Positions 1 through 59,896 of a stretch of DNA of 59,896 nucleotides are shown here, one piece after another. Source of the stretch: Thermoanaerobaculia bacterium. Its GTDB lineage: Bacteria; Acidobacteriota; Thermoanaerobaculia; Gp7-AA8. The position numbers and the translations under genes are program-made. Positions within the stretch are counted from its first letter, which is position 1, and every line of letters begins with the position of its first letter. A model generated the notes under the pieces. The model ran no database searches, had not been told where the DNA came from, and worked only from the letters and a program-made list of their open reading frames with translations. Location of the stretch: NCBI GenBank assembly GCA_035544835.1, contig DASZZV010000207.1, positions 1 through 59,896 on the forward strand, written 5' to 3'.

Positions 1-342
1 GGAGGGATCGTGAAGAACCTGGACGGCAAATCGCTTCGGGTAGGTGGCGTGACCGATCACGTACACATGGTCGTCGGACTCCGGTCAACGCACTGCCTGT
101 CCGAATTCATGCGCGACGTGAAATCCTCATCCTCCGCATGGGTGCACAAGCGTCCGCGTAATAAGGGGTTTGCCTGGCAGGTCGGGTACGGTGGTTTCAC
201 GGTCAGCAAATCGAATCTGGATGCTGTCATCGAATACGTCGTAAACCAGGAGGAACATCATCGGCGTCGATCGTTTCAGGAAGAGTATCGCGAGCTCCTG
301 GAGAAGAATGAGATCAAGTTCGATGAGAGGTATCTGTGGTGA
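1..342 (+). CDS. REP-associated tyrosine transposase (RAYT; IS200/IS605 TnpA-like Y1 HUH nuclease), N-terminus cut by window edge
   Basis: ORF 10..342 stays open back to base 1. HUH motif 'HVHMVV'. C-terminal 'IEYVVNQEEHH' Tyr-helix typical of Y1 transposases. A REP doublet follows directly. Confidence 0.8.
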   Translation, partial: GGIVKNLDGKSLRVGGVTDHVHMVVGLRSTHCLSEFMRDVKSSSSAWVHKRPRNKGFAWQVGYGGFTVSKSNLDAVIEYVVNQEEHHRRRSFQEEYRELLEKNEIKFDERYLW

Positions 343-348
343 TGGCCT

Positions 349-658
349 GCGCCCCTACCGGGGCGCGTTGAAGATCAGGATGTCGTCGTCCAGTGGTTCG
401 CTTCGCTCACCACTGGCTACCAGTTGGTCGGCCCTCCGGGCCTTTGCACTCCGGAGTGTCGCCGGCAGGAGTCTTGGAAGTGGCGAGGTTCGAGTGCGTG
501 ACCGATGGAATGATTCTTCCGGGCGATAGCATGTTGTCGAGATCGCGTCCGCCTTTGAAGGAGGCCCGGAGGGCCGATCAGCTGGTAGCCAGTGGTGAGC
601 GAAGCGAACCACTGGAAACGCGAGTCCCGAGAATTTCAGTGCGCCCCGGCTGGGGCGC
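349..658. repeat. REP doublet (REPIN-like): two inverted about 100-nt REP units downstream of the RAYT gene
   Basis: The 53-nt core at 390..442 is the reverse complement of 563..615 with 2 mismatches (core ...GCTGGTAGCCAGTGGTGAGCGAAGCGAACCACTGG). Each unit also carries a GCGCCCC-loop-GGGGCGC hairpin (349..366 and 641..658). Confidence 0.85.
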
Positions 659-690
659 AGAGCCGAGAATCAATCGGTGCCTTCATCGCC

Positions 691-2214
691 CTATCTCGCT
701 TCCTCGTACAGCGGCGCGCCAGTCTCGTTGTCGACGATGGAAGCAAACGCGTAAAACGTCGCATCCGCGGTAATCGTGGAGATGACCAGGGTCAGGTCTT
801 TCGACTCTAGCCCTGCCAGCAATTCGAAGATATCGATCCCACTGAGGATCTGCCCCGCCTGTAGCTGGTAGTCACGCTTTCCGAGTGAGCGTCCGCTTTC
901 ATCGCGCAGATCGACTGTCAGCACCGCAGCTTTGGCCGACAGGTTCATCAGCGTCACGCTGGTGCGGCGGGCGGCAGAACGATCGAGACCGATCAGCGCG
1001 ACGCGTCGGCCGGTGTGAAAAAGGTCGCTCCAGCTGACAAGGGGAACCGCCTCGGAGGTCTGACCGCCGCGAGTTGTGACGTTGTAGGTGCTGCTGGTCA
1101 GCACGATTTCCGGCGTCGACAGATCAATTTCGATCGCACCATTGCCCTGCTCGAGCCCGAGGTCAGAGATCACGTCGTCGATCCGGCGCGACTCGTCGGG
1201 GGCGAGAACGTACTCTTTGATGACCTCTGTCTCCCCTGTGGAAGCGAGGTAGCGAAGGCGAAGACCGGCCGTGAATTGATCGCGGTTGAACATCGTCAGC
1301 CGCGTTCTCCACTGCGAACCGTTCGCCCCGGGAACCCGCGCCGCCGCCGGCAGCAGAAAGCGTTCGGAGTAGCTGAAGCTTTGACCTTCGGTTGCTGCAG
1401 CAGTAAGCGGTATCTCGAGAGAGGAGCCGCCACTCTCGATCTTGATGACGGACGCAAATGTCCCCGGGGCGGTCGATGCAAAGTTGACGGTCAGCGAGAG
1501 CGACGCACCCGGATTGAGGACGAGAGGCACGGGGAAAGAGCTCACCCTGAACGGGCCGTCTGCAACGCTGATGCGGCTTATCGACAACGGTGCGGTTCCT
1601 GAGTTGGCGATGATGAGGAGGCGTTCGGCCGCGCTGCCCAGAGGTACCGAGCCAAAGCCGACGGTTGCCGGTTCCACCGAGAGGATCGCGCGATTCGGCG
1701 TGATCGTAATGCCGCCATCCTGTTTCCCCGCGTAGGGAATGTCATTTCCCACGGCGTCCGATGCGCTGGGCTTGGTGAGGGAGTCAATCCTGACGAAGGC
1801 GAACCCGTCGGCCCCGGGGAGGACGTTGAACACGAGGTCGGTAATGACGCCGCTCGGAATCGTGGCCATAGGTAGATGGGGATCGAAGATGACGATTCCG
1901 ACTCGGCCAACGTCGCCCTCGACCGTCGAGTAGCTCGAGATCTGGAAGGAGGGCGGAACGGCTGGAGCGGGGAGGGCGAACTCCTGTCCTGAGGGACGCA
2001 GCGCCAGTCTGGTGGCGTCGTACGCCACAACGAAGGCGAGGGCTCCGGCCGAGGCGTCGGATTCCTGCAATCGAACCGGAACGGTGACCGTGCTGCCGGC
2101 GTTGGCGTTTCGTGAATCAACTTTCAGAAGGAAGGACGAAGCACTTGCCGAGGTGATGGCGGCCAGCGTCGAGAGAAGCCAGGTGGTGATCAGAAACCTT
2201 TTCGATCTCGTCAT
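691..2214 (-). CDS. secreted protein: signal peptide, cohesin-like N-domain, choice-of-anchor-D/ASH-like Ig domain, uncharacterised C-terminal domain
   Basis: Start moved to internal ATG (MTRSKRFLITTWLLSTLAAITSASA signal). 'AGSTVTVPVRL..AGALAFVVAYD' is cohesin-like. 'VGFGSVPLGS..LIIANSGTAPLSI' is choice-of-anchor-D-like. Family calls are by eye. Confidence 0.6.
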   Translation of the reverse strand: MTRSKRFLITTWLLSTLAAITSASASSFLLKVDSRNANAGSTVTVPVRLQESDASAGALAFVVAYDATRLALRPSGQEFALPAPAVPPSFQISSYSTVEGDVGRVGIVIFDPHLPMATIPSGVITDLVFNVLPGADGFAFVRIDSLTKPSASDAVGNDIPYAGKQDGGITITPNRAILSVEPATVGFGSVPLGSAAERLLIIANSGTAPLSISRISVADGPFRVSSFPVPLVLNPGASLSLTVNFASTAPGTFASVIKIESGGSSLEIPLTAAATEGQSFSYSERFLLPAAARVPGANGSQWRTRLTMFNRDQFTAGLRLRYLASTGETEVIKEYVLAPDESRRIDDVISDLGLEQGNGAIEIDLSTPEIVLTSSTYNVTTRGGQTSEAVPLVSWSDLFHTGRRVALIGLDRSAARRTSVTLMNLSAKAAVLTVDLRDESGRSLGKRDYQLQAGQILSGIDIFELLAGLESKDLTLVISTITADATFYAFASIVDNETGAPLYEEAR

Positions 2215-2273
2215 GAGGGTCACTTGATGTGTCAGCTGGCCAGGCCGCAGGGCTCGGCGAGCAAGAGACTCAA

Positions 2274-2289
2274 AGCAAAGACTGTTCCG
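2274..2289 (-). promoter_or_regulatory. candidate sigma-54 (-24/-12) promoter for the 691..2214 gene
   Basis: Minus strand reads gcGGAACagtctTTGCTt. GG-N10-GC spacing is correct and it matches 8 of 12 defined positions of TGGCACG-N4-TTGCA. It sits about 60 nt upstream of the ATG at 2214 and faces a divergent sigma-54 activator gene. Confidence 0.4.
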
Positions 2290-2328
2290 CACCGTGAGAT
2301 CGGTGTGGGGCCGATATAATGCGCGCCG

Positions 2329-3720
2329 ATGCCGCTCACGATTCTCATCGTCGACGACGAAGCGTCGTTGCGAGACTTTCTAAGCATTGTCTTCGAGCAG
2401 GAGGGCTGGGCAGTCCGCACGGCCGGCTCACTGAAAGAGGCACGGCAGTCGTTTCATCAGGCTGAGCCCGACCTCATCTTGTGCGATCTGATGATGCCGG
2501 ACGGGACCGGCCTCGATTTCCTCAAGGATGTGAAGGCCATCAGTCCGGTCATTCCAGTCATCATGATCACGGCCTATACCTCCACGCGGTCGGCCGTCGA
2601 TGCGTTGCGTGCCGGAGCCTACGATTACATCGCCAAGCCCTTCGACATCGAGGAGCTCAAGATCATCGTCCGCAAGGCCGTGGAGCGGAAGGAGCTCGAA
2701 GCCGAGAACGTCCATCTCCGCAGCGTCCTCGAGGAGCGCTTCACCTTCTCCAACATCATCGGCAAGAGCAGGCGGATGCAGGAGATCTTCTCCATCATCT
2801 CGCGGATCGCTCCGGCGAATTCGACCGTGTTGATCACCGGCGAATCGGGCACGGGTAAGGAGCTGATCGCTCGCGCCATCCATTTCAGGTCAAAGCGTCG
2901 CGGGAAATTCGTCTCCATCAACTGCGGCGCCTTGCCGGAGAACCTTCTGGAGTCCGAGCTCTTCGGGCACGAGCGGGGCTCCTTCACCGGGGCCATTCGC
3001 GAGAAGAAAGGACTGTTTCAGGAGTCGGAGAAGGGAACGATCTTCCTCGACGAGATCGGCGAGATGACTACGGCCATGCAGATCAAGCTGTTGCGTGTGC
3101 TGCAGGACCACTTGATTCGCAAAGTCGGTGGCAACGAGGAGATCCCGGTCGACACGAGGGTCATCGCGGCGACGAATCGCGATCTTGCCGAGTCGATCCA
3201 GCGGGGAACGTTCCGCGAGGATCTCTTCTATCGAATCAACGTCATTCCGATCGCCCTGCCGCCCTTGCGCCAGCGAACCGAAGACATTCCGCTCCTGGCT
3301 GACCATTTCATCACCAAGTACACGACCAGTATGAAGCTGCCTCCCAAGCGGATCTCGACCGAGGCCATGCGCTCGCTGGAGAAGTACTCGTGGCCCGGCA
3401 ACGTCCGCGAGCTCGAGAACGTCATCGAGCGCACCGTCGCGCTCGAACAGAGCGACGTTCTCACTACCCGATCCCTTCCCGAGAGCGTGCTGCTGGGGAT
3501 CAATACGAATTCGGATGTTTTTGAATTGCCCCCCGACGGGTTGAACCTGGAAAAGCACCTGGAGATGATCGGCAAGCTGCTCATGCTCCAGGCTCTGGAG
3601 CGGAGCCATGGCGTACAGACTCAGGCCGCCGAACTGCTGCAGATGTCCTTTCGTTCCTTTCGCTACTATGTGAAAAAGTACGAGCTGCTGACGGGCTCAC
3701 GCGAGGAGGAAACGACATGA
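2329..3720 (+). CDS. sigma-54-dependent response regulator (NtrC family: REC + AAA+ sigma-54 interaction + Fis-type HTH)
   Basis: 'ILIVDDE..' receiver domain, Walker A 'GESGTGKE', 'GSFTGA' GAFTGA-like loop, 'ESELFGHE', C-terminal HTH. 463 aa. Confidence 0.9.
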   Translation: MPLTILIVDDEASLRDFLSIVFEQEGWAVRTAGSLKEARQSFHQAEPDLILCDLMMPDGTGLDFLKDVKAISPVIPVIMITAYTSTRSAVDALRAGAYDYIAKPFDIEELKIIVRKAVERKELEAENVHLRSVLEERFTFSNIIGKSRRMQEIFSIISRIAPANSTVLITGESGTGKELIARAIHFRSKRRGKFVSINCGALPENLLESELFGHERGSFTGAIREKKGLFQESEKGTIFLDEIGEMTTAMQIKLLRVLQDHLIRKVGGNEEIPVDTRVIAATNRDLAESIQRGTFREDLFYRINVIPIALPPLRQRTEDIPLLADHFITKYTTSMKLPPKRISTEAMRSLEKYSWPGNVRELENVIERTVALEQSDVLTTRSLPESVLLGINTNSDVFELPPDGLNLEKHLEMIGKLLMLQALERSHGVQTQAAELLQMSFRSFRYYVKKYELLTGSREEETT

Positions 3721-4205
3721 AGACCCTGGCCATCATGCTGCTAACCATCGCTTTGGCGGGCATGGGCTGCGAGCCGTCGAGCCGTCAGGTCAATGTTCCC
3801 GTGGCGCGGCCGTCCAATGGGCCCATGGTGGTCTTCCCCGACGGATTCAAGATCGACTGCGAGCTGGCCGATACCGATGAGACCAGGCAGCAGGGGCTGA
3901 TGTACCGGGAGAGTCTCGCTCCGGGGAAGGGGATGATCTTTATCTTTACGCAGGCTGGCTTCTATCCGTTCTGGATGAAGAACACGCTGATTCCGCTCGA
4001 CATGATCTGGCTCGATGGAACGAAGAAAATCGTCTCGATCTCGGAGAAAGTCCCTCCCTGTGCGGCCGATCCCTGTCCCACCTATCCCCCGACCGGAAAT
4101 GCGCTGTATGTTCTGGAGATCGCCGGCGGGGAAGCGGCAAAGCACCACCTCAAGAGCGGAGATTCGGTAGTCATGCAGCACTTCGAGAATTTTGTCGCTC
4201 GATAA
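3717..4205 (+). CDS. DUF192 domain protein (signal peptide or lipoprotein-like N-terminus)
   Basis: 'GLMYRESL..GMIFIF..FWMKNTLIPLDMIWLD' matches the DUF192 pattern. ATGA overlap with the upstream regulator stop. Confidence 0.7.
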   Translation: MKTLAIMLLTIALAGMGCEPSSRQVNVPVARPSNGPMVVFPDGFKIDCELADTDETRQQGLMYRESLAPGKGMIFIFTQAGFYPFWMKNTLIPLDMIWLDGTKKIVSISEKVPPCAADPCPTYPPTGNALYVLEIAGGEAAKHHLKSGDSVVMQHFENFVAR

Positions 4206-4255
4206 GGCCGTTAAGCCGAATGAAGTTGCACGACACACTACTGGCGGCCTGATGG

Positions 4256-5146
4256 TTGCTGGAAAATCCAAGAATGCTTGCCCGAACTCGCGAAAATCTG
4301 CAGTCCATTTACGTTCTGATTTTTCTGAACGTCGCTTTTTTCCTGTTCCAGTACCAGGATCAGGAGCGCTATCGCTATCTCTTCTCCTTCGATAGATCGC
4401 GTGTGCTTTCCGGCGAGCTCTGGCGGATCTTCACCTATCAGTTTGTGCAGAGCGGCCCGCTGTCGCTCTTCTTCGTCCTGCTGATCCTGTACATCATGGG
4501 ATCGGCTGTGGAGGCGACGCTCGGCACGTTCGACTTCATGGCGCTCTTTCTTCTCTCGCTCTTCGGATCGGTAGCCATCGCCTTTGGTTTGAACATCGCC
4601 CTGCTGGGGTCGTTCTTCATCAGCTACTCGTTACTGTTCGTCTACGCCTACCTTTTTCCGGAGCAGACCTTCTACGTCTTTTTCGTTCTGCCGGTGAAGG
4701 TGAAGTGGCTGGCCTGGATCGCCGTCGGCGTGTTGATCGTTGGAATCGTCATCGGGAACAAACAGTCCATCGCCGCGGCGGGAGGTGTCATCCTCAGCTT
4801 CGGCTACTTTCTCCTCCGGAACCGCCGTCCCGCTCTTCCCAAAGCTCTGCGCCCCGATCTTCCGAAGAAGGGTCTGGACGAGGAGCAGCTGGTCGTTCAC
4901 CGGAACCTGGTGCTCTATCAGAAGATCAAGAAAGCGCTCGGCCCCGGAACAGCAGAAGAGCGAGCCGCGCTCGCTGCGTCGATCCTGCCGACGATCAAGG
5001 CGGGAGTGAACATCTGTCCGCCGCGCGACTTCAAGCCTGAGCACGAAGACCGCTACTGTGCGCGATGCGAGGGCTTCGCCGAGTGCTCGGTTCGCCACAT
5101 GCGCTTGTCAGACCCGGCCCTGGCCGAGGGCGAGACTCACTCCTGA
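4256..5146 (+). CDS. rhomboid-like polytopic membrane protein, catalytic Ser/His not evident; Cys-rich C-terminal tail
   Basis: 'ELWRIFTYQFVQSG..' resembles the rhomboid TM2 WR motif, but the His/Asn and GxSG positions are substituted. C-terminal 'CPPRD..CARCEGFAEC'. Confidence 0.5.
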   Translation: MLENPRMLARTRENLQSIYVLIFLNVAFFLFQYQDQERYRYLFSFDRSRVLSGELWRIFTYQFVQSGPLSLFFVLLILYIMGSAVEATLGTFDFMALFLLSLFGSVAIAFGLNIALLGSFFISYSLLFVYAYLFPEQTFYVFFVLPVKVKWLAWIAVGVLIVGIVIGNKQSIAAAGGVILSFGYFLLRNRRPALPKALRPDLPKKGLDEEQLVVHRNLVLYQKIKKALGPGTAEERAALAASILPTIKAGVNICPPRDFKPEHEDRYCARCEGFAECSVRHMRLSDPALAEGETHS

Positions 5147-5530
5147 GGTGCGTCATCTCCCGAGGGCTGGGAGATTCCCTGGACACGATTTGCTCATGAC
5201 ACTGGTTCCTGGCTGAGGGGAAGATCGTGTACGCGCATCGAGACCTCGTCCACGCTCACCGCAACACCTCGTATGAGCTCAGCTTCCAACTCATGCAGAA
5301 CGCGTAGGACCAGAGTTGCCAACTGTCAGCGGACTCGTCGAGGAGCTGAGTAGCACGATTCACCATGCTGTCGACAAGCGCCGAAGGCGACGTTCACTCC
5401 TGAGGTGAGGCCGGACAGCTTCCCTTTTTCAGCTAGATTAGCTCCGCGACATTCGCAAGAATGCTTAGCGATTCGTACTGTCGGAACGCGAAGGCTGAGA
5501 CTAGCGGAGATACTGTTCAGCTGGCGTTCA

Positions 5531-5787
5531 TCAGCGATAGGCTTTATCGCGCGGGAGAACGCGGAGAATGACGATCGTGCCGTCAGGTTCTTCGCGAAAA
5601 CGGATACGCAGATTGCCGGAGCGGAGGCGGTATTCGGCTCCGAGCGGCCCCTGCAGGCTTTCACCTCTCCTTCGCTCGTTTCGGCAAAGCGAACGACCAC
5701 GCGGGCGACGCGGCGCTGGTTCTCTGGATTGAGGCGCCGAAGATCCTTTGCAGCGCTTTCAGACCAGCGCACTGCCGCATGACTCAT
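5531..5787 (-). pseudogene. RelE/ParE-family toxin gene interrupted by a 1-nt frameshift
   Basis: N-terminal frame reads MSHAAVRWSESAAKDLRRLNPENQRRVARVV..SEGEV. A second frame continues ..SLQGPLGAEYRLRSGNLRIRFREEPDGTIVILRVLPRDKAYR*, the canonical RelE/ParE C-terminus. The span is 257 nt, not a multiple of 3. Confidence 0.75.
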
Positions 5788-6023
5788 TCGTTGATTCCGA
5801 GACGCCGAAGCAACTCCTCATGTGAGATGGTTTGGCCGGACCGCGCTTCGGTCAAACCGCCGTCGAAGTCGTCGTCGGGCTCGTCATCCGGCGGCGCGTT
5901 CGCGAGCAGGATCTGCAGCGGATTCGCCGGCTGCTCAAGGGCGGTCAGGATGCGTGCGGCCGTGAGGAGTTCGGACTCCGGAAGCTTGTCTACGATTTCG
6001 TGAAGCATTTCTCGCGTGGTCAT
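5784..6023 (-). CDS. antitoxin partner of the RelE/ParE-like toxin
   Basis: Internal ATG (MTTREMLHEIVDKLPESELL...) preceded by GGGAGGA. The stop overlaps the toxin ATG (ATGA). Confidence 0.65.
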   Translation of the reverse strand: MTTREMLHEIVDKLPESELLTAARILTALEQPANPLQILLANAPPDDEPDDDFDGGLTEARSGQTISHEELLRRLGINE

Positions 6024-6199
6024 GGTTCCTCCCTGGGGGACCGCGGTGTCGTCCGCATCGAGTGAGAACAGCGTCAGACCCACGTTGATCTTCGCACAGC
6101 AGCGCGCTCCGAGACATGAGTGACGCCCACGTCAAATCGCGGCCGTCAGCGTTACGCTCGTCGAGCCCTATCGTCGCCAGAATGGTGACCAGCGAGCGG

Positions 6200-6922
6200 T
6201 TATGGTGATGCCGGTCCGCCGCCCGGATCGGAACCGCCACCCGGACCGCGGCGCTTTCTGAACCGGCGTCTGCGCCGACGGGCCGGACTGTCGGCCTGGC
6301 TGTCCTGATTGACGCTGGTAGGCGCCGGCTTTTCCGCTCTGCCCTGCGACGGTTGCGGCTGTTGCTGAGGAGGCCGCGGCTGCTGCGGCGGTCGCGTCTC
6401 AGTGTGCTGCACTGCTCCCGCTTCCGGCGCGCCTGCGCCCTGTCCCGGTCTCCGACCTCGCCTCCGTCTGCGTCCCTTCTTCTCGGACTGGGCGGCCCCG
6501 GTCGCGGCGTTCTGCGTGGCCTGGGCGGGTTGCGGCGAAGCTGGGGAAACGGCGTTTCTCTGAGGGGGTCCCGGACGCCTCTGGTTCTCACCCGGGCGCT
6601 GGCCTAGTCCCTGACGCTGCGGCTGAGGAGGACGTTCCCCCTCGGGGCGGGCCGGACGATTCGGTCGACGCGCGTTGCCGCGCTCGGGACGACCGGCGGC
6701 CGGCTTCGGACGCCGCCCCCGCGGCTCACGCCGCCCCTCCCTGCTCTCTTCTTTCGCCTTCCCGATCGCCGGAACCTTGACGCCCCGTCGGGCCAGCATG
6801 CGGCTCGACTCAGCGTCACGACGGGCCTGGAGCGGGTCGAACTTGCAATAGGGGCAGACCCTCCAGCCTTCCGGGTAGGTCCGGGTGCACTTCTTACAGA
6901 GAATGCTTTTGGGCAGAGGCAT
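6200..6922 (-). CDS. zinc-ribbon protein with about 200-aa Arg/Pro/Gly/Gln-rich highly basic low-complexity tail
   Basis: Start set to MPLPKSILCKKCTRTYPEGWRVCPYCKF (CxxC..CxxC). The longer 391-aa ORF would run across the divergent intergenic region. Confidence 0.55.
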   Translation of the reverse strand: MPLPKSILCKKCTRTYPEGWRVCPYCKFDPLQARRDAESSRMLARRGVKVPAIGKAKEESREGRREPRGRRPKPAAGRPERGNARRPNRPARPEGERPPQPQRQGLGQRPGENQRRPGPPQRNAVSPASPQPAQATQNAATGAAQSEKKGRRRRRGRRPGQGAGAPEAGAVQHTETRPPQQPRPPQQQPQPSQGRAEKPAPTSVNQDSQADSPARRRRRRFRKRRGPGGGSDPGGGPASP

Positions 6923-7028
6923 CGGGGGCGGATTGTACACGCGCTCGCAGAAACAGGGGGAAGGTCGGCTCCGCGTGAAGACCCTTACCGCGTCGCACAC
7001 CGTGATCGGCAAAGTTGTCCGAGGGGAG

Positions 7029-7125
7029 CGGGCGCCTCGCCCGCTCTGCGGTAACACACGCGCCGATTCTTCGAGCACTCGCTCGAAGAGCGGGCGAGGC
7101 GCCCGCTCCCCTCGGCGAGACGCCC
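7029..7125. repeat. perfect 28-bp inverted repeat with 41-nt spacer in a divergent intergenic region
   Basis: CCGAGGGGAGCGGGCGCCTCGCCCGCTC at 7029..7056 is the exact reverse complement of 7098..7125. Each arm is itself a hairpin (GAGCGGGCG-cct-CGCCCGCTC). The spacer holds a further 9-bp hairpin at 7078..7099. Confidence 0.8.
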
Positions 7126-7156
7126 AGGGCTGCCTATGCCGGACTAGGATAGGCAC

Positions 7157-9484
7157 GTGACCGACATCCTTCTCACGATCCTGGGCATCCTGCTCCCCTG
7201 CGCGGCGATGTTCTTTGTGTTGAATCGCTGGTTCGCTCCGGTCCCGGCGAGGGTTGCCGCAAGCATCATCGGTCTGGTCTTTCTGTTTCTTCACGGCGCG
7301 ATTTTCACGAGCCGGGTGCCGCTGCCGCTCGATGAGGTCGCGCGTGGGTTTCCCTACGCCGGGGTCGTCGGTCACGTGAGCCCTCGAAACCCGCTGACCA
7401 ATGACACGGTGAAGCTGTTTCTTCCGTGGATGACGGCGATGAGAGAGGAGTTGTTTGCGGGGCGTATCCCTTTGTGGAATCGCTATTCATTCTCCGGCTA
7501 TCCCCTTCTCGGCAATGGGGAATCGGCGCCGTTCTCGCCGTTCTTCCTGGTCACGCTGTTTGTGCCGCTGCCCAAGCAGATGGTCGCGATGGCCGCCCTC
7601 AAGCTCGTGGTCGCTCTGGTGTTCGGTTACCTGTTTCTTCAAATGAGAGTGAAGAACGAATGGGCCTCACTTTTTGGGAGCGTTGTTTTTGCTTTCTCAG
7701 TTCCTCAGACCGTCTACCTCTATTACACGGCATCGACTGTAGCGGCTCTGCTCCCGGCCCTCTGTTTTGCCACCTTCTATTCCTTGTCGTGCAACAACAG
7801 ACGGGGAGCGCTTCTCCTCGCTTTCACCACGGCCGCCATTCTTTCTGCGGGACACCCGGAGTCAGTTTTTCATTGTGTTCTGGCGCTCCTCGGTCTTCTG
7901 GCGATCGATGCGATCCTGTCGGCCGACAAAGCGGAGTGGATCCGCAGCGCAGGCCGCGTAACCATGACCGCCGTGATTGGAGCGCTCGTCGCCGCGCCGT
8001 CGTGGATTCCGGTCCTCGAGCAGGTTGTGCGGAGCACGCGATTTGCCGAGATCCACGCCGGAGCTGGACGGATCATGACTACTCGAATGCCTGGGCAGAT
8101 CGCATGGCTGCTCCTCTCGCCGAACGCTTTCGGGAACCCGGCGCGGCACACCTGGTCCTGGATCATGAATTACTCGGTGGTGGCCTCGTGCTACGTCGGG
8201 CTGATTGCGCTGACTTTCTTTGGCGTGGCGCTTCTGGGTCGTGATGTTGCAATCCGAGATCGACTCACGGCCCTCTTCGCGCTGCTCACGTTCCTCGTGG
8301 CCATGAGATGGACGTTCATCGGCGATATCGTCAACCACATTCCTCCATTCGACTCCGTCGCAAATGACAAGCTCCGATTCGTGACCTGTTTTCTCGCCGG
8401 CATCGCTGCGGCCGCGGTACTAGCGCGAATCGGCGAGGCTCGATCGGTGGTTGCGGTCGTGACGTCCGCTTTCCTTGGGCTTTCGCTCTCGTACCTGTTG
8501 ATTCGCAAACTCGGTGTCACTCTCGGGTGGACTGACGCCGTGGGAGTATTCGTCCTCCTGATTCTCGTGTTGGCCCTGTTTTTCGCCAGGCCGCAAAGGC
8601 TTGCTGCGATCGCGCTGGTGCTTACAGCACTGGAACTGCTTGTGCTGAATTCACCTTTCAATGCCCTGGTTTCGCGGCGGTACTACCTTCCCCCGACTCC
8701 GGTGCTGGACCGACTCAAAGCCCTGGCGCCCTCGGAACCTTTCAGGATCGTGGGGCTGGATTGGGTCTTTCTTCCGAATCTGTCGGCCGAGTATGGTCTC
8801 GAGGACATTCGAGGAAGCGATCCGATGTCATGGCAGCCCTACACTCGCTTTCTCGATCCGATTACGGTTCATGAGCCGGCGGATGGTGATGTCCAGCGAG
8901 TGGTGAAGGTTGATGATGCGCGGATCGACTTTCTGAACGTCAGGTTTCTGCTCACCGACCCTGCAGCAGTGGTATCGAGCCACTGGCGTGAGGTCTACTT
9001 CGGCCCCGATGGAAGACTCTTCGAGAACGAACGCTTCGTGCCGAGATTCTTCATCCCGAGAGTTCTCACGGGACCAGGACCGCAAATGGGGGATCCTCTC
9101 GTCGCCGAGGTGGACGGCATCGCCACGGGCGGTCGGGTCACGAACGGCGCAGGCAGCGTCGATGTAAGGCAGCTCAGCTCTTCGAGCTTCCGCGTCAATG
9201 TGAACGCCGAGAGGTCTCTGGTGATCGCTTCGAGTGAACCTTACGTGCCGGGGTGGGTCGCGATGAGTAGAGGAAAGCGTCTGCAGCCTCGCGTTGTCAA
9301 CGGAGCATTTTTCGGCTTCGAGGTGCCAGGGGGGAAGTCAGGAGTGACGGTGCACTACGAACCCGTCTCATTTCGTCTGTCAGTGGCAGTATTTCTCGTG
9401 GGGATTGCGCTCCTTTTTTTGCAATGCTTCTGGATCGGTCGGGATCGATGCACGCGGCTTGGCCGGGCTCAGCGACTCGAGTAG
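7157..9484 (+). CDS. YfhO-family (GT-C-like) polytopic membrane protein
   Basis: 775 aa and many TM segments. 'RIPLWNRYSFSGYPLLGNGESAPFSPFF' and 'GHPES' motifs. Paralogous to 29545..31533. Confidence 0.7.
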   Translation: MTDILLTILGILLPCAAMFFVLNRWFAPVPARVAASIIGLVFLFLHGAIFTSRVPLPLDEVARGFPYAGVVGHVSPRNPLTNDTVKLFLPWMTAMREELFAGRIPLWNRYSFSGYPLLGNGESAPFSPFFLVTLFVPLPKQMVAMAALKLVVALVFGYLFLQMRVKNEWASLFGSVVFAFSVPQTVYLYYTASTVAALLPALCFATFYSLSCNNRRGALLLAFTTAAILSAGHPESVFHCVLALLGLLAIDAILSADKAEWIRSAGRVTMTAVIGALVAAPSWIPVLEQVVRSTRFAEIHAGAGRIMTTRMPGQIAWLLLSPNAFGNPARHTWSWIMNYSVVASCYVGLIALTFFGVALLGRDVAIRDRLTALFALLTFLVAMRWTFIGDIVNHIPPFDSVANDKLRFVTCFLAGIAAAAVLARIGEARSVVAVVTSAFLGLSLSYLLIRKLGVTLGWTDAVGVFVLLILVLALFFARPQRLAAIALVLTALELLVLNSPFNALVSRRYYLPPTPVLDRLKALAPSEPFRIVGLDWVFLPNLSAEYGLEDIRGSDPMSWQPYTRFLDPITVHEPADGDVQRVVKVDDARIDFLNVRFLLTDPAAVVSSHWREVYFGPDGRLFENERFVPRFFIPRVLTGPGPQMGDPLVAEVDGIATGGRVTNGAGSVDVRQLSSSSFRVNVNAERSLVIASSEPYVPGWVAMSRGKRLQPRVVNGAFFGFEVPGGKSGVTVHYEPVSFRLSVAVFLVGIALLFLQCFWIGRDRCTRLGRAQRLE

Positions 9485-9499
9485 AGCAACTCGGCAACG

Positions 9500-9778
9500 G
9501 TGCGAGCCGACGCGGGTCGTCAGGCGAAATCAGCACTGCCATCCGTTGTGAACCACGGATGTTCTGTGTCATCCTTCATCGCTTTCGGAGGATTTCTGGA
9601 AGATCGCAAAAAAACTCTCGAGACGCTTGTGGAGCTGGCCATTGAGGGTGATGACGAGGAATGCTGGGATTCCAAACGCGCCAGCCTTCTTCTCCGGACC
9701 CAATCGTCGCCGGAGGAGTTTCGGGAGCTGGGAATCGCCGAGGAGTTGATTCGTTTCGTCTGGCCGGAAGGAGAATGA
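9500..9778 (+). CDS. hypothetical small protein (start uncertain)
   Basis: The stop overlaps the ATG of the next gene (ATGA). The C-terminal half looks protein-like (..TLETLVELAIEGDDEECWD..). No recognisable domain and no good RBS. Confidence 0.3.
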   Translation: MRADAGRQAKSALPSVVNHGCSVSSFIAFGGFLEDRKKTLETLVELAIEGDDEECWDSKRASLLLRTQSSPEEFRELGIAEELIRFVWPEGE

Positions 9779-10167
9779 TGGATCGCTTTACGGTGCGGGT
9801 TCAGGCGCGCTTCGAGTCGGCGCATTTTCTCCGGAGCTACCGCGGTCCGGCCGAGCCTCTGCATGGCCATTCGTATCTGGTGGAAGCGGAGTTGGCGGCG
9901 GCCAGCGGGGCGCTCGATGCCGACAATCTCGCAGTCGATTTTGTGGTCGCCCGAAGAGAGCTCGAAGGGCTTGCGAAGATGATGGACTACCGATGCATCA
10001 ACGAGGTCCCGCCGTTCACGGAGTTGAATCCCTCGGCCGAGAACATCGCCGAGTGGTTTCACGGCCGGCTCACCGAGGTGCTGCGAGGCGAGAAGGCCAT
10101 CGTCCGGGCCATCACGCTATGGGAAGGACCGGTAAACTCGGTCGTTTTCCGTCCAGGTGAGAGGTGA
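9775..10167 (+). CDS. COG0720 family protein (6-carboxytetrahydropterin / 6-pyruvoyl-tetrahydropterin synthase-like), subfamily unclear
   Basis: 'FESAHFL...LHGHSY' zinc-His motif. Strong SD GGAAGGAGA before ATG 9775. The QueD CxxxHGH cysteine is absent (sequence is GPAEPLHGH). Confidence 0.75.
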   Translation: MMDRFTVRVQARFESAHFLRSYRGPAEPLHGHSYLVEAELAAASGALDADNLAVDFVVARRELEGLAKMMDYRCINEVPPFTELNPSAENIAEWFHGRLTEVLRGEKAIVRAITLWEGPVNSVVFRPGER

Positions 10168-10760
10168 GCGTACTTCCCAACCACACCGCGCTGCGCGAGT
10201 GGGCGTCGATCATCGAGGCGGTCTCCGCGGGACGTCAGATCCTTCTGGTGCGCAAAGGCGGCATTGCCGAGAACGGTTTCCGGGTGGAGGCGCAGCGCTT
10301 CTATCTCCTGCCGACGTACCTTCATCAGAAGGAGAAGCAGTTCAAAACAGAGGAGCGCCGTTTCTTCTCGGCAACTGATCGAGCCGATACGAATCCTGAC
10401 CACGTCCCGGTTTCGATCTGGTGCGAAGTCGCCGATGTCTTCCAGATTCGCGACCTCGACAGGTTGATTGCGCTCGATCCCTTCCTGATCTTCACGTCGG
10501 ACACGATTCATGAACGCTATCGTTTCCGGCCGACTGAGGCCGTGCACGTGATCGCCGTGCGTGGCTACAGGTTGCCCGCGGCGGTGACCGTGAAGATGCG
10601 GCCGGAGTACGCAGGGTGTCGAAGCTGGATCAGTCTGGAAGAGCAGATCGACGTAGCGGGCTCGGAAGCGGTTCTCGGCGATGGGGAGTTCTCCCGGCGG
10701 CTCGAGGAAGTTCGGGTTTCGCTGTCGAATGAAAGAGCCGATGCGTCGTTGTTGAAATAG
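10164..10760 (+). CDS. DUF1802 family protein
   Basis: 'ALREWASIIEAVSAGRQILLVRKGGI..F.L.PTYLHQ' matches the recalled DUF1802 N-terminal pattern. GTGA overlap with the upstream gene. Confidence 0.6.
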   Translation: MSVLPNHTALREWASIIEAVSAGRQILLVRKGGIAENGFRVEAQRFYLLPTYLHQKEKQFKTEERRFFSATDRADTNPDHVPVSIWCEVADVFQIRDLDRLIALDPFLIFTSDTIHERYRFRPTEAVHVIAVRGYRLPAAVTVKMRPEYAGCRSWISLEEQIDVAGSEAVLGDGEFSRRLEEVRVSLSNERADASLLK

Positions 10761-10792
10761 AGGAACGCGCATTCAACGCGCAAAGACAGCGT

Positions 10793-11022
10793 GCGAAGGC
10801 GCGCGGTAGACCTGTAGCACCGGGCGTGAGCCCGGTGTAGCGCGGACGCTCGAGTAAGAAATGCTTTGGATTTACGAGCCCGCGAAGGCGGGCGGCAGAT
10901 CGTGGACACTTCATCTGTCGCCCGCCTTCGCGGGCTGGTAGATCTTGAAAGCACTTGTTGGTCGGTCGTCCGTAGGACACCGGGCTTACGCCCGGTGCTA
11001 CAGGTCTTCCGCGCGCCTTCGC
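10793..11022. repeat. 230-bp nested-palindrome element (MITE-like or structured RNA)
   Basis: The outer 46-nt arms (10793..10838 and 10977..11022) are inverted with 2 mismatches. Each arm contains a CACCGGGC-n-GCCCGGTG hairpin. An inner perfect 17-bp inverted repeat lies at 10878..10894 / 10919..10935. Confidence 0.75.
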
Positions 11023-11138
11023 GCGCTGCTTCAGAGTGAGTGCGCGATTAGCCCAGCCTTGTTCCTGAGCCGCAGCGAAGGATAGGGTCGTCCAATGCCT
11101 CAAAATTATCTCCGAACGAACAGAAAGGGGAATCGACC

Positions 11139-11876
11139 TTGCTCTTCATCGGGCTGATGATTGCGGCAGGCTTCCTCTGTGCCATGGTCGTGCTCGTCGT
11201 TTACGGCATCACCGTTCGGGAGGCCGAGCAGCGGTCTGTGAAATCGCGGATCGACCGGTCGTCGATCACAGGGTCGATTCTTTATTCGATCGCCCTCGCG
11301 GGCGGCGCCACTCCTGAGGAGGCCGCGCGGATCGCCCGGGAGCGCGGCAAAGCCGTCGTGGCCACACCGCAGGAAATCGATCTGCAGAGTTGGGGAGAAG
11401 TCTTCGCCAGAGGCGCCTCCGAAGCCGAATCGCGCCAGCTGCTCGAGGCCGGTGTTCGGGTAGCCCTGGACGGCGGTGGCGAAATTCCGCTCCCGCAGTA
11501 CAACGCACTACTGGAGCTGAGTTTCGCGCTCGGCTTCCACAGTGATGCTCTGGCCCGGCTGCGCGAGCAATATGGTTTTCGTTACGTCGACTATGCAAAG
11601 GCGGGACGCCCGCGCGAAGCGGACCGCTCCGGCGGGGGCGCACCTTTGTTCGTTCGAGTGAGTGAAGAGGCCCGGCGCGTACGCCTTACGCGGATGGGCT
11701 TAAACTCTTCGAGCAGCCGTCAGGACCTGATCTCCCGCTACCGGAAGCTGGTGGCCGAACATCACCCCGACCACTTCCACAACTCCAGCGATGAGGAGCG
11801 GGCCAGGGCCTCGGCCCGCTTCATCGAGATCACCTCCGACTACGAGTCGCTCCTGCAGACATTTCGAGACGAATGA
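11139..11876 (+). CDS. DjlA-like membrane-anchored J-domain co-chaperone
   Basis: N-terminal TM segment, central TerB-like region, C-terminal J domain with 'HHPD' (..YRKLVAEHHPDHF..). TTG start with AAGGGGA upstream. Confidence 0.7.
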   Translation: MLFIGLMIAAGFLCAMVVLVVYGITVREAEQRSVKSRIDRSSITGSILYSIALAGGATPEEAARIARERGKAVVATPQEIDLQSWGEVFARGASEAESRQLLEAGVRVALDGGGEIPLPQYNALLELSFALGFHSDALARLREQYGFRYVDYAKAGRPREADRSGGGAPLFVRVSEEARRVRLTRMGLNSSSSRQDLISRYRKLVAEHHPDHFHNSSDEERARASARFIEITSDYESLLQTFRDE

Positions 11877-11895
11877 AATAAAATTCCCGAAAGGC

Positions 11896-11924
11896 TTGAA
11901 AAAATATTCCAGCTCTGTTAGAGT
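11896..11924 (+). promoter_or_regulatory. candidate sigma-70 promoter (TTGAAA-N17-TAGAGT)
   Basis: Hexamers at 11896..11901 and 11919..11924 with 17-nt spacing. Would give an about 320-nt leader before the ECF sigma gene. Confidence 0.3.
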
Positions 11925-12246
11925 CTGCTACTCGCTGGAATACGGGTCGTTCACCGTTTGTTCACAACCGTTTCACCGAACCAATTCCCGCCGACGTCCG
12001 TATTATCTTTACCCATCACACCCGCAGAGGACGATCGTGTCCTGATTTCGGGACTGCGACGGGTAGATCCAGATAGTGCAGCCGAATGCGTATTTTTGTG
12101 GCGGTTCCAGCGACATGTGGTTGAAACAGCAGTGCCTTACAGTATCGCGGGGCGAGCCAAAGCGCTGCAATCTACGGGAACTTTTCATGTCTTTGTGAGG
12201 GCAATCACAAGGCATGAGTTATGAAGCATCAGAGGATGAGTAGCGG

Positions 12247-13026
12247 ATGGAGACTCCAATGAAAAGCGCCGAAGCAAACGAACACGAGCAGGGCTGGAAC
12301 TTCGAAAAGGCAGCGATGCCCTACGTCGATTCGCTCTACAACACCGCCTATCGCATGACTCGGAACTCCGAAGACGCCGAGGATCTGGTTCAGGAGACGT
12401 ATCTCAAAGCGTACAAGTATTACGACAAGTTTGAAGAAGGCACGAATTTCAAAGCGTGGCTCTTCAAGATCATGAAGAACACCTTCATCAACAACTACCG
12501 CAAAAAGAAACTTACTCCGCACAAGATCGATTTCTCGGAAATTGAAGAGTCCTACGAGCGCGTCATTCAGAAGAACGCGCCCGATCTGATCAAGGATCCG
12601 GAGAGTGAGATCTTTCAGGACATGATGGACGAGGATGTCAAGCGTTCGCTCGACACTCTGCCTCATGACTACAAGATGGTCGTGCTGCTGGCCGACCTGG
12701 AAGGCTTCTCGTACAAAGAGATCGCCGAGATCCTCGACTGCCCGGTCGGCACAGTCATGTCGCGGCTCTATCGCGGTCGAAAAATGCTGGAGCGAACCCT
12801 CCTCGAGTACGCCAAGAAGTACGGTTACATCCGCAGCGGTGAGCCCGCCAAGATGAGATCGCGGAAGGACGAGGTCAAGCCGAAGAAGAAAGCACCGGCC
12901 ACCGAAGAACTCGAGATTGCTGAGCCTGAAGTAGACGAGGAAGAAGAGTTGGCCATCCTCTCCAAGGATCCCGAGGAATTCGACTTCGAAGTGGATGAAG
13001 AAGAGGAGGAATTCCCCATCGAGTAG
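12247..13026 (+). CDS. ECF-type sigma-70 family factor (SigH/SigE-like) with about 70-aa acidic/lysine-rich C-terminal extension
   Basis: Region 2 'DAEDLVQETYLKAYKYYDKF..FKAWLFKIMKNTFINNYRK', region 4 'LADLEGFSYKEIAEILDCPVGTVMSRLYRGR'. The tail reads '..EVDEEEELAILSKDPEEFDFEVDEEEEEF'. Confidence 0.85.
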   Translation: METPMKSAEANEHEQGWNFEKAAMPYVDSLYNTAYRMTRNSEDAEDLVQETYLKAYKYYDKFEEGTNFKAWLFKIMKNTFINNYRKKKLTPHKIDFSEIEESYERVIQKNAPDLIKDPESEIFQDMMDEDVKRSLDTLPHDYKMVVLLADLEGFSYKEIAEILDCPVGTVMSRLYRGRKMLERTLLEYAKKYGYIRSGEPAKMRSRKDEVKPKKKAPATEELEIAEPEVDEEEELAILSKDPEEFDFEVDEEEEEFPIE

Positions 13027-13076
13027 TGCAGTTCAAAGCGTTCGAGTCGTCAGTACAGTTTCAAGAGGAGACCTTG

Positions 13077-13301
13077 ATGGTCTGTGACGATGTAAAACGC
13101 ATTGTTTATTTTTTTCTCGATGGCGAGTTGGGTGCGAGTAAGGCAACCGACCTTCAGCAGCATGTTGATGGGTGCAGGGACTGCGGCGACCGCGTCACCA
13201 TTCACAAGCGGCTTCGGAACTTCGTCAGACGAAAGCTGCGCAGCTCTGCTCCGGCTCGCCTACGCGATCGGATCCTGCTGGCGGTCCGGTCGGCCTCTTA
13301 G
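13077..13301 (+). CDS. zinc-binding anti-sigma factor (ZAS, RsrA/RshA-like, no TM segment)
   Basis: H-x3-C-x2-C motif 'HVDGCRDC' plus an N-terminal Cys. GAGGAG precedes ATG 13077. Lies directly downstream of the ECF sigma gene. Confidence 0.75.
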   Translation: MVCDDVKRIVYFFLDGELGASKATDLQQHVDGCRDCGDRVTIHKRLRNFVRRKLRSSAPARLRDRILLAVRSAS

Positions 13302-13331
13302 TGGCTCTAACGACCCTGTTCGGTTGCTGGC

Positions 13332-13904
13332 GTGGCTGAAAAGCTGATCTTCGTTTCATCCAATCCGAACAAGGCGCTCGAAGTCGAGAGGATTCTCAAT
13401 CAGCCCCTTCTCCGGGTTGCTCTCGACCTGCCTGAAATTCAGGCCTCTTCGGTCGAGGAGATCACCCGTCACAAAGTCGAAGTGGCCAAAACCAAGGGCT
13501 ATAAACGACTTGTGGTCGAGGATGTCTCGCTCGGCTTTACCGAGCTGGGTAACTTCCCCGGACCCTATGTGCGGTGGCTGCTCGAAGCCGCAGGCGGCGC
13601 CGGTCTCGGGGCGATTGCCTACGCGCTGCGCGACCGCTCCGCACTCGCACAGTGCTGTGTGGGCTACTGGGACGGGAGCGAAACGCACCTGTTCCTCGGC
13701 GAGTGTCGCGGGACGATTCTGGTTGAGCCCAGAGGAGATCAGCGGTTTGGCTGGGACGCCTGGTTCCAGCCGGAGAAGAGCGATAAAACGTTCGCCGAGA
13801 TTCCGGGCGATGAGAAGGACAGGATCTCTCATCGCGGCCGCGCCTATCAGCAGCTTCTCGATCGTCTGGGTCCCTCGGCTGACACTCTACGCGGACAGAA
13901 GTGA
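13332..13904 (+). CDS. rdgB: non-canonical purine NTP pyrophosphatase (RdgB/HAM1 family)
   Basis: 'LIFVSSNPNKALEVERIL', 'FPGPYVRW', 'FGWDAWF', 'ISHRGRA' motifs. GTG start. Confidence 0.85.
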   Translation: MAEKLIFVSSNPNKALEVERILNQPLLRVALDLPEIQASSVEEITRHKVEVAKTKGYKRLVVEDVSLGFTELGNFPGPYVRWLLEAAGGAGLGAIAYALRDRSALAQCCVGYWDGSETHLFLGECRGTILVEPRGDQRFGWDAWFQPEKSDKTFAEIPGDEKDRISHRGRAYQQLLDRLGPSADTLRGQK

Positions 13905-14090
13905 CACAAATTCGGACACTTATTCATTTGCTGACCTGCCAAAGACGGCACTTCGAAACCTTCCCTCTCCACTAAGCTGAGTTCCTGCAATAGTTTCCAG
14001 GATGCAGGTATTTTTCCGGAAAACTGGCAAGCCCTTTGAGTTATAGGAGGTCGGTCGGGCTGAGGCCGGGCTGGAAAGAAAGGTACGGTC

Positions 14091-14258
14091 ATGTGGGTAT
14101 TCGATGGAGAGGACTGGAGTGAAGAAGGTACGGCTCCGAAACGAGTCATCCCTTCGCTTAATCAGCCGGCCGACTTCTATCCCGAGTTGCAGATCATCGA
14201 TCTGCAGATCGTCCCGACTCCGCGGGAGCGCGAATATCCGCCGATGCCGATTCCCTGA
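14091..14258 (+). CDS. hypothetical 55-aa protein
   Basis: ATG with an upstream GAAAGG. MWVFDGEDWSEEGTAPKRVIPSLNQPADFYPELQIIDLQIVPTPREREYPPMPIP. A clean intrinsic terminator follows. Too short for the ORF track. Confidence 0.4.
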   Translation: MWVFDGEDWSEEGTAPKRVIPSLNQPADFYPELQIIDLQIVPTPREREYPPMPIP

Positions 14259-14283
14259 ATCGTCATCGAGCCTCCTGGTCTGC

Positions 14284-14315
14284 AGCCGCGTGATGGAAGC
14301 GCGGCTTTTCTTTTT
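14284..14315 (+). terminator. rho-independent terminator
   Basis: AGCCGCG-loop-CGCGGCT stem followed by TTTTCTTTTT. Confidence 0.65.
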
Positions 14316-14320
14316 GAGAA

Positions 14321-14426
14321 CGTGGCTGGACATTCCGATTGCGATGTCCAGCTGTCTGGCTCGCGCACAACGATCGTTGCCACGCACTGCCTGAAGGCCT
14401 GTTGGACATCGGAATGTCCAGCCACG
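14321..14426. repeat. 19-bp perfect inverted repeat made of two look-alike hairpins
   Basis: CGTGGCTGGACATTCCGAT (14321..14339) is the reverse complement of 14408..14426. GCTGGACAT can also pair locally with 14344..14352, and TGGACAT (14403..14409) with 14414..14420. Confidence 0.7.
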
Positions 14427-14438
14427 AGTTGAACGCCA

Positions 14439-15242
14439 CTACTCTCCGCCACCAATGGTTCGGCGGAGGAAGCTGGTCATGATCGGGAAGACATCCCTTC
14501 CGGCCGCATTGAAAATCCGGTCCGCGTGGTAGTTCCCCGGGATGTCGATGATGTGCAGCTCTTTGGGTTCGTTGGCCTTCTCATACAGCTCCATGGAGTG
14601 GGCATGATCGATCAACCAGTCATTCTTCAGGTGGATCAGAGCGACCGGCGCTTGTACGCGTGCGATGTCTTCGGCAGCATCGCGAACGCCGGCCCGGAAG
14701 CGCCACTCGAAGCGGGGTCGATGATGAAGCGCCTGGCCCAGCGCGATGTGCCGATGCATCGTCAGGGGATTGAGGCGCGGAATCACCCGCCGGAAATTCG
14801 CGACCGGTGAGATCAGCAGCAGAGAGGCGATCGGCAGGTCGTGAATCGCCGCGCAGGAAATCGCGATTGCTCCTCCCGCCGAGAATCCCATCAGAGTCAA
14901 TCGTGTCGCGCCCGTTCGCTCCAGGACGTCGCGTGCCACCGCCGCCACGTCGTGATGCTCGTCGCGGTTGAAACCAAATACGCCCTCGCTGGTGCCATGT
15001 CCTCGCGGGTCCAGGATCGCGGCGCGTAATCCCATCCCGCATAGGAAGGCGCCGAGCCGCCGCATCGATCCGTACTCCCGGGTTCGCCAGAACCCCGGTA
15101 CGACGAGAACTGGATTGGTAGACGACGTCTCGTAAAGGTCGTAATCGATCCGGCTTCCGTCGAAGGAACGGACCGAGCAGCACTGTGCAGAAGCCGCTTG
15201 TCGCCGCTCTGTTTTCGCTATATTTCTTGACAAATGGCGCAT
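14439..15242 (-). CDS. alpha/beta-fold hydrolase
   Basis: Nucleophile elbow 'GFSAGG', 'DPRGHGTSEG'. Start set to internal ATG (MRHLSRN..); the 343-aa version extends into AT-richer upstream DNA. Confidence 0.7.
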   Translation of the reverse strand: MRHLSRNIAKTERRQAASAQCCSVRSFDGSRIDYDLYETSSTNPVLVVPGFWRTREYGSMRRLGAFLCGMGLRAAILDPRGHGTSEGVFGFNRDEHHDVAAVARDVLERTGATRLTLMGFSAGGAIAISCAAIHDLPIASLLLISPVANFRRVIPRLNPLTMHRHIALGQALHHRPRFEWRFRAGVRDAAEDIARVQAPVALIHLKNDWLIDHAHSMELYEKANEPKELHIIDIPGNYHADRIFNAAGRDVFPIMTSFLRRTIGGGE

Positions 15243-15470
15243 GATTCCTAATATATAGCCCGGTACCGGTGCGTGAAGTGTGCCCGGACCAGCCCCCGAT
15301 CGAATGATATTCCTGCTGCGGATTCGCGCGGCATGTAAGTTACCCCCATTCAAAAATCTGGAAGCGAAAGTAGGTGATAGGGCAAACCAGTAACCGTGAT
15401 TCCGCTTAAAAGTAACCCGAGTTGTCTGATGAAGTTGAAAACAAAAACTAAAAAAATTGGAGATACACAA

Positions 15471-15791
15471 ATGAAGAAGTCACTGGTTCTGGTTCTGGTC
15501 GCCGTTTTCGCACTGTCGATGTTCGCCGTTGGTTGTAAGAAGGAAGAGAACAACACCACCGAGACGGCCGTCACGACCGACACGATGAGCTCCTCCAGCG
15601 GCACCACCGACACCGCTTCGACCAGCATGAGCACCGACACCACCGCCACCAACACCACCACGATGAGCATGGGCACCGACACGTCCATGACGTCCTCGCA
15701 GACGACGATGACCACGGGCACCACGGGCACCATGGCCACCGACACGATGACCACCACCGCTGGCACCACGGCGACCCCCAAAAAGAAATAG
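15471..15791 (+). CDS. small lipoprotein with Thr/Ser/Met-rich low-complexity mature region
   Basis: MKKSLVLVLVAVFALSMFAVGC lipobox. The mature part is almost only T/S/M/D/G/N/A with the motif TDTSMTS. GGAGA SD. Confidence 0.75.
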   Translation: MKKSLVLVLVAVFALSMFAVGCKKEENNTTETAVTTDTMSSSSGTTDTASTSMSTDTTATNTTTMSMGTDTSMTSSQTTMTTGTTGTMATDTMTTTAGTTATPKKK

Positions 15792-15816
15792 TTTCCAGAC
15801 GAATCCGTTTTCATGG

Positions 15817-15850
15817 AGCGCCCCGCTTCGGCGGGGCGCTTTGTGTTTGT
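15817..15850 (+). terminator. rho-independent terminator
   Basis: AGCGCCCCGC-ttcg-GCGGGGCGCT followed by TTGTGTTTGT. Confidence 0.8.
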
Positions 15851-15980
15851 GGCATCTTCGTTGCTTCGTAGTTACACCCGGGGAGATGCCAAACCGCGCG
15901 GAAGCGTCCGTGGGTTCGCTCTCAGACGACAAGGCCTTCATCGGACAGAGCAATCAACTTAACAAAAAGGGGAGTTTTCA

Positions 15981-16283
15981 ATGAATAAGAAGTCATTCGT
16001 CCTGGTACTGATCGCTGTTTTCGCGCTTTCCCTCTTCGCGGTCGCCTGCAAGAAGGAAACGAACAATGTTGAGACCGGCACAGTCACCGATATCGGAAGC
16101 AGTAGCACCAGCGGCTCCGCGACCGGCAACACCGACACGAGGTCGTACTCCGGAACCTCCTCATCGTCGACCGGCATGAGCTCCACGATGAGCACCGACA
16201 CGAGCATGACCAGCGGAACGGGCATGACCGACACGAGCATGACCAGCACCACCATGTCCACCAGCACCACCGCAACGAAGTAA
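15981..16283 (+). CDS. small lipoprotein, paralog of 15471..15791 (Thr/Ser/Met-rich)
   Basis: MNKKSFVLVLIAVFALSLFAVAC lipobox. Repeats of 'TDTSMTS', 'MSSTMSTDTSMTSGTGMTDTSMTSTTMST'. Confidence 0.75.
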   Translation: MNKKSFVLVLIAVFALSLFAVACKKETNNVETGTVTDIGSSSTSGSATGNTDTRSYSGTSSSSTGMSSTMSTDTSMTSGTGMTDTSMTSTTMSTSTTATK

Positions 16284-16306
16284 CGATCGCTCGAAACGAG
16301 ATTGCT

Positions 16307-16338
16307 GCGCCTCGGGGGTTACTCCGAGGCGCTTTTTT
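16307..16338. terminator. hairpin terminator shared by convergent genes
   Basis: GCGCCTCGG-loop-CCGAGGCGC then TTTTTT on the plus strand. The coaE stop codon lies in the loop. Confidence 0.7.
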
Positions 16339-16954
16339 CTGTCCCGTGCGCTGCGAGCTCAGCTACCAGAGTGGCGTAGAGCTGCTCAACCTGTTGCCGA
16401 GTCTCATCGGGGTTACCGCTGTTCTCGACCACGTAATCTGCCGCAGAGAGTCGCTGCTCGCGGTTGAGCTGTCGGCTCATTCGCAACTCCACCTCTTCAC
16501 GTTTCATCCCTCTGGCGACGCCTCGCTGGACCTGTATTTCCGGTGGAACGTCAACGACGACGATACGATCGAATCGCTCTCTACCCCCGGACTCCAGGAG
16601 AAGCGTCGCCTCCACTATGGCGATTGAATCGTCTGGCTCTCGCTCTTTCTCCTGCAACAGCTTCTGCTGCTCGGCGATCACCAGAGGGTGAATGAGCGCA
16701 TTGAGTCGGTTCGCTCCCTCAGGAGTGGCGAGGGCGATCCGCGACAAGGCGGCACGATCGATCTGGCCATTCTCTGCCAGGACAGCCCCTCCATAGTTCT
16801 GAACGATCACTGCGTAGCCGGCCTTTCCCTGCCGGTAGAGCTGTCGCACCAGATCATCGGCGTCGATCACTGATGCACCCTCAGCGGCAAACATTCGAGC
16901 CACGGTCGATTTTCCCGATGCGATTCCGCCGGTAAGTCCGACCTTCAGAATCAA
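16319..16954 (-). CDS. coaE: dephospho-CoA kinase
   Basis: 'VGLTGGIASGKSTV' P-loop. TTG start chosen because it overlaps the folD stop (TTGA). The 241-aa ATG version overlaps folD by 90 nt. Confidence 0.8.
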   Translation of the reverse strand: MILKVGLTGGIASGKSTVARMFAAEGASVIDADDLVRQLYRQGKAGYAVIVQNYGGAVLAENGQIDRAALSRIALATPEGANRLNALIHPLVIAEQQKLLQEKEREPDDSIAIVEATLLLESGGRERFDRIVVVDVPPEIQVQRGVARGMKREEVELRMSRQLNREQRLSAADYVVENSGNPDETRQQVEQLYATLVAELAAHGTEKSASE

Positions 16955-17865
16955 CCTCGACGCTCCTCGGCCGACTGCACGGTATTGGCCATCAACATGG
17001 CGATCGTCATCGGCCCGACTCCGAAGGGAACCGGTGTGATCCACGAGGCGACTTCGCGGGCTCCGTGGTACTCGACATCGCCGACCACGGCGAAGCCTTT
17101 CGTCTCCAACAGCTCCAGCTTGCGAGGATCCCGGATTCGCGAGGCTTGTGGCGAGTCCTTGTCCACTCGGTTGATGCCGACGTCGATTACGATCGCTCCC
17201 GGTCGGATCATGTCGGCGGTCACCATGCAGGCGCGTCCTGCCGCGGCGACCAGGATCTCCGCTTCGCGCACGATCGCGGCGAGGTCAGTGCTCTTCGAAT
17301 GGGCCAGGGTAACGGTCGCGTCTTTTCGCAGGAGCAGTGCCGCCGCCGGCTTTCCCACGATGTCGCTCCGGCCCACGACCACGGCCCGTTTCCCGCGAAG
17401 GTCTGTTCCGGTCGACTCGATCAACCGGATCACTCCGGCCGGTGTGCAGGGCAGAAGTGATGGACGACCCTGATGAAGTTTTCCAACATTCAGGGGATGG
17501 AACCCGTCGACATCCTTGCGTGGATCGATGGCGTCGAGGATTTCTTTGGCATCGAGATGTGCCGGTAGCGGAAGCTGCAGCAGAATCCCGTCGACGGCAT
17601 CGTCCTGGTTGAGGGACCGAATCTCGGAAAGCAATTCCTGGCGGGAGATCGACGAGGGGAGGTGTTTCTGAATTCCGCGAAGCCCGATCTCTTCGGCTTT
17701 CCTGGCCTTGAGTCGCACGTAGATTTCCGACGCCGGATCGTCACCGACACGAAGGGCCACGAGTCCGGGCGTGATCCCCCGCAAGCGGAGTTGCTCGATT
17801 CTCGGGGCCAACAAGAGGAGAACCTCGTCGGCGACACCGCGGCCGTCGATGATGGCGGCAGTCAT
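16951..17865 (-). CDS. folD: bifunctional methylenetetrahydrofolate dehydrogenase/cyclohydrolase
   Basis: MTAAIIDGRGVA..GLVALRVGDDPAS..YV..K...GILLQLPLP..DVDGFHP. The 539-aa ORF-track version is an upstream read-through. Confidence 0.9.
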   Translation of the reverse strand: MTAAIIDGRGVADEVLLLLAPRIEQLRLRGITPGLVALRVGDDPASEIYVRLKARKAEEIGLRGIQKHLPSSISRQELLSEIRSLNQDDAVDGILLQLPLPAHLDAKEILDAIDPRKDVDGFHPLNVGKLHQGRPSLLPCTPAGVIRLIESTGTDLRGKRAVVVGRSDIVGKPAAALLLRKDATVTLAHSKSTDLAAIVREAEILVAAAGRACMVTADMIRPGAIVIDVGINRVDKDSPQASRIRDPRKLELLETKGFAVVGDVEYHGAREVASWITPVPFGVGPMTIAMLMANTVQSAEERRG

Positions 17866-18545
17866 GGAGCCACTCCCCGGTAGTAAGTAACGATGCCGCC
17901 GCTGAGCCTCCGGGCTGAGACCTGCTGGTAACCGGAGGCGCTCATCAGGTCGAGAAAAGCGTTTCCGTGAGGGAAGTCGCGCACTGATGCCGGCAGGTAC
18001 TCGTAGGGCGCTCGCGCCCCCGTGATGAACCCTCCGAGTCGGGGGAGGAGATGGCGTGAATAGAGCTGATAGAAGCTGTTGATGATCGGGGCAGGGCGCG
18101 AGAATTCGAGGACCGCACAGACGCCCCCAGGCTTGAGGACTCGGTGCACCTCCCGGAGTCCGGCTGCGGGATCGGCGAAGTTGCGGACTCCGAATGCGAT
18201 CGTGACGGCGTCGAAGCGGCTCGACGGAAAGGGGAGCTGGAGCGCGTCGGCCCCGACCTGGGTGACAGGGAGATTCGCGAGCTTGGCGCGTCCCCGCTCG
18301 AGCATCTCGAAAGTGAAGTCGGCCGATATGACGCGGTGATGGCCGTAACGGACGAGATCGACGGTGAGATCGCCCGTGCCGGCGGCGAGATCGAGGACGA
18401 GACCGGGGCACGAGGCGACAGACGAGGCGACGATTCGCCGCCAGCGTGTGTCGATGCGCATCGACATGACGCGATTGGCGACGTCGTAGCGTGGGGCTAC
18501 CTGGGCGAACATGCGGCGGATGGCGGCCGGGGATTTGTCGATCAC
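17862..18545 (-). CDS. ubiE: demethylmenaquinone/ubiquinone methyltransferase
   Basis: 'MFAQVAPRYDVANR', 'VLDLAAGTGD', 'FGVRNF', 'VLKPGG'. GTG start chosen just downstream of the heptamer hairpin; start uncertain (alternative ATG at 18512). ATGA overlap with folD. Confidence 0.8.
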   Translation of the reverse strand: MIDKSPAAIRRMFAQVAPRYDVANRVMSMRIDTRWRRIVASSVASCPGLVLDLAAGTGDLTVDLVRYGHHRVISADFTFEMLERGRAKLANLPVTQVGADALQLPFPSSRFDAVTIAFGVRNFADPAAGLREVHRVLKPGGVCAVLEFSRPAPIINSFYQLYSRHLLPRLGGFITGARAPYEYLPASVRDFPHGNAFLDLMSASGYQQVSARRLSGGIVTYYRGVAP

Positions 18546-18574
18546 GGGAGGGGAGTCTAAGGCAAGGCAAAGGC

Positions 18575-18668
18575 GAATTGTGAATGTTGAATGTTGAATT
18601 TTGAATTGTGAAACCGCCCTTTTTGCCAATTCAACATTCAAAATTCACAACTCAACATTCAAAATCAC
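18575..18668. repeat. heptamer-arm hairpin element (family B, unit GAATGTT/GAATTTT/GAATTGT)
   Basis: Left arm is gaattgt gaatgtt gaatgtt gaatttt gaattgt. The right arm is the imperfect reverse complement, also 7-nt periodic. Loop aaaccgcccttttt gcc. Confidence 0.8.
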
Positions 18669-18862
18669 CTTTGTCCTACGCGGCGGCTGGGGCGCTTGAA
18701 TGGTTTCCCACGGGAATACAATTCTTGACAGGCCCTGTTCCCGATGTTACCTTTTCAGGCCCTTCAAACGGGCGGTAGTGTGTAGTTTGAATTCGACTCT
18801 CCGCAGCGCCTCCTGACTCGTGCCGGGCATGAGTGGGGGTCTGTGATGTTACAGGACGACAA

Positions 18863-19297
18863 ATGCGTACGTATTTTCCGAAGCAGGGTGACATCAAGCC
18901 GCGTTGGTTTGTAATCGACGCGGAAGGACAGGTTCTCGGCCGTCTTTCAGCGGCTGTGGCCAATATTATCTCGGGGAAGGCCAAGCCGACCTACACCCCG
19001 TTTCTCGACACCGGGGACCACGTCATTGTGATCAATGCCGAGAAGATCGGTCTTACCGGCAAGAAGGAAACCGACAAGATGTATCGGCACCACACCGGTT
19101 ATCCGGGTGGACTCAAAGAGAGTGCAGCGCGCTTTGTCCGCGTTGAAAAGCCGGAGCGGATGATCGAAGAGGCCGTTCAGGGAATGATTCCCAAGAATCG
19201 GCTCGGTCGGAAGATGCTGAAGAAGCTCAAGGTGTACCGCGGCTCCCAGCATCCACACGTGGCACAGCAACCAGAAGAATTCACGATCTCCAGGTAA
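18863..19297 (+). CDS. rplM: 50S ribosomal protein L13
   Basis: [28 protein letters not shown].. Confidence 0.95.
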
Positions 19298-19321
19298 GAG
19301 AGAACAGAAGGGGTTTTCAGA

Positions 19322-19708
19322 GTGGCGGAATACTACGGAACAGGCAGAAGAAAGTCCTCGACGGCGCGGGTTCACCTCCGTCAGGGTACGGGTCAGATCA
19401 CGGTCAATCGGCGCAAGTTCGATGAGTACTTTCCGAACGAAGTGCTCAAGATGATCATCAGGCAGCCGCTTTCGCTCACCGAGACAGGCGATCATTTCGA
19501 TATCGTCATCACGGTCGGTGGCGGTGGTCCGAGCGGACAGGCTGGGGCGATTCGCCACGGTATCTCGCGAGCGCTGCTGACCTACAATGTCGAGCTTCGC
19601 AAGCGGCTCAAGAAGGCTGGTCTCCTCACGCGCGATCCGCGTATGAAGGAGCGCAAGAAGTACGGTCAGAAGGGTGCTCGCGCCCGCTTCCAGTTCTCTA
19701 AGCGCTAG
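19322..19708 (+). CDS. rpsI: 30S ribosomal protein S9
   Basis: ..[14 protein letters not shown].. and C-terminal ..[19 protein letters not shown] start. Confidence 0.95.
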
Positions 19709-19754
19709 TCTCATGTTCCGGTTTCTCTAAGTGTTCAAGTGAAGACAGGAGCTC

Positions 19755-19787
19755 CCGAGCGGGCTCCTGTTTTTTTGTTTGGGTTGT
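19755..19787 (+). terminator. rho-independent terminator after rpsI
   Basis: ACAGGAGC-loop-GCTCCTGT followed by TTTTTTT. Confidence 0.8.
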
Positions 19788-19880
19788 GCGATTGTCCGAT
19801 TGCTCGATCGCACGATTTCATGGAGTCCAATACGCGCAATCGCGCACAGAAGTCCGTGACGTAACTACAAGGAGGTTCAT

Positions 19881-20660
19881 TTGGCAGTCTCTATTACGAT
19901 GAAAGAGCTTTTGGAAGCTGGCGTTCACTTCGGTCATCAGACCAAGCGCTGGAATCCGAAGATGAAGAAGTACATCTTCGGCAAGCGCAATGGGATCTAC
20001 ATCATTGACCTGCAGAAGACGCTCAAGCTCTTTAAGGAAGCCTCCGCCTTTATCACCGAGCTGGCCTCCAACGGCAAGCGCATCCTCTTCGTCGGTACGA
20101 AGAGACAGGCCCAGGATGCCATTCTTGAAGAAGCAAACCGCTGCGGCATGTTCTATGTGAACAACCGCTGGCTTGGTGGAACCCTCACCAACTTTACGAC
20201 CGTCCGTAAGTCGATCGAGCGCCTCAAGGAGCTGGAGAGAGCTCTGGCCGACACCGAGAAAGAGATGTCCAAGAAGGAGCGCGCGGCCATGGATCATGAG
20301 CGCGAGAAGCTCCAGAAGAATCTCATCGGAATCCGTGAGATGGACGCCCTGCCTGATGCGCTCTTCGTGATCGACCCGAAGAAAGAGCACATCGCCGTCA
20401 TGGAAGCGCACAAGCTCGGTATTCCGGTCGTTGGAATCGTCGACACGAACTGCGATCCGGAGATGATCGACTACGTCATCCCAGGAAACGACGACGCGAT
20501 TCGCGCCATCAGGCTCTTCACGCAGAAGACTGCCGACTCCGTGCTCGAGGGCTACAACATGGCCGAAGAGACGTTCATCGGAGCGGAAGACAAGCCGGAA
20601 ATGGCCACGCCCGCTCCCGCTGCCGCTGCACCTGAGCCCGTCGCCGTTCCTGTTTCCTAG
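19881..20660 (+). CDS. rpsB: 30S ribosomal protein S2
   Basis: ..[22 protein letters not shown].. TTG start 6 nt after AAGGAGG. Confidence 0.95.
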
Positions 20661-20673
20661 CCGTCGCGCAGCA

Positions 20674-20765
20674 TTGTCATCCTGAGCGAAGCGAAGGATC
20701 TTCGGTGACATGGCAGGATCTCGCCGTGTCACCAGAGATCCTTCGCTCGACGCTCAGGATGACAA
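20674..20765. repeat. family-A hairpin element (GTCATCCTGAG..GAAGGATCT // AGATCCTTC..CTCAGGATGAC)
   Basis: Long imperfect hairpin between rpsB and tsf, with termini TTGTCATCCTGAGCG.. and ..CGCTCAGGATGACAA. Confidence 0.85.
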
Positions 20766-20831
20766 CTCTCTCGATTCTTCCGTACTGCGCTCGCGTGGCG
20801 CGGCCCGAAATTCTCAACCTGGAGTACTGAT

Positions 20832-21770
20832 ATGGCTCAAATTACAGCCGCTCTCGTAAAAGAGCTCCGCGAAAAAACCGGAGCTGGAATGATGGAATGC
20901 AAGTCGGCGCTCACCGAGGCCAATGGTGATGTCGAAGAAGGGGTGAAGGTCCTCCGCAAGAAGGGACTCGCCGCCGCAGGAAAAAAGGCCGGCCGCATTA
21001 CCTCGGAAGGCCTCGTGCAGGCTCATGTCGATGGCACCAGAGCCGTTCTGATCGAGGTCAACTGCGAGACCGACTTCGTCGCCAAGACCGACGAGTTTCG
21101 CGACATGGTCAAACAGATCGGCCAGATCGTCATGGACTCGAAAGTGGAGACAGTCGATGAACTGCTGAAGCTCGACTGGCCAGGTGACGCCGAGGGACAT
21201 ACCGTCGCTCAGGTCGTCTCGCAGAAGATCGCCAAGACCGGCGAGAACATGAGTGTGCGCCGCTTCGTCCGCTATGACGGCGGTCCTGCTCATCACGGTA
21301 TGGGAAGCTACGTGCACGGCAATGGCCGCATCGGCGTGCTAGTCGAAGTCAGTAATGACAGCGTCGACGCCCGCGTCGTGGCCGGCGAGATCGCCCGCGA
21401 CGTCGCCATGCATGTTGCTGCCGCCGAGCCGCGCTTTGTCAAGCGCGACGAGGTCACCGAGAACGATCTGAACACCGAGAAAGAAATCGCCCGCGATCAG
21501 GCCATCAAGTCCGGCAAGCCCGAGGCTGTGGTCGAGAAGATCGTCGCCGGCAAGATGGAGAAGTACTACGGCGAGGCCGTGCTCCTCGAGCAGCCCTACG
21601 TTCGCGACGACAAGACCACCATCACCCAGCTGCTGAAGACCCGCGGGACGGCAGCGAAGGCAAACTTCGACGTGGTCCGTTTCACCCGCTACAAGCTCGG
21701 TGAGGGCATCGAGAAGCCCCAGGGACCCGACTTCGCAACGGAAGTCATGGCCCAGGCAGGATTGAAGTAA
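20832..21770 (+). CDS. tsf: translation elongation factor Ts
   Basis: MAQITAALVKELREKTGAGMMECKSAL.. Confidence 0.95.
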   Translation: MAQITAALVKELREKTGAGMMECKSALTEANGDVEEGVKVLRKKGLAAAGKKAGRITSEGLVQAHVDGTRAVLIEVNCETDFVAKTDEFRDMVKQIGQIVMDSKVETVDELLKLDWPGDAEGHTVAQVVSQKIAKTGENMSVRRFVRYDGGPAHHGMGSYVHGNGRIGVLVEVSNDSVDARVVAGEIARDVAMHVAAAEPRFVKRDEVTENDLNTEKEIARDQAIKSGKPEAVVEKIVAGKMEKYYGEAVLLEQPYVRDDKTTITQLLKTRGTAAKANFDVVRFTRYKLGEGIEKPQGPDFATEVMAQAGLK

Positions 21771-22061
21771 GGATTCAGCACCGAAAGGTTCATGGGAAGG
21801 GCTGGGGGAGCCACTGTCCCACGCGCCAACAAAAAAGGGCGGCTCAAGACCGCCCCCGCCTGGATTCTAGAAGCAACCGAAGGTCACGGCGCAGACCGGC
21901 CTCATTCTTGACCTGCCAAAACACTCGCGCATCCTGAGCCGTTTCCAAATAGAGCAAGAGGGTGTGCTACGCGAAAATTGATGTTTCTGCAGAATGTGTT
22001 TGTCGTCTGTTTATTGCTAGGCTTTGCGGCTCCGTCGCGAAGTTTCGCGAGGGTTTGTCAT

Positions 22062-22103
22062 TACACTCGCTTTGTGGATTCCTACTCGACCGTCCTGAGC
22101 GAG
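22062..22103 (+). repeat. 42-nt direct repeat copy 1 (relic of the 5' end of the 22809 gene)
   Basis: TACACTCGCTTTGTGGATTCCTACTCGACCGTCCTGAGCGAG matches 22797..22838 at 39 of 42 positions. Confidence 0.85.
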
Positions 22104-22139
22104 GGTTAGGCCGACAGGGAGAATGGGAGGATAGACACC

Positions 22140-22691
22140 ATGGCTCGATGGTCACTGGAACCTGGACACACCGCTGCCGAGTTCTGCGTCAGGCACATGA
22201 TGGTCACCCATGTGCGAGGCCATTTCAAGAACGTGCACGGCAGTCTGGAGTTTGATCCGGGTCAGCCGGAGGCGTCCCGGGTCGAGGCCACGATCGACAC
22301 CCCAGGTCTGTGGAGCGGAGAGCCGGGTCGCGATGTCCACCTCCGCGGCCCCGACTTCCTCGACGTCGAGCACTTCCCGGAAATAACCTTCACGAGCCGC
22401 GCAGTGCATCTGATGAGTCCGAATGAGGCGGTTGTCACTGGCGCTCTAACAATCCGAGGGGTCACCAAGGTTGTCGGGCTGGACGTCCACTACTTGGGGC
22501 AGTGGGAAACTCCGTGGTGGGAGGACGGGGTCGACAAGGGTCCCAAGACCCGGGCAGGCTTTGTGGCTACGGCCCGCATAGACCGTCGCGACTTCGGCGT
22601 AAGTTGGAACAGCCCGCTCGCGCGGGGTGGCATTGTTGTCGGCCACCAAGTCCTCATCACGATCGACGCGGAAGCGATTCTTGAATCGTAG
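22140..22691 (+). CDS. YceI-like polyisoprenoid-binding family protein
   Basis: 'W.L.P.HT.AEF.V.HMMVT.VRG.F', 'GAL.TIRGVTK', 'RRDFGV.WN'. GGGAGG SD. Confidence 0.8.
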   Translation: MARWSLEPGHTAAEFCVRHMMVTHVRGHFKNVHGSLEFDPGQPEASRVEATIDTPGLWSGEPGRDVHLRGPDFLDVEHFPEITFTSRAVHLMSPNEAVVTGALTIRGVTKVVGLDVHYLGQWETPWWEDGVDKGPKTRAGFVATARIDRRDFGVSWNSPLARGGIVVGHQVLITIDAEAILES

Positions 22692-22796
22692 AGCGGCCCA
22701 ACAAAGGGATGGAGCAGGCGAGGGGCGTGCTGGCGGAGACGCTGGCGCCGATCAATACGGGGCTGGGCCTTCGTTGTTCGATTCCACGCCGCGGCA

Positions 22797-22838
22797 TACA
22801 CTCGCCTTGTGGATTTCTACTCGACCGTCCTGCGCGAG
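22797..22838 (+). repeat. 42-nt direct repeat copy 2 (covers the start of the nucleotidyltransferase gene)
   Basis: See 22062..22103. Includes the GTG start at 22809. Confidence 0.85.
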
Positions 22839-23297
22839 CTGAGCGACCGGAACATTCGCTTCATTGTTGTCGGCGGGGTCGCCACAGTTCTCCATGGCTA
22901 TGCGCGGCTGACCGTGGATCTCGACCTGGTCGTCGATTTTGCTGGCGAGCATCTGCGAGACGCTCTGGTGGCCCTGACGGCGCTCGGTTTCAAACCGCGC
23001 GTCCCTGTGAACGCGTTGGATTTTGCCGACCCTGCCATACGCCGGGGATGGATCGAGCAGAAAGGCATGATGGTCTTCTCGATGTGGCGAGATGACGAGG
23101 GACTTCCGCTGGTCGTCGATCTTTTTGCCGAAGAGCCTTTTCCTTTTGACGAGATGTTCGACAGGGGCCGAGTGGTATCTGTTGGCGGGCGAGAGATTCG
23201 CATCGCTTCAAGAAAAGACCTGATCACGATGAAACAGAAAGCGGGACGGCCGAAAGATCTCATCGACATCGCGCAATTGGAGCAACTCGATGACTGA
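22809..23297 (+). CDS. nucleotidyltransferase-fold protein (minimal NTase type)
   Basis: 'FIVVGGVATVLHGYARLTVDLDLVV' G-G/S..D.D NTase motif. C-terminal 'K.KAGRPKDLIDI..L'. Confidence 0.65.
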   Translation: MDFYSTVLRELSDRNIRFIVVGGVATVLHGYARLTVDLDLVVDFAGEHLRDALVALTALGFKPRVPVNALDFADPAIRRGWIEQKGMMVFSMWRDDEGLPLVVDLFAEEPFPFDEMFDRGRVVSVGGREIRIASRKDLITMKQKAGRPKDLIDIAQLEQLDD

Positions 23298-23508
23298 GGA
23301 CTGGAGCAGCGGCTGGAGCGACGCCGAGCATCACATCCTCCTGCTCGGTGCGTCGCTGAGCCCTTCGGCGCGTTTCGAGCTTCTGCAGCAGATGCAGGAG
23401 TTCGCCTGCAATGCAGGAGCCTTCCAGCGGGAGATCCAGGCCCGTCTGCTGGCCTCCGATCAGCTCTGGGAAAACAATTCAGAGCCGCCCGAGAAGCGGA
23501 GCGCGTGA
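23290..23508 (+). CDS. hypothetical 72-aa protein, translationally coupled to the NTase gene
   Basis: The ATG overlaps the NTase stop region (ATGACTGA). No recognisable motif. Confidence 0.4.
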
Positions 23509-23539
23509 TATAAATCGCGCCCCGGAGCGACCCGACCGA

Positions 23540-24277
23540 ATGGCTGAAGCGAGAACGCCCACCTACAAGAGAATCATGCTCAAACTCTCAGGCGAAGCCT
23601 TGATGGGAGAGCGTAAGTACGGCATCGATCCCCAGACACTGGCCGACATCGCCGACGAGTTGGTGAGCGTGCAGAAGCTCGGCGTCGAGATCGCCCTCGT
23701 GGTCGGCGGCGGCAATATCTTTCGCGGCGTCACCGCTGCGACCGACGGCATCGACCGCGCCGTTGGGGATCAGATGGGAATGCTGGCCACGGTGATCAAC
23801 TCCCTGGCCATGCAGGATGCCCTGGAACGCCGCGGTGCCATCACGAGAGTCACGACCGCGATCGCCATGCCCGGCGTCGCCGAGTCGTTCATCCGGCGAA
23901 GGGCGATCCGGCACCTCGAGAAAAAACGAATCGTCATCTGTGCCGCCGGCACGGGAAACCCCTACTTCACGACCGACTCCGCCGCCGCTCTGCGTGCCAA
24001 TGAGCTGGGCTGCGAGATTATCTTCAAGGCCACCAAAGTCGATGGCATCTACACCGCTGATCCTCATAAGGATCCCTCGGCAGTCAAGATCCCCATCGCC
24101 ACCTATCAGCAGGTGATCGAGCAACGACTCAATGTCATGGATGCTTCGGCCATCGATCTTGCCCGAGGGAACTCAATTCCCATTTACGTCTTCTCGATGA
24201 AGGAGAAGGGGAACATCTCGAGGGCGGTGCTGGGAGAGAATATCGGATCGATCGTGACCGACAGTCACCCCGCATAA
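23540..24277 (+). CDS. pyrH: UMP kinase
   Basis: ..[31 protein letters not shown].. Internal ATG chosen over the 288-aa read-through. Confidence 0.95.
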
Positions 24278-24299
24278 CAACGCAGCTGGAGGCTTTTCA

Positions 24300-24860
24300 A
24301 TGGACGTGAAGACTCTCGAAAAAGACGCGGAGCGCCGGATGCACGGGGCTCTGGAAGCGCTGCACGGCGAATTCAAATCGCTCCGAACCGGTCGCGCCAC
24401 AACCTCGATGCTGGACGGAATCGTGGTCCCTTACTACGGGACCGACACGCCCCTGGCGCAGGTTGCCAGTCTCTCGGTGCCAGAAGCTTCTCTGATTCTG
24501 GCTACGCCATGGGACAAGACCCTCATCCCGGCCATCGAGAAGGCCATTCGAAGTGCCGAGCTCGGACTCAATCCCGCCAACGACGGTAAGGTCATCAGAA
24601 TCCCGATCCCGCCCCTCACCGAGGAGCGCCGCAAGGAGCTCGTCAAGAAGGCCCACGCCATGTCCGAGGAATCTCGAACGGCCATCCGTCAGGTCCGGCG
24701 TGACGTCAACGACAAGCTGAAGAAGATCGAGAAGGAACATCTCATCTCCCAGGACGAGGAGAAGCGCGGCCTCGATGAGATTCAGAAGATGACCGATAAG
24801 TTCATCAACGAAGTGAATGCCGTGTTGGCGCACAAAGAAGCCGAAGTGATGGAAGTTTGA
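24300..24860 (+). CDS. frr: ribosome recycling factor
   Basis: ..LRTGRATTSMLDGI.V.YYG..TPL.QVA... Confidence 0.95.
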   Translation: MDVKTLEKDAERRMHGALEALHGEFKSLRTGRATTSMLDGIVVPYYGTDTPLAQVASLSVPEASLILATPWDKTLIPAIEKAIRSAELGLNPANDGKVIRIPIPPLTEERRKELVKKAHAMSEESRTAIRQVRRDVNDKLKKIEKEHLISQDEEKRGLDEIQKMTDKFINEVNAVLAHKEAEVMEV

Positions 24861-24867
24861 GGTGGGT

Positions 24868-25034
24868 GGGATTTCGGATTTGGGATTTGGGATTTCGAAT
24901 TTGAAAGAAGAGGCGGAGTTCGAAGGGAATGCTCTTCGCTCAAATTCGAAAATTGGAAGCGACAGCAAACTTGGACCGAAGCAGATCGGGCTTTTTTTAA
25001 ATTCGAAATTCGAAATTCGAAATTCGAAATTTCC
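24868..25034. repeat. heptamer-arm hairpin element (family B, unit GGGATTT/CGAATTT vs AAATTCG)
   Basis: Left arm is gggattt cggattt gggattt gggattt cgaattt. Right arm is (aaattcg)x4 and ends 1 nt before the ispD ATG. An internal alternative 11-bp pairing exists between 24894..24904 and 24940..24950. Confidence 0.8.
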
Positions 25035-25721
25035 ATGAACTGCACCGTGATCATTCCCGCTGCCGGGAGCGGAGTGCGTTTCGGCGGCGAGGTTCCCAAG
25101 CAATACCTTCCCCTTGGCGGCCGCCCTCTCATCGTCTGGACGATCGATGTCTTCTTCCGGCACCCTGCAGTCGAGAGGATCATCGTGGCCGTCTCCGGGG
25201 AGCAGCTGGCGTCGATGCAGGAGATCGTCGATCACAATCGCTGGGGCAACGTGCGTCTGGTGAATGGTGGTGAGACGCGGCAGGATTCTGTCCGCAACGC
25301 CTTGAAGCTGGCGATCAAGTTGGGAGCGGAGTTGGTGGCTATTCATGACAGCGTGCGCCCGCTGTTCGCGGCCGAGGGGCTCGACCCGCTGCTCGAGGCA
25401 GCCTCGCAGGTGGGCGCCTCTCTGCCGGCGCTGCCACTGAGCGACACCATTCATCGTGTTCATGACCAGCAGATCGTTGAGACACTTGATCGCGGCGAGC
25501 TCGTGGCGGCGCAGACACCGCAATGTTTCCGGTCGGGGTTGTTGTCGCAGTCGCTCGATCGGGCCGCGGCCGAGAGCTTTTCGGGCACGGACGAAGCTGG
25601 CGTCTTCGCCCATTATGGTTTTCCCGTACGCGTTCTTCCTGGTGATCCGGGCAACATCAAGGTGACGCGCCCTGAGGACTGGAAGCTCGCCGAAGCACTG
25701 CTGGCCGGGAGAGATGCATGA
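25035..25721 (+). CDS. ispD: 2-C-methyl-D-erythritol 4-phosphate cytidylyltransferase
   Basis: 'VIIPAAGSGVRFG...PKQYL.L.G'. Confidence 0.9.
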   Translation: MNCTVIIPAAGSGVRFGGEVPKQYLPLGGRPLIVWTIDVFFRHPAVERIIVAVSGEQLASMQEIVDHNRWGNVRLVNGGETRQDSVRNALKLAIKLGAELVAIHDSVRPLFAAEGLDPLLEAASQVGASLPALPLSDTIHRVHDQQIVETLDRGELVAAQTPQCFRSGLLSQSLDRAAAESFSGTDEAGVFAHYGFPVRVLPGDPGNIKVTRPEDWKLAEALLAGRDA

Positions 25722-26206
25722 GTTTTCGCATTGGTCAAGGAGTCGACGTTCATCCGTTTGCCGAAGAGCGGCCGCTGATTCTCGGCGGCGTGCGCATTTC
25801 CGATCGCGGTGGTCTGGCCGGACACTCCGACGCCGATGCCGTGCTGCATGCAGTGGTCGATGCCATTCTGGGCGCGATCGGGAAAGGCGATATCGGTGAG
25901 TATTTCCCGTCGACGGAGCCGCGATGGCGTGGCGCTGAATCCCGAATTTTCATCGACGAGGCGGTTCGGCTGGTCAACGAGGCGGGTGGAACGATCGAGA
26001 ATGTCGATATCACCATCGTCGCCGAGGCGCCGAAGCTGGCGCCGCACCGCGCCGCCATGCGACAGTCGATTGCGGCACTGCTTTCGATCGAAGTGGACCG
26101 CGTGAATGTGAAAGCAACGACGACTGAGCATCTCGGTTTTCTCGGTCGCGGTGAGGGGATCTGCGCACTGGCAGTGGCCCTCGTGCGAATTGGCCCTCTT
26201 CTTTAG
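25718..26206 (+). CDS. ispF: 2-C-methyl-D-erythritol 2,4-cyclodiphosphate synthase
   Basis: 'RIGQGVDVH.F......LGGV.I....GL.GHSDADA..HA..DA.LGA'. ATGA overlap with ispD. Confidence 0.95.
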   Translation: MSFRIGQGVDVHPFAEERPLILGGVRISDRGGLAGHSDADAVLHAVVDAILGAIGKGDIGEYFPSTEPRWRGAESRIFIDEAVRLVNEAGGTIENVDITIVAEAPKLAPHRAAMRQSIAALLSIEVDRVNVKATTTEHLGFLGRGEGICALAVALVRIGPLL

Positions 26207-26235
26207 CGGCCGCCTTTTCCGTAGACTCGCGCTCC

Positions 26236-27747
26236 ATGACAGTTCGAGTGCGGTTCGCCCCCTCGCCTACGGGTCACCTCCATGTCGGTGGTGCCAGGAC
26301 GGCAATTTTCAACTGGCTCTTCGCCCGCCATCACGACGGTACATTCATCATTCGGGTCGAAGACACCGACGTGGCTCGTTCCACGCGCGAGTCGGAGGAG
26401 ATGGTCCTCGAGGATCTGCGCTGGCTGGGTCTGCTGTGGGACGAAGGTCCGGATGTCGGCGGCCCTCACGGCCCCTATCGTCAGTCCGAGCGCATGAAGC
26501 TGTACGCCGACTCTGCCGACGAGCTGCTGGCGAAGGGCATCGCCTATCGATGCTTCTGCGATGAGGCCACGCTGGAAGCGAAGCGCTCGGCGGCCGAAGA
26601 AGCGGGACGTCCGCCTCACTACGACCTCACCTGCTACCAGCTTCCTGCTGAAGAGATCCAACGGCACGTCGCTGCAGGAGACCTCTACGCGCTTCGATTC
26701 CATGTCCCGAAAGAGAAGGACCAGGCTGCCGGCGATGTGACCATTCACGACCTCATTCGGGGCGCGGTCACCTGGCGCGGCGACTCGCTCGGCGACTTCA
26801 TCATCCTCCGCTCCGACGGCATGCCGATCTACAACTTCTGCGTGGTCGTCGACGATCACGACATGAGGATCACGCACGTCATTCGCGCTGAAGAGCATCT
26901 GACCAACACGCATCGCCAGGTGCTGATCTACAGGGCACTGGGTTGGGAAGTTCCTCAATTCGCGCACGTCTCGCTGATCCTGGGGCAGGACCGCTCCAAG
27001 CTCTCGAAACGTCACGGCGCGACATCCGTCGCCGCCTACGCCGCGGACGGATTTCTGCCGGAGGCGATGGTCAACTACTTGACGCTGCTGGGCTGGACGC
27101 CGCCCGACGGGCAGGAGATCTTCTCCCGCGACTCCGCGGCCCGGGAGTTCTCCCTCGAGCGCGTCCATGCGGCTGCGGCTGTATTCGATCCGCAGAAATT
27201 CGCCTGGCTCAACGGACAATATATTCAGAAAACGGCCAACATCGATCTGCTCGACGCGGTTGCGCTTGGTCTGTCGGCGCCTGGCTGGTTGCGCGAGCGG
27301 TCAGCCGCGGCCGACGAGTGGATCGTCGAAGCGATCGAGCTCGTGAAGAAAGGCGCTACGCAGGTGACCGGGATCGCGCTCCAGCTGGCGTTCTTTTTCG
27401 AATGGAATGCGGCCGCAGTGGTGCGGGAGCCCGCCAACGCTGAGGTGCTGGCCGATCCGGGAGCTCTAGGCCTGATTCAGGCTCTTGCCGAGGATCTGGC
27501 CGCCAACGGCGCACCGCGTGATTCTGACCAGTATCACGCGCTTGCCGACCGGCTGAAGCAGACCACAGGCCGTAAAGGCAAAGGGCTCTTCATGCCGATT
27601 CGGATCGCGACGATGGGGAGCACGCACGGGCCGGAACTGCAGCGCGCTCTTCCGCTGATGGAGCGCGGAAGCGAGATTCCCGAATTCAAAATTGTCGCTC
27701 CGCTGGAGAGGACACGCCAGATGCTCGCCGAGGCTTCGAGATCGTGA
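26236..27747 (+). CDS. gltX: glutamate--tRNA ligase
   Basis: 'RFAPSPTGHLHVGGARTA' HIGH motif and 'KLSKRHG' KMSKS motif. Confidence 0.95.
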   Translation: MTVRVRFAPSPTGHLHVGGARTAIFNWLFARHHDGTFIIRVEDTDVARSTRESEEMVLEDLRWLGLLWDEGPDVGGPHGPYRQSERMKLYADSADELLAKGIAYRCFCDEATLEAKRSAAEEAGRPPHYDLTCYQLPAEEIQRHVAAGDLYALRFHVPKEKDQAAGDVTIHDLIRGAVTWRGDSLGDFIILRSDGMPIYNFCVVVDDHDMRITHVIRAEEHLTNTHRQVLIYRALGWEVPQFAHVSLILGQDRSKLSKRHGATSVAAYAADGFLPEAMVNYLTLLGWTPPDGQEIFSRDSAAREFSLERVHAAAAVFDPQKFAWLNGQYIQKTANIDLLDAVALGLSAPGWLRERSAAADEWIVEAIELVKKGATQVTGIALQLAFFFEWNAAAVVREPANAEVLADPGALGLIQALAEDLAANGAPRDSDQYHALADRLKQTTGRKGKGLFMPIRIATMGSTHGPELQRALPLMERGSEIPEFKIVAPLERTRQMLAEASRS

Positions 27748-28838
27748 AGCAGCAGGCCGGCTCGCTGGCCGGATGGGCTATCGACGCAGCGTATGGCATC
27801 CTCAAACCGCTGCTGTTTCGTCTTGACGCCGAGAATGCTCACGAGTTGCTGGCGGCGCAGATCGAGAGATGGCAGAGCACCCCGCCTTTTCTTCGAGCCT
27901 TGCGCGCAGTTTGTGGAGGGCCTGAGCGTGGAACCGAGGTGCTCGGACTTCATTTTCGAAATCCTCTCGGCATCGCGGCCGGTTTCGACAAGAACGGTCG
28001 GATGATCGCCTTTCTCGCAGAGCTCGGCTTTGGCTTCGTCGAGGTCGGCACCGTCACCCTTCGGCCCCAGCCCGGCAATCCCCGTCCACGCATGTTTCGT
28101 TTTCCGGAGGCGGGCGCGCTCGTGAATCGACTCGGATTCAACAATGAGGGCGCCGCTGCTCTCGTTCGCCGTGTGGAGAGCTACAAGGCGGGGTCGGCTG
28201 ATCCCGTTCCAGTCTTCGTCAACATCGGGAAGAACGCTACCGTGCCGATCGAGGAGGCGAGCTCCGATTACCTTGCCTGCTATGAGGTCGTCGGGCCGGT
28301 TGCCGACGCGATCGTGGTCAACGTGTCGTCGCCGAATACGGCATCGCTGCGCGATCTTCAGACAGCGGCACATTTGACGAAAATCCTCGACGTGCTGAGA
28401 TCGGCCCGTTCCCGCCGCGGCTTCAATCACCCCATCATTCTGAAGATCGCACCGGATCTAACCGATGAGCAGCTCGCGGCAATTGTCGAGGTGTCCCTGT
28501 CAGCCGCTGATGCCATTACCGCCACGAACACAACGATTGACAGGACCTCTCTACCGGAGGCGTCAGGCCTGCAGGGCGGACTCTCGGGAAGGCCGCTTCG
28601 CGAACGCGCCACCGGTATGATGCGCCGGCTCCGCCAGTTGGCCGGGCCGGACTACCCGTTGATCGGCGTCGGCGGGATTTTCGATGCTGCAGACGCGCGT
28701 GAGAGGATTGCCGCCGGCGCGAACCTCATTGAGGCTTACACCGGATTCATCTATCAGGGCCCGATGTTCGCGTCCCGAATCGTCGACGGTCTCGAACCGA
28801 AACGCCCTCACATGAAAAAAGAGCGAGACTACGCATGA
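27744..28838 (+). CDS. pyrD: dihydroorotate dehydrogenase (quinone), class 2
   Basis: 'FRNPLGIAAGFDKNG', 'GFGFVEVGTVT..PQ.GNP.PR.FR', 'NRLGFNN.G'. GTGA overlap with gltX. Confidence 0.9.
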   Translation: MKQQAGSLAGWAIDAAYGILKPLLFRLDAENAHELLAAQIERWQSTPPFLRALRAVCGGPERGTEVLGLHFRNPLGIAAGFDKNGRMIAFLAELGFGFVEVGTVTLRPQPGNPRPRMFRFPEAGALVNRLGFNNEGAAALVRRVESYKAGSADPVPVFVNIGKNATVPIEEASSDYLACYEVVGPVADAIVVNVSSPNTASLRDLQTAAHLTKILDVLRSARSRRGFNHPIILKIAPDLTDEQLAAIVEVSLSAADAITATNTTIDRTSLPEASGLQGGLSGRPLRERATGMMRRLRQLAGPDYPLIGVGGIFDAADARERIAAGANLIEAYTGFIYQGPMFASRIVDGLEPKRPHMKKERDYA

Positions 28839-29548
28839 TTATCTTTGGAGCAAATCCGGTCACGGAAGCGATTCGATCCCGCGCCGACCGCATTCGATAC
28901 ATCGCCGTCGCGAAATCCCTCGGCGGAAAGCTGCAGCGCCTGGTCGAGGAGGCCCGTGAAGCTGGGGTGGCCATTCGCTTTCTCGACACTCCGCAACTCG
29001 ACCGGATGACGAACAAGCAGGTTCACAACGGAGTCGCGGCCGACATCGCCGAAGCGGCGCTGCGCGATCTGCAGGCAATCATCGCCGACGGAGGTGAGGA
29101 GCCGGTCGTCTTCATCCTCGACGGAATTCAGGATCCTCAAAACCTTGGCGCGATCATCCGGGTGGCCGATTGCTTTGGTGTGACAGCCGTGGTCGTTCCG
29201 GAACATGACAGCGCCAGTGTCACCGGCGCCGCGGTCAAGGCCTCGGCGGGAGCGACAGAGTGGGTTCCCGTTTGCCAGGTGACGAATCTGTCGAGGACTA
29301 TCGAGGAGTTGAAGGCAGACGGTTTCTGGATCTACGGAGCGGAAGCCGCGGGCGATCCGGTGTCGGACGTCGATTTTCGCGGCAAGGTAGTGATCGTGCT
29401 GGGCAGCGAGGGCAAAGGCATTCGCCGGAATGTGCTGGAGCACTGCGATCGCCGCATCGCCATCCCGATGAAAGGTCATGTCGATTCACTCAACGTGGCT
29501 GCTGCGGCGGCTGTGATTGCCTACGAGGTTCAGCGCCAGAGGCGATGA
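28835..29548 (+). CDS. SpoU/TrmH-family 23S rRNA (guanosine-2'-O)-methyltransferase (RlmB-like)
   Basis: 'LDGIQDPQNLGAIIR', 'GSEGKGIR', 'IPM.G.V.SLNV..A'. ATGA overlap with pyrD. Confidence 0.85.
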   Translation: MIIFGANPVTEAIRSRADRIRYIAVAKSLGGKLQRLVEEAREAGVAIRFLDTPQLDRMTNKQVHNGVAADIAEAALRDLQAIIADGGEEPVVFILDGIQDPQNLGAIIRVADCFGVTAVVVPEHDSASVTGAAVKASAGATEWVPVCQVTNLSRTIEELKADGFWIYGAEAAGDPVSDVDFRGKVVIVLGSEGKGIRRNVLEHCDRRIAIPMKGHVDSLNVAAAAAVIAYEVQRQRR

Positions 29549-31533
29549 TCGAGATTCTTCTCGCGGCGTTCGTTCCTTGCGCCTTGGCAGGTTTTCTTGC
29601 CGTTGCGGCGCGTGACGTCGACCTCCGCAGGGCAACCCTGTTCTGGTTCATCCCTCTGACTCTTCTCTGGTTCTCCCCCTGCTGGCTCACGGGTTCTTCC
29701 CCGGCAGCATTCGATTACCTCGCGCAGGATTTGTATCCCTGGAAGGCGCTCGTACAAAACGGCTTCAGAGCCGGAAATGCTCTTCTCAGCGATCCGCCGC
29801 TGCAGTTCATCCCCTGGCGCGAAGTCGCCCGCATTTCGATCCTGCACGGTGAAATGCCGTATCTGAATCCCTTTGCAGGTGCTGGATCGATCTTGTGGGC
29901 GAACCCTCAGGCGGCGGTGCTGTTTCCTTTGACGCTCCTTGGGCTGCCCTTCTCATCATTCGCCTGGCCGCTGTTTTCAGCGACGGCAAAAGTGCTTTGC
30001 GGTCTCATGGCCTCCTATCTGTTTCTCAGGAGTGAGTCACTCTCCCAGCACGCGGCGATCTTTGGCGCGATCAGCTACGGCTTCTGTGCTTTCACAATCG
30101 CTTTTCTACTTTTTCCGCACACGAACGTCACGGTGCTGTTGCCGCTCCTTCTGTGGGGCATTGTCCAGAGCCGGCGAAGCTGGCGAGGAGCGGCGGCGTT
30201 CGCCGTGATCCTCTTTGTCATGCTCATCGGCGGACATCCCGAATCGGTGGTTCACATCGCGCTTCTGGCAATCCCGTTCGCAGTGGCGAGGGCGTGGGGA
30301 GATCGAGCGGCCTTACGGCGAATCTTTGCCGGCGGTCTGGTCGGATGCGCTCTGGCCGGGCCTGCTCTGATCCCATTCGCGGCCACGCTTCGGACCGGAG
30401 AGCGCCTGGAACGAATCGAGCGGCAGCGCGATCTGGCTGCACCGCCCCATCTGACCGTGGCGAATCTCGCCGGGTTCATCGCTCCCGCTCTTCTGTCGGA
30501 TCGAAGGTCACCGGACGCGGAAGAGAATTTCAATGAGGTGGCAACCCAGTATGTGGGCGTCATTGCGTTCATTCTGGCTATCGTCGCCATCGTGCGGGAG
30601 GCGCGCCGGCTTCGATTCTGGTGGGTGTCGTTTCTCTGTCTGCTGCCGCTCGCCTTCCGCTCTCCCCTTCTCGACTCGATTCCACTCGTCAATCTCGTTA
30701 TGAATGGCCGTATCCGGGTCATTCTCGGGTTCATCGTCGCCGTTCTCGCGGCGCAAGGCTTCGATGCCGTCATCAGGAAACGGGTGTGGCGGCTTGCGCT
30801 GCCGCTTCTGGCATTCGCCGATCTCGCTTTGCTGCTGGTGGCCTACAACACGCCGGTCGCGCCTGAGTTTTACTACGCTGCCACACCCGGATTGCGCTTT
30901 CTTGCCTCCCAGCCGGGACCGCTTCGATTCTGTGGGGTCGGTGGGGTCCTTCTCCCCAACACCGGCGCGATGTGGCGTCTGGAAGATGTTGGCGTGCACG
31001 ACCCGGTTGCGTTCGAGCAGTATCTGCAACTCCTCGAGAGGGGAGGTTACGATCGGCGCTTCTACTTCAACCTCTTTCATCGCATTCCGCCTCGGCCCCT
31101 TCTCGACCTGTTGGACGTCCGCTACGTGGTCGCACCGCCCGGTTACCGGTCGTCGGCGCTGCCGCTGGTCTACCGAGGTTCGGACGTGTCGATCTATTTC
31201 AACCGCGATGCCTCGGCAATTCACGCGACGAGCTCGCTGACTTTCGCGAAGAGGAGGATCGGGACCAATCACCTGTCGATCGCGGTGAAGAGTGTGTCGG
31301 CGGGGGAGATGTGGATCTCGCAGGCCGGGCTTCCGGGGTGGAGCCTCCTCAAAGACGGTCGTCATTGGCCGCTCACAGCGTCGCCGCTTCTGCGATGGAG
31401 GGTTCCTCCAGGCCCGAGCACCTTCGAGCTCAGTTACCTGCCTCCGGGATTGTCAGCGGGCTGCTGGCTGTTTGCCCTTGCTGGCGCCGCACTCCTGCTG
31501 ATGCTCGTTCGGCCCTCTTCGCAATCGGAATAA
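29545..31533 (+). CDS. YfhO-family (GT-C-like) polytopic membrane protein, paralog of 7157..9484
   Basis: Start at MIEILLAAF.. (ATGA overlap with the rlmB-like stop); the 757-aa ORF is a read-through. Shares the 'GHPES' motif and C-terminal architecture with the 7157 gene. Confidence 0.7.
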   Translation: MIEILLAAFVPCALAGFLAVAARDVDLRRATLFWFIPLTLLWFSPCWLTGSSPAAFDYLAQDLYPWKALVQNGFRAGNALLSDPPLQFIPWREVARISILHGEMPYLNPFAGAGSILWANPQAAVLFPLTLLGLPFSSFAWPLFSATAKVLCGLMASYLFLRSESLSQHAAIFGAISYGFCAFTIAFLLFPHTNVTVLLPLLLWGIVQSRRSWRGAAAFAVILFVMLIGGHPESVVHIALLAIPFAVARAWGDRAALRRIFAGGLVGCALAGPALIPFAATLRTGERLERIERQRDLAAPPHLTVANLAGFIAPALLSDRRSPDAEENFNEVATQYVGVIAFILAIVAIVREARRLRFWWVSFLCLLPLAFRSPLLDSIPLVNLVMNGRIRVILGFIVAVLAAQGFDAVIRKRVWRLALPLLAFADLALLLVAYNTPVAPEFYYAATPGLRFLASQPGPLRFCGVGGVLLPNTGAMWRLEDVGVHDPVAFEQYLQLLERGGYDRRFYFNLFHRIPPRPLLDLLDVRYVVAPPGYRSSALPLVYRGSDVSIYFNRDASAIHATSSLTFAKRRIGTNHLSIAVKSVSAGEMWISQAGLPGWSLLKDGRHWPLTASPLLRWRVPPGPSTFELSYLPPGLSAGCWLFALAGAALLLMLVRPSSQSE

Positions 31534-31636
31534 GTTGCCGCTTGCGCCCCGTTAGCCTCTCTGCTATAAGGCACAGTTCTCCGCGTCTCTCCGGCAGAGA
31601 GTGGAGGTCTGTCTCTTTTTTTCTTTGAATAAGTAA

Positions 31637-31711
31637 GCTGGCGTAGCTCAGTGGTAGAGCAGCTGATTTGTAATCAGCAGGTCGCGGGTTCGATCCCCAT
31701 CGCCAGCTCCA
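31637..31711 (+). tRNA. tRNA-Thr (anticodon TGT)
   Basis: Cloverleaf by hand: acceptor GCTGGCG/CGCCAGC, anticodon loop TTTGTAA, encoded CCA. One C-A mismatch in the T stem (GCGGG/CCCAT). Confidence 0.85.
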
Positions 31712-31714
31712 GAA

Positions 31715-31788
31715 AGGCGGATGTTGGATGTTCGATGTTAGAGATTTGCAGGTTCTAGCATCCACCATCAAGCATCCAACATCCGCCT
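31715..31788. repeat. heptamer-arm hairpin element (family B, unit GGATGTT)
   Basis: Left arm aggc ggatgtt ggatgtt cgatgtt; right arm ..catcaagcatccaacatccgcct is complementary. Confidence 0.8.
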
Positions 31789-31791
31789 CTC

Positions 31792-31878
31792 GGAGAGATT
31801 GCTGAGCGGCCAAAGGCAGCAGACTGTAAATCTGCCGGACTTCGTCCTTCGCAGGTTCGAATCCTGCTCTCTCCACCA
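31792..31878 (+). tRNA. tRNA-Tyr (anticodon GTA)
   Basis: Acceptor GGAGAGA/TCTCTCC, anticodon loop CTGTAAA, long variable arm, encoded CCA. Confidence 0.9.
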
Positions 31879-31887
31879 GTTAAAAAC

Positions 31888-31939
31888 AGATGTTGGATGG
31901 TAGATGTCAGTTCGAAGCGGTTGATTGGATCTGACATCT
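31888..31939. repeat. heptamer-arm hairpin element (family B, unit AGATGTT/GGATGGT/AGATGTC)
   Basis: Three tandem heptamers, then a 9-bp stem AGATGTCAG (31902..31910) / CTGACATCT (31931..31939). Confidence 0.65.
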
Positions 31940-31953
31940 GGGACCTGAAGTAA

Positions 31954-32028
31954 GCGGGAGTAACTCAGTGGTAGAGTCACAGCCTTCCAAGCTGTTGGTC
32001 GCGGGTTCGATCCCCGTCTCCCGCTCCA
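31954..32028 (+). tRNA. tRNA-Gly (anticodon TCC)
   Basis: Acceptor GCGGGAG/CTCCCGC, anticodon loop CTTCCAA, encoded CCA. Confidence 0.9.
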
Positions 32029-32029
32029 A

Positions 32030-32128
32030 GTTGAGACGAATTGAGAATTGAGAATTGACAATTGAGAAAGAAGGCAGCGTGAGGATGGGGTTTTATTTCT
32101 CAATTCCCCATTTTTCAATTCTCAATTC
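32030..32128. repeat. heptamer-arm hairpin element (family B, unit GAATTGA)
   Basis: Left arm ttgagac gaattga gaattga gaattga caattga gaaag. The right arm tttctcaatt..tcaattctcaattc pairs as 10 + 14 bp. Confidence 0.8.
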
Positions 32129-32143
32129 CGCGATAAGCGGTAA

Positions 32144-32218
32144 GCCCTCTTAGCTCAGGGGTAGAGCACGTCCTTGGTAAGGACGGGGTCACGAGTTCAA
32201 CTCTCGTAGAGGGCTCCA
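32144..32218 (+). tRNA. tRNA-Thr (anticodon GGT)
   Basis: Acceptor GCCCTCT/AGAGGGC, anticodon loop TTGGTAA, encoded CCA. Confidence 0.9.
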
Positions 32219-32230
32219 TTGAATAGAAGC

Positions 32231-32312
32231 GAATTGAGAATTGAGAAAGAGAGAATTGAGAAATAGGAGCCGTTTTTCTTTCTCAATTCTCAATTCTCAA
32301 TTCTCAATTCTC
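32231..32312. repeat. heptamer-arm hairpin element (family B, unit GAATTGA)
   Basis: Left arm (gaattga)n..gagaattgagaaa; right arm tttctcaattctc(aattctc)n. Pairs as 13 + 15 bp around a bulge. Ends just before the rpmG SD. Confidence 0.85.
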
Positions 32313-32325
32313 CGAAGGAGTAGCT

Positions 32326-32484
32326 ATGGCAGCAGTCAGGGAAATCATCTCGCTTCAGTGCACGGAATGTAAGCGTCGGAATTACTCGACGACTAAGAAC
32401 AAGAAGAAGACCACGGACAAGGTCGAGAAGAAGAAGTTCTGCCGTTACGACCGCAAGCATACGGTTCATCGCGAAGCCAAGTGA
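32326..32484 (+). CDS. rpmG: 50S ribosomal protein L33
   Basis: Hand-translated 52 aa: MAAVREIISLQCTECKRRNYSTTKNKKKTTDKVEKKKFCRYDRKHTVHREAK. GAAGGAG SD. Below the ORF-track length cutoff. Confidence 0.9.
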   Translation: MAAVREIISLQCTECKRRNYSTTKNKKKTTDKVEKKKFCRYDRKHTVHREAK

Positions 32485-32507
32485 CGCAAGCCGCGTGAGC
32501 GGCGAGC

Positions 32508-32544
32508 GTCATCCTGAGGAGCGCGAAGCGCGACGAAGGATCTT
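32508..32544. repeat. family-A element, left arm only (half element)
   Basis: GTCATCCTGAGGAGCGCGAAGCGCGACGAAGGATCTT is nearly identical to the left arm at 40641..40678. No matching right arm before tRNA-Trp. Confidence 0.75.
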
Positions 32545-32570
32545 CAACGAGGCAGCAGTTGATCTAACAC

Positions 32571-32647
32571 AGGCCAGTAGCTCGAACTGGTAGAGCAGCG
32601 GTCTCCAAAACCGCGGGTTGGGGGTTCGAATCCCTCCTGGCCTGCCA
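32571..32647 (+). tRNA. tRNA-Trp (anticodon CCA)
   Basis: Acceptor AGGCCAG/CTGGCCT, anticodon loop CTCCAAA, encoded CCA. Confidence 0.9.
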
Positions 32648-32708
32648 ATTCGTTGATCGGGTTCTACGACGAGCAACGGGTCACGAGCAACGAGGTAACG
32701 GGGTAAAC

Positions 32709-32939
32709 ATGGAACTGGTAGAAACACCGAAGAAATGGTGGCTTGGGATGGGCGATTTCTATCGCGAGACCAAGTCGGAGATGAAGAAGGTTTCCTGGCC
32801 CTCGCGCCACGAGGTGGTCTCGACGACGACGGTCGTGATTGTTGCCACGATTATGTTCGGTGTCTATCTCTGGGTCTGTGACGTGACCTTCTACAAAATC
32901 ATCGACTACATCTTCAGGCGGTTCGGGATGGGTGCATAA
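32709..32939 (+). CDS. secE: preprotein translocase subunit SecE
   Basis: 'FYRETKSEMKKVSWPSR.EV' plus a single TM segment. Canonical position before nusG. Confidence 0.9.
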   Translation: MELVETPKKWWLGMGDFYRETKSEMKKVSWPSRHEVVSTTTVVIVATIMFGVYLWVCDVTFYKIIDYIFRRFGMGA

Positions 32940-32943
32940 CCTT

Positions 32944-33531
32944 ATGGTAGAGACGGGCAGCAAGCAGTGGTACATCGTCCACACTTACTCGGGCTTCGAA
33001 GAGCGGGTGAAGGAGAACCTCGAGCAGCGCATCGAGGCGCTGGGTATGCGCGAGAAGTTCGGCGAGGTGCGCATTCCCACCGAGACCCTCATCGAGATGA
33101 AGGGCGGGAAAAAGAAGGAAGTGCAGCGTAAGTTCTTTCCCGGCTACATCCTTCTGGAGATGGAGATGTCCGATGACGGCTGGCATCTCGTCAAGAACAC
33201 TCCCAAGGTCACCGGCTTTGTCGGTACGGGGAAGAAGCCGACGCCGCTGACGCAGGAAGAGGTCGACTCGATCCTCAACCAGGTCGTGTCGACCAAAGAG
33301 AAGCCGAAGCCCAAGCACGTTTACGAGCACGGCGAGCACGTGCGGATCATCGACGGTCCGTTCACGAACTTCACCGGCGTGGTCGAGGACGTCAATGTCG
33401 ACCGTAGCACGCTGCGGGTCATGGTTACGATCTTTGGCCGGTCCACCCCGGTGGAGCTCGATTTTCTTCAGGTGGCGAAGTTCGACCCGTCGGAAGAAGC
33501 GGCCGCGGGCGGAGCAGGAAAGGGTAGATAA
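32944..33531 (+). CDS. nusG: transcription termination/antitermination factor NusG
   Basis: '[14 protein letters not shown]', 'FPGYILLEM', KOW 'V.I.DGPF..F.G.V'. ATG 32944 preferred; GTG 32932 is possible. Confidence 0.95.
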
Positions 33532-33537
33532 ACAGGA

Positions 33538-33633
33538 TTGTCATCCTGAGCCGCAGCGAAGGATCTCCAGTGGCAGGATCTGAATTCAGATCGTACGCAC
33601 CTTGAGATCCTTCGCTGCGGCTCAGGATGACAA
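33538..33633. repeat. family-A hairpin element
   Basis: TTGTCATCCTGAGCCGCAGCGAAGGATCT ... AGATCCTTCGCTGCGGCTCAGGATGACAA. The centre holds the palindrome GATCTGAATTCAGATC. Confidence 0.85.
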
Positions 33634-33657
33634 GAACTCGAGATAAGGGTTAAGAAC

Positions 33658-34083
33658 ATGGCTAAAAAAGTTACCGGATACATCAAGCTCCAGATCCCCG
33701 CCGGCAAGGCTACGCCTGCTCCTCCCGTGGGACCGGCCCTGGGCCAGCATGGCGTGAATATCATGGAGTTCTGCAAGACCTTCAATGCCCGGACTCAGAA
33801 GGATGACGGACTCATCATCCCGGTCGTGATCACGGTGTTTCAGGATCGCTCCTTTACCTTCATCACCAAGACGCCGCCGGCAGCCGTTCTTCTTCTCCGC
33901 GCCGCGGGGATCCAGAAGGGTTCGGGCACGCCCAATAAGCTGAAGGTCGGAAAGGTCACGAAGAAACAGGTCGAGGACATCGCCAAGCTGAAGATGCCGG
34001 ATCTGAATGCCGCCTCGATCGAGACCGCGGTCAAGACCGTCGAAGGCACGGCGCGCTCCATGGGTTTGGAAGTCATCGGCTGA
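33658..34083 (+). CDS. rplK: 50S ribosomal protein L11
   Basis: [40 protein letters not shown].. Confidence 0.95.
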
Positions 34084-34093
34084 CGCCGCCCGA

Positions 34094-34183
34094 AATTGAG
34101 AATTGAGAATTGAGAATTGAGAAATGAAGAGGCGAGACTGAGGAAGTTTTTCTTTCTCAATTCTCAATTCTCAATTCTCAATT
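34094..34183. repeat. heptamer-arm hairpin element (family B, unit AATTGAG x4), 31-bp perfect stem
   Basis: 34094..34124 (aattgag x4 + aaa) is the exact reverse complement of 34153..34183. The loop is 28 nt. Confidence 0.9.
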
Positions 34184-34273
34184 GAGTTCAACCGGTCCGA
34201 AATGCTCGGACTCAATATCAACAGACGTAGGAGATGGGTCTCGCGATTCATCGTCTGCACTACGGAGGTAAAA

Positions 34274-34975
34274 TTGGCCCTACACGGCAAGAAGTATCGT
34301 GCAGCCGTCGAGAAGGTCGAGCATAAACCGTATCCGCTGGACGAGGCGTTCAAGCTGCTGAAAAGCATTGCTTTCGCCAAGTTCAACGAAACGGTGGAGC
34401 TCGCGCTGCTTCTCGGCGTCGATCCCAAGCACGCTGATCAGATGGTTCGCGGAACGACGATTCTTCCGCATGGAACCGGACAGACCAAGCGTGTCCTGGT
34501 GATCGCTTCGGGCGACAAAGTCCGGGAGGCACAGGAATCGGGCGCTGATTACGCTGGTGGCGAGGAAATGGTTGAGAAGATCCAGGGTGGCTGGGTCGAC
34601 TATGACGCCGTGATCGCGACACCGGACATGATGCGCTCGGTCGGTAAGCTCGGTAAGGTGCTGGGTCCCCGCGGACTGATGCCCAATCCCAAGACCGGCA
34701 CTGTGACTTTCGACGTCGCCAAAGCGCTCCAGGAAATCAAGGCAGGCAAGGTCGAGTTCCGAGTCGACAAGACGTCGATCATTCACGTCCCGGTCGGCAA
34801 AATCTCGTTCTCGTCCGAGCAGCTCTCGCAGAATGCCGAGAGCATCATCCATGCGGTTCGGAAAGCCAAACCACCGGCAGCGAAGGGCCGCTACATGCGC
34901 AGTATTTACGTTTCGTCGACCATGAGCCCTTCGATTCAGATTGACTCTTCTGTCGCCGAAGCGAAAGCGGAATAG
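34274..34975 (+). CDS. rplA: 50S ribosomal protein L1
   Basis: TTG start after GGAGG gives (M)[14 protein letters not shown]... The 257-aa ORF-track start lies inside the repeat-flanking region. Confidence 0.9.
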
Positions 34976-34986
34976 GGAGAGAGCCG

Positions 34987-35529
34987 ATGAATCGTGATGA
35001 AAAATCGCAGATGATCTCGGAGCTCACCGAAGGAATCGGAAAGGCTACCAGTGCTTTCGTAATCGATTTCAAGGGGATCACCGTTCCTCAGGTCACAGAG
35101 CTCCGCAAGCAGGTTCGCGAGAGTAACTCCAGGTACATCGTGGTCAAGAACACCCTGGCCCTCATCGCTCTCAAAGACTCACCGATGCAGGGCATGAAGG
35201 ACAAGTTCGTGGGTCCGACGGCCATCGCGTACGGCGATGACGCCGTAGCTCTGGCCAAGGCACTCACGAAGTTCGCGAAGGACGTCCCGTCCCTCTCGTT
35301 CAAGGGTGCTCTGCTCAACGGTCAGGTCGTCGAGGCCAGACAGATTCAGGCCATCGCCACTCTGCCGAGCCGCCCGGAACTCGTTTCCAGGCTTTTGTTC
35401 CTGCTCCAGAGCCCGATGCGCAATCTGGCCATCGTCCTCAACGCGAACATCCGCAACATTGCGGTGGTGCTCAACCAGGTTGCGAAACAGAAAGAAGGCG
35501 GCGCAGAAGCAGAAGGCAGCGCCGCTTAA
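34987..35529 (+). CDS. rplJ: 50S ribosomal protein L10
   Basis: 'MNRDEK..I.EL.E......A.V.DF.G..V...TELR'. Confidence 0.95.
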   Translation: MNRDEKSQMISELTEGIGKATSAFVIDFKGITVPQVTELRKQVRESNSRYIVVKNTLALIALKDSPMQGMKDKFVGPTAIAYGDDAVALAKALTKFAKDVPSLSFKGALLNGQVVEARQIQAIATLPSRPELVSRLLFLLQSPMRNLAIVLNANIRNIAVVLNQVAKQKEGGAEAEGSAA

Positions 35530-35589
35530 TCAAAAACTTAGAGAAACCGTCAGCCTGGCTGACACGAACATTTTTGGAGGATGCACCAA

Positions 35590-35973
35590 ATGGCTATGTC
35601 AACTGAAGACTTCGTAAAGCAGATCGAGATCATGTCGGTTCTCGACCTCAACACCCTCGTCAAGGCGCTCGAAGAGCGTTTCGGCGTTTCCGCCGCTGCC
35701 GCTACCATGGCAGCCCCGGCCGCCGGCGGCGGAGCTGCAGCAGCAGCTCCCGTTGAAGAGCAGACCGAGTTCACCGTCGTTCTCACCGAGGTCGGCGAAA
35801 AGAAGATCAACGTCATCAAGGCAGTTCGCGAAGTGACGGCCCTCGGACTGAAGGAAGCCAAGGACCTCGTCGAAGGCGCTCCGCAGACCGTCAAGGAAGG
35901 CGTGACCAAAGAAGAGGCAGCGAAGATCAAGAAGGTCTTCGAGGACGCCGGCGCGAAGGTCGTTATCAAGTGA
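35590..35973 (+). CDS. rplL: 50S ribosomal protein L7/L12
   Basis: '..DFVKQIE.MSVLDLN.LVKALEE.FGV', C-terminal 'KVVIK'. ATG 35590 is best spaced from GGAGG (alternatives 35581 and 35596). Confidence 0.95.
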
Positions 35974-36001
35974 TTTGCAGGCGGCGGTAGCCGCCGCAAA
36001 T

Positions 36002-36098
36002 CATCCTGAGGAGTGCGGAGCACGACGAAGGATCTTTGGTGGTCAACAAGCTCACCGCGAGTGTCACCAAAGATCCTTCGCTTCGCTCAGGATGACAA
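36002..36098. repeat. family-A hairpin element
   Basis: TCATCCTGAGGAGTGCGGAGCACGACGAAGGATCT ... GAGTGTCACCAAAGATCCTTCGCTTCGCTCAGGATGACA. The right arm is identical to that at 40701..40739. Preceded by the short hairpin ATTTGC-AGGCGGC-ggta-GCCGCC-GCAAAT. Confidence 0.85.
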
Positions 36099-36328
36099 CA
36101 CGTTTTTACCTCTGTTGAATCAAAAGAAACCCGGTCCGGAAAGGGGGGGAGCGGCCCTTTCCACATGACCACAACCCAGCGAACCTCCGCGGCGCGTCGC
36201 CTGCGCCCGACCTCGCAGTTCTCATTCTGTTTTGCGTGAAGACTCGGTCTGGGAAGTCGGTTTCTATTTGCAACCACTCCCCGGTCCATAGCCTCGCGCC
36301 GAACGAACTCTAAAGGAGCAACGGCCGA

Positions 36329-40624
<4,296 letters not shown>

Positions 40625-40640
40625 CGCGAGCAAAGCGAGC

Positions 40641-40761
40641 GTCATCCTGAGGAGCGCGTAAGCGCGACGAAGGATCTCCGGTGGTGACCACGACGGTCGC
40701 GAGTGTCACCAAAGATCCTTCGCTTCGCTCAGGATGACAAGCGCTTCGCTAAGGATGACAA
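40641..40761. repeat. family-A hairpin element plus an extra partial right arm
   Basis: GTCATCCTGAGGAGCGCGTAAGCGCGACGAAGGATCT ... AGATCCTTCGCTTCGCTCAGGATGACAA, then a repeated GCGCTTCGCTAAGGATGACAA (40741..40761). Confidence 0.85.
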
Positions 40762-40814
40762 ATAGATGAAGAACGCGAAAAGAACTCGAACTCCTAACAA
40801 AAGGGAGGCATAAC

Positions 40815-44996
<4,182 letters not shown>

Positions 44997-45020
44997 ATCT
45001 GAAATTTCAGAAGTTTGTCG

Positions 45021-45055
45021 AAAGGGCGGAACGCAAGTTCCGCCCTTTGTTTTTC
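45021..45055 (+). terminator. rho-independent terminator after rpoC
   Basis: AAAGGGCGGAAC-gcaa-GTTCCGCCCTTT followed by GTTTTTC. Confidence 0.85.
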
Positions 45056-45110
45056 TGGCAAAAGATGCGGAAAAGTCACGTAGAGCACCGTCATGGGGTG
45101 GAGCCGACGA

Positions 45111-45542
45111 TCACCGCTGCCCGATCCATGGATTGAGCACTGGTACACCCGCCTTCTCGTACTCACTCGTGTCGCGAGAGACGATGGTGAGACCCTGATG
45201 GAGTGCGGTCGCCGCGATGATGAGGTCCGGCTCTGAGAATGTATGGCCGATCTTGCGACCGTCCTCCACGAGCAGCCGCCATTTCAGCATGATGTCCTCG
45301 GTGACAGCGAGAACGCGATGCTCGAACATCGGACGCAGCCTGTGGGTGAGCCAATCGTTCAGTTCCACGCGGCGGCTCGCGTCCTTGACGAGCTCGATCC
45401 CGAACCGAATTTCGGCAAAGGTAACCGCGCTGACATACAGAAGCTCGAGCGGCTGGGCCGATACGAAGCGGACGACTCTCGCGTCCGGCTTTGGCCGGCG
45501 CAGCTCCGAAAGCACATTCGTATCGAGGAGCCAGCCCGTCAC
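45111..45542 (-). CDS. vapC: PIN-domain toxin, VapC family
   Basis: 'LLDTNVLSELRRP.P...V..F', 'D..IAATA......LV.RDT..Y'. GTG start overlaps the antitoxin stop (GTGA). Confidence 0.85.
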   Translation of the reverse strand: MTGWLLDTNVLSELRRPKPDARVVRFVSAQPLELLYVSAVTFAEIRFGIELVKDASRRVELNDWLTHRLRPMFEHRVLAVTEDIMLKWRLLVEDGRKIGHTFSEPDLIIAATALHQGLTIVSRDTSEYEKAGVPVLNPWIGQR

Positions 45543-45835
45543 AGCTCCACGCTGCGCACCCGAGCACGCCTGCGCCGCGGCTCCACGTCGATGTCGCCAA
45601 GGGGTGATGCCCGGAGGATGTCCACCAGTGCCTGACCTGTCGGCTGGCCTCTCAGCCGGCGAAACTCTTCCGCCGAGACGACGACGACCTCTTCACGGCC
45701 GTGCACCGTCACCCGCTGAGGTCCTTCGGTCTTCACCATCCGGACAAGCTCGCTGAACCTGGCCTTTGCATCCTGAAGCGCCCATTGTCCGCTGCCTGGC
45801 GCGCGGGGAAAACGTGATCGTCGAGTACTAGTCAT
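45539..45835 (-). CDS. Phd/YefM-type antitoxin partnered with VapC
   Basis: 'W.LQDAKARFSELVR......GPQ.VT.HG.E.VVVVSAEEF..L'. ATG 45835 lies inside the palindrome CTAGTCATCCTGACTAG. Confidence 0.75.
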   Translation of the reverse strand: MTSTRRSRFPRAPGSGQWALQDAKARFSELVRMVKTEGPQRVTVHGREEVVVVSAEEFRRLRGQPTGQALVDILRASPLGDIDVEPRRRRARVRSVEL

Positions 45836-45935
45836 CCTGACTAGTATACGACACCTTGAGATGGTCGCTCGGGAACGATGCACGCCTCTGGGTGTTGCGC
45901 GTTCGGTGACACCACTTCCTCATCGACGAACAGGT
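45813..45935 (+). repeat. about 122-nt direct repeat, copy A
   Basis: Aligns with 46512..46632 at roughly 90% identity by eye with 2 single-nt gaps. Covers the antitoxin 5' end, the CTAGTCATCCTGACTAG palindrome and an rpoC-like stretch. Confidence 0.85.
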
Positions 45936-45972
45936 CATCGTTTCCGCTTCATGGAAGAGAACGAGAAGGTCA
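45850..45972 (+). pseudogene. relic copy of an internal rpoC segment (equivalent to rpoC 44543..44664)
   Basis: 45916..45972 equals rpoC 44607..44664 except for one missing G. A further about 65 nt upstream aligns degenerately. Reading frames are broken by stops and a frameshift. Confidence 0.7.
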
Positions 45973-46152
45973 CTGCATCTCGATAAGGGTTTGGAAGGCC
46001 ACCTGCGTGCTACGCTCTGGCCTCTTTTCAAAGCAGGCAATTCGGCTACTGAAGCCGGACAGGCCTTCGCGAGAAGGCCTTGTGTGGGCGGCCAACTTCT
46101 GCTGCAGAGGACTTCCCGCGCATCAGCGGGTAAAAAAGGGAGAGTCTCAGAT

Positions 46153-46503
46153 ATGAAAAACCTGATGACCGTAGCACTCGCAATTCTGTTGGTTTCCGTA
46201 GCATGCGCCTCCGATCGTGCGGCGCGGACGCAGGCCCAGCTTAACGCCCCGCGGATTCAGATGGTGAAGCTCGGGCAAACGATGGATACCGTTCGCGAGA
46301 TCATGAAGCACGACCCCGAGAGCCAGGATTCAGCGCTCGTGAATGGCTCCGAGATGATCACGTGGCACTTCATCACAAAGTACGTCGAGAACGATGACGA
46401 ACGGGCTGAGGGGGTCAACACGTCAATCACGTTTGACGGTGGGAAGGTTGTAGGGATTAAACAGACCGCGTGGCTGAAAAACGGCGTTTTCACGAAGAAG
46501 TAG
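46153..46503 (+). CDS. small lipoprotein, SmpA/OmlA (BamE)-like
   Basis: MKNLMTVALAILLVSVAC lipobox. 'KLGQTMDTVREIM..P.....GSEMITWHF....ITFDGGKVVGI' resembles the BamE fold pattern (by eye). Confidence 0.6.
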   Translation: MKNLMTVALAILLVSVACASDRAARTQAQLNAPRIQMVKLGQTMDTVREIMKHDPESQDSALVNGSEMITWHFITKYVENDDERAEGVNTSITFDGGKVVGIKQTAWLKNGVFTKK

Positions 46504-46511
46504 CCGTGAAC

Positions 46512-46632
46512 CGTGGTCGTCGAGTTCTAGTCATCCTGACTAGTATACGACAGCTTGAGATGATCGCTCGGAACGATGCGCGCCTCTGGGTGTTGCCCGT
46601 CGGTGACACCACTTCCTCGTCGACGAACAGGT
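46512..46632 (+). repeat. about 122-nt direct repeat, copy B
   Basis: See 45813..45935. Contains a truncated copy of the antitoxin start (MTRTRRPRF..* on the minus strand). Ends at ..GACGAACAGGT. Confidence 0.85.
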
Positions 46633-46711
46633 GACTCTCACTGTCGCTACACAGCACGCAGTGCGCGCGAAACATCCTCACACCCTGTCGCAAAGGGTTA
46701 GAATTCCGCGC

Positions 46712-48010
46712 ATGCTTCTTTCTGTGAGATTGTTCCTAATCTCGATCACGATCGTGCTCTCCGCCAGTCATCTCAGTGCGCAGGTGGAGAACACAGAGGT
46801 CACACGTTCGCTACCCTCCATCCAGTTCGGCTTCGGGAATCCGGGCGCGCGCTCCCTCGGTATGGGAGGAGCGTTCCTGGCACTCGCTGACGATGCGTCG
46901 GCTGCCGAAGCGAATCCGGCGGGACTCACGATTCTTCGGAAGACGGAGTTGTCGTTAGAGTTTCGCGACGCGACACAGGATAGGAGCATTCCCTTGCGTG
47001 GCACGTATCCCGGAATCGAATCGGGAAGCTTGACGACCTCGACACGTCTCTCCCAAGTCTCATTTGCGAGCATCGTTTACCCGCTCGAAAAGTACTCGAT
47101 CGCGGGCTACTACCACCGCGTCGTTGGATTCCGCATCGCTCCCGTTCTGCGGGAGCCGGTGTTTTACAACGTCGACACTGCTGGTGGCGGTCTGGTGAGC
47201 TCCGAGGTCTGTGCCCGGCTCGGGTCTCTCTGCAAGAGTGCCTATCTGCAACCGGAAGAGGCGAGTCTGCACGGGGATCTCGAGACTTTCGGTGTCGCCG
47301 CGGCCAGAGCGTTCGGCCCCTTTTCGCTGGGTGCAGCGATGCGGTATGAACGATATTCGCAGGGAGGGTTCATCGTTCCCTTCAATCTGGCAGGTGTCGC
47401 CTTCGGCAGGTTCTCCCAGACTGCCTCAGGCGGCGACTTCACCTTCAGTGCGGGAGCGAAGTGGACGCCGATCTCGGGCGTGAGTCTGGGGGCAGTATAC
47501 AAACAGGGCTCCAATTTCCACGCTCCCCTGACTTACGAGCCAATCGGGGGCGGTGCACGTTTCCTCATTGCCGATCTCACCCGCCATTTTCCCTCGATTG
47601 CCGGGGTCGGTATCTCCGTGCGTCCCGCGCCATCGCTGACCTTCAACGCCGATGCGATCCGGATCGGTTACCGGAAATTCGGGAAGAGCTCGATTGTGAA
47701 CGACCAGACGCTCTACCGCCTCAGAGACGGCACGGAGCTCCGTTTCGGCGCCGAGTACTTCATCATCACCAGGGTCCCGATCGCACTCCGGGCAGGTTGG
47801 TGGCGGGATCCGGCTCACACGCTCGAATACGTAGGGCCTGTCAACACACTGCAGGGCGGAGCAGCCTCGCTCATCTATCCTCGGGCGTCGCAGGAAGATC
47901 ACTATTCCCTCGGCGCTGGTTTTTCTTGGGAGCGGTTCCAGGTCGACGCGGCCTATGACACGGCCCGGGACGCGCACACGGCGTCGGTCTCGGTCCTGGC
48001 TCGTTTCTGA
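46712..48010 (+). CDS. outer-membrane beta-barrel protein (FadL/OMPP1-like or PorV-like family)
   Basis: Signal peptide ..SASHLSAQ. 'GARSLGMGGAFLALADDASAAEANPAGL' N-terminal motif. C-terminal ..VSVLARF (terminal Phe). Confidence 0.65.
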   Translation: MLLSVRLFLISITIVLSASHLSAQVENTEVTRSLPSIQFGFGNPGARSLGMGGAFLALADDASAAEANPAGLTILRKTELSLEFRDATQDRSIPLRGTYPGIESGSLTTSTRLSQVSFASIVYPLEKYSIAGYYHRVVGFRIAPVLREPVFYNVDTAGGGLVSSEVCARLGSLCKSAYLQPEEASLHGDLETFGVAAARAFGPFSLGAAMRYERYSQGGFIVPFNLAGVAFGRFSQTASGGDFTFSAGAKWTPISGVSLGAVYKQGSNFHAPLTYEPIGGGARFLIADLTRHFPSIAGVGISVRPAPSLTFNADAIRIGYRKFGKSSIVNDQTLYRLRDGTELRFGAEYFIITRVPIALRAGWWRDPAHTLEYVGPVNTLQGGAASLIYPRASQEDHYSLGAGFSWERFQVDAAYDTARDAHTASVSVLARF

Positions 48011-48190
48011 TATCCCGCCTACCAGCCACTGGACCTGACGGCCGAGCAGATCTTCATTGCAGACGAGATCCGCATCAACAGAGATCCGTTTGACGGCCTC
48101 CTTTGCGCAGCGGCGCTCTCCCTCGGGCTTCCCCTCGTCACCGGCGATGCCGGCATCCAGGCGTCAGGGAAGGTGAAGGTGATCTGGTAA
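48011..48190 (+). pseudogene. C-terminal remnant of a PIN-domain (VapC-like) gene
   Basis: The frame is open from the OMP stop and has no start codon: ..LTAEQIFIADEIRINRDPFDGLLCAAALSLGLPLVTGDAGIQASGKVKVIW*. 'DPFD..L.A.A....LPLVT.D' is a PIN C-terminal signature. Confidence 0.65.
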
Positions 48191-48375
48191 CCGTCGTTGC
48201 CGCGCATGATCGCTTCACGGCCAGCCTCGCTCTGGCCCTCGCAAATCGAGTGACGGGCAACGCCGAAGCAGCCGCGATTTTCGCCGAAGTGAGGAAAGAG
48301 TACCCGGAATGGGAGCGGGAAGAACTGATCGAGCAGGGGGAGCTTTCGTTCCTGATTGAAGGACAGGGGGACAGG

Positions 48376-48990
48376 TCAACGCTGCTGCAGTTTTCTCAGT
48401 TGTGCGATCTCGGCCAGATCGAGAACGTCCTTCAATCGTCCAGCGGAGCGTTTCGCACTTTCTAGTCCTTCGAGGTCCAGTACGGCGACCGAGCAGTCAT
48501 AGACATCCATTCGTGTGGAACGGGCGAGAACGGCGGAGAAATCTCCGACTCCCTGGATCTCACCGAGGATGTCGATATCGCCGGCGTCAGTCGCAAAGGT
48601 AAAGTTGAGGCCGGAGGCGATTGTCGGGGCGTCAGCGACGAAGGGCAGATCGCGAGGTGCGCCACGCAGTGTCGGATGGAAGGGCGACAGTGCCGCGGCC
48701 AGGCGCCCGACATTTTCTCGGTGTCTCGAATAGCAGATGTCGAGGTCCTGCGTCGTTCTGGCCGAGCCGCGGAGGACTCAATCAATGTTCGGAAGTCGGT
48801 GATCACGAGGCTCGTTCCGTGCCTGGTCGAGAGCGCGAACGACGGCGATCATTCGTTCGAGGCGCTCCGTAGGCGAAAGCTCGAGGCGCTCCTCGAGGAG
48901 CGTGACGTCCACGCCCGAAGGGATAGAACGAAGAATCTGCTCATCCCAGGTCTCGCCAGGATGCGGGACATTCGTGTTGGAGCCCATCAA
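48376..48990 (-). pseudogene. nucleotidyltransferase-fold gene disrupted by frameshift(s), paralog of 22809..23297
   Basis: The N-terminal ORF 48778..48990 ends ..MIAVVRALDQARNE.. (compare VLRELSDRN of the 22809 gene). A different frame at 48376..48773 reads ..RGSARTTQDLDICY...SAKRSAGRLKDVLDLAEIAQL*. That frame has no start codon of its own. Confidence 0.55.
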
Positions 48991-49067
48991 GCCAAGTATA
49001 CGTCCGGTCCTGATGGGCTGCCGGAGGATGCCCCAAAGATAGGGACTGTGCCGAGGTAGTTTGAGAG

Positions 49068-49955
49068 CTAACGCTTCCGGAACAGAAGGACGTCGCGACT
49101 CGTGGTGACGTCGATTGTCTTGAGAGCATCTGAGGCTTCGCGCCTGCTTTGGCGGGCACCGCGGTAAGTCGCTGCCAGGAGGTCGCGGAGCAGTTCGGGC
49201 GAGAGCCGTTCGCGCCGGGTAATCGTTTGCCGCGCTTCGAGCACAAAGAGGTCGCGCAGATATTCTTCGACCGGTCCGCTGCGATCGCGGAGGATCGGGG
49301 TTCCGAGCACGATCTCGCGAAGCTCGATCAGATCATCCGCTGCCGGCACGGCGATTACCACAAGACCCTTCGGACTCAGGACGCGGCTCATCTCCGTGGC
49401 ATGGCGTGGGCCGGTGATCGAGGCCAGGAGCGAGAATGACTCGCTCGAATAAGGAATGCCGTGGTCGACGTTTGCCACGATCCATGTGCACTGGCCGTAG
49501 CGCCGGGCCGCCAACTCGGCGGCCGGTACCGACAGGTCGATACCATGAGCGTCGCAGTCGAACCTCTCGCGAATCAGGTTGAGATGAAATCCTTCGCCTG
49601 ATCCCAGCTCCAGGGCAGTAGTCACCGACGGCTGGTGCTGGACTATGAGGTCGATGAGGTCACGAGCCAGCGCGGTTCCGTGTCCCGAATCGAGGAACCG
49701 TCGTCGCGCTTCGACGGCTAGCCGCGAGTCGCCGGGTTTGAGGGAGCGGCGGTCCTGCGGCTGAAGCAGGTTGCAGTAGCCGCTTCTGGCGAGGTCGAAT
49801 GAATGACCCGCCGTGCAGATCATCCGCCGCCCATCAACGGTGAGAATCTCTCCGCAGGTTCTCACGGTACAGAGCAGTCTGACCGGTTTTATCCCGACTT
49901 CTTGATCGCCTGGTTGCAACGAGCTCGATTGTAAGACTGCCGGGCTCTGGTGCAT
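49068..49955 (-). CDS. rlmA: 23S rRNA (guanine-N1)-methyltransferase RlmA family
   Basis: Zn-finger 'C..C......C..GHSFD.ARSGY.NLL' followed by SAM motif 'LELGSGEG'. Confidence 0.8.
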   Translation of the reverse strand: MHQSPAVLQSSSLQPGDQEVGIKPVRLLCTVRTCGEILTVDGRRMICTAGHSFDLARSGYCNLLQPQDRRSLKPGDSRLAVEARRRFLDSGHGTALARDLIDLIVQHQPSVTTALELGSGEGFHLNLIRERFDCDAHGIDLSVPAAELAARRYGQCTWIVANVDHGIPYSSESFSLLASITGPRHATEMSRVLSPKGLVVIAVPAADDLIELREIVLGTPILRDRSGPVEEYLRDLFVLEARQTITRRERLSPELLRDLLAATYRGARQSRREASDALKTIDVTTSRDVLLFRKR

Positions 49956-49986
49956 TTCTTAATTGCAGGGCATAAGCTCGTCGTTG

Positions 49987-50979
49987 ATGAACGACAAAGT
50001 GCTGTTGCTCAATGAAGAGCAGGTCCATCATCTTCTCACCCCGGCCGAGTGCATCGAGGCAATGGAATCGGCGCTGATCGCCCTCGCGCGCGGTGAAGTC
50101 TACAATCCCCTCCGGCAGCTAATGCGCCCTCCAGGAGCCAGCGGAGTGCTCGGGCTGATGCCTGCGTATCGCTCGGGGAACAAGCCTGTCTTCGCGTTGA
50201 AGGAGGTAGCTGTGTTTCCCGGGAACCCGGCCAGGGGACTCGACTCTCATCTCGGTGCCGTACTTCTTCACAGCGGTGAGACGGGACAACTGCTGGGAGT
50301 CTTCAATGCCGCGGCCATCACCGCGATCAGGACCGCCGCCGTGAGCGCGCTGGCAACGAGGCTTTTGTCGCGTCAGGAATCGACGACGCTGACCATCATT
50401 GGAGCAGGAGTGCAGGCCCGCGCGCATGCCGAATCCATCGCCAGCGTTCGGGCCCTGAAGGGAATTCGTCTCGCATCACGCGGTTCGGAAAAAGCACAAA
50501 AGCTCGCCGGGGAGCTCACCTCCCGGCTGGGGATCGAGTGCACATTCGTGGCAGACATCAGAGCCGCGCTCGAGGGGGCCGACATCATCGTCACGGCCAC
50601 CAGTTCCAACTCCCCGATTCTGAAAAGAGAATGGATCGGTCCCGGAGCTCACATCAATGCCGTTGGTTCGAGCGTGCGGAGCGCTCGGGAAATCGATGGA
50701 GCGACCATGGCGGCATCGCGGCTCTTTGTCGATCGCCGCGAGTCGACGCTGAATGAGTCGGGCGACTATCTTTCCGCAGAGGCTGAGGGGCTGATCGGCC
50801 CCGGGCACATCGTTGCTGAGATCGGTGAGATTCTCATCGGGACCCACAAGGGAAGAATCTCGGAAGGGGAGATCACACTTTTCAAGTCACTGGGACTCGC
50901 CGCCGAGGATCTCGCCGCCGCCGAATTTCTGCTGGAGAAGGCTAAGAGGCTCGAGTTCGGCACGTGGGCTTCGATCTGA
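49987..50979 (+). CDS. ornithine cyclodeaminase / mu-crystallin family protein
   Basis: 'AITAIRTAAVSA.AT..L', Rossmann 'L.IIGAGVQA..H'. ATG 49987 preferred over TTG 49963. Confidence 0.8.
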   Translation: MNDKVLLLNEEQVHHLLTPAECIEAMESALIALARGEVYNPLRQLMRPPGASGVLGLMPAYRSGNKPVFALKEVAVFPGNPARGLDSHLGAVLLHSGETGQLLGVFNAAAITAIRTAAVSALATRLLSRQESTTLTIIGAGVQARAHAESIASVRALKGIRLASRGSEKAQKLAGELTSRLGIECTFVADIRAALEGADIIVTATSSNSPILKREWIGPGAHINAVGSSVRSAREIDGATMAASRLFVDRRESTLNESGDYLSAEAEGLIGPGHIVAEIGEILIGTHKGRISEGEITLFKSLGLAAEDLAAAEFLLEKAKRLEFGTWASI

Positions 50980-51014
50980 CACGCCAGGATCGAACGATGC
51001 CGTCCTGTTACCTT

Positions 51015-52658
51015 CTACAGCCCCTGATCGATGGGAATTGGCGGGGTCACCCCAACGAGCTCTCGTCGCGACTCTTCATACTTCCAGAAGGAAACGAATC
51101 TCGAGCCTGAGGGGATCTCCCTCCTACGAATTTCGAGGTTCCACAGTCCGGAGTCGTGATCGACCCTCGCGGTGGCGAAGAATGTTTGCCGCTGATCGAA
51201 ACGAGCGAAAAGGATGGGGATGGAACGATCGCTTACCGAACCGCGAATCCGGATTGCCGCCGCGGAGAATGCCGCCTTCGGCATCCTGTTCTGCGTGCGA
51301 CTCTCCGTCCCGGCGAAGGCAACGTTCTGCGCTCGTCGCACATTCATTTGTTCGAGGTTCGCCGTGAGTCCATAGAGCCCGGTCGCTTTGTCGTCCGGAA
51401 GAAGCAGTTCAAAGCAGTGGTCGGCCGCGGGGCTGGGAAGGTAGTGAATGAGTGAGACACACTGTTTGCCGGCGACGCGTTTCTCCGTGAGTCCCCTGGT
51501 CAGTTCCAGAAGGCCGCGCGTGGAGGCTAAGAGGGTCCCGGCCGGGAGAATCAGGATCGCCATCATGACTCGCAGGGGTCGTCTTGCTTCGCGCAGCAGA
51601 ATCGCTCCGATCTGACTCAAAGCCACGAGGAGGAGTGACGACACGGCAGCGTATCGGGATGCGGTGGCCGCTTCCAGCCCGCGAAAGCCGCGACCATACG
51701 TAACTGCCGCCGCGAAGAGAAACACGAACGCCGTGGTAACCAGCCACGGCAGTACCGACTGCTCTCGTTTACGAATGGTGATCGCAAGAGCCAGGATGAC
51801 TGCCGCGACCAGAGCAAATCCGGCGATGGCGGCTTGCACGGGATCGCCGGTTACACCGTTTCCGATCAGAGTGAGGAAAAAAGACGCTGCTGCACGGGGA
51901 GAGGGAATCGGATTGTTCTCCCGGCTGAGTCCCGACAGATAGGCCGCGCCGCAGGCCGCGGCCATGGCCAGCCAGAGGGCGATCAGACGCCATCGCGCCG
52001 ATGTGAATCGGAGCGAAAACAACAGCGGCAGCAGAGCCAGCCAGGTGAAAGCGCCATGGGCTCCTGAGAACGTGGCGCACGCGCACATCAGGCCTGCCAG
52101 AAGGACGTCGCGCGTCGAAGAGGACGTCTCCCGGCTAAGCAGATAGAGCGCGGCCGCGAAAAAGAAGTTGACGGCGAACCAGACCAGAGCGATGCCCCAG
52201 ATCCAGTTCTCATACTGGCGTAAAGAGAAAAAGAAGATTGCCGAAGCGACGTTCGCGGTCGTTGCCAGGGAGGCCGGGAGTCTGGACCGGCGGGCGATCT
52301 TCAGGAAGATAAGGAACGTCGCCACAGCGAGCAAGAAATTGATCACGAGCTGCAGTCGGAGGTTCCAGTGGGAAGCCAGAGCGACGACCGTCAGGACGAG
52401 CTTGGGAACCGGATAGCGATGCTCGTTCTGCTGGCCGGTCAGATCGGAAAGATGCGCGGTATGCATCTGAATCGATCTCATCAAAGGAACGATCGCCCAA
52501 TCGTCCATGAACGGGACATCGACTGCGAAAAAGACGATCAGTAAAAGGATCATCCCCGCTGGAATGGCTGTCAGAACTGAGCCTGGCGAAGGCCTGAAGC
52601 GATCCGCCGGCATTGGCTTCGCCATCTCGCCGGTCAGGGCTGCTTCGCCGATCGTCAC
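51015..52658 (-). CDS. polytopic membrane protein with C-terminal soluble domain (possible GT-C-type glycosyltransferase or polymerase)
   Basis: About 11 predicted hydrophobic segments by eye and no recognisable motif. Starts (GTG 52658 or ATG 52625) immediately after the upstream gene stop. Confidence 0.5.
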   Translation of the reverse strand: MTIGEAALTGEMAKPMPADRFRPSPGSVLTAIPAGMILLLIVFFAVDVPFMDDWAIVPLMRSIQMHTAHLSDLTGQQNEHRYPVPKLVLTVVALASHWNLRLQLVINFLLAVATFLIFLKIARRSRLPASLATTANVASAIFFFSLRQYENWIWGIALVWFAVNFFFAAALYLLSRETSSSTRDVLLAGLMCACATFSGAHGAFTWLALLPLLFSLRFTSARWRLIALWLAMAAACGAAYLSGLSRENNPIPSPRAAASFFLTLIGNGVTGDPVQAAIAGFALVAAVILALAITIRKREQSVLPWLVTTAFVFLFAAAVTYGRGFRGLEAATASRYAAVSSLLLVALSQIGAILLREARRPLRVMMAILILPAGTLLASTRGLLELTRGLTEKRVAGKQCVSLIHYLPSPAADHCFELLLPDDKATGLYGLTANLEQMNVRRAQNVAFAGTESRTQNRMPKAAFSAAAIRIRGSVSDRSIPILFARFDQRQTFFATARVDHDSGLWNLEIRRREIPSGSRFVSFWKYEESRRELVGVTPPIPIDQGL

Positions 52659-53930
52659 CTACTCTCCGGAAATGATGCGCGGGACGGGGAGGGGCACGAT
52701 GAATCTGCCTTTGAATCCCCGTGCCCGGAGCTTCGGGATCAGCTCGTCCGCAATATGCCACGACAATAGAAGTGCGTAGTCGGGTTGTTCGCTGAACAGG
52801 AGTGATTCATCCACGACCGGCACGAGGGTTCCGGGGATGTACTTGCCGATTTTGTAGGAGCCCTGGATCTCCAGAACGCAGTCGAGAATGCCGTCGTCCA
52901 GCCCCACGTAGTTGATGAGGGTACTTGCTCGCGAAGGGGCGCCGATTCCGAACACTCGTCCGCCTTGCTTCTTGATACTGCCCAACAGTGCGTGAAGGTC
53001 GAGTTTTGTCTGCACGACGGCCTGTCGGAATGCTGCCAGCCGCGCTGGCGTCAGCTCGTCAGATTCCTGTTTCAGGATCTTGTCGACCGAGGACTGCACG
53101 GGATAGCGTCCCTTCCTCGCGGCATACACGCGAATCGAACCGCCGTGTGTGGGAATCCGTCGTGCGTGAATCACCTCGAGATCATGCATGGCCAGGAGAT
53201 GGCGCAGGCTTCCAAGCGCGTAGTACCGCAAGTGCTCGTGGTAGATCGTGTCGTACTGCAGGGTCTCCACCAGAGAGAGTAGGTAATGAGATTCGCTGAT
53301 GAAGATTCCGTCGTCATGCAGCATGGTCAGAATGGCGTCGACGATTCCGTGAATCCCCTCGATGTGGGCGAAGACATTTGTTGCCGTGACGATGCGAGCT
53401 TTTCCTTTGCGCTTTAAGGTGTCGGCCGCGGCCAGGTCATTAAAGAAGGAAATCGTCGTTTCGATGCCGCGCTCGTTGGCGAGTTTTCCGGCGTTGGTCG
53501 GCTCGATTCCGAATACAGGATTTCCGAGAGCTGCGAAGTTACTGAGGAGCGTCCCGTCGTTGGAGCCGATGTCGACGACGAGGTCCTGCTTTGCGAGAGG
53601 GTAGAGTGCCATGACCTCGCGTGAGAGCTCTGCGAAATTTTCTCGAAGGATACTGGTCGTCCCGCTGGTGTATGGATAGCTCGGTGGAAACAGGATTTGG
53701 GGGTCGACGATCAGGCCGAGCTGGACGAGCGTGCAGGCGCTGCAGCGAAGCATCTGTGCTGGATAAGCCGGCTGCTCCTCGGGAATGCTTCCGACCGGCA
53801 GCATCGCATTGACCGGAGGAAGATAGCCGATGAAAATGACGGGCTCGAGCCGGTCGGATCCGCAGACCTGACAATTTCGCACTGCCACGCTGCCGCCCGT
53901 TCCGGCAGCGACCCTCTTCCCGTCGCTCAT
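52659..53930 (-). CDS. NDP-hexose C-methyltransferase-like SAM enzyme (TylCIII-type: Zn-binding N-domain + MTase + C-methyltransferase C-domain)
   Basis: 'C.VCGS..L......G..P', 'L.C..C.LVQL', 'VVDIGSNDG', 'TATNVFAHI', 'DTIYHEH..Y'. Confidence 0.7.
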   Translation of the reverse strand: MSDGKRVAAGTGGSVAVRNCQVCGSDRLEPVIFIGYLPPVNAMLPVGSIPEEQPAYPAQMLRCSACTLVQLGLIVDPQILFPPSYPYTSGTTSILRENFAELSREVMALYPLAKQDLVVDIGSNDGTLLSNFAALGNPVFGIEPTNAGKLANERGIETTISFFNDLAAADTLKRKGKARIVTATNVFAHIEGIHGIVDAILTMLHDDGIFISESHYLLSLVETLQYDTIYHEHLRYYALGSLRHLLAMHDLEVIHARRIPTHGGSIRVYAARKGRYPVQSSVDKILKQESDELTPARLAAFRQAVVQTKLDLHALLGSIKKQGGRVFGIGAPSRASTLINYVGLDDGILDCVLEIQGSYKIGKYIPGTLVPVVDESLLFSEQPDYALLLSWHIADELIPKLRARGFKGRFIVPLPVPRIISGE

Positions 53931-53943
53931 CGCTCTCTCCTGG

Positions 53944-54918
53944 CTAGCCAGGCGCGGTCCGAGTCGAGTCGAGATACCACTCGACGGTAGGCCTCAATCC
54001 GCTCTGCAGGCTGACGCGCGGAGTGTAGCCGAGCGCGCGCAGTTTAGAAATATCGGGGCAGCGGCGAAGGGTACTGCCAGGCTGAAGCTCCCCGGGCTGC
54101 AGTTCGATCTCGATGCCGGCCACTGCCGCGATTTCATGGGCCAGCCGGGCGATGGAGACTTCCTGGTCTGTTCCGATGTTGTAGATCGAGAGATGCGGTG
54201 CTTGCTCGATCACCCGCATCAGCCCGTCGACCAGGTCGTCGATGTAAACGAAGGCGCGGGTTTCCTGGCCGGTGCCCTGAATGCGAAGAGGGACTGGAGA
54301 GTTTCCTTGCGAGAGGAGGCCGGCAATGCGCAGCGCCAGTTGAGGGATCACGTGCTCACTTCCCATGTCCGGCCCATAAACGTTATGAGGGCGGAAAATG
54401 ACGACGCGCTCGAAATGCTTGCGGCCAAAGTTGATGGCCATGAGCTCGGAAATGATTTTTCCACCGCCATAGGAATAGCGGGGATTCATCAGGTCCGGAA
54501 CCGACAGGGGGACATCTTCTGGTGTCGGAATGATCGCCGGTGTCTGGTACACCTCGGAACTGGAGGCGAGAATGATCTCACCGACGCCGCTCTTGATTCC
54601 GGCCGCCAGCACGTTGGACATGCCGCGAACAGCCACGTCAAGGACAAGCTCGGGACGACTGTAGAAGAACTCGGTGCCGTTCACGTAGGCGAGGTGGCAG
54701 ATCGAGTCGATATTTTTCGTCGAACGAACCACGATGTCGAGGTCCCGGATGTCGCCCTCGACGAACTCGACGTCCTGGATCACCTCTCGTAATCGACCTG
54801 CTTTTCCGCGTGAGCCGTTATCAAGAACCCTTACACCATGCCCCTCGGTCAGCAGTCGCTTTACCAGAGCGCTTCCCATGAAGCCCGTGCCGCCGGTGAC
54901 GAGATAGCGTCTGCTCAC
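53944..54918 (-). CDS. NAD-dependent sugar epimerase/dehydratase (extended SDR)
   Basis: 'YLVTGGTGFMGSALV..L', 'Y..GK'. GTG start. Confidence 0.8.
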   Translation of the reverse strand: MSRRYLVTGGTGFMGSALVKRLLTEGHGVRVLDNGSRGKAGRLREVIQDVEFVEGDIRDLDIVVRSTKNIDSICHLAYVNGTEFFYSRPELVLDVAVRGMSNVLAAGIKSGVGEIILASSSEVYQTPAIIPTPEDVPLSVPDLMNPRYSYGGGKIISELMAINFGRKHFERVVIFRPHNVYGPDMGSEHVIPQLALRIAGLLSQGNSPVPLRIQGTGQETRAFVYIDDLVDGLMRVIEQAPHLSIYNIGTDQEVSIARLAHEIAAVAGIEIELQPGELQPGSTLRRCPDISKLRALGYTPRVSLQSGLRPTVEWYLDSTRTAPG

Positions 54919-54925
54919 AAGTACC

Positions 54926-55696
54926 TCATCGAATCAAAGTGGTCATCGGGATTCGCACAGAGACCTCAGGTTTTCCATTCTGTCGCACCGCCGCCCGCAG
55001 ACGCATCGCTCCCCATAGGAACCAACGCAAGTACTCGCCAACCCATGGCCCGATACGAAAGGTCGATTGACCACCATAGAGTCGATCGATCGAGACGATC
55101 GGGACCTCACCGAGCCGAGCCCCTTTCAACTGTGCCTTGATGGCCATCTCGAATGTTACCGCCCACCCGATGGGACGCGCCTCCAGGTGCAGCTCTTCGA
55201 AGAGGCTCCGTCGAAACATCTTGATTCCGGTGGTTGCGTCACTCAATGCGCAGTAGGCCAGGCGGTGAAGCAGGCGGTTGGCCAGGAGAGAGAGAACACC
55301 GCCGATCCACGACCCGCCGAGACGCCGGCCTCCATGCGCGTAACGGGTACAGCTGACCAGATCGCATCCTTGGTTCATCAACACCAGCATGTCTTCGATG
55401 GCCAGCACTGGTCCCACTTCGTCGGCGGCGAAAATCAGCACATACCGCCCCTGTGCTTCGGCGACGCCGGCCCGGAGTGCGTTGATCACTCCGCGGCCAA
55501 CGGTGTTGTGAATGCGCCGGACATTCGGGAATCGGGCCGCGATCTCATCGACGACGGGGATGCTGAGGTCGTTGGGGCTGTCATGGACGACCAATACTTC
55601 GTGAGGAATCTCCAGCACTGCATTGAGGATCTTCAACATGAGTTTGAGATTCAGCGTCTCATCGCGAACGGGCAGGAGGATCGACAGTTCAGTCAT
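54926..55696 (-). CDS. family-2 glycosyltransferase (polyprenyl-phosphate sugar synthase-like: DPM1/ArnC/CsbB type)
   Basis: 'LSILLPVRDE', 'VVHD', 'IFAADE'. Short soluble GT-A about 256 aa long. Confidence 0.7.
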   Translation of the reverse strand: MTELSILLPVRDETLNLKLMLKILNAVLEIPHEVLVVHDSPNDLSIPVVDEIAARFPNVRRIHNTVGRGVINALRAGVAEAQGRYVLIFAADEVGPVLAIEDMLVLMNQGCDLVSCTRYAHGGRRLGGSWIGGVLSLLANRLLHRLAYCALSDATTGIKMFRRSLFEELHLEARPIGWAVTFEMAIKAQLKGARLGEVPIVSIDRLYGGQSTFRIGPWVGEYLRWFLWGAMRLRAAVRQNGKPEVSVRIPMTTLIR

Positions 55697-55702
55697 GCCC
55701 GC

Positions 55703-56806
55703 TCAGGTGGCCTCGTAAAATTCGCGAATCCATCGTGAGATGGTCTCGATGTCGGAAGAGGACAACTGAAATGCCGACGGAAGCCACAGCGCCCTCGGGC
55801 CCTCCACGCTGCTGACCGGGAACCGATCCGGAGCGGCGAGATACGGGGCTTGAGTGTGTAGCGGAAACCAGAACTTTCGGCACTGCGCTCCACGGCTCAG
55901 AAGAAAGGCCTCCAGCTCGTCGCGACGCTCGGCGATGACATCGACCCACTGCGGCGTCTGACCCTCCTCGGGGCGTACATCGAAGATCCGGATCTGGGTT
56001 ACACCTCGCAGATGATGACAATACTCGCGGTAGATGTCTCTCAAGCGATCCACGCGAGCATCGACATAGCTCAGTTGCGCCAGGCCAACGGCGGCCTGAA
56101 GATTCGTCAGCTTGAAGTTGTATCCAATGGCGACGTGAAGATCGGCCCCGCCGGTGCCGCGCGCTGGGCGCCCCTGATCCTTGAGCTCTCGCAAACGATA
56201 GTGGAGATCGTCATCGTCGGTGGCGATGGCGCCTCCCTGACCGGTCATGATGGTCTTGTTCGGCGAGAACGAAAAGCAGCCCGCCTGTCCATGAGTACCA
56301 AGAAATCTCGGACCCGACCTCGATAGAAAGCCCTCCGCCGCATCTTCGATCACGACCAGGCCGTGCTGAGCCGCCATGGTCTGCACCCCGGGCAGATCGG
56401 CCGGGCGGCCGCTGAGATGCACCGGGATGACCGCGCGACAACGGCCTGTAACCTGTCGCTGCGCCGATTCGACATCGATCATGAGGGTGGCCGGATCGAC
56501 ATCGACGAGAACAGGCTTCGCTCCGGCCAGGGTCACGGCATTGGCGGTTGCGATGAACGTGATGTCCGGCACCAGTACCTCGTGACCCGGGCCGACCCCG
56601 GCGGCCATGAGTGCAAGGGTGATGGCCGCCGTGCCGCTGGTGACGGCCACTACATGCCTGGCCCCGAGACGTTCGGCGAGACGCAGCTCGAACTCCTGCG
56701 TTATATCGCCGTCGTTCAGAAATGCGGAGTCGAGCACCGCCTCCACGAGGCCGAGCTCGAGAGCTCCGACCTCGGGCTTCCAGAATGGATATTGAATCGA
56801 GGTCAT
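55703..56806 (-). CDS. DegT/DnrJ/EryC1/StrS-family sugar aminotransferase
   Basis: 'VAVTSGTAA..LAL.A.GVGPG.EV.VP..TF.AT.NAV', 'FSFSPNK....GQGG'. Confidence 0.85.
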   Translation of the reverse strand: MTSIQYPFWKPEVGALELGLVEAVLDSAFLNDGDITQEFELRLAERLGARHVVAVTSGTAAITLALMAAGVGPGHEVLVPDITFIATANAVTLAGAKPVLVDVDPATLMIDVESAQRQVTGRCRAVIPVHLSGRPADLPGVQTMAAQHGLVVIEDAAEGFLSRSGPRFLGTHGQAGCFSFSPNKTIMTGQGGAIATDDDDLHYRLRELKDQGRPARGTGGADLHVAIGYNFKLTNLQAAVGLAQLSYVDARVDRLRDIYREYCHHLRGVTQIRIFDVRPEEGQTPQWVDVIAERRDELEAFLLSRGAQCRKFWFPLHTQAPYLAAPDRFPVSSVEGPRALWLPSAFQLSSSDIETISRWIREFYEAT

Positions 56807-57345
56807 CAGCGATCCGCGAGCTCCAGCTCCTTTTCGAATCGATCGAGTTGTCTGAGCACCGAGTCGCGATCGCGGCGGCTCACCAGCCGGATCGGTGTAC
56901 CGGCATAGACAGACCAGGGCTCGAACACGAAGGCCGGAGGAACGTAGCTGAGCGCGCCGACCACAGATCCCTCGGGTATCTCGTTACCCGGCATGACCAC
57001 GCTGTTCGCACCGACCGCCGTGAGTCGCCCCATGATGACGTCGCCGGCGAGGAAGTTCTCTTTGATCGGAGGGAAGTCCGGCGGGATGATCGTGATCAGA
57101 TCGCGCTTGAAATCGTCGCTGCCGCACCAGATCTTCACACCTGAGGAGAGGCTGCTGAAATCACCGAGCGTGAACTGAACGGACGGACCACCGGCGATGC
57201 TGCAACCCGAGGCGATGTGGCTGTATCGGCCGACCACGACGCGGCTGGACAAGTAACAGAAGTCGTCGATGACCGAGCCCTCTCCTACGGTCAGCAGATC
57301 GGGATTCCTCAGTCGAATGTTGGCGGAGATGATCGGGGCTCGCAT
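56806..57345 (-). CDS. hexapeptide-repeat (left-handed beta-helix) acyl/acetyltransferase
   Basis: Repeated [LIV]G-x4 hexapeptides (..VGEGSVID.., ..IASGCSIAGG.., ..VGANSVVMPG..). ATGA overlap with the aminotransferase. Confidence 0.75.
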   Translation of the reverse strand: MRAPIISANIRLRNPDLLTVGEGSVIDDFCYLSSRVVVGRYSHIASGCSIAGGPSVQFTLGDFSSLSSGVKIWCGSDDFKRDLITIIPPDFPPIKENFLAGDVIMGRLTAVGANSVVMPGNEIPEGSVVGALSYVPPAFVFEPWSVYAGTPIRLVSRRDRDSVLRQLDRFEKELELADR

Positions 57346-57351
57346 GAAGAC

Positions 57352-58599
57352 TCAGTCGCCCTCTGTTTTCGAGCTTCCGGCAGCGGCGGCGAGCGGCTCT
57401 TGCGGCTCGACCTCGACGCAGCTCCAGACGTCGACGAGTATCTTTCCGGGTCTCAGCCGCAGTTGCCGGTAAGCACGGTGAGGGGCCCCGATGAAAACGA
57501 CATCGCTCGATGCCACGAGCTCTTCGATGGAGACGAACGAGTTGTCCTTCACGTACGGATCGCTGCACAGCACCCGGTCGGAGGCAAGTAGAAGGAGCTT
57601 GCGGAGCTTGTAGCTGAGCGAGTCGCGCGGGTCATCGCTCTCGGCCTTGAAAGCCATTCCCAGAATTCCGACGGTCTTGTCCGAGAGATCGACCTGTCTC
57701 CCGGTCATTTCGACGAGATGGGATGGAAGCCCTTCGTTGATCAGCATCGCCGAATGGCCGAGGACGAAATGATTCTGGCTGAAGGCGGCGAGCTGCATGG
57801 TGTCTTTCACGAGACATGGTCCTGCTGCAAAGCCGGGCCCGGGCGCGTCGGACATGCGAGGATATTTGAAGCGGCATCCGTGAAGGATTTTGTCGAAATC
57901 GAGAGCGTGCTGGGTGGCGATCATGTAGAACTGATTCACGATCGCGAACTGAATGTAGCGCCAGGCGTTGTTCATCAGTTTGCACAGCTCGGCCTCCATC
58001 GGAGACATCTCGATGAGGTCGCCGATGAATCGACCGAAGAGCGCGCGAACGCGAGCCAGCGTCGAAGGATCAAAGGCGCTGATGATCTGCGGAATCTCCC
58101 GAAACTCCCGGAGGCTATGACCCTGGGTTACCCGTTCCGGGCAGAAGGCGACACCGATGGCGAGACCTCTTTTGCGGAAGTGCTGTTGGATGTGCTCGGA
58201 GATCCCTGGGAAGACAGTGCTCCGCAGAATCAGCGTCTGGCCATCGCGAAGGTACTCCGTGCAGGCATCGAGAGCCTTCTCGATGGCGCTGAACCTCGGG
58301 TTCAGATGTTCATCTACCGGGGTTCCGATCACGAGCACGAGGAACTCGCATTCGGCGATGAGATCGGGTGAGCTTTCCACGGCGAGAAAACCGCCGGCAC
58401 GTACCCGTTCCAGCGTCTGCTGGCCGCCCTCCTCGCTGAACGGCATCCGGCCGCTCCGGATCGTTTCGACAGTCTCCTTATTGGTGTCATAAATGACCGT
58501 CTGGAGACCGACGTCCGCGAACATCAGGGCCAGAGGAAGACCGACGTGTCCAGCGCCACCGATGATTGCCACATCGCGGACAAACGAGGTTTCGGGCAT
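57352..58599 (-). CDS. nucleotide-sugar 6-dehydrogenase (UDP-glucose/GDP-mannose dehydrogenase family)
   Basis: Internal start gives MPETSFVRDVAIIGGAGHVGLPLA.. (Rossmann). 'GFAAGPCLVKD' catalytic Cys motif. The 501-aa ORF is a read-through. Confidence 0.85.
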   Translation of the reverse strand: MPETSFVRDVAIIGGAGHVGLPLALMFADVGLQTVIYDTNKETVETIRSGRMPFSEEGGQQTLERVRAGGFLAVESSPDLIAECEFLVLVIGTPVDEHLNPRFSAIEKALDACTEYLRDGQTLILRSTVFPGISEHIQQHFRKRGLAIGVAFCPERVTQGHSLREFREIPQIISAFDPSTLARVRALFGRFIGDLIEMSPMEAELCKLMNNAWRYIQFAIVNQFYMIATQHALDFDKILHGCRFKYPRMSDAPGPGFAAGPCLVKDTMQLAAFSQNHFVLGHSAMLINEGLPSHLVEMTGRQVDLSDKTVGILGMAFKAESDDPRDSLSYKLRKLLLLASDRVLCSDPYVKDNSFVSIEELVASSDVVFIGAPHRAYRQLRLRPGKILVDVWSCVEVEPQEPLAAAAGSSKTEGD

Positions 58600-58637
58600 G
58601 GTCGGGAAGTATAAGCGAGGGGCTAAGATAGTTGGCC

Positions 58638-59708
58638 ATGGCAACGATTCTCGTGACCGGCTCGGCGGGTTTGATCGGATCGCAGTCGGTTCACTTCTTC
58701 GCCCGGCAGGGTCACCGTGTCGTCGGGATCGACAATGACATGCGATCGTTCTTCTTCGGCGACTCCGCGTCCACGTCCTGGAACGCGGCGCTCCTGAAAG
58801 AAAAATATAAAGACCATTACGTCCACTTCCATACGGATGTCCGCGATCGCGATGCAATCGCCCGCATCTTCGAACAGTATGAGTCTTCCCTCGCTCTGGT
58901 CATTCACGCAGCCGCGCAGCCTTCTCACGACTGGGCGGCGACCAATCCCGAGGTCGACTTCACCGTCAATGCCAATGGGACGCTGGCTCTTCTCGAGGCC
59001 ACGCGACGTTACCGGCCGGACATTCCCTTCATCTTTACCTCGACCAATAAAGTCTATGGAGACCAGCCCAATCACCTCCCGCTGCTCGAAACGGAGACCC
59101 GATGGGAGATCGACTCCTCTCACCCTTATGTGAACGGAATCGACGAGACCATGTCCATCGATCAGTCAAAACACTCTTTGTTCGGAGTGTCGAAAGTTGC
59201 TGCAGATCTGATGGTTCAGGAATACGGGCGTTATTTCGGGATGAAGACGGTCGTCTTTCGAGGAGGATGCCTGACCGGCCCGGCGCACTCTGCGGCGAAG
59301 CTGCACGGGTTTCTCGCGTATCTGATGAAATGCTGTATCTCGGGAGAACCGTATACGATCTTCGGTTACCGCGGGAAGCAGGTCAGGGACAACATCCACA
59401 GCGTGGACCTCGTGAGCGCCTTCGATCACTTCTTCCGAAGCCCGCGCGCCGGTGGTGAGGTCTATAACATCGGCGGATCGAGACACAGCAACTGCTCGGT
59501 TCTCGAGGCCATTGCCCTTTGCGAAGAGATCTCCGGGCGCACGATGAATTACGACTACGACGACAACAATCGATCAGGGGATCACATCTGGTATATCTCG
59601 GACGTGGCCAAGTTCAGGCGCCATTTCCCAGACTGGGAATTCAAGTACGACCTGCGGCAGATTCTCGAGGATATCTACAGAGGCCAGATCGCGGGAACGA
59701 GGGTTTAG
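58638..59708 (+). CDS. NAD-dependent epimerase/dehydratase, CDP-paratose 2-epimerase-like
   Basis: '[12 protein letters not shown]', 'TSTNKVYGD......ETETR' resembles the recalled RfbE/tyvelose-epimerase pattern. TTG 58632 is an alternative start. Confidence 0.7.
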
Positions 59709-59781
59709 GACCAGCCCCGGGGGCGTTTGAGAATAGCCCAGGACGAAGTCCTGGGAGCACCGGGCGGAGCCCGGTGTGTGA

Positions 59782-59887
59782 GGCCCGGAGGGCCGCGGAG
59801 CTGGTAGCCAGTGGTGAGCGAAGCGAACCACTGGAAGACGTCACGAATCAATCATTTGCTTGAAGTTTCACCGAGCCCCGGCAGGGG
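59782..59887 (+). repeat. solo REP unit, same family as 349..658
   Basis: 59782..59834 matches 563..615 at 50 of 53 positions. A GCCCCGGCAGGGGC hairpin lies at 59874..59887. Confidence 0.85.
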
Positions 59888-59896
59888 CGAAAGCCG

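Follow-up and report, generated by a model that had tools for sequence, protein, structure and literature searches.

The question raised by this locus is what the hairpins are that recur in it between housekeeping genes and whose two arms are each built from tandem 7-nt repeats. Seven such elements (E1 to E7) are present in the window, that is, the whole 59,896-nt stretch of DNA analyzed here, which derives from a MAG of a soil bacterium of the Thermoanaerobaculia (Acidobacteriota). A sequence-only reading had described seven loci with inverted heptamer arrays, and all seven were present with the coordinates and units that it gave. Its grouping of the loci into a single family with a shared architecture was likewise supported. 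Each element has the same general plan: a tandem 7-nt array, a nonrepeated G+C-rich loop, and the inverted array. Arm length is about 31 nt, and the mean G+C content of the arms is 0.43. All seven elements are noncoding and lie between annotated genes or tRNAs, and the neighboring open reading frames are housekeeping genes.

None of the elements is assigned a strand. E1 (18575..18668) consists of arms at 18575-18612 and 18628-18665, with a stem that runs on to 18566-18675; its setting is the divergent ubiE-rplM spacer (ubiE on the minus strand with its start near 18545, rplM on the plus strand), and it carries the units GAATTGT, GAATGTT, and GAATTTT. E2 (24868..25034) occupies the whole frr-ispD spacer, its end abutting the ispD ATG at 25035, and has five GGATTTS units in the left arm, five AAATTCG units in the right arm, and an 80-nt loop. 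E3 (31715..31788), with three copies of GGATGTT, takes up the spacer between tRNA-Thr(tgt) and tRNA-Tyr. E4 (31888..31939), between tRNA-Tyr and tRNA-Gly, has GATGTYR units, only about 1.5 of them in the right arm, and a residual stem of 10 bp. The unit GAATTGA is found both in E5 (32030..32128), which lies between tRNA-Gly and tRNA-Thr(ggt) and has a partly degenerate right arm, and in E6 (32231..32312), which is located between tRNA-Thr(ggt) and the ribosome-binding site of rpmG. E7 (34094..34183), located after the rplK stop codon and before the conserved rplA leader, is the most perfect member, with 4.5 copies of AATTGAG in each arm and 31 of 31 bases complementary. A nonrepeated inner segment, TTTTTCTTTCTC, is common to E6 and E7. 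Most units conform to the consensus RATKKNG proposed earlier, but GATGTTC and AATTTGA do not.

Among repeat periods of 5 to 12 nt, period 7 alone was enriched in the window. The lag scan returned nine arrays at period 7, against 1, 2, 0, 1, 0, 0, and 0 at periods 5, 6, 8, 9, 10, 11, and 12, respectively. Tandem Repeats Finder reported 12 period-7 arrays of 3.0 to 5.4 copies, all of them arms inside the seven loci. The copy density was 7 elements in the 60 kb of the window and 7 in 20 kb of the related locus L207. Logan contigs were seen to end within arrays. An independent Logan assembly was 100% identical across the edge of E6, and related elements were present in many independent assemblies; thus, the elements are real sequence and not assembly artifacts.

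The folding energies of all seven loci were compared with those of dinucleotide shuffles. Six elements formed hairpins of 25 to 40 bp and beat the shuffles by far: E1 (-39.8 kcal/mol, z of -6.4), E2 (-67.3 kcal/mol, z of -6.4), E3 (-43.7 kcal/mol, z of -7.9), E5 (-42.1 kcal/mol, z of -4.9), E6 (-42.7 kcal/mol, z of -5.6), and E7 (-49.0 kcal/mol, z of -7.4). The fold of E4 was weak (-19.2 kcal/mol, z of -0.6). E4 lies at the site of a better-preserved heptamer element in a sister genome and is therefore a decayed copy of the hairpin family; in L207, E4 shows a periodic G.G mismatch. The sense-strand fold was 10 to 27 kcal/mol stronger for E2 and E5, while strand energies were mixed across the elements. 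The left-arm unit of E2, GGATTTS, differs from the reverse complement of its right arm, GAATTTC, and a periodic G.U or G.T pair (G.U on the plus strand) therefore results. When mismatches were compared as a test of selection at the RNA level, there was no overall asymmetry between G.U (39) and A.C (32), and 57 transversion mismatches were counted in the stems. Judged by the G.U and A.C counts, a strand-specific RNA signature is absent.

Defining features of CRISPR arrays, REP sequences, MITEs, and intrinsic terminators were looked for in the elements and not found. CRISPR arrays consist of direct repeats of 23 to 50 nt with unique spacers of similar length, whereas here contiguous units of 7 nt form arrays in inverted pairs. 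A MITE was set aside, since no direct repeat flanked any element and filled and empty sites in relatives differed without a duplication. REP, BIME, and REPIN sequences are imperfect palindromes of 20 to 40 nt that end in a conserved GTAG or CGTC; no common terminal tetranucleotide was found at the flanks or ends of any element. As to intrinsic terminators, which have a short G+C-rich stem and then a U tract, a T-rich tail followed 1 of 29 and 0 of 27 hairpins, so that the U tract is missing, and the terminator scan of the window flagged other sites (e.g., 19741-19774) and not the elements. At the gathering threshold, Rfam identified only tRNAs in the window, leaving the elements without a family match; at an E value of ≤1, only subthreshold eukaryotic miRNA-precursor models were added, which stand for generic long hairpins. 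A literature search by literal sequence yielded nothing relevant, and an exact look-up of the window RplK yielded no match on record. Stop codons in three frames were considered as a design feature and rejected, as this holds for AATTGAG and fails for the other units.

Some likeness to mobile palindromes exists. REP, BIME, and REPIN sequences are also extragenic palindromes of similar size and lineage-specific sequence, located mainly downstream of genes, gained and lost between relatives, and cotranscribed with operons. REP hairpins can shield upstream mRNA from 3' exonucleases. In contrast to the elements here, REP sequences are not tandem-periodic, and neither their GTAG or CGTC head nor their tie to RAYT transposases was seen. 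Correia/NEMIS and ERIC sequences are inserts that fold into long hairpins in transcripts and are cut by RNase III or RNase E. The elements resemble them as insertions, and RNase cleavage of the hairpin would be an expected effect, but Correia/NEMIS and ERIC have terminal inverted repeats, TA target duplications, and conserved internal sequence and are not periodic.

The closest match is with heptanucleotide-repeat hairpins. The window contains 7-nt tandem units that are intergenic, arranged in inverted pairs, present in many copies within 60 kb of genome, and variable between relatives. None of the units AATTGAG, GATGTTG, AATGTTG, and GATTTSG is identical to those of the named families, namely, CCCCAGT, TTGGTCA, and CAACAGT of the cyanobacterial STRR, GGGAATC, and MTYCTGA. 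Thus, the elements share a kind, and not a sequence family, with these hairpins. The architecture had been taken to be without precedent, which does not hold: inverted heptamer arrays able to form stem-loops are known from Xanthomonas (PMC4692102), Geobacter metallireducens (PMC2700814), and the STRR of cyanobacteria (PMC2670836), and slippage has been proposed for 7-nt units; the precedents and the slippage proposal come, taken together, from these three papers and PMC4679880.

Cyanobacterial STRR, like the elements here, are tandem 7-nt units in intergenic or intercistronic positions, capable of forming hairpins, and present in many copies per genome; they differ in phylum, in having units other than RATKKNG, and in that their arrays are mostly single, whereas all arrays of the window are paired. 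[quoted passage not shown] (2015) described about 185 GGGAATC heptamer arrays per genome, most of which have four units, with 70 to 75 cases of two convergent arrays capable of a stem-loop, a strong intergenic bias, an underrepresentation in divergent spacers, and no function found (PMC4692102). As here, length and sequence differ widely at the same loci between close relatives, but the Xanthomonas unit is rich in G tracts and forms G-quadruplexes, which AATTGAG and GATGTTG cannot (PMC4692102). In G. metallireducens, the "class 3" repeat consists of five tandem MTYCTGA units paired on opposite strands, with eight pairs per genome, in intergenic or intercistronic spacers such as proB-proA, a setting similar to that seen here. 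This repeat has another unit, was read by Aklujkar et al. (2009) as sites of a global regulator (IHF/HU), and was described without comparative or evolutionary analysis (PMC2700814).

Beyond the window, the heptamer architecture occurs widely in Acidobacteriota, built from other units. The rplK loci of this phylum (270 kb) contained 73 period-7 arrays, compared with 8, 9, 1, and 0 arrays at periods 5, 6, 8, and 9, respectively; no period-7 array was found in 191 kb of Firmicutes-like loci. The unit of one acidobacteriotal locus (L040), GGGGATT, is the Nostoc unit given in PMC4692102. A metagenome scan with (AATTGAR)x3 served only as an additional sample in which chirality and context were assessed; the motif was discarded as a taxon marker, its matches being mostly single arrays on contigs of 27 to 71% G+C. 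In this sample, 26 of 27 hairpins lay outside long open reading frames, with flanks that were convergent in 9 cases, codirectional in 11, and divergent in 1.

The two arms of an element carry related units. The inverted unit distance was ≤2 in 26 of the 36 adjacent array pairs from the window and related loci, compared with 16% of random pairs, and no element with unrelated arms occurred in this census. The arm-to-arm covariation is therefore genuine. The stricter claim that both arms use the same variant does not hold throughout: E2 and the E4 of the sister genome have arm-specific variants. Arrays at one locus shared units more often than arrays of different loci. The mirror register was barely better than a 7-nt-shifted register (0.80 versus 0.77), a signal too weak to treat the arms as exact mirror images rather than as arrays of the same unit. 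In addition, the G-rich arm was the 5' arm in 23 of 29 and 23 of 27 hairpins, independently of strand. The arm order of a palindrome is identical on both strands; this bias is therefore one of chirality, and "orientation relative to transcription" was dropped as a test.

Comparison with relatives showed that the elements are dispensable, discrete, and rapidly evolving insertions. Inserts of 70 to 170 nt correspond to empty spacers of 3 to 53 nt at the same sites; the hairpin was lacking from tRNA spacers of 3 to 24 nt in L002, L028, L005, L011, and L214 and from nusG-rplK spacers of 18 to 53 nt in L001, L004, L005, L028, L208, L212, and L214. The slippage signature that had been suggested was found at the ortholog of E7 in the near-identical strains L210 and L211, which share 99.8% identity over 4.3 kb and differ only by one substitution, a single-base indel, and the gain or loss of one exact TTCTCAA unit, which belongs to the right arm; this is the sole such polymorphism and comes from short-read metagenome assemblies. 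No strain-level polymorphism was seen in L082 to L085 (99.9 to 100% identity). As the one-unit indel of L210/L211 affects one arm only, the arms are not always homogenized jointly, as had been proposed. In the long term, all units of both arms shift together. For E5 and E6, the window has the unit AATTGAG and L207 has AATTGAA, and of the E6 orthologs in L207, L001, and L005, the latter two use GGATTGA; the tRNA-Thr to rpmG site has retained an element in four genomes. Double changes were found at 10 of 30 consensus pairs, and pairing was retained in orthologous copies despite changes on both arms. Complementarity and periodicity were retained even at a divergence where loops and flanks no longer align.

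Turnover at spacers was also observed. At three spacers, a heptamer hairpin was swapped with a GTCATCC-type palindrome between the window and L082/L207, and one site, with a flank identity of about 96%, has different heptamer elements in L214 and in L215. Unit and copy number vary among the window, L207, and L210. Related genomes have unit families in common at spacers that are only partly the same; for example, E1 of the window has the AATGTTG-type unit, as do three other spacers in L210. In the tRNA-rpmG-nusG-rplKAJL-rpoB cluster of the window and the sister genome, every spacer contains some hairpin, which could mean that a hairpin is wanted there.

We consider it about an even bet (roughly 50%) that the elements are palindromic heptanucleotide microsatellites, that is, dispersed, noncoding, dispensable intergenic repeats of the STRR or long-simple-sequence-repeat kind. 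Periodicity would be renewed by slipped-strand mispairing, with which the gain or loss of a single unit in one arm is consistent, and the 7-nt bias may be general in prokaryotes. Complementarity may be upheld by hairpin-templated strand switching (quasi-palindrome correction), for which periodic arms would permit any register, or by selection that favors fold-back. Pairing outlasts the alignability of loops and flanks and a neutral element would lose it, so that selection or the candidate templating process must act. Once transcribed, the insert would fold into a stem-loop of 25 to 40 bp and bring its flanks together again, which would explain its tolerance between the tRNAs and cistrons of highly expressed operons. 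The stems would be expected to serve as RNase III substrates and 3' exonuclease barriers, taken here as consequences of the elements and not as their cause. Further observations sit poorly with the microsatellite reading: slippage does not predict the chirality, E2 and E5 are far more stable on the sense strand, all spacers of the tRNA-rpoB cluster are occupied by hairpins in the window and the sister genome, and the route of unit families into new spacers is left unexplained.

A tentative alternative, for which we would give clearly less, is that selection maintains the elements as RNA stem-loops punctuating operons, their periodicity being a mutational by-product only. They could act in REP-like 3' protection, as RNase III sites between tRNAs or cistrons, as a 5' stabilizer of rpmG mRNA, or as attenuators without a U tract ("I-shaped"). 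The compensatory double changes, the persistence of the tRNA-Thr to rpmG element, the replacement of a lost element by another hairpin family in the sister genome, the location downstream of genes with few divergent flanks, and the sense-strand folds of E2 and E5 all argue for this. The rplL-rpoB spacer of Escherichia coli, which combines an attenuator with an RNase III site, also counts in its favor. Moreover, cyanobacterial 7-bp-repeat hairpins were proposed as transcript stabilizers or translation couplers (PMC2670836). However, each site is empty in several relatives, G.U pairs are not favored over A.C, transversion mismatches are common, both sister genomes show E4 in decay, the setting of E1 is a divergent promoter region, the U tract is absent although the genome has canonical terminators, and selection for pairing alone would not maintain periodic arms. 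It is unlikely that the elements are nonautonomous REPIN- or MITE-like mobile elements with heptamer arrays as recognition arms, copied in trans by a hairpin-specific enzyme such as a RAYT or an IS200/IS605-type Y1 transposase. Discrete presence and absence, same-site replacement, the appearance of unit families at different spacers by genome, the segment shared by E6 and E7, the higher unit sharing within than between loci, and the breaks of Logan contigs inside arrays, as expected of multicopy sequence, would fit such copying. On the other side stand the lack of a target-site duplication, a conserved terminal tetranucleotide, or a conserved loop, and the coexistence of several unit variants within a genome; an unsystematic look over about 60 kb of genome showed no transposase adjoining any element, and homologous recombination between strains could also give replacement.

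Least probable, and by our estimate very improbable, is a reading of the arrays as sites bound by a periodic DNA- or RNA-binding protein, comparable to the global regulator or IHF/HU proposed for the paired heptanucleotide sites of Geobacter (Aklujkar et al.; PMC2700814). Strict periodic spacing and a lineage-specific unit repertoire agree with this, but a single genome has at least four unit variants inside 16 kb, there is no limit to how units differ between lineages, sites lie inside operons and between tRNA genes, the 7-bp period is out of step with the helical repeat, and copy number varies freely. A bolder proposal, which we regard as doubtful, is that the elements form a distinct multiphylum class of self-renewing palindromic microsatellites with fixed chirality, the 5' arm being G-rich whichever strand is read. 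They would be spread to new intergenic sites and kept paired by a dedicated mechanism that depends on the hairpin, be it an enzyme or any-register templated repair, and would serve cells as interchangeable RNA stem-loop modules within operons.

In practice, these elements break short-read assemblies, and annotation could take them for small RNAs or terminators. The heptamer-hairpin kind is already known, and the elements found here are a new addition to it. Heptanucleotide repeats are the most overrepresented long simple repeats in many prokaryotes, and inverted, hairpin-forming heptamer pairs had been seen in three phyla without explanation; the Acidobacteriota are the fourth. The comparative facts added here, absent from earlier descriptions, are orthologous sites with and without an element, a polymorphism of one unit between near-identical strains, concerted change of all units on the two arms, same-site replacement by an unrelated palindrome family, and strand-independent chirality. 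Together, they make the joint upkeep of complementarity and periodicity directly testable.

The window, a contig from a MAG of the Thermoanaerobaculia (Acidobacteriota), contains all seven heptamer hairpins (E1 to E7) claimed in the sequence-only reading, as described there. Tandem Repeats Finder placed 12 period-7 arrays in the 59.9-kb window, 12/12 of them inside E1 to E7, and a lag scan counted 9 arrays of period 7, with 1, 2, 0, 1, 0, 0, and 0 of periods 5, 6, 8, 9, 10, 11, and 12. The arms are 25 to 40 nt long, and the loops, which are non-repetitive and G+C rich, measure 12 to 35 nt (80 nt in E2). The long stems of six of the seven elements beat dinucleotide shuffles (z of -4.9 to -7.9). 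The fold of E4 (31888-31939) did not stand out from shuffles (z of -0.6); this copy has decayed, and its counterpart in the sister genome (L082/L207) is better preserved. Decay of some copies is established. For E2 and E5 the sense strand gives much the better fold, and for E1 and E3 the opposite strand is the better one.

E1 (18575-18668) lies between the start of ubiE on the minus strand and rplM on the plus strand, and E2 (24868-25034) occupies the whole frr-ispD spacer, up to the ispD ATG. E3 (31715-31788), E4, E5 (32030-32128), and E6 (32231-32312) occupy the four spacers of a tRNA-Thr, tRNA-Tyr, tRNA-Gly, tRNA-Thr, rpmG cluster, where E6 adjoins the rpmG ribosome-binding site. The left arm of E5 (32038-32072) can pair at 34/35 positions with the right arm of E6 (32276-32310), better than with its own partner, and the inner arms (32094-32128 and 32231-32265) are complementary to each other on either side of tRNA-Thr(ggt). 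Thus, alternative long-range stems enclosing this tRNA are possible. Many bacteria have tuf between tRNA-Thr(ggt) and rpmG; no tuf gene is present here (32219-32326), and rpmG directly follows the tRNA cluster.

E7 (34094-34183) follows the rplK stop and precedes a non-coding block, conserved between relatives, that lies 5' of rplA (34205-34260; 5250-5310 in L082; …ACGTAGGAGAYGGG…CGTCTGCACTACGGAGG). This block had no Rfam match and probably serves as the autoregulatory leader of L1; the real start of rplA is probably 3' of the ATG of the ORF (34202). The rplL-rpoB leader (36130-36330; 13185-13370 in L207; CCGGTCCGGAAAGGGGGGGAG.GGCCCTTTCC…) is strongly conserved as well, 3' of a variable hairpin. 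The window also holds long inverted repeats of other families at 389-616, 7019-7115, and 10787-11028, with arms of 55, 32, and 81 nt, and CAC/ACC-rich repeats of periods 9 and 15 at 15632-16271, probably a His/Thr/Gly-rich stretch of a coding region.

For seven spacers of the tRNA-rpmG-secE-nusG-rplKAJL-rpoB cluster, occupancy was compared among 14 Thermoanaerobaculia-like genomes. It was patchy, each of the seven spacers being empty in some of the genomes. Empty tRNA spacers measured 3 to 24 nt and empty nusG-rplK spacers 18 to 53 nt, and occupied sites held a hairpin of 70 to 110 nt. The sister genome, with a NusG 96% identical and DNA 81 to 94% identical to those of the window, also carries heptamer hairpins in 4/4 tRNA spacers. 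In three other spacers the repeat family was swapped: at nusG-rplK, the window has a GTCATCCTGAGC...GAAGGATC palindrome and the sister genome a heptamer hairpin; at rplK-rplA, the window has E7 and the sister genome a GTCATCC-type palindrome; and at rplL-rpoB, the window has the GTCATCC-type palindrome and the sister genome the heptamer hairpin. In place of E2, the frr-ispD spacer of L207 contains a 115-aa ORF (1706-2053) with no Pfam match. Two further loci, L214 and L215, encode identical NusG proteins and share flanks of about 96% identity. Their heptamer elements at the rplK-rplA site differ, the unit being CCAGTGG in one and AGCTCTC in the other. It is established that the elements insert into short spacers, are dispensable, and are replaced at fixed sites.

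A second palindromic family is built on the core GTCATCCTGAGCGAAGCGAAGGATC, of which the window holds three exact copies as well as variants (20676-20747, 33538-33633, 36026-36116, and 40629-40750). These palindromes occupy operon spacers, and between sister genomes they and the heptamer hairpins replace each other; no description of the family was found in the literature searched. At the E6 site of a relative (L208, about 2800-2890, tRNA-Thr to rpmG), the hairpin arms have period 6 (CGAAAG), not 7.

Changes over a short time were seen in L210 and L211, loci from two samples with 99.8% identity over 4.3 kb. What separates them is a substitution, a single-base indel, and an exact TTCTCAA unit. 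This unit belongs to the AATTGAG hairpin of the rplK-rplA spacer, the orthologue of E7, whose right arm counts five units in L210 and four in L211; its left arm is four units long in each. This one-unit difference is the slippage signature that the sequence-only reading had called for, and single-unit slippage is thereby established. The same reading held that the two arms must be homogenised together; here the change was confined to the right arm, so a single arm can change by itself. On a longer timescale, every unit in both arms changes together, and this change in concert is established. E5 and E6 are built of AATTGAG units in the window, their L207 counterparts of AATTGAA, and the E6 site has GGATTGA in the loci L001 and L005. 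The E6-site elements are orthologous by their flanks, and the spacer there is 20 to 35 nt in six other genomes. RNAalifold on four E6 orthologues gave 30 pairs, 10/30 of them changed on both sides.

An unbiased census of 97 period-7 arrays yielded 36 adjacent pairs. In 26/36 the inverted units matched with at most 2 differences (16% of random pairs did so); the remaining 10/36 were arms of neighbouring elements. The proposal that both arms of an element use the same variant did not stand for E2 (left arm GGATTTS; right arm GAATTTC as reverse complement) or for E4 of L207 (left GATGTCA; right GATCTCA as reverse complement, giving a periodic G.G mismatch), which carry arm-specific variants. Complementarity was 0.80 in the mirror register and 0.77 with the register shifted by 7 nt. 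Both arms repeat one shared unit and are not exact mirror images of each other.

The 35 rplK loci from Acidobacteriota (270 kb) contained 73 period-7 arrays, with 8, 9, 1, and 0 arrays of periods 5, 6, 8, and 9; 25 Firmicutes-like loci (191 kb) contained 0 period-7 arrays, and 20 loci of other taxa (125 kb) contained 8, including Nitrospirota and Desulfuromonadales. Units are lineage specific (GGCTCTT, AGTGCTG, AGCTGNC, CGGGACT, and GGGGATT), and unit families are still common to related genomes, at partly different spacers. Contigs matched by (AATTGAR)x3 in a metagenome scan span 27 to 71% G+C and held 209 arrays of period 7, with about 30 pairs forming hairpins. In this metagenome set, 26/27 hairpins were intergenic, with convergent flanks in 9, co-directional in 11, divergent in 1, and unknown in 6 by a rough ORF heuristic. 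Avoidance of divergent spacers has likewise been reported in Xanthomonas (PMC4692102).

G exceeded C in the 5' arm of 23/29 hairpins (p=0.002) and of 23/27 (p=0.0003), counts that drew on heptamer hairpins of the window, L207, and other loci (L001 to L080 and L087 to L166). Since the arm order of a palindrome is identical on both strands, this bias is a strand-independent chirality that the direction of transcription or replication cannot explain. One idea is that the C-rich arm, being transcribed second, may never be exposed to Rho.

We favor, at a probability of about 0.5, a composite reading in which slippage would renew the 7-nt periodicity and complementarity would be kept either by hairpin-templated strand switching, for which the periodic arms would allow any register, or by selection for fold-back. 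Fold-back of the insert would rejoin its flanks in the transcript and, by bringing them together, render it innocuous where it separates tRNAs or cistrons; likely consequences would be cleavage by RNase III and 3'-end protection. That the stems are instead selected RNA modules is the main rival, which we consider possible though distinctly less probable. Such modules would fit pairing that persists over long divergence and spacers saturated in two sister genomes, but relatives have empty sites, some copies are decaying, and there is no G.U bias: G.U-type mismatches on the sense strand numbered 39 versus 32 A.C, so that G.U was not commoner, and transversion mismatches were frequent (57). REPIN-like spread driven by a transposase, judged from about 60 kb of genome, appears less plausible still.

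REPs have a GTAG/CGTC head, MITEs a target duplication, and intrinsic terminators a U tract, whereas the window elements have none of these; a T tract 3' of the element is absent for all of E1 to E7, and canonical terminators are present elsewhere in the genome (e.g., 19741-19774). An Rfam search of the elements gave no family match. CRISPR identity was rejected, the defining features being absent.

Among long simple repeats, those with heptanucleotide units are described as the most abundant in many prokaryotes, with polymerase slippage proposed to be favoured at 7 nt (Mrazek 2007, as cited in PMC4679880 and PMC4692102). Xanthomonas genomes each carry 70 to 75 convergent, stem-loop-capable pairs of GGGAATC arrays that vary among close relatives and for which no function was found (PMC4692102). 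In Geobacter metallireducens, MTYCTGA occurs in runs of five tandem units, which form eight opposite-strand pairs and were read as regulator sites (PMC2700814), and the 7-bp STRR repeats of cyanobacteria fold into hairpins between hupS and hupL, with proposed roles in transcript stability or translational coupling (PMC2670836). The window elements have all architectural features in common with these pairs, whereas the unit sequences all differ. Acidobacteriota hairpins of another locus (L040, 2778-2863 and 6206-6327) use GGGGATT, identical to the G-quadruplex-forming unit that Rehm et al. 2015 described from Nostoc (PMC4692102). The elements of the window belong to a known, unexplained kind of bacterial repeat for which this phylum is new, and within the literature searched, the comparative facts on heptamer hairpins are new.
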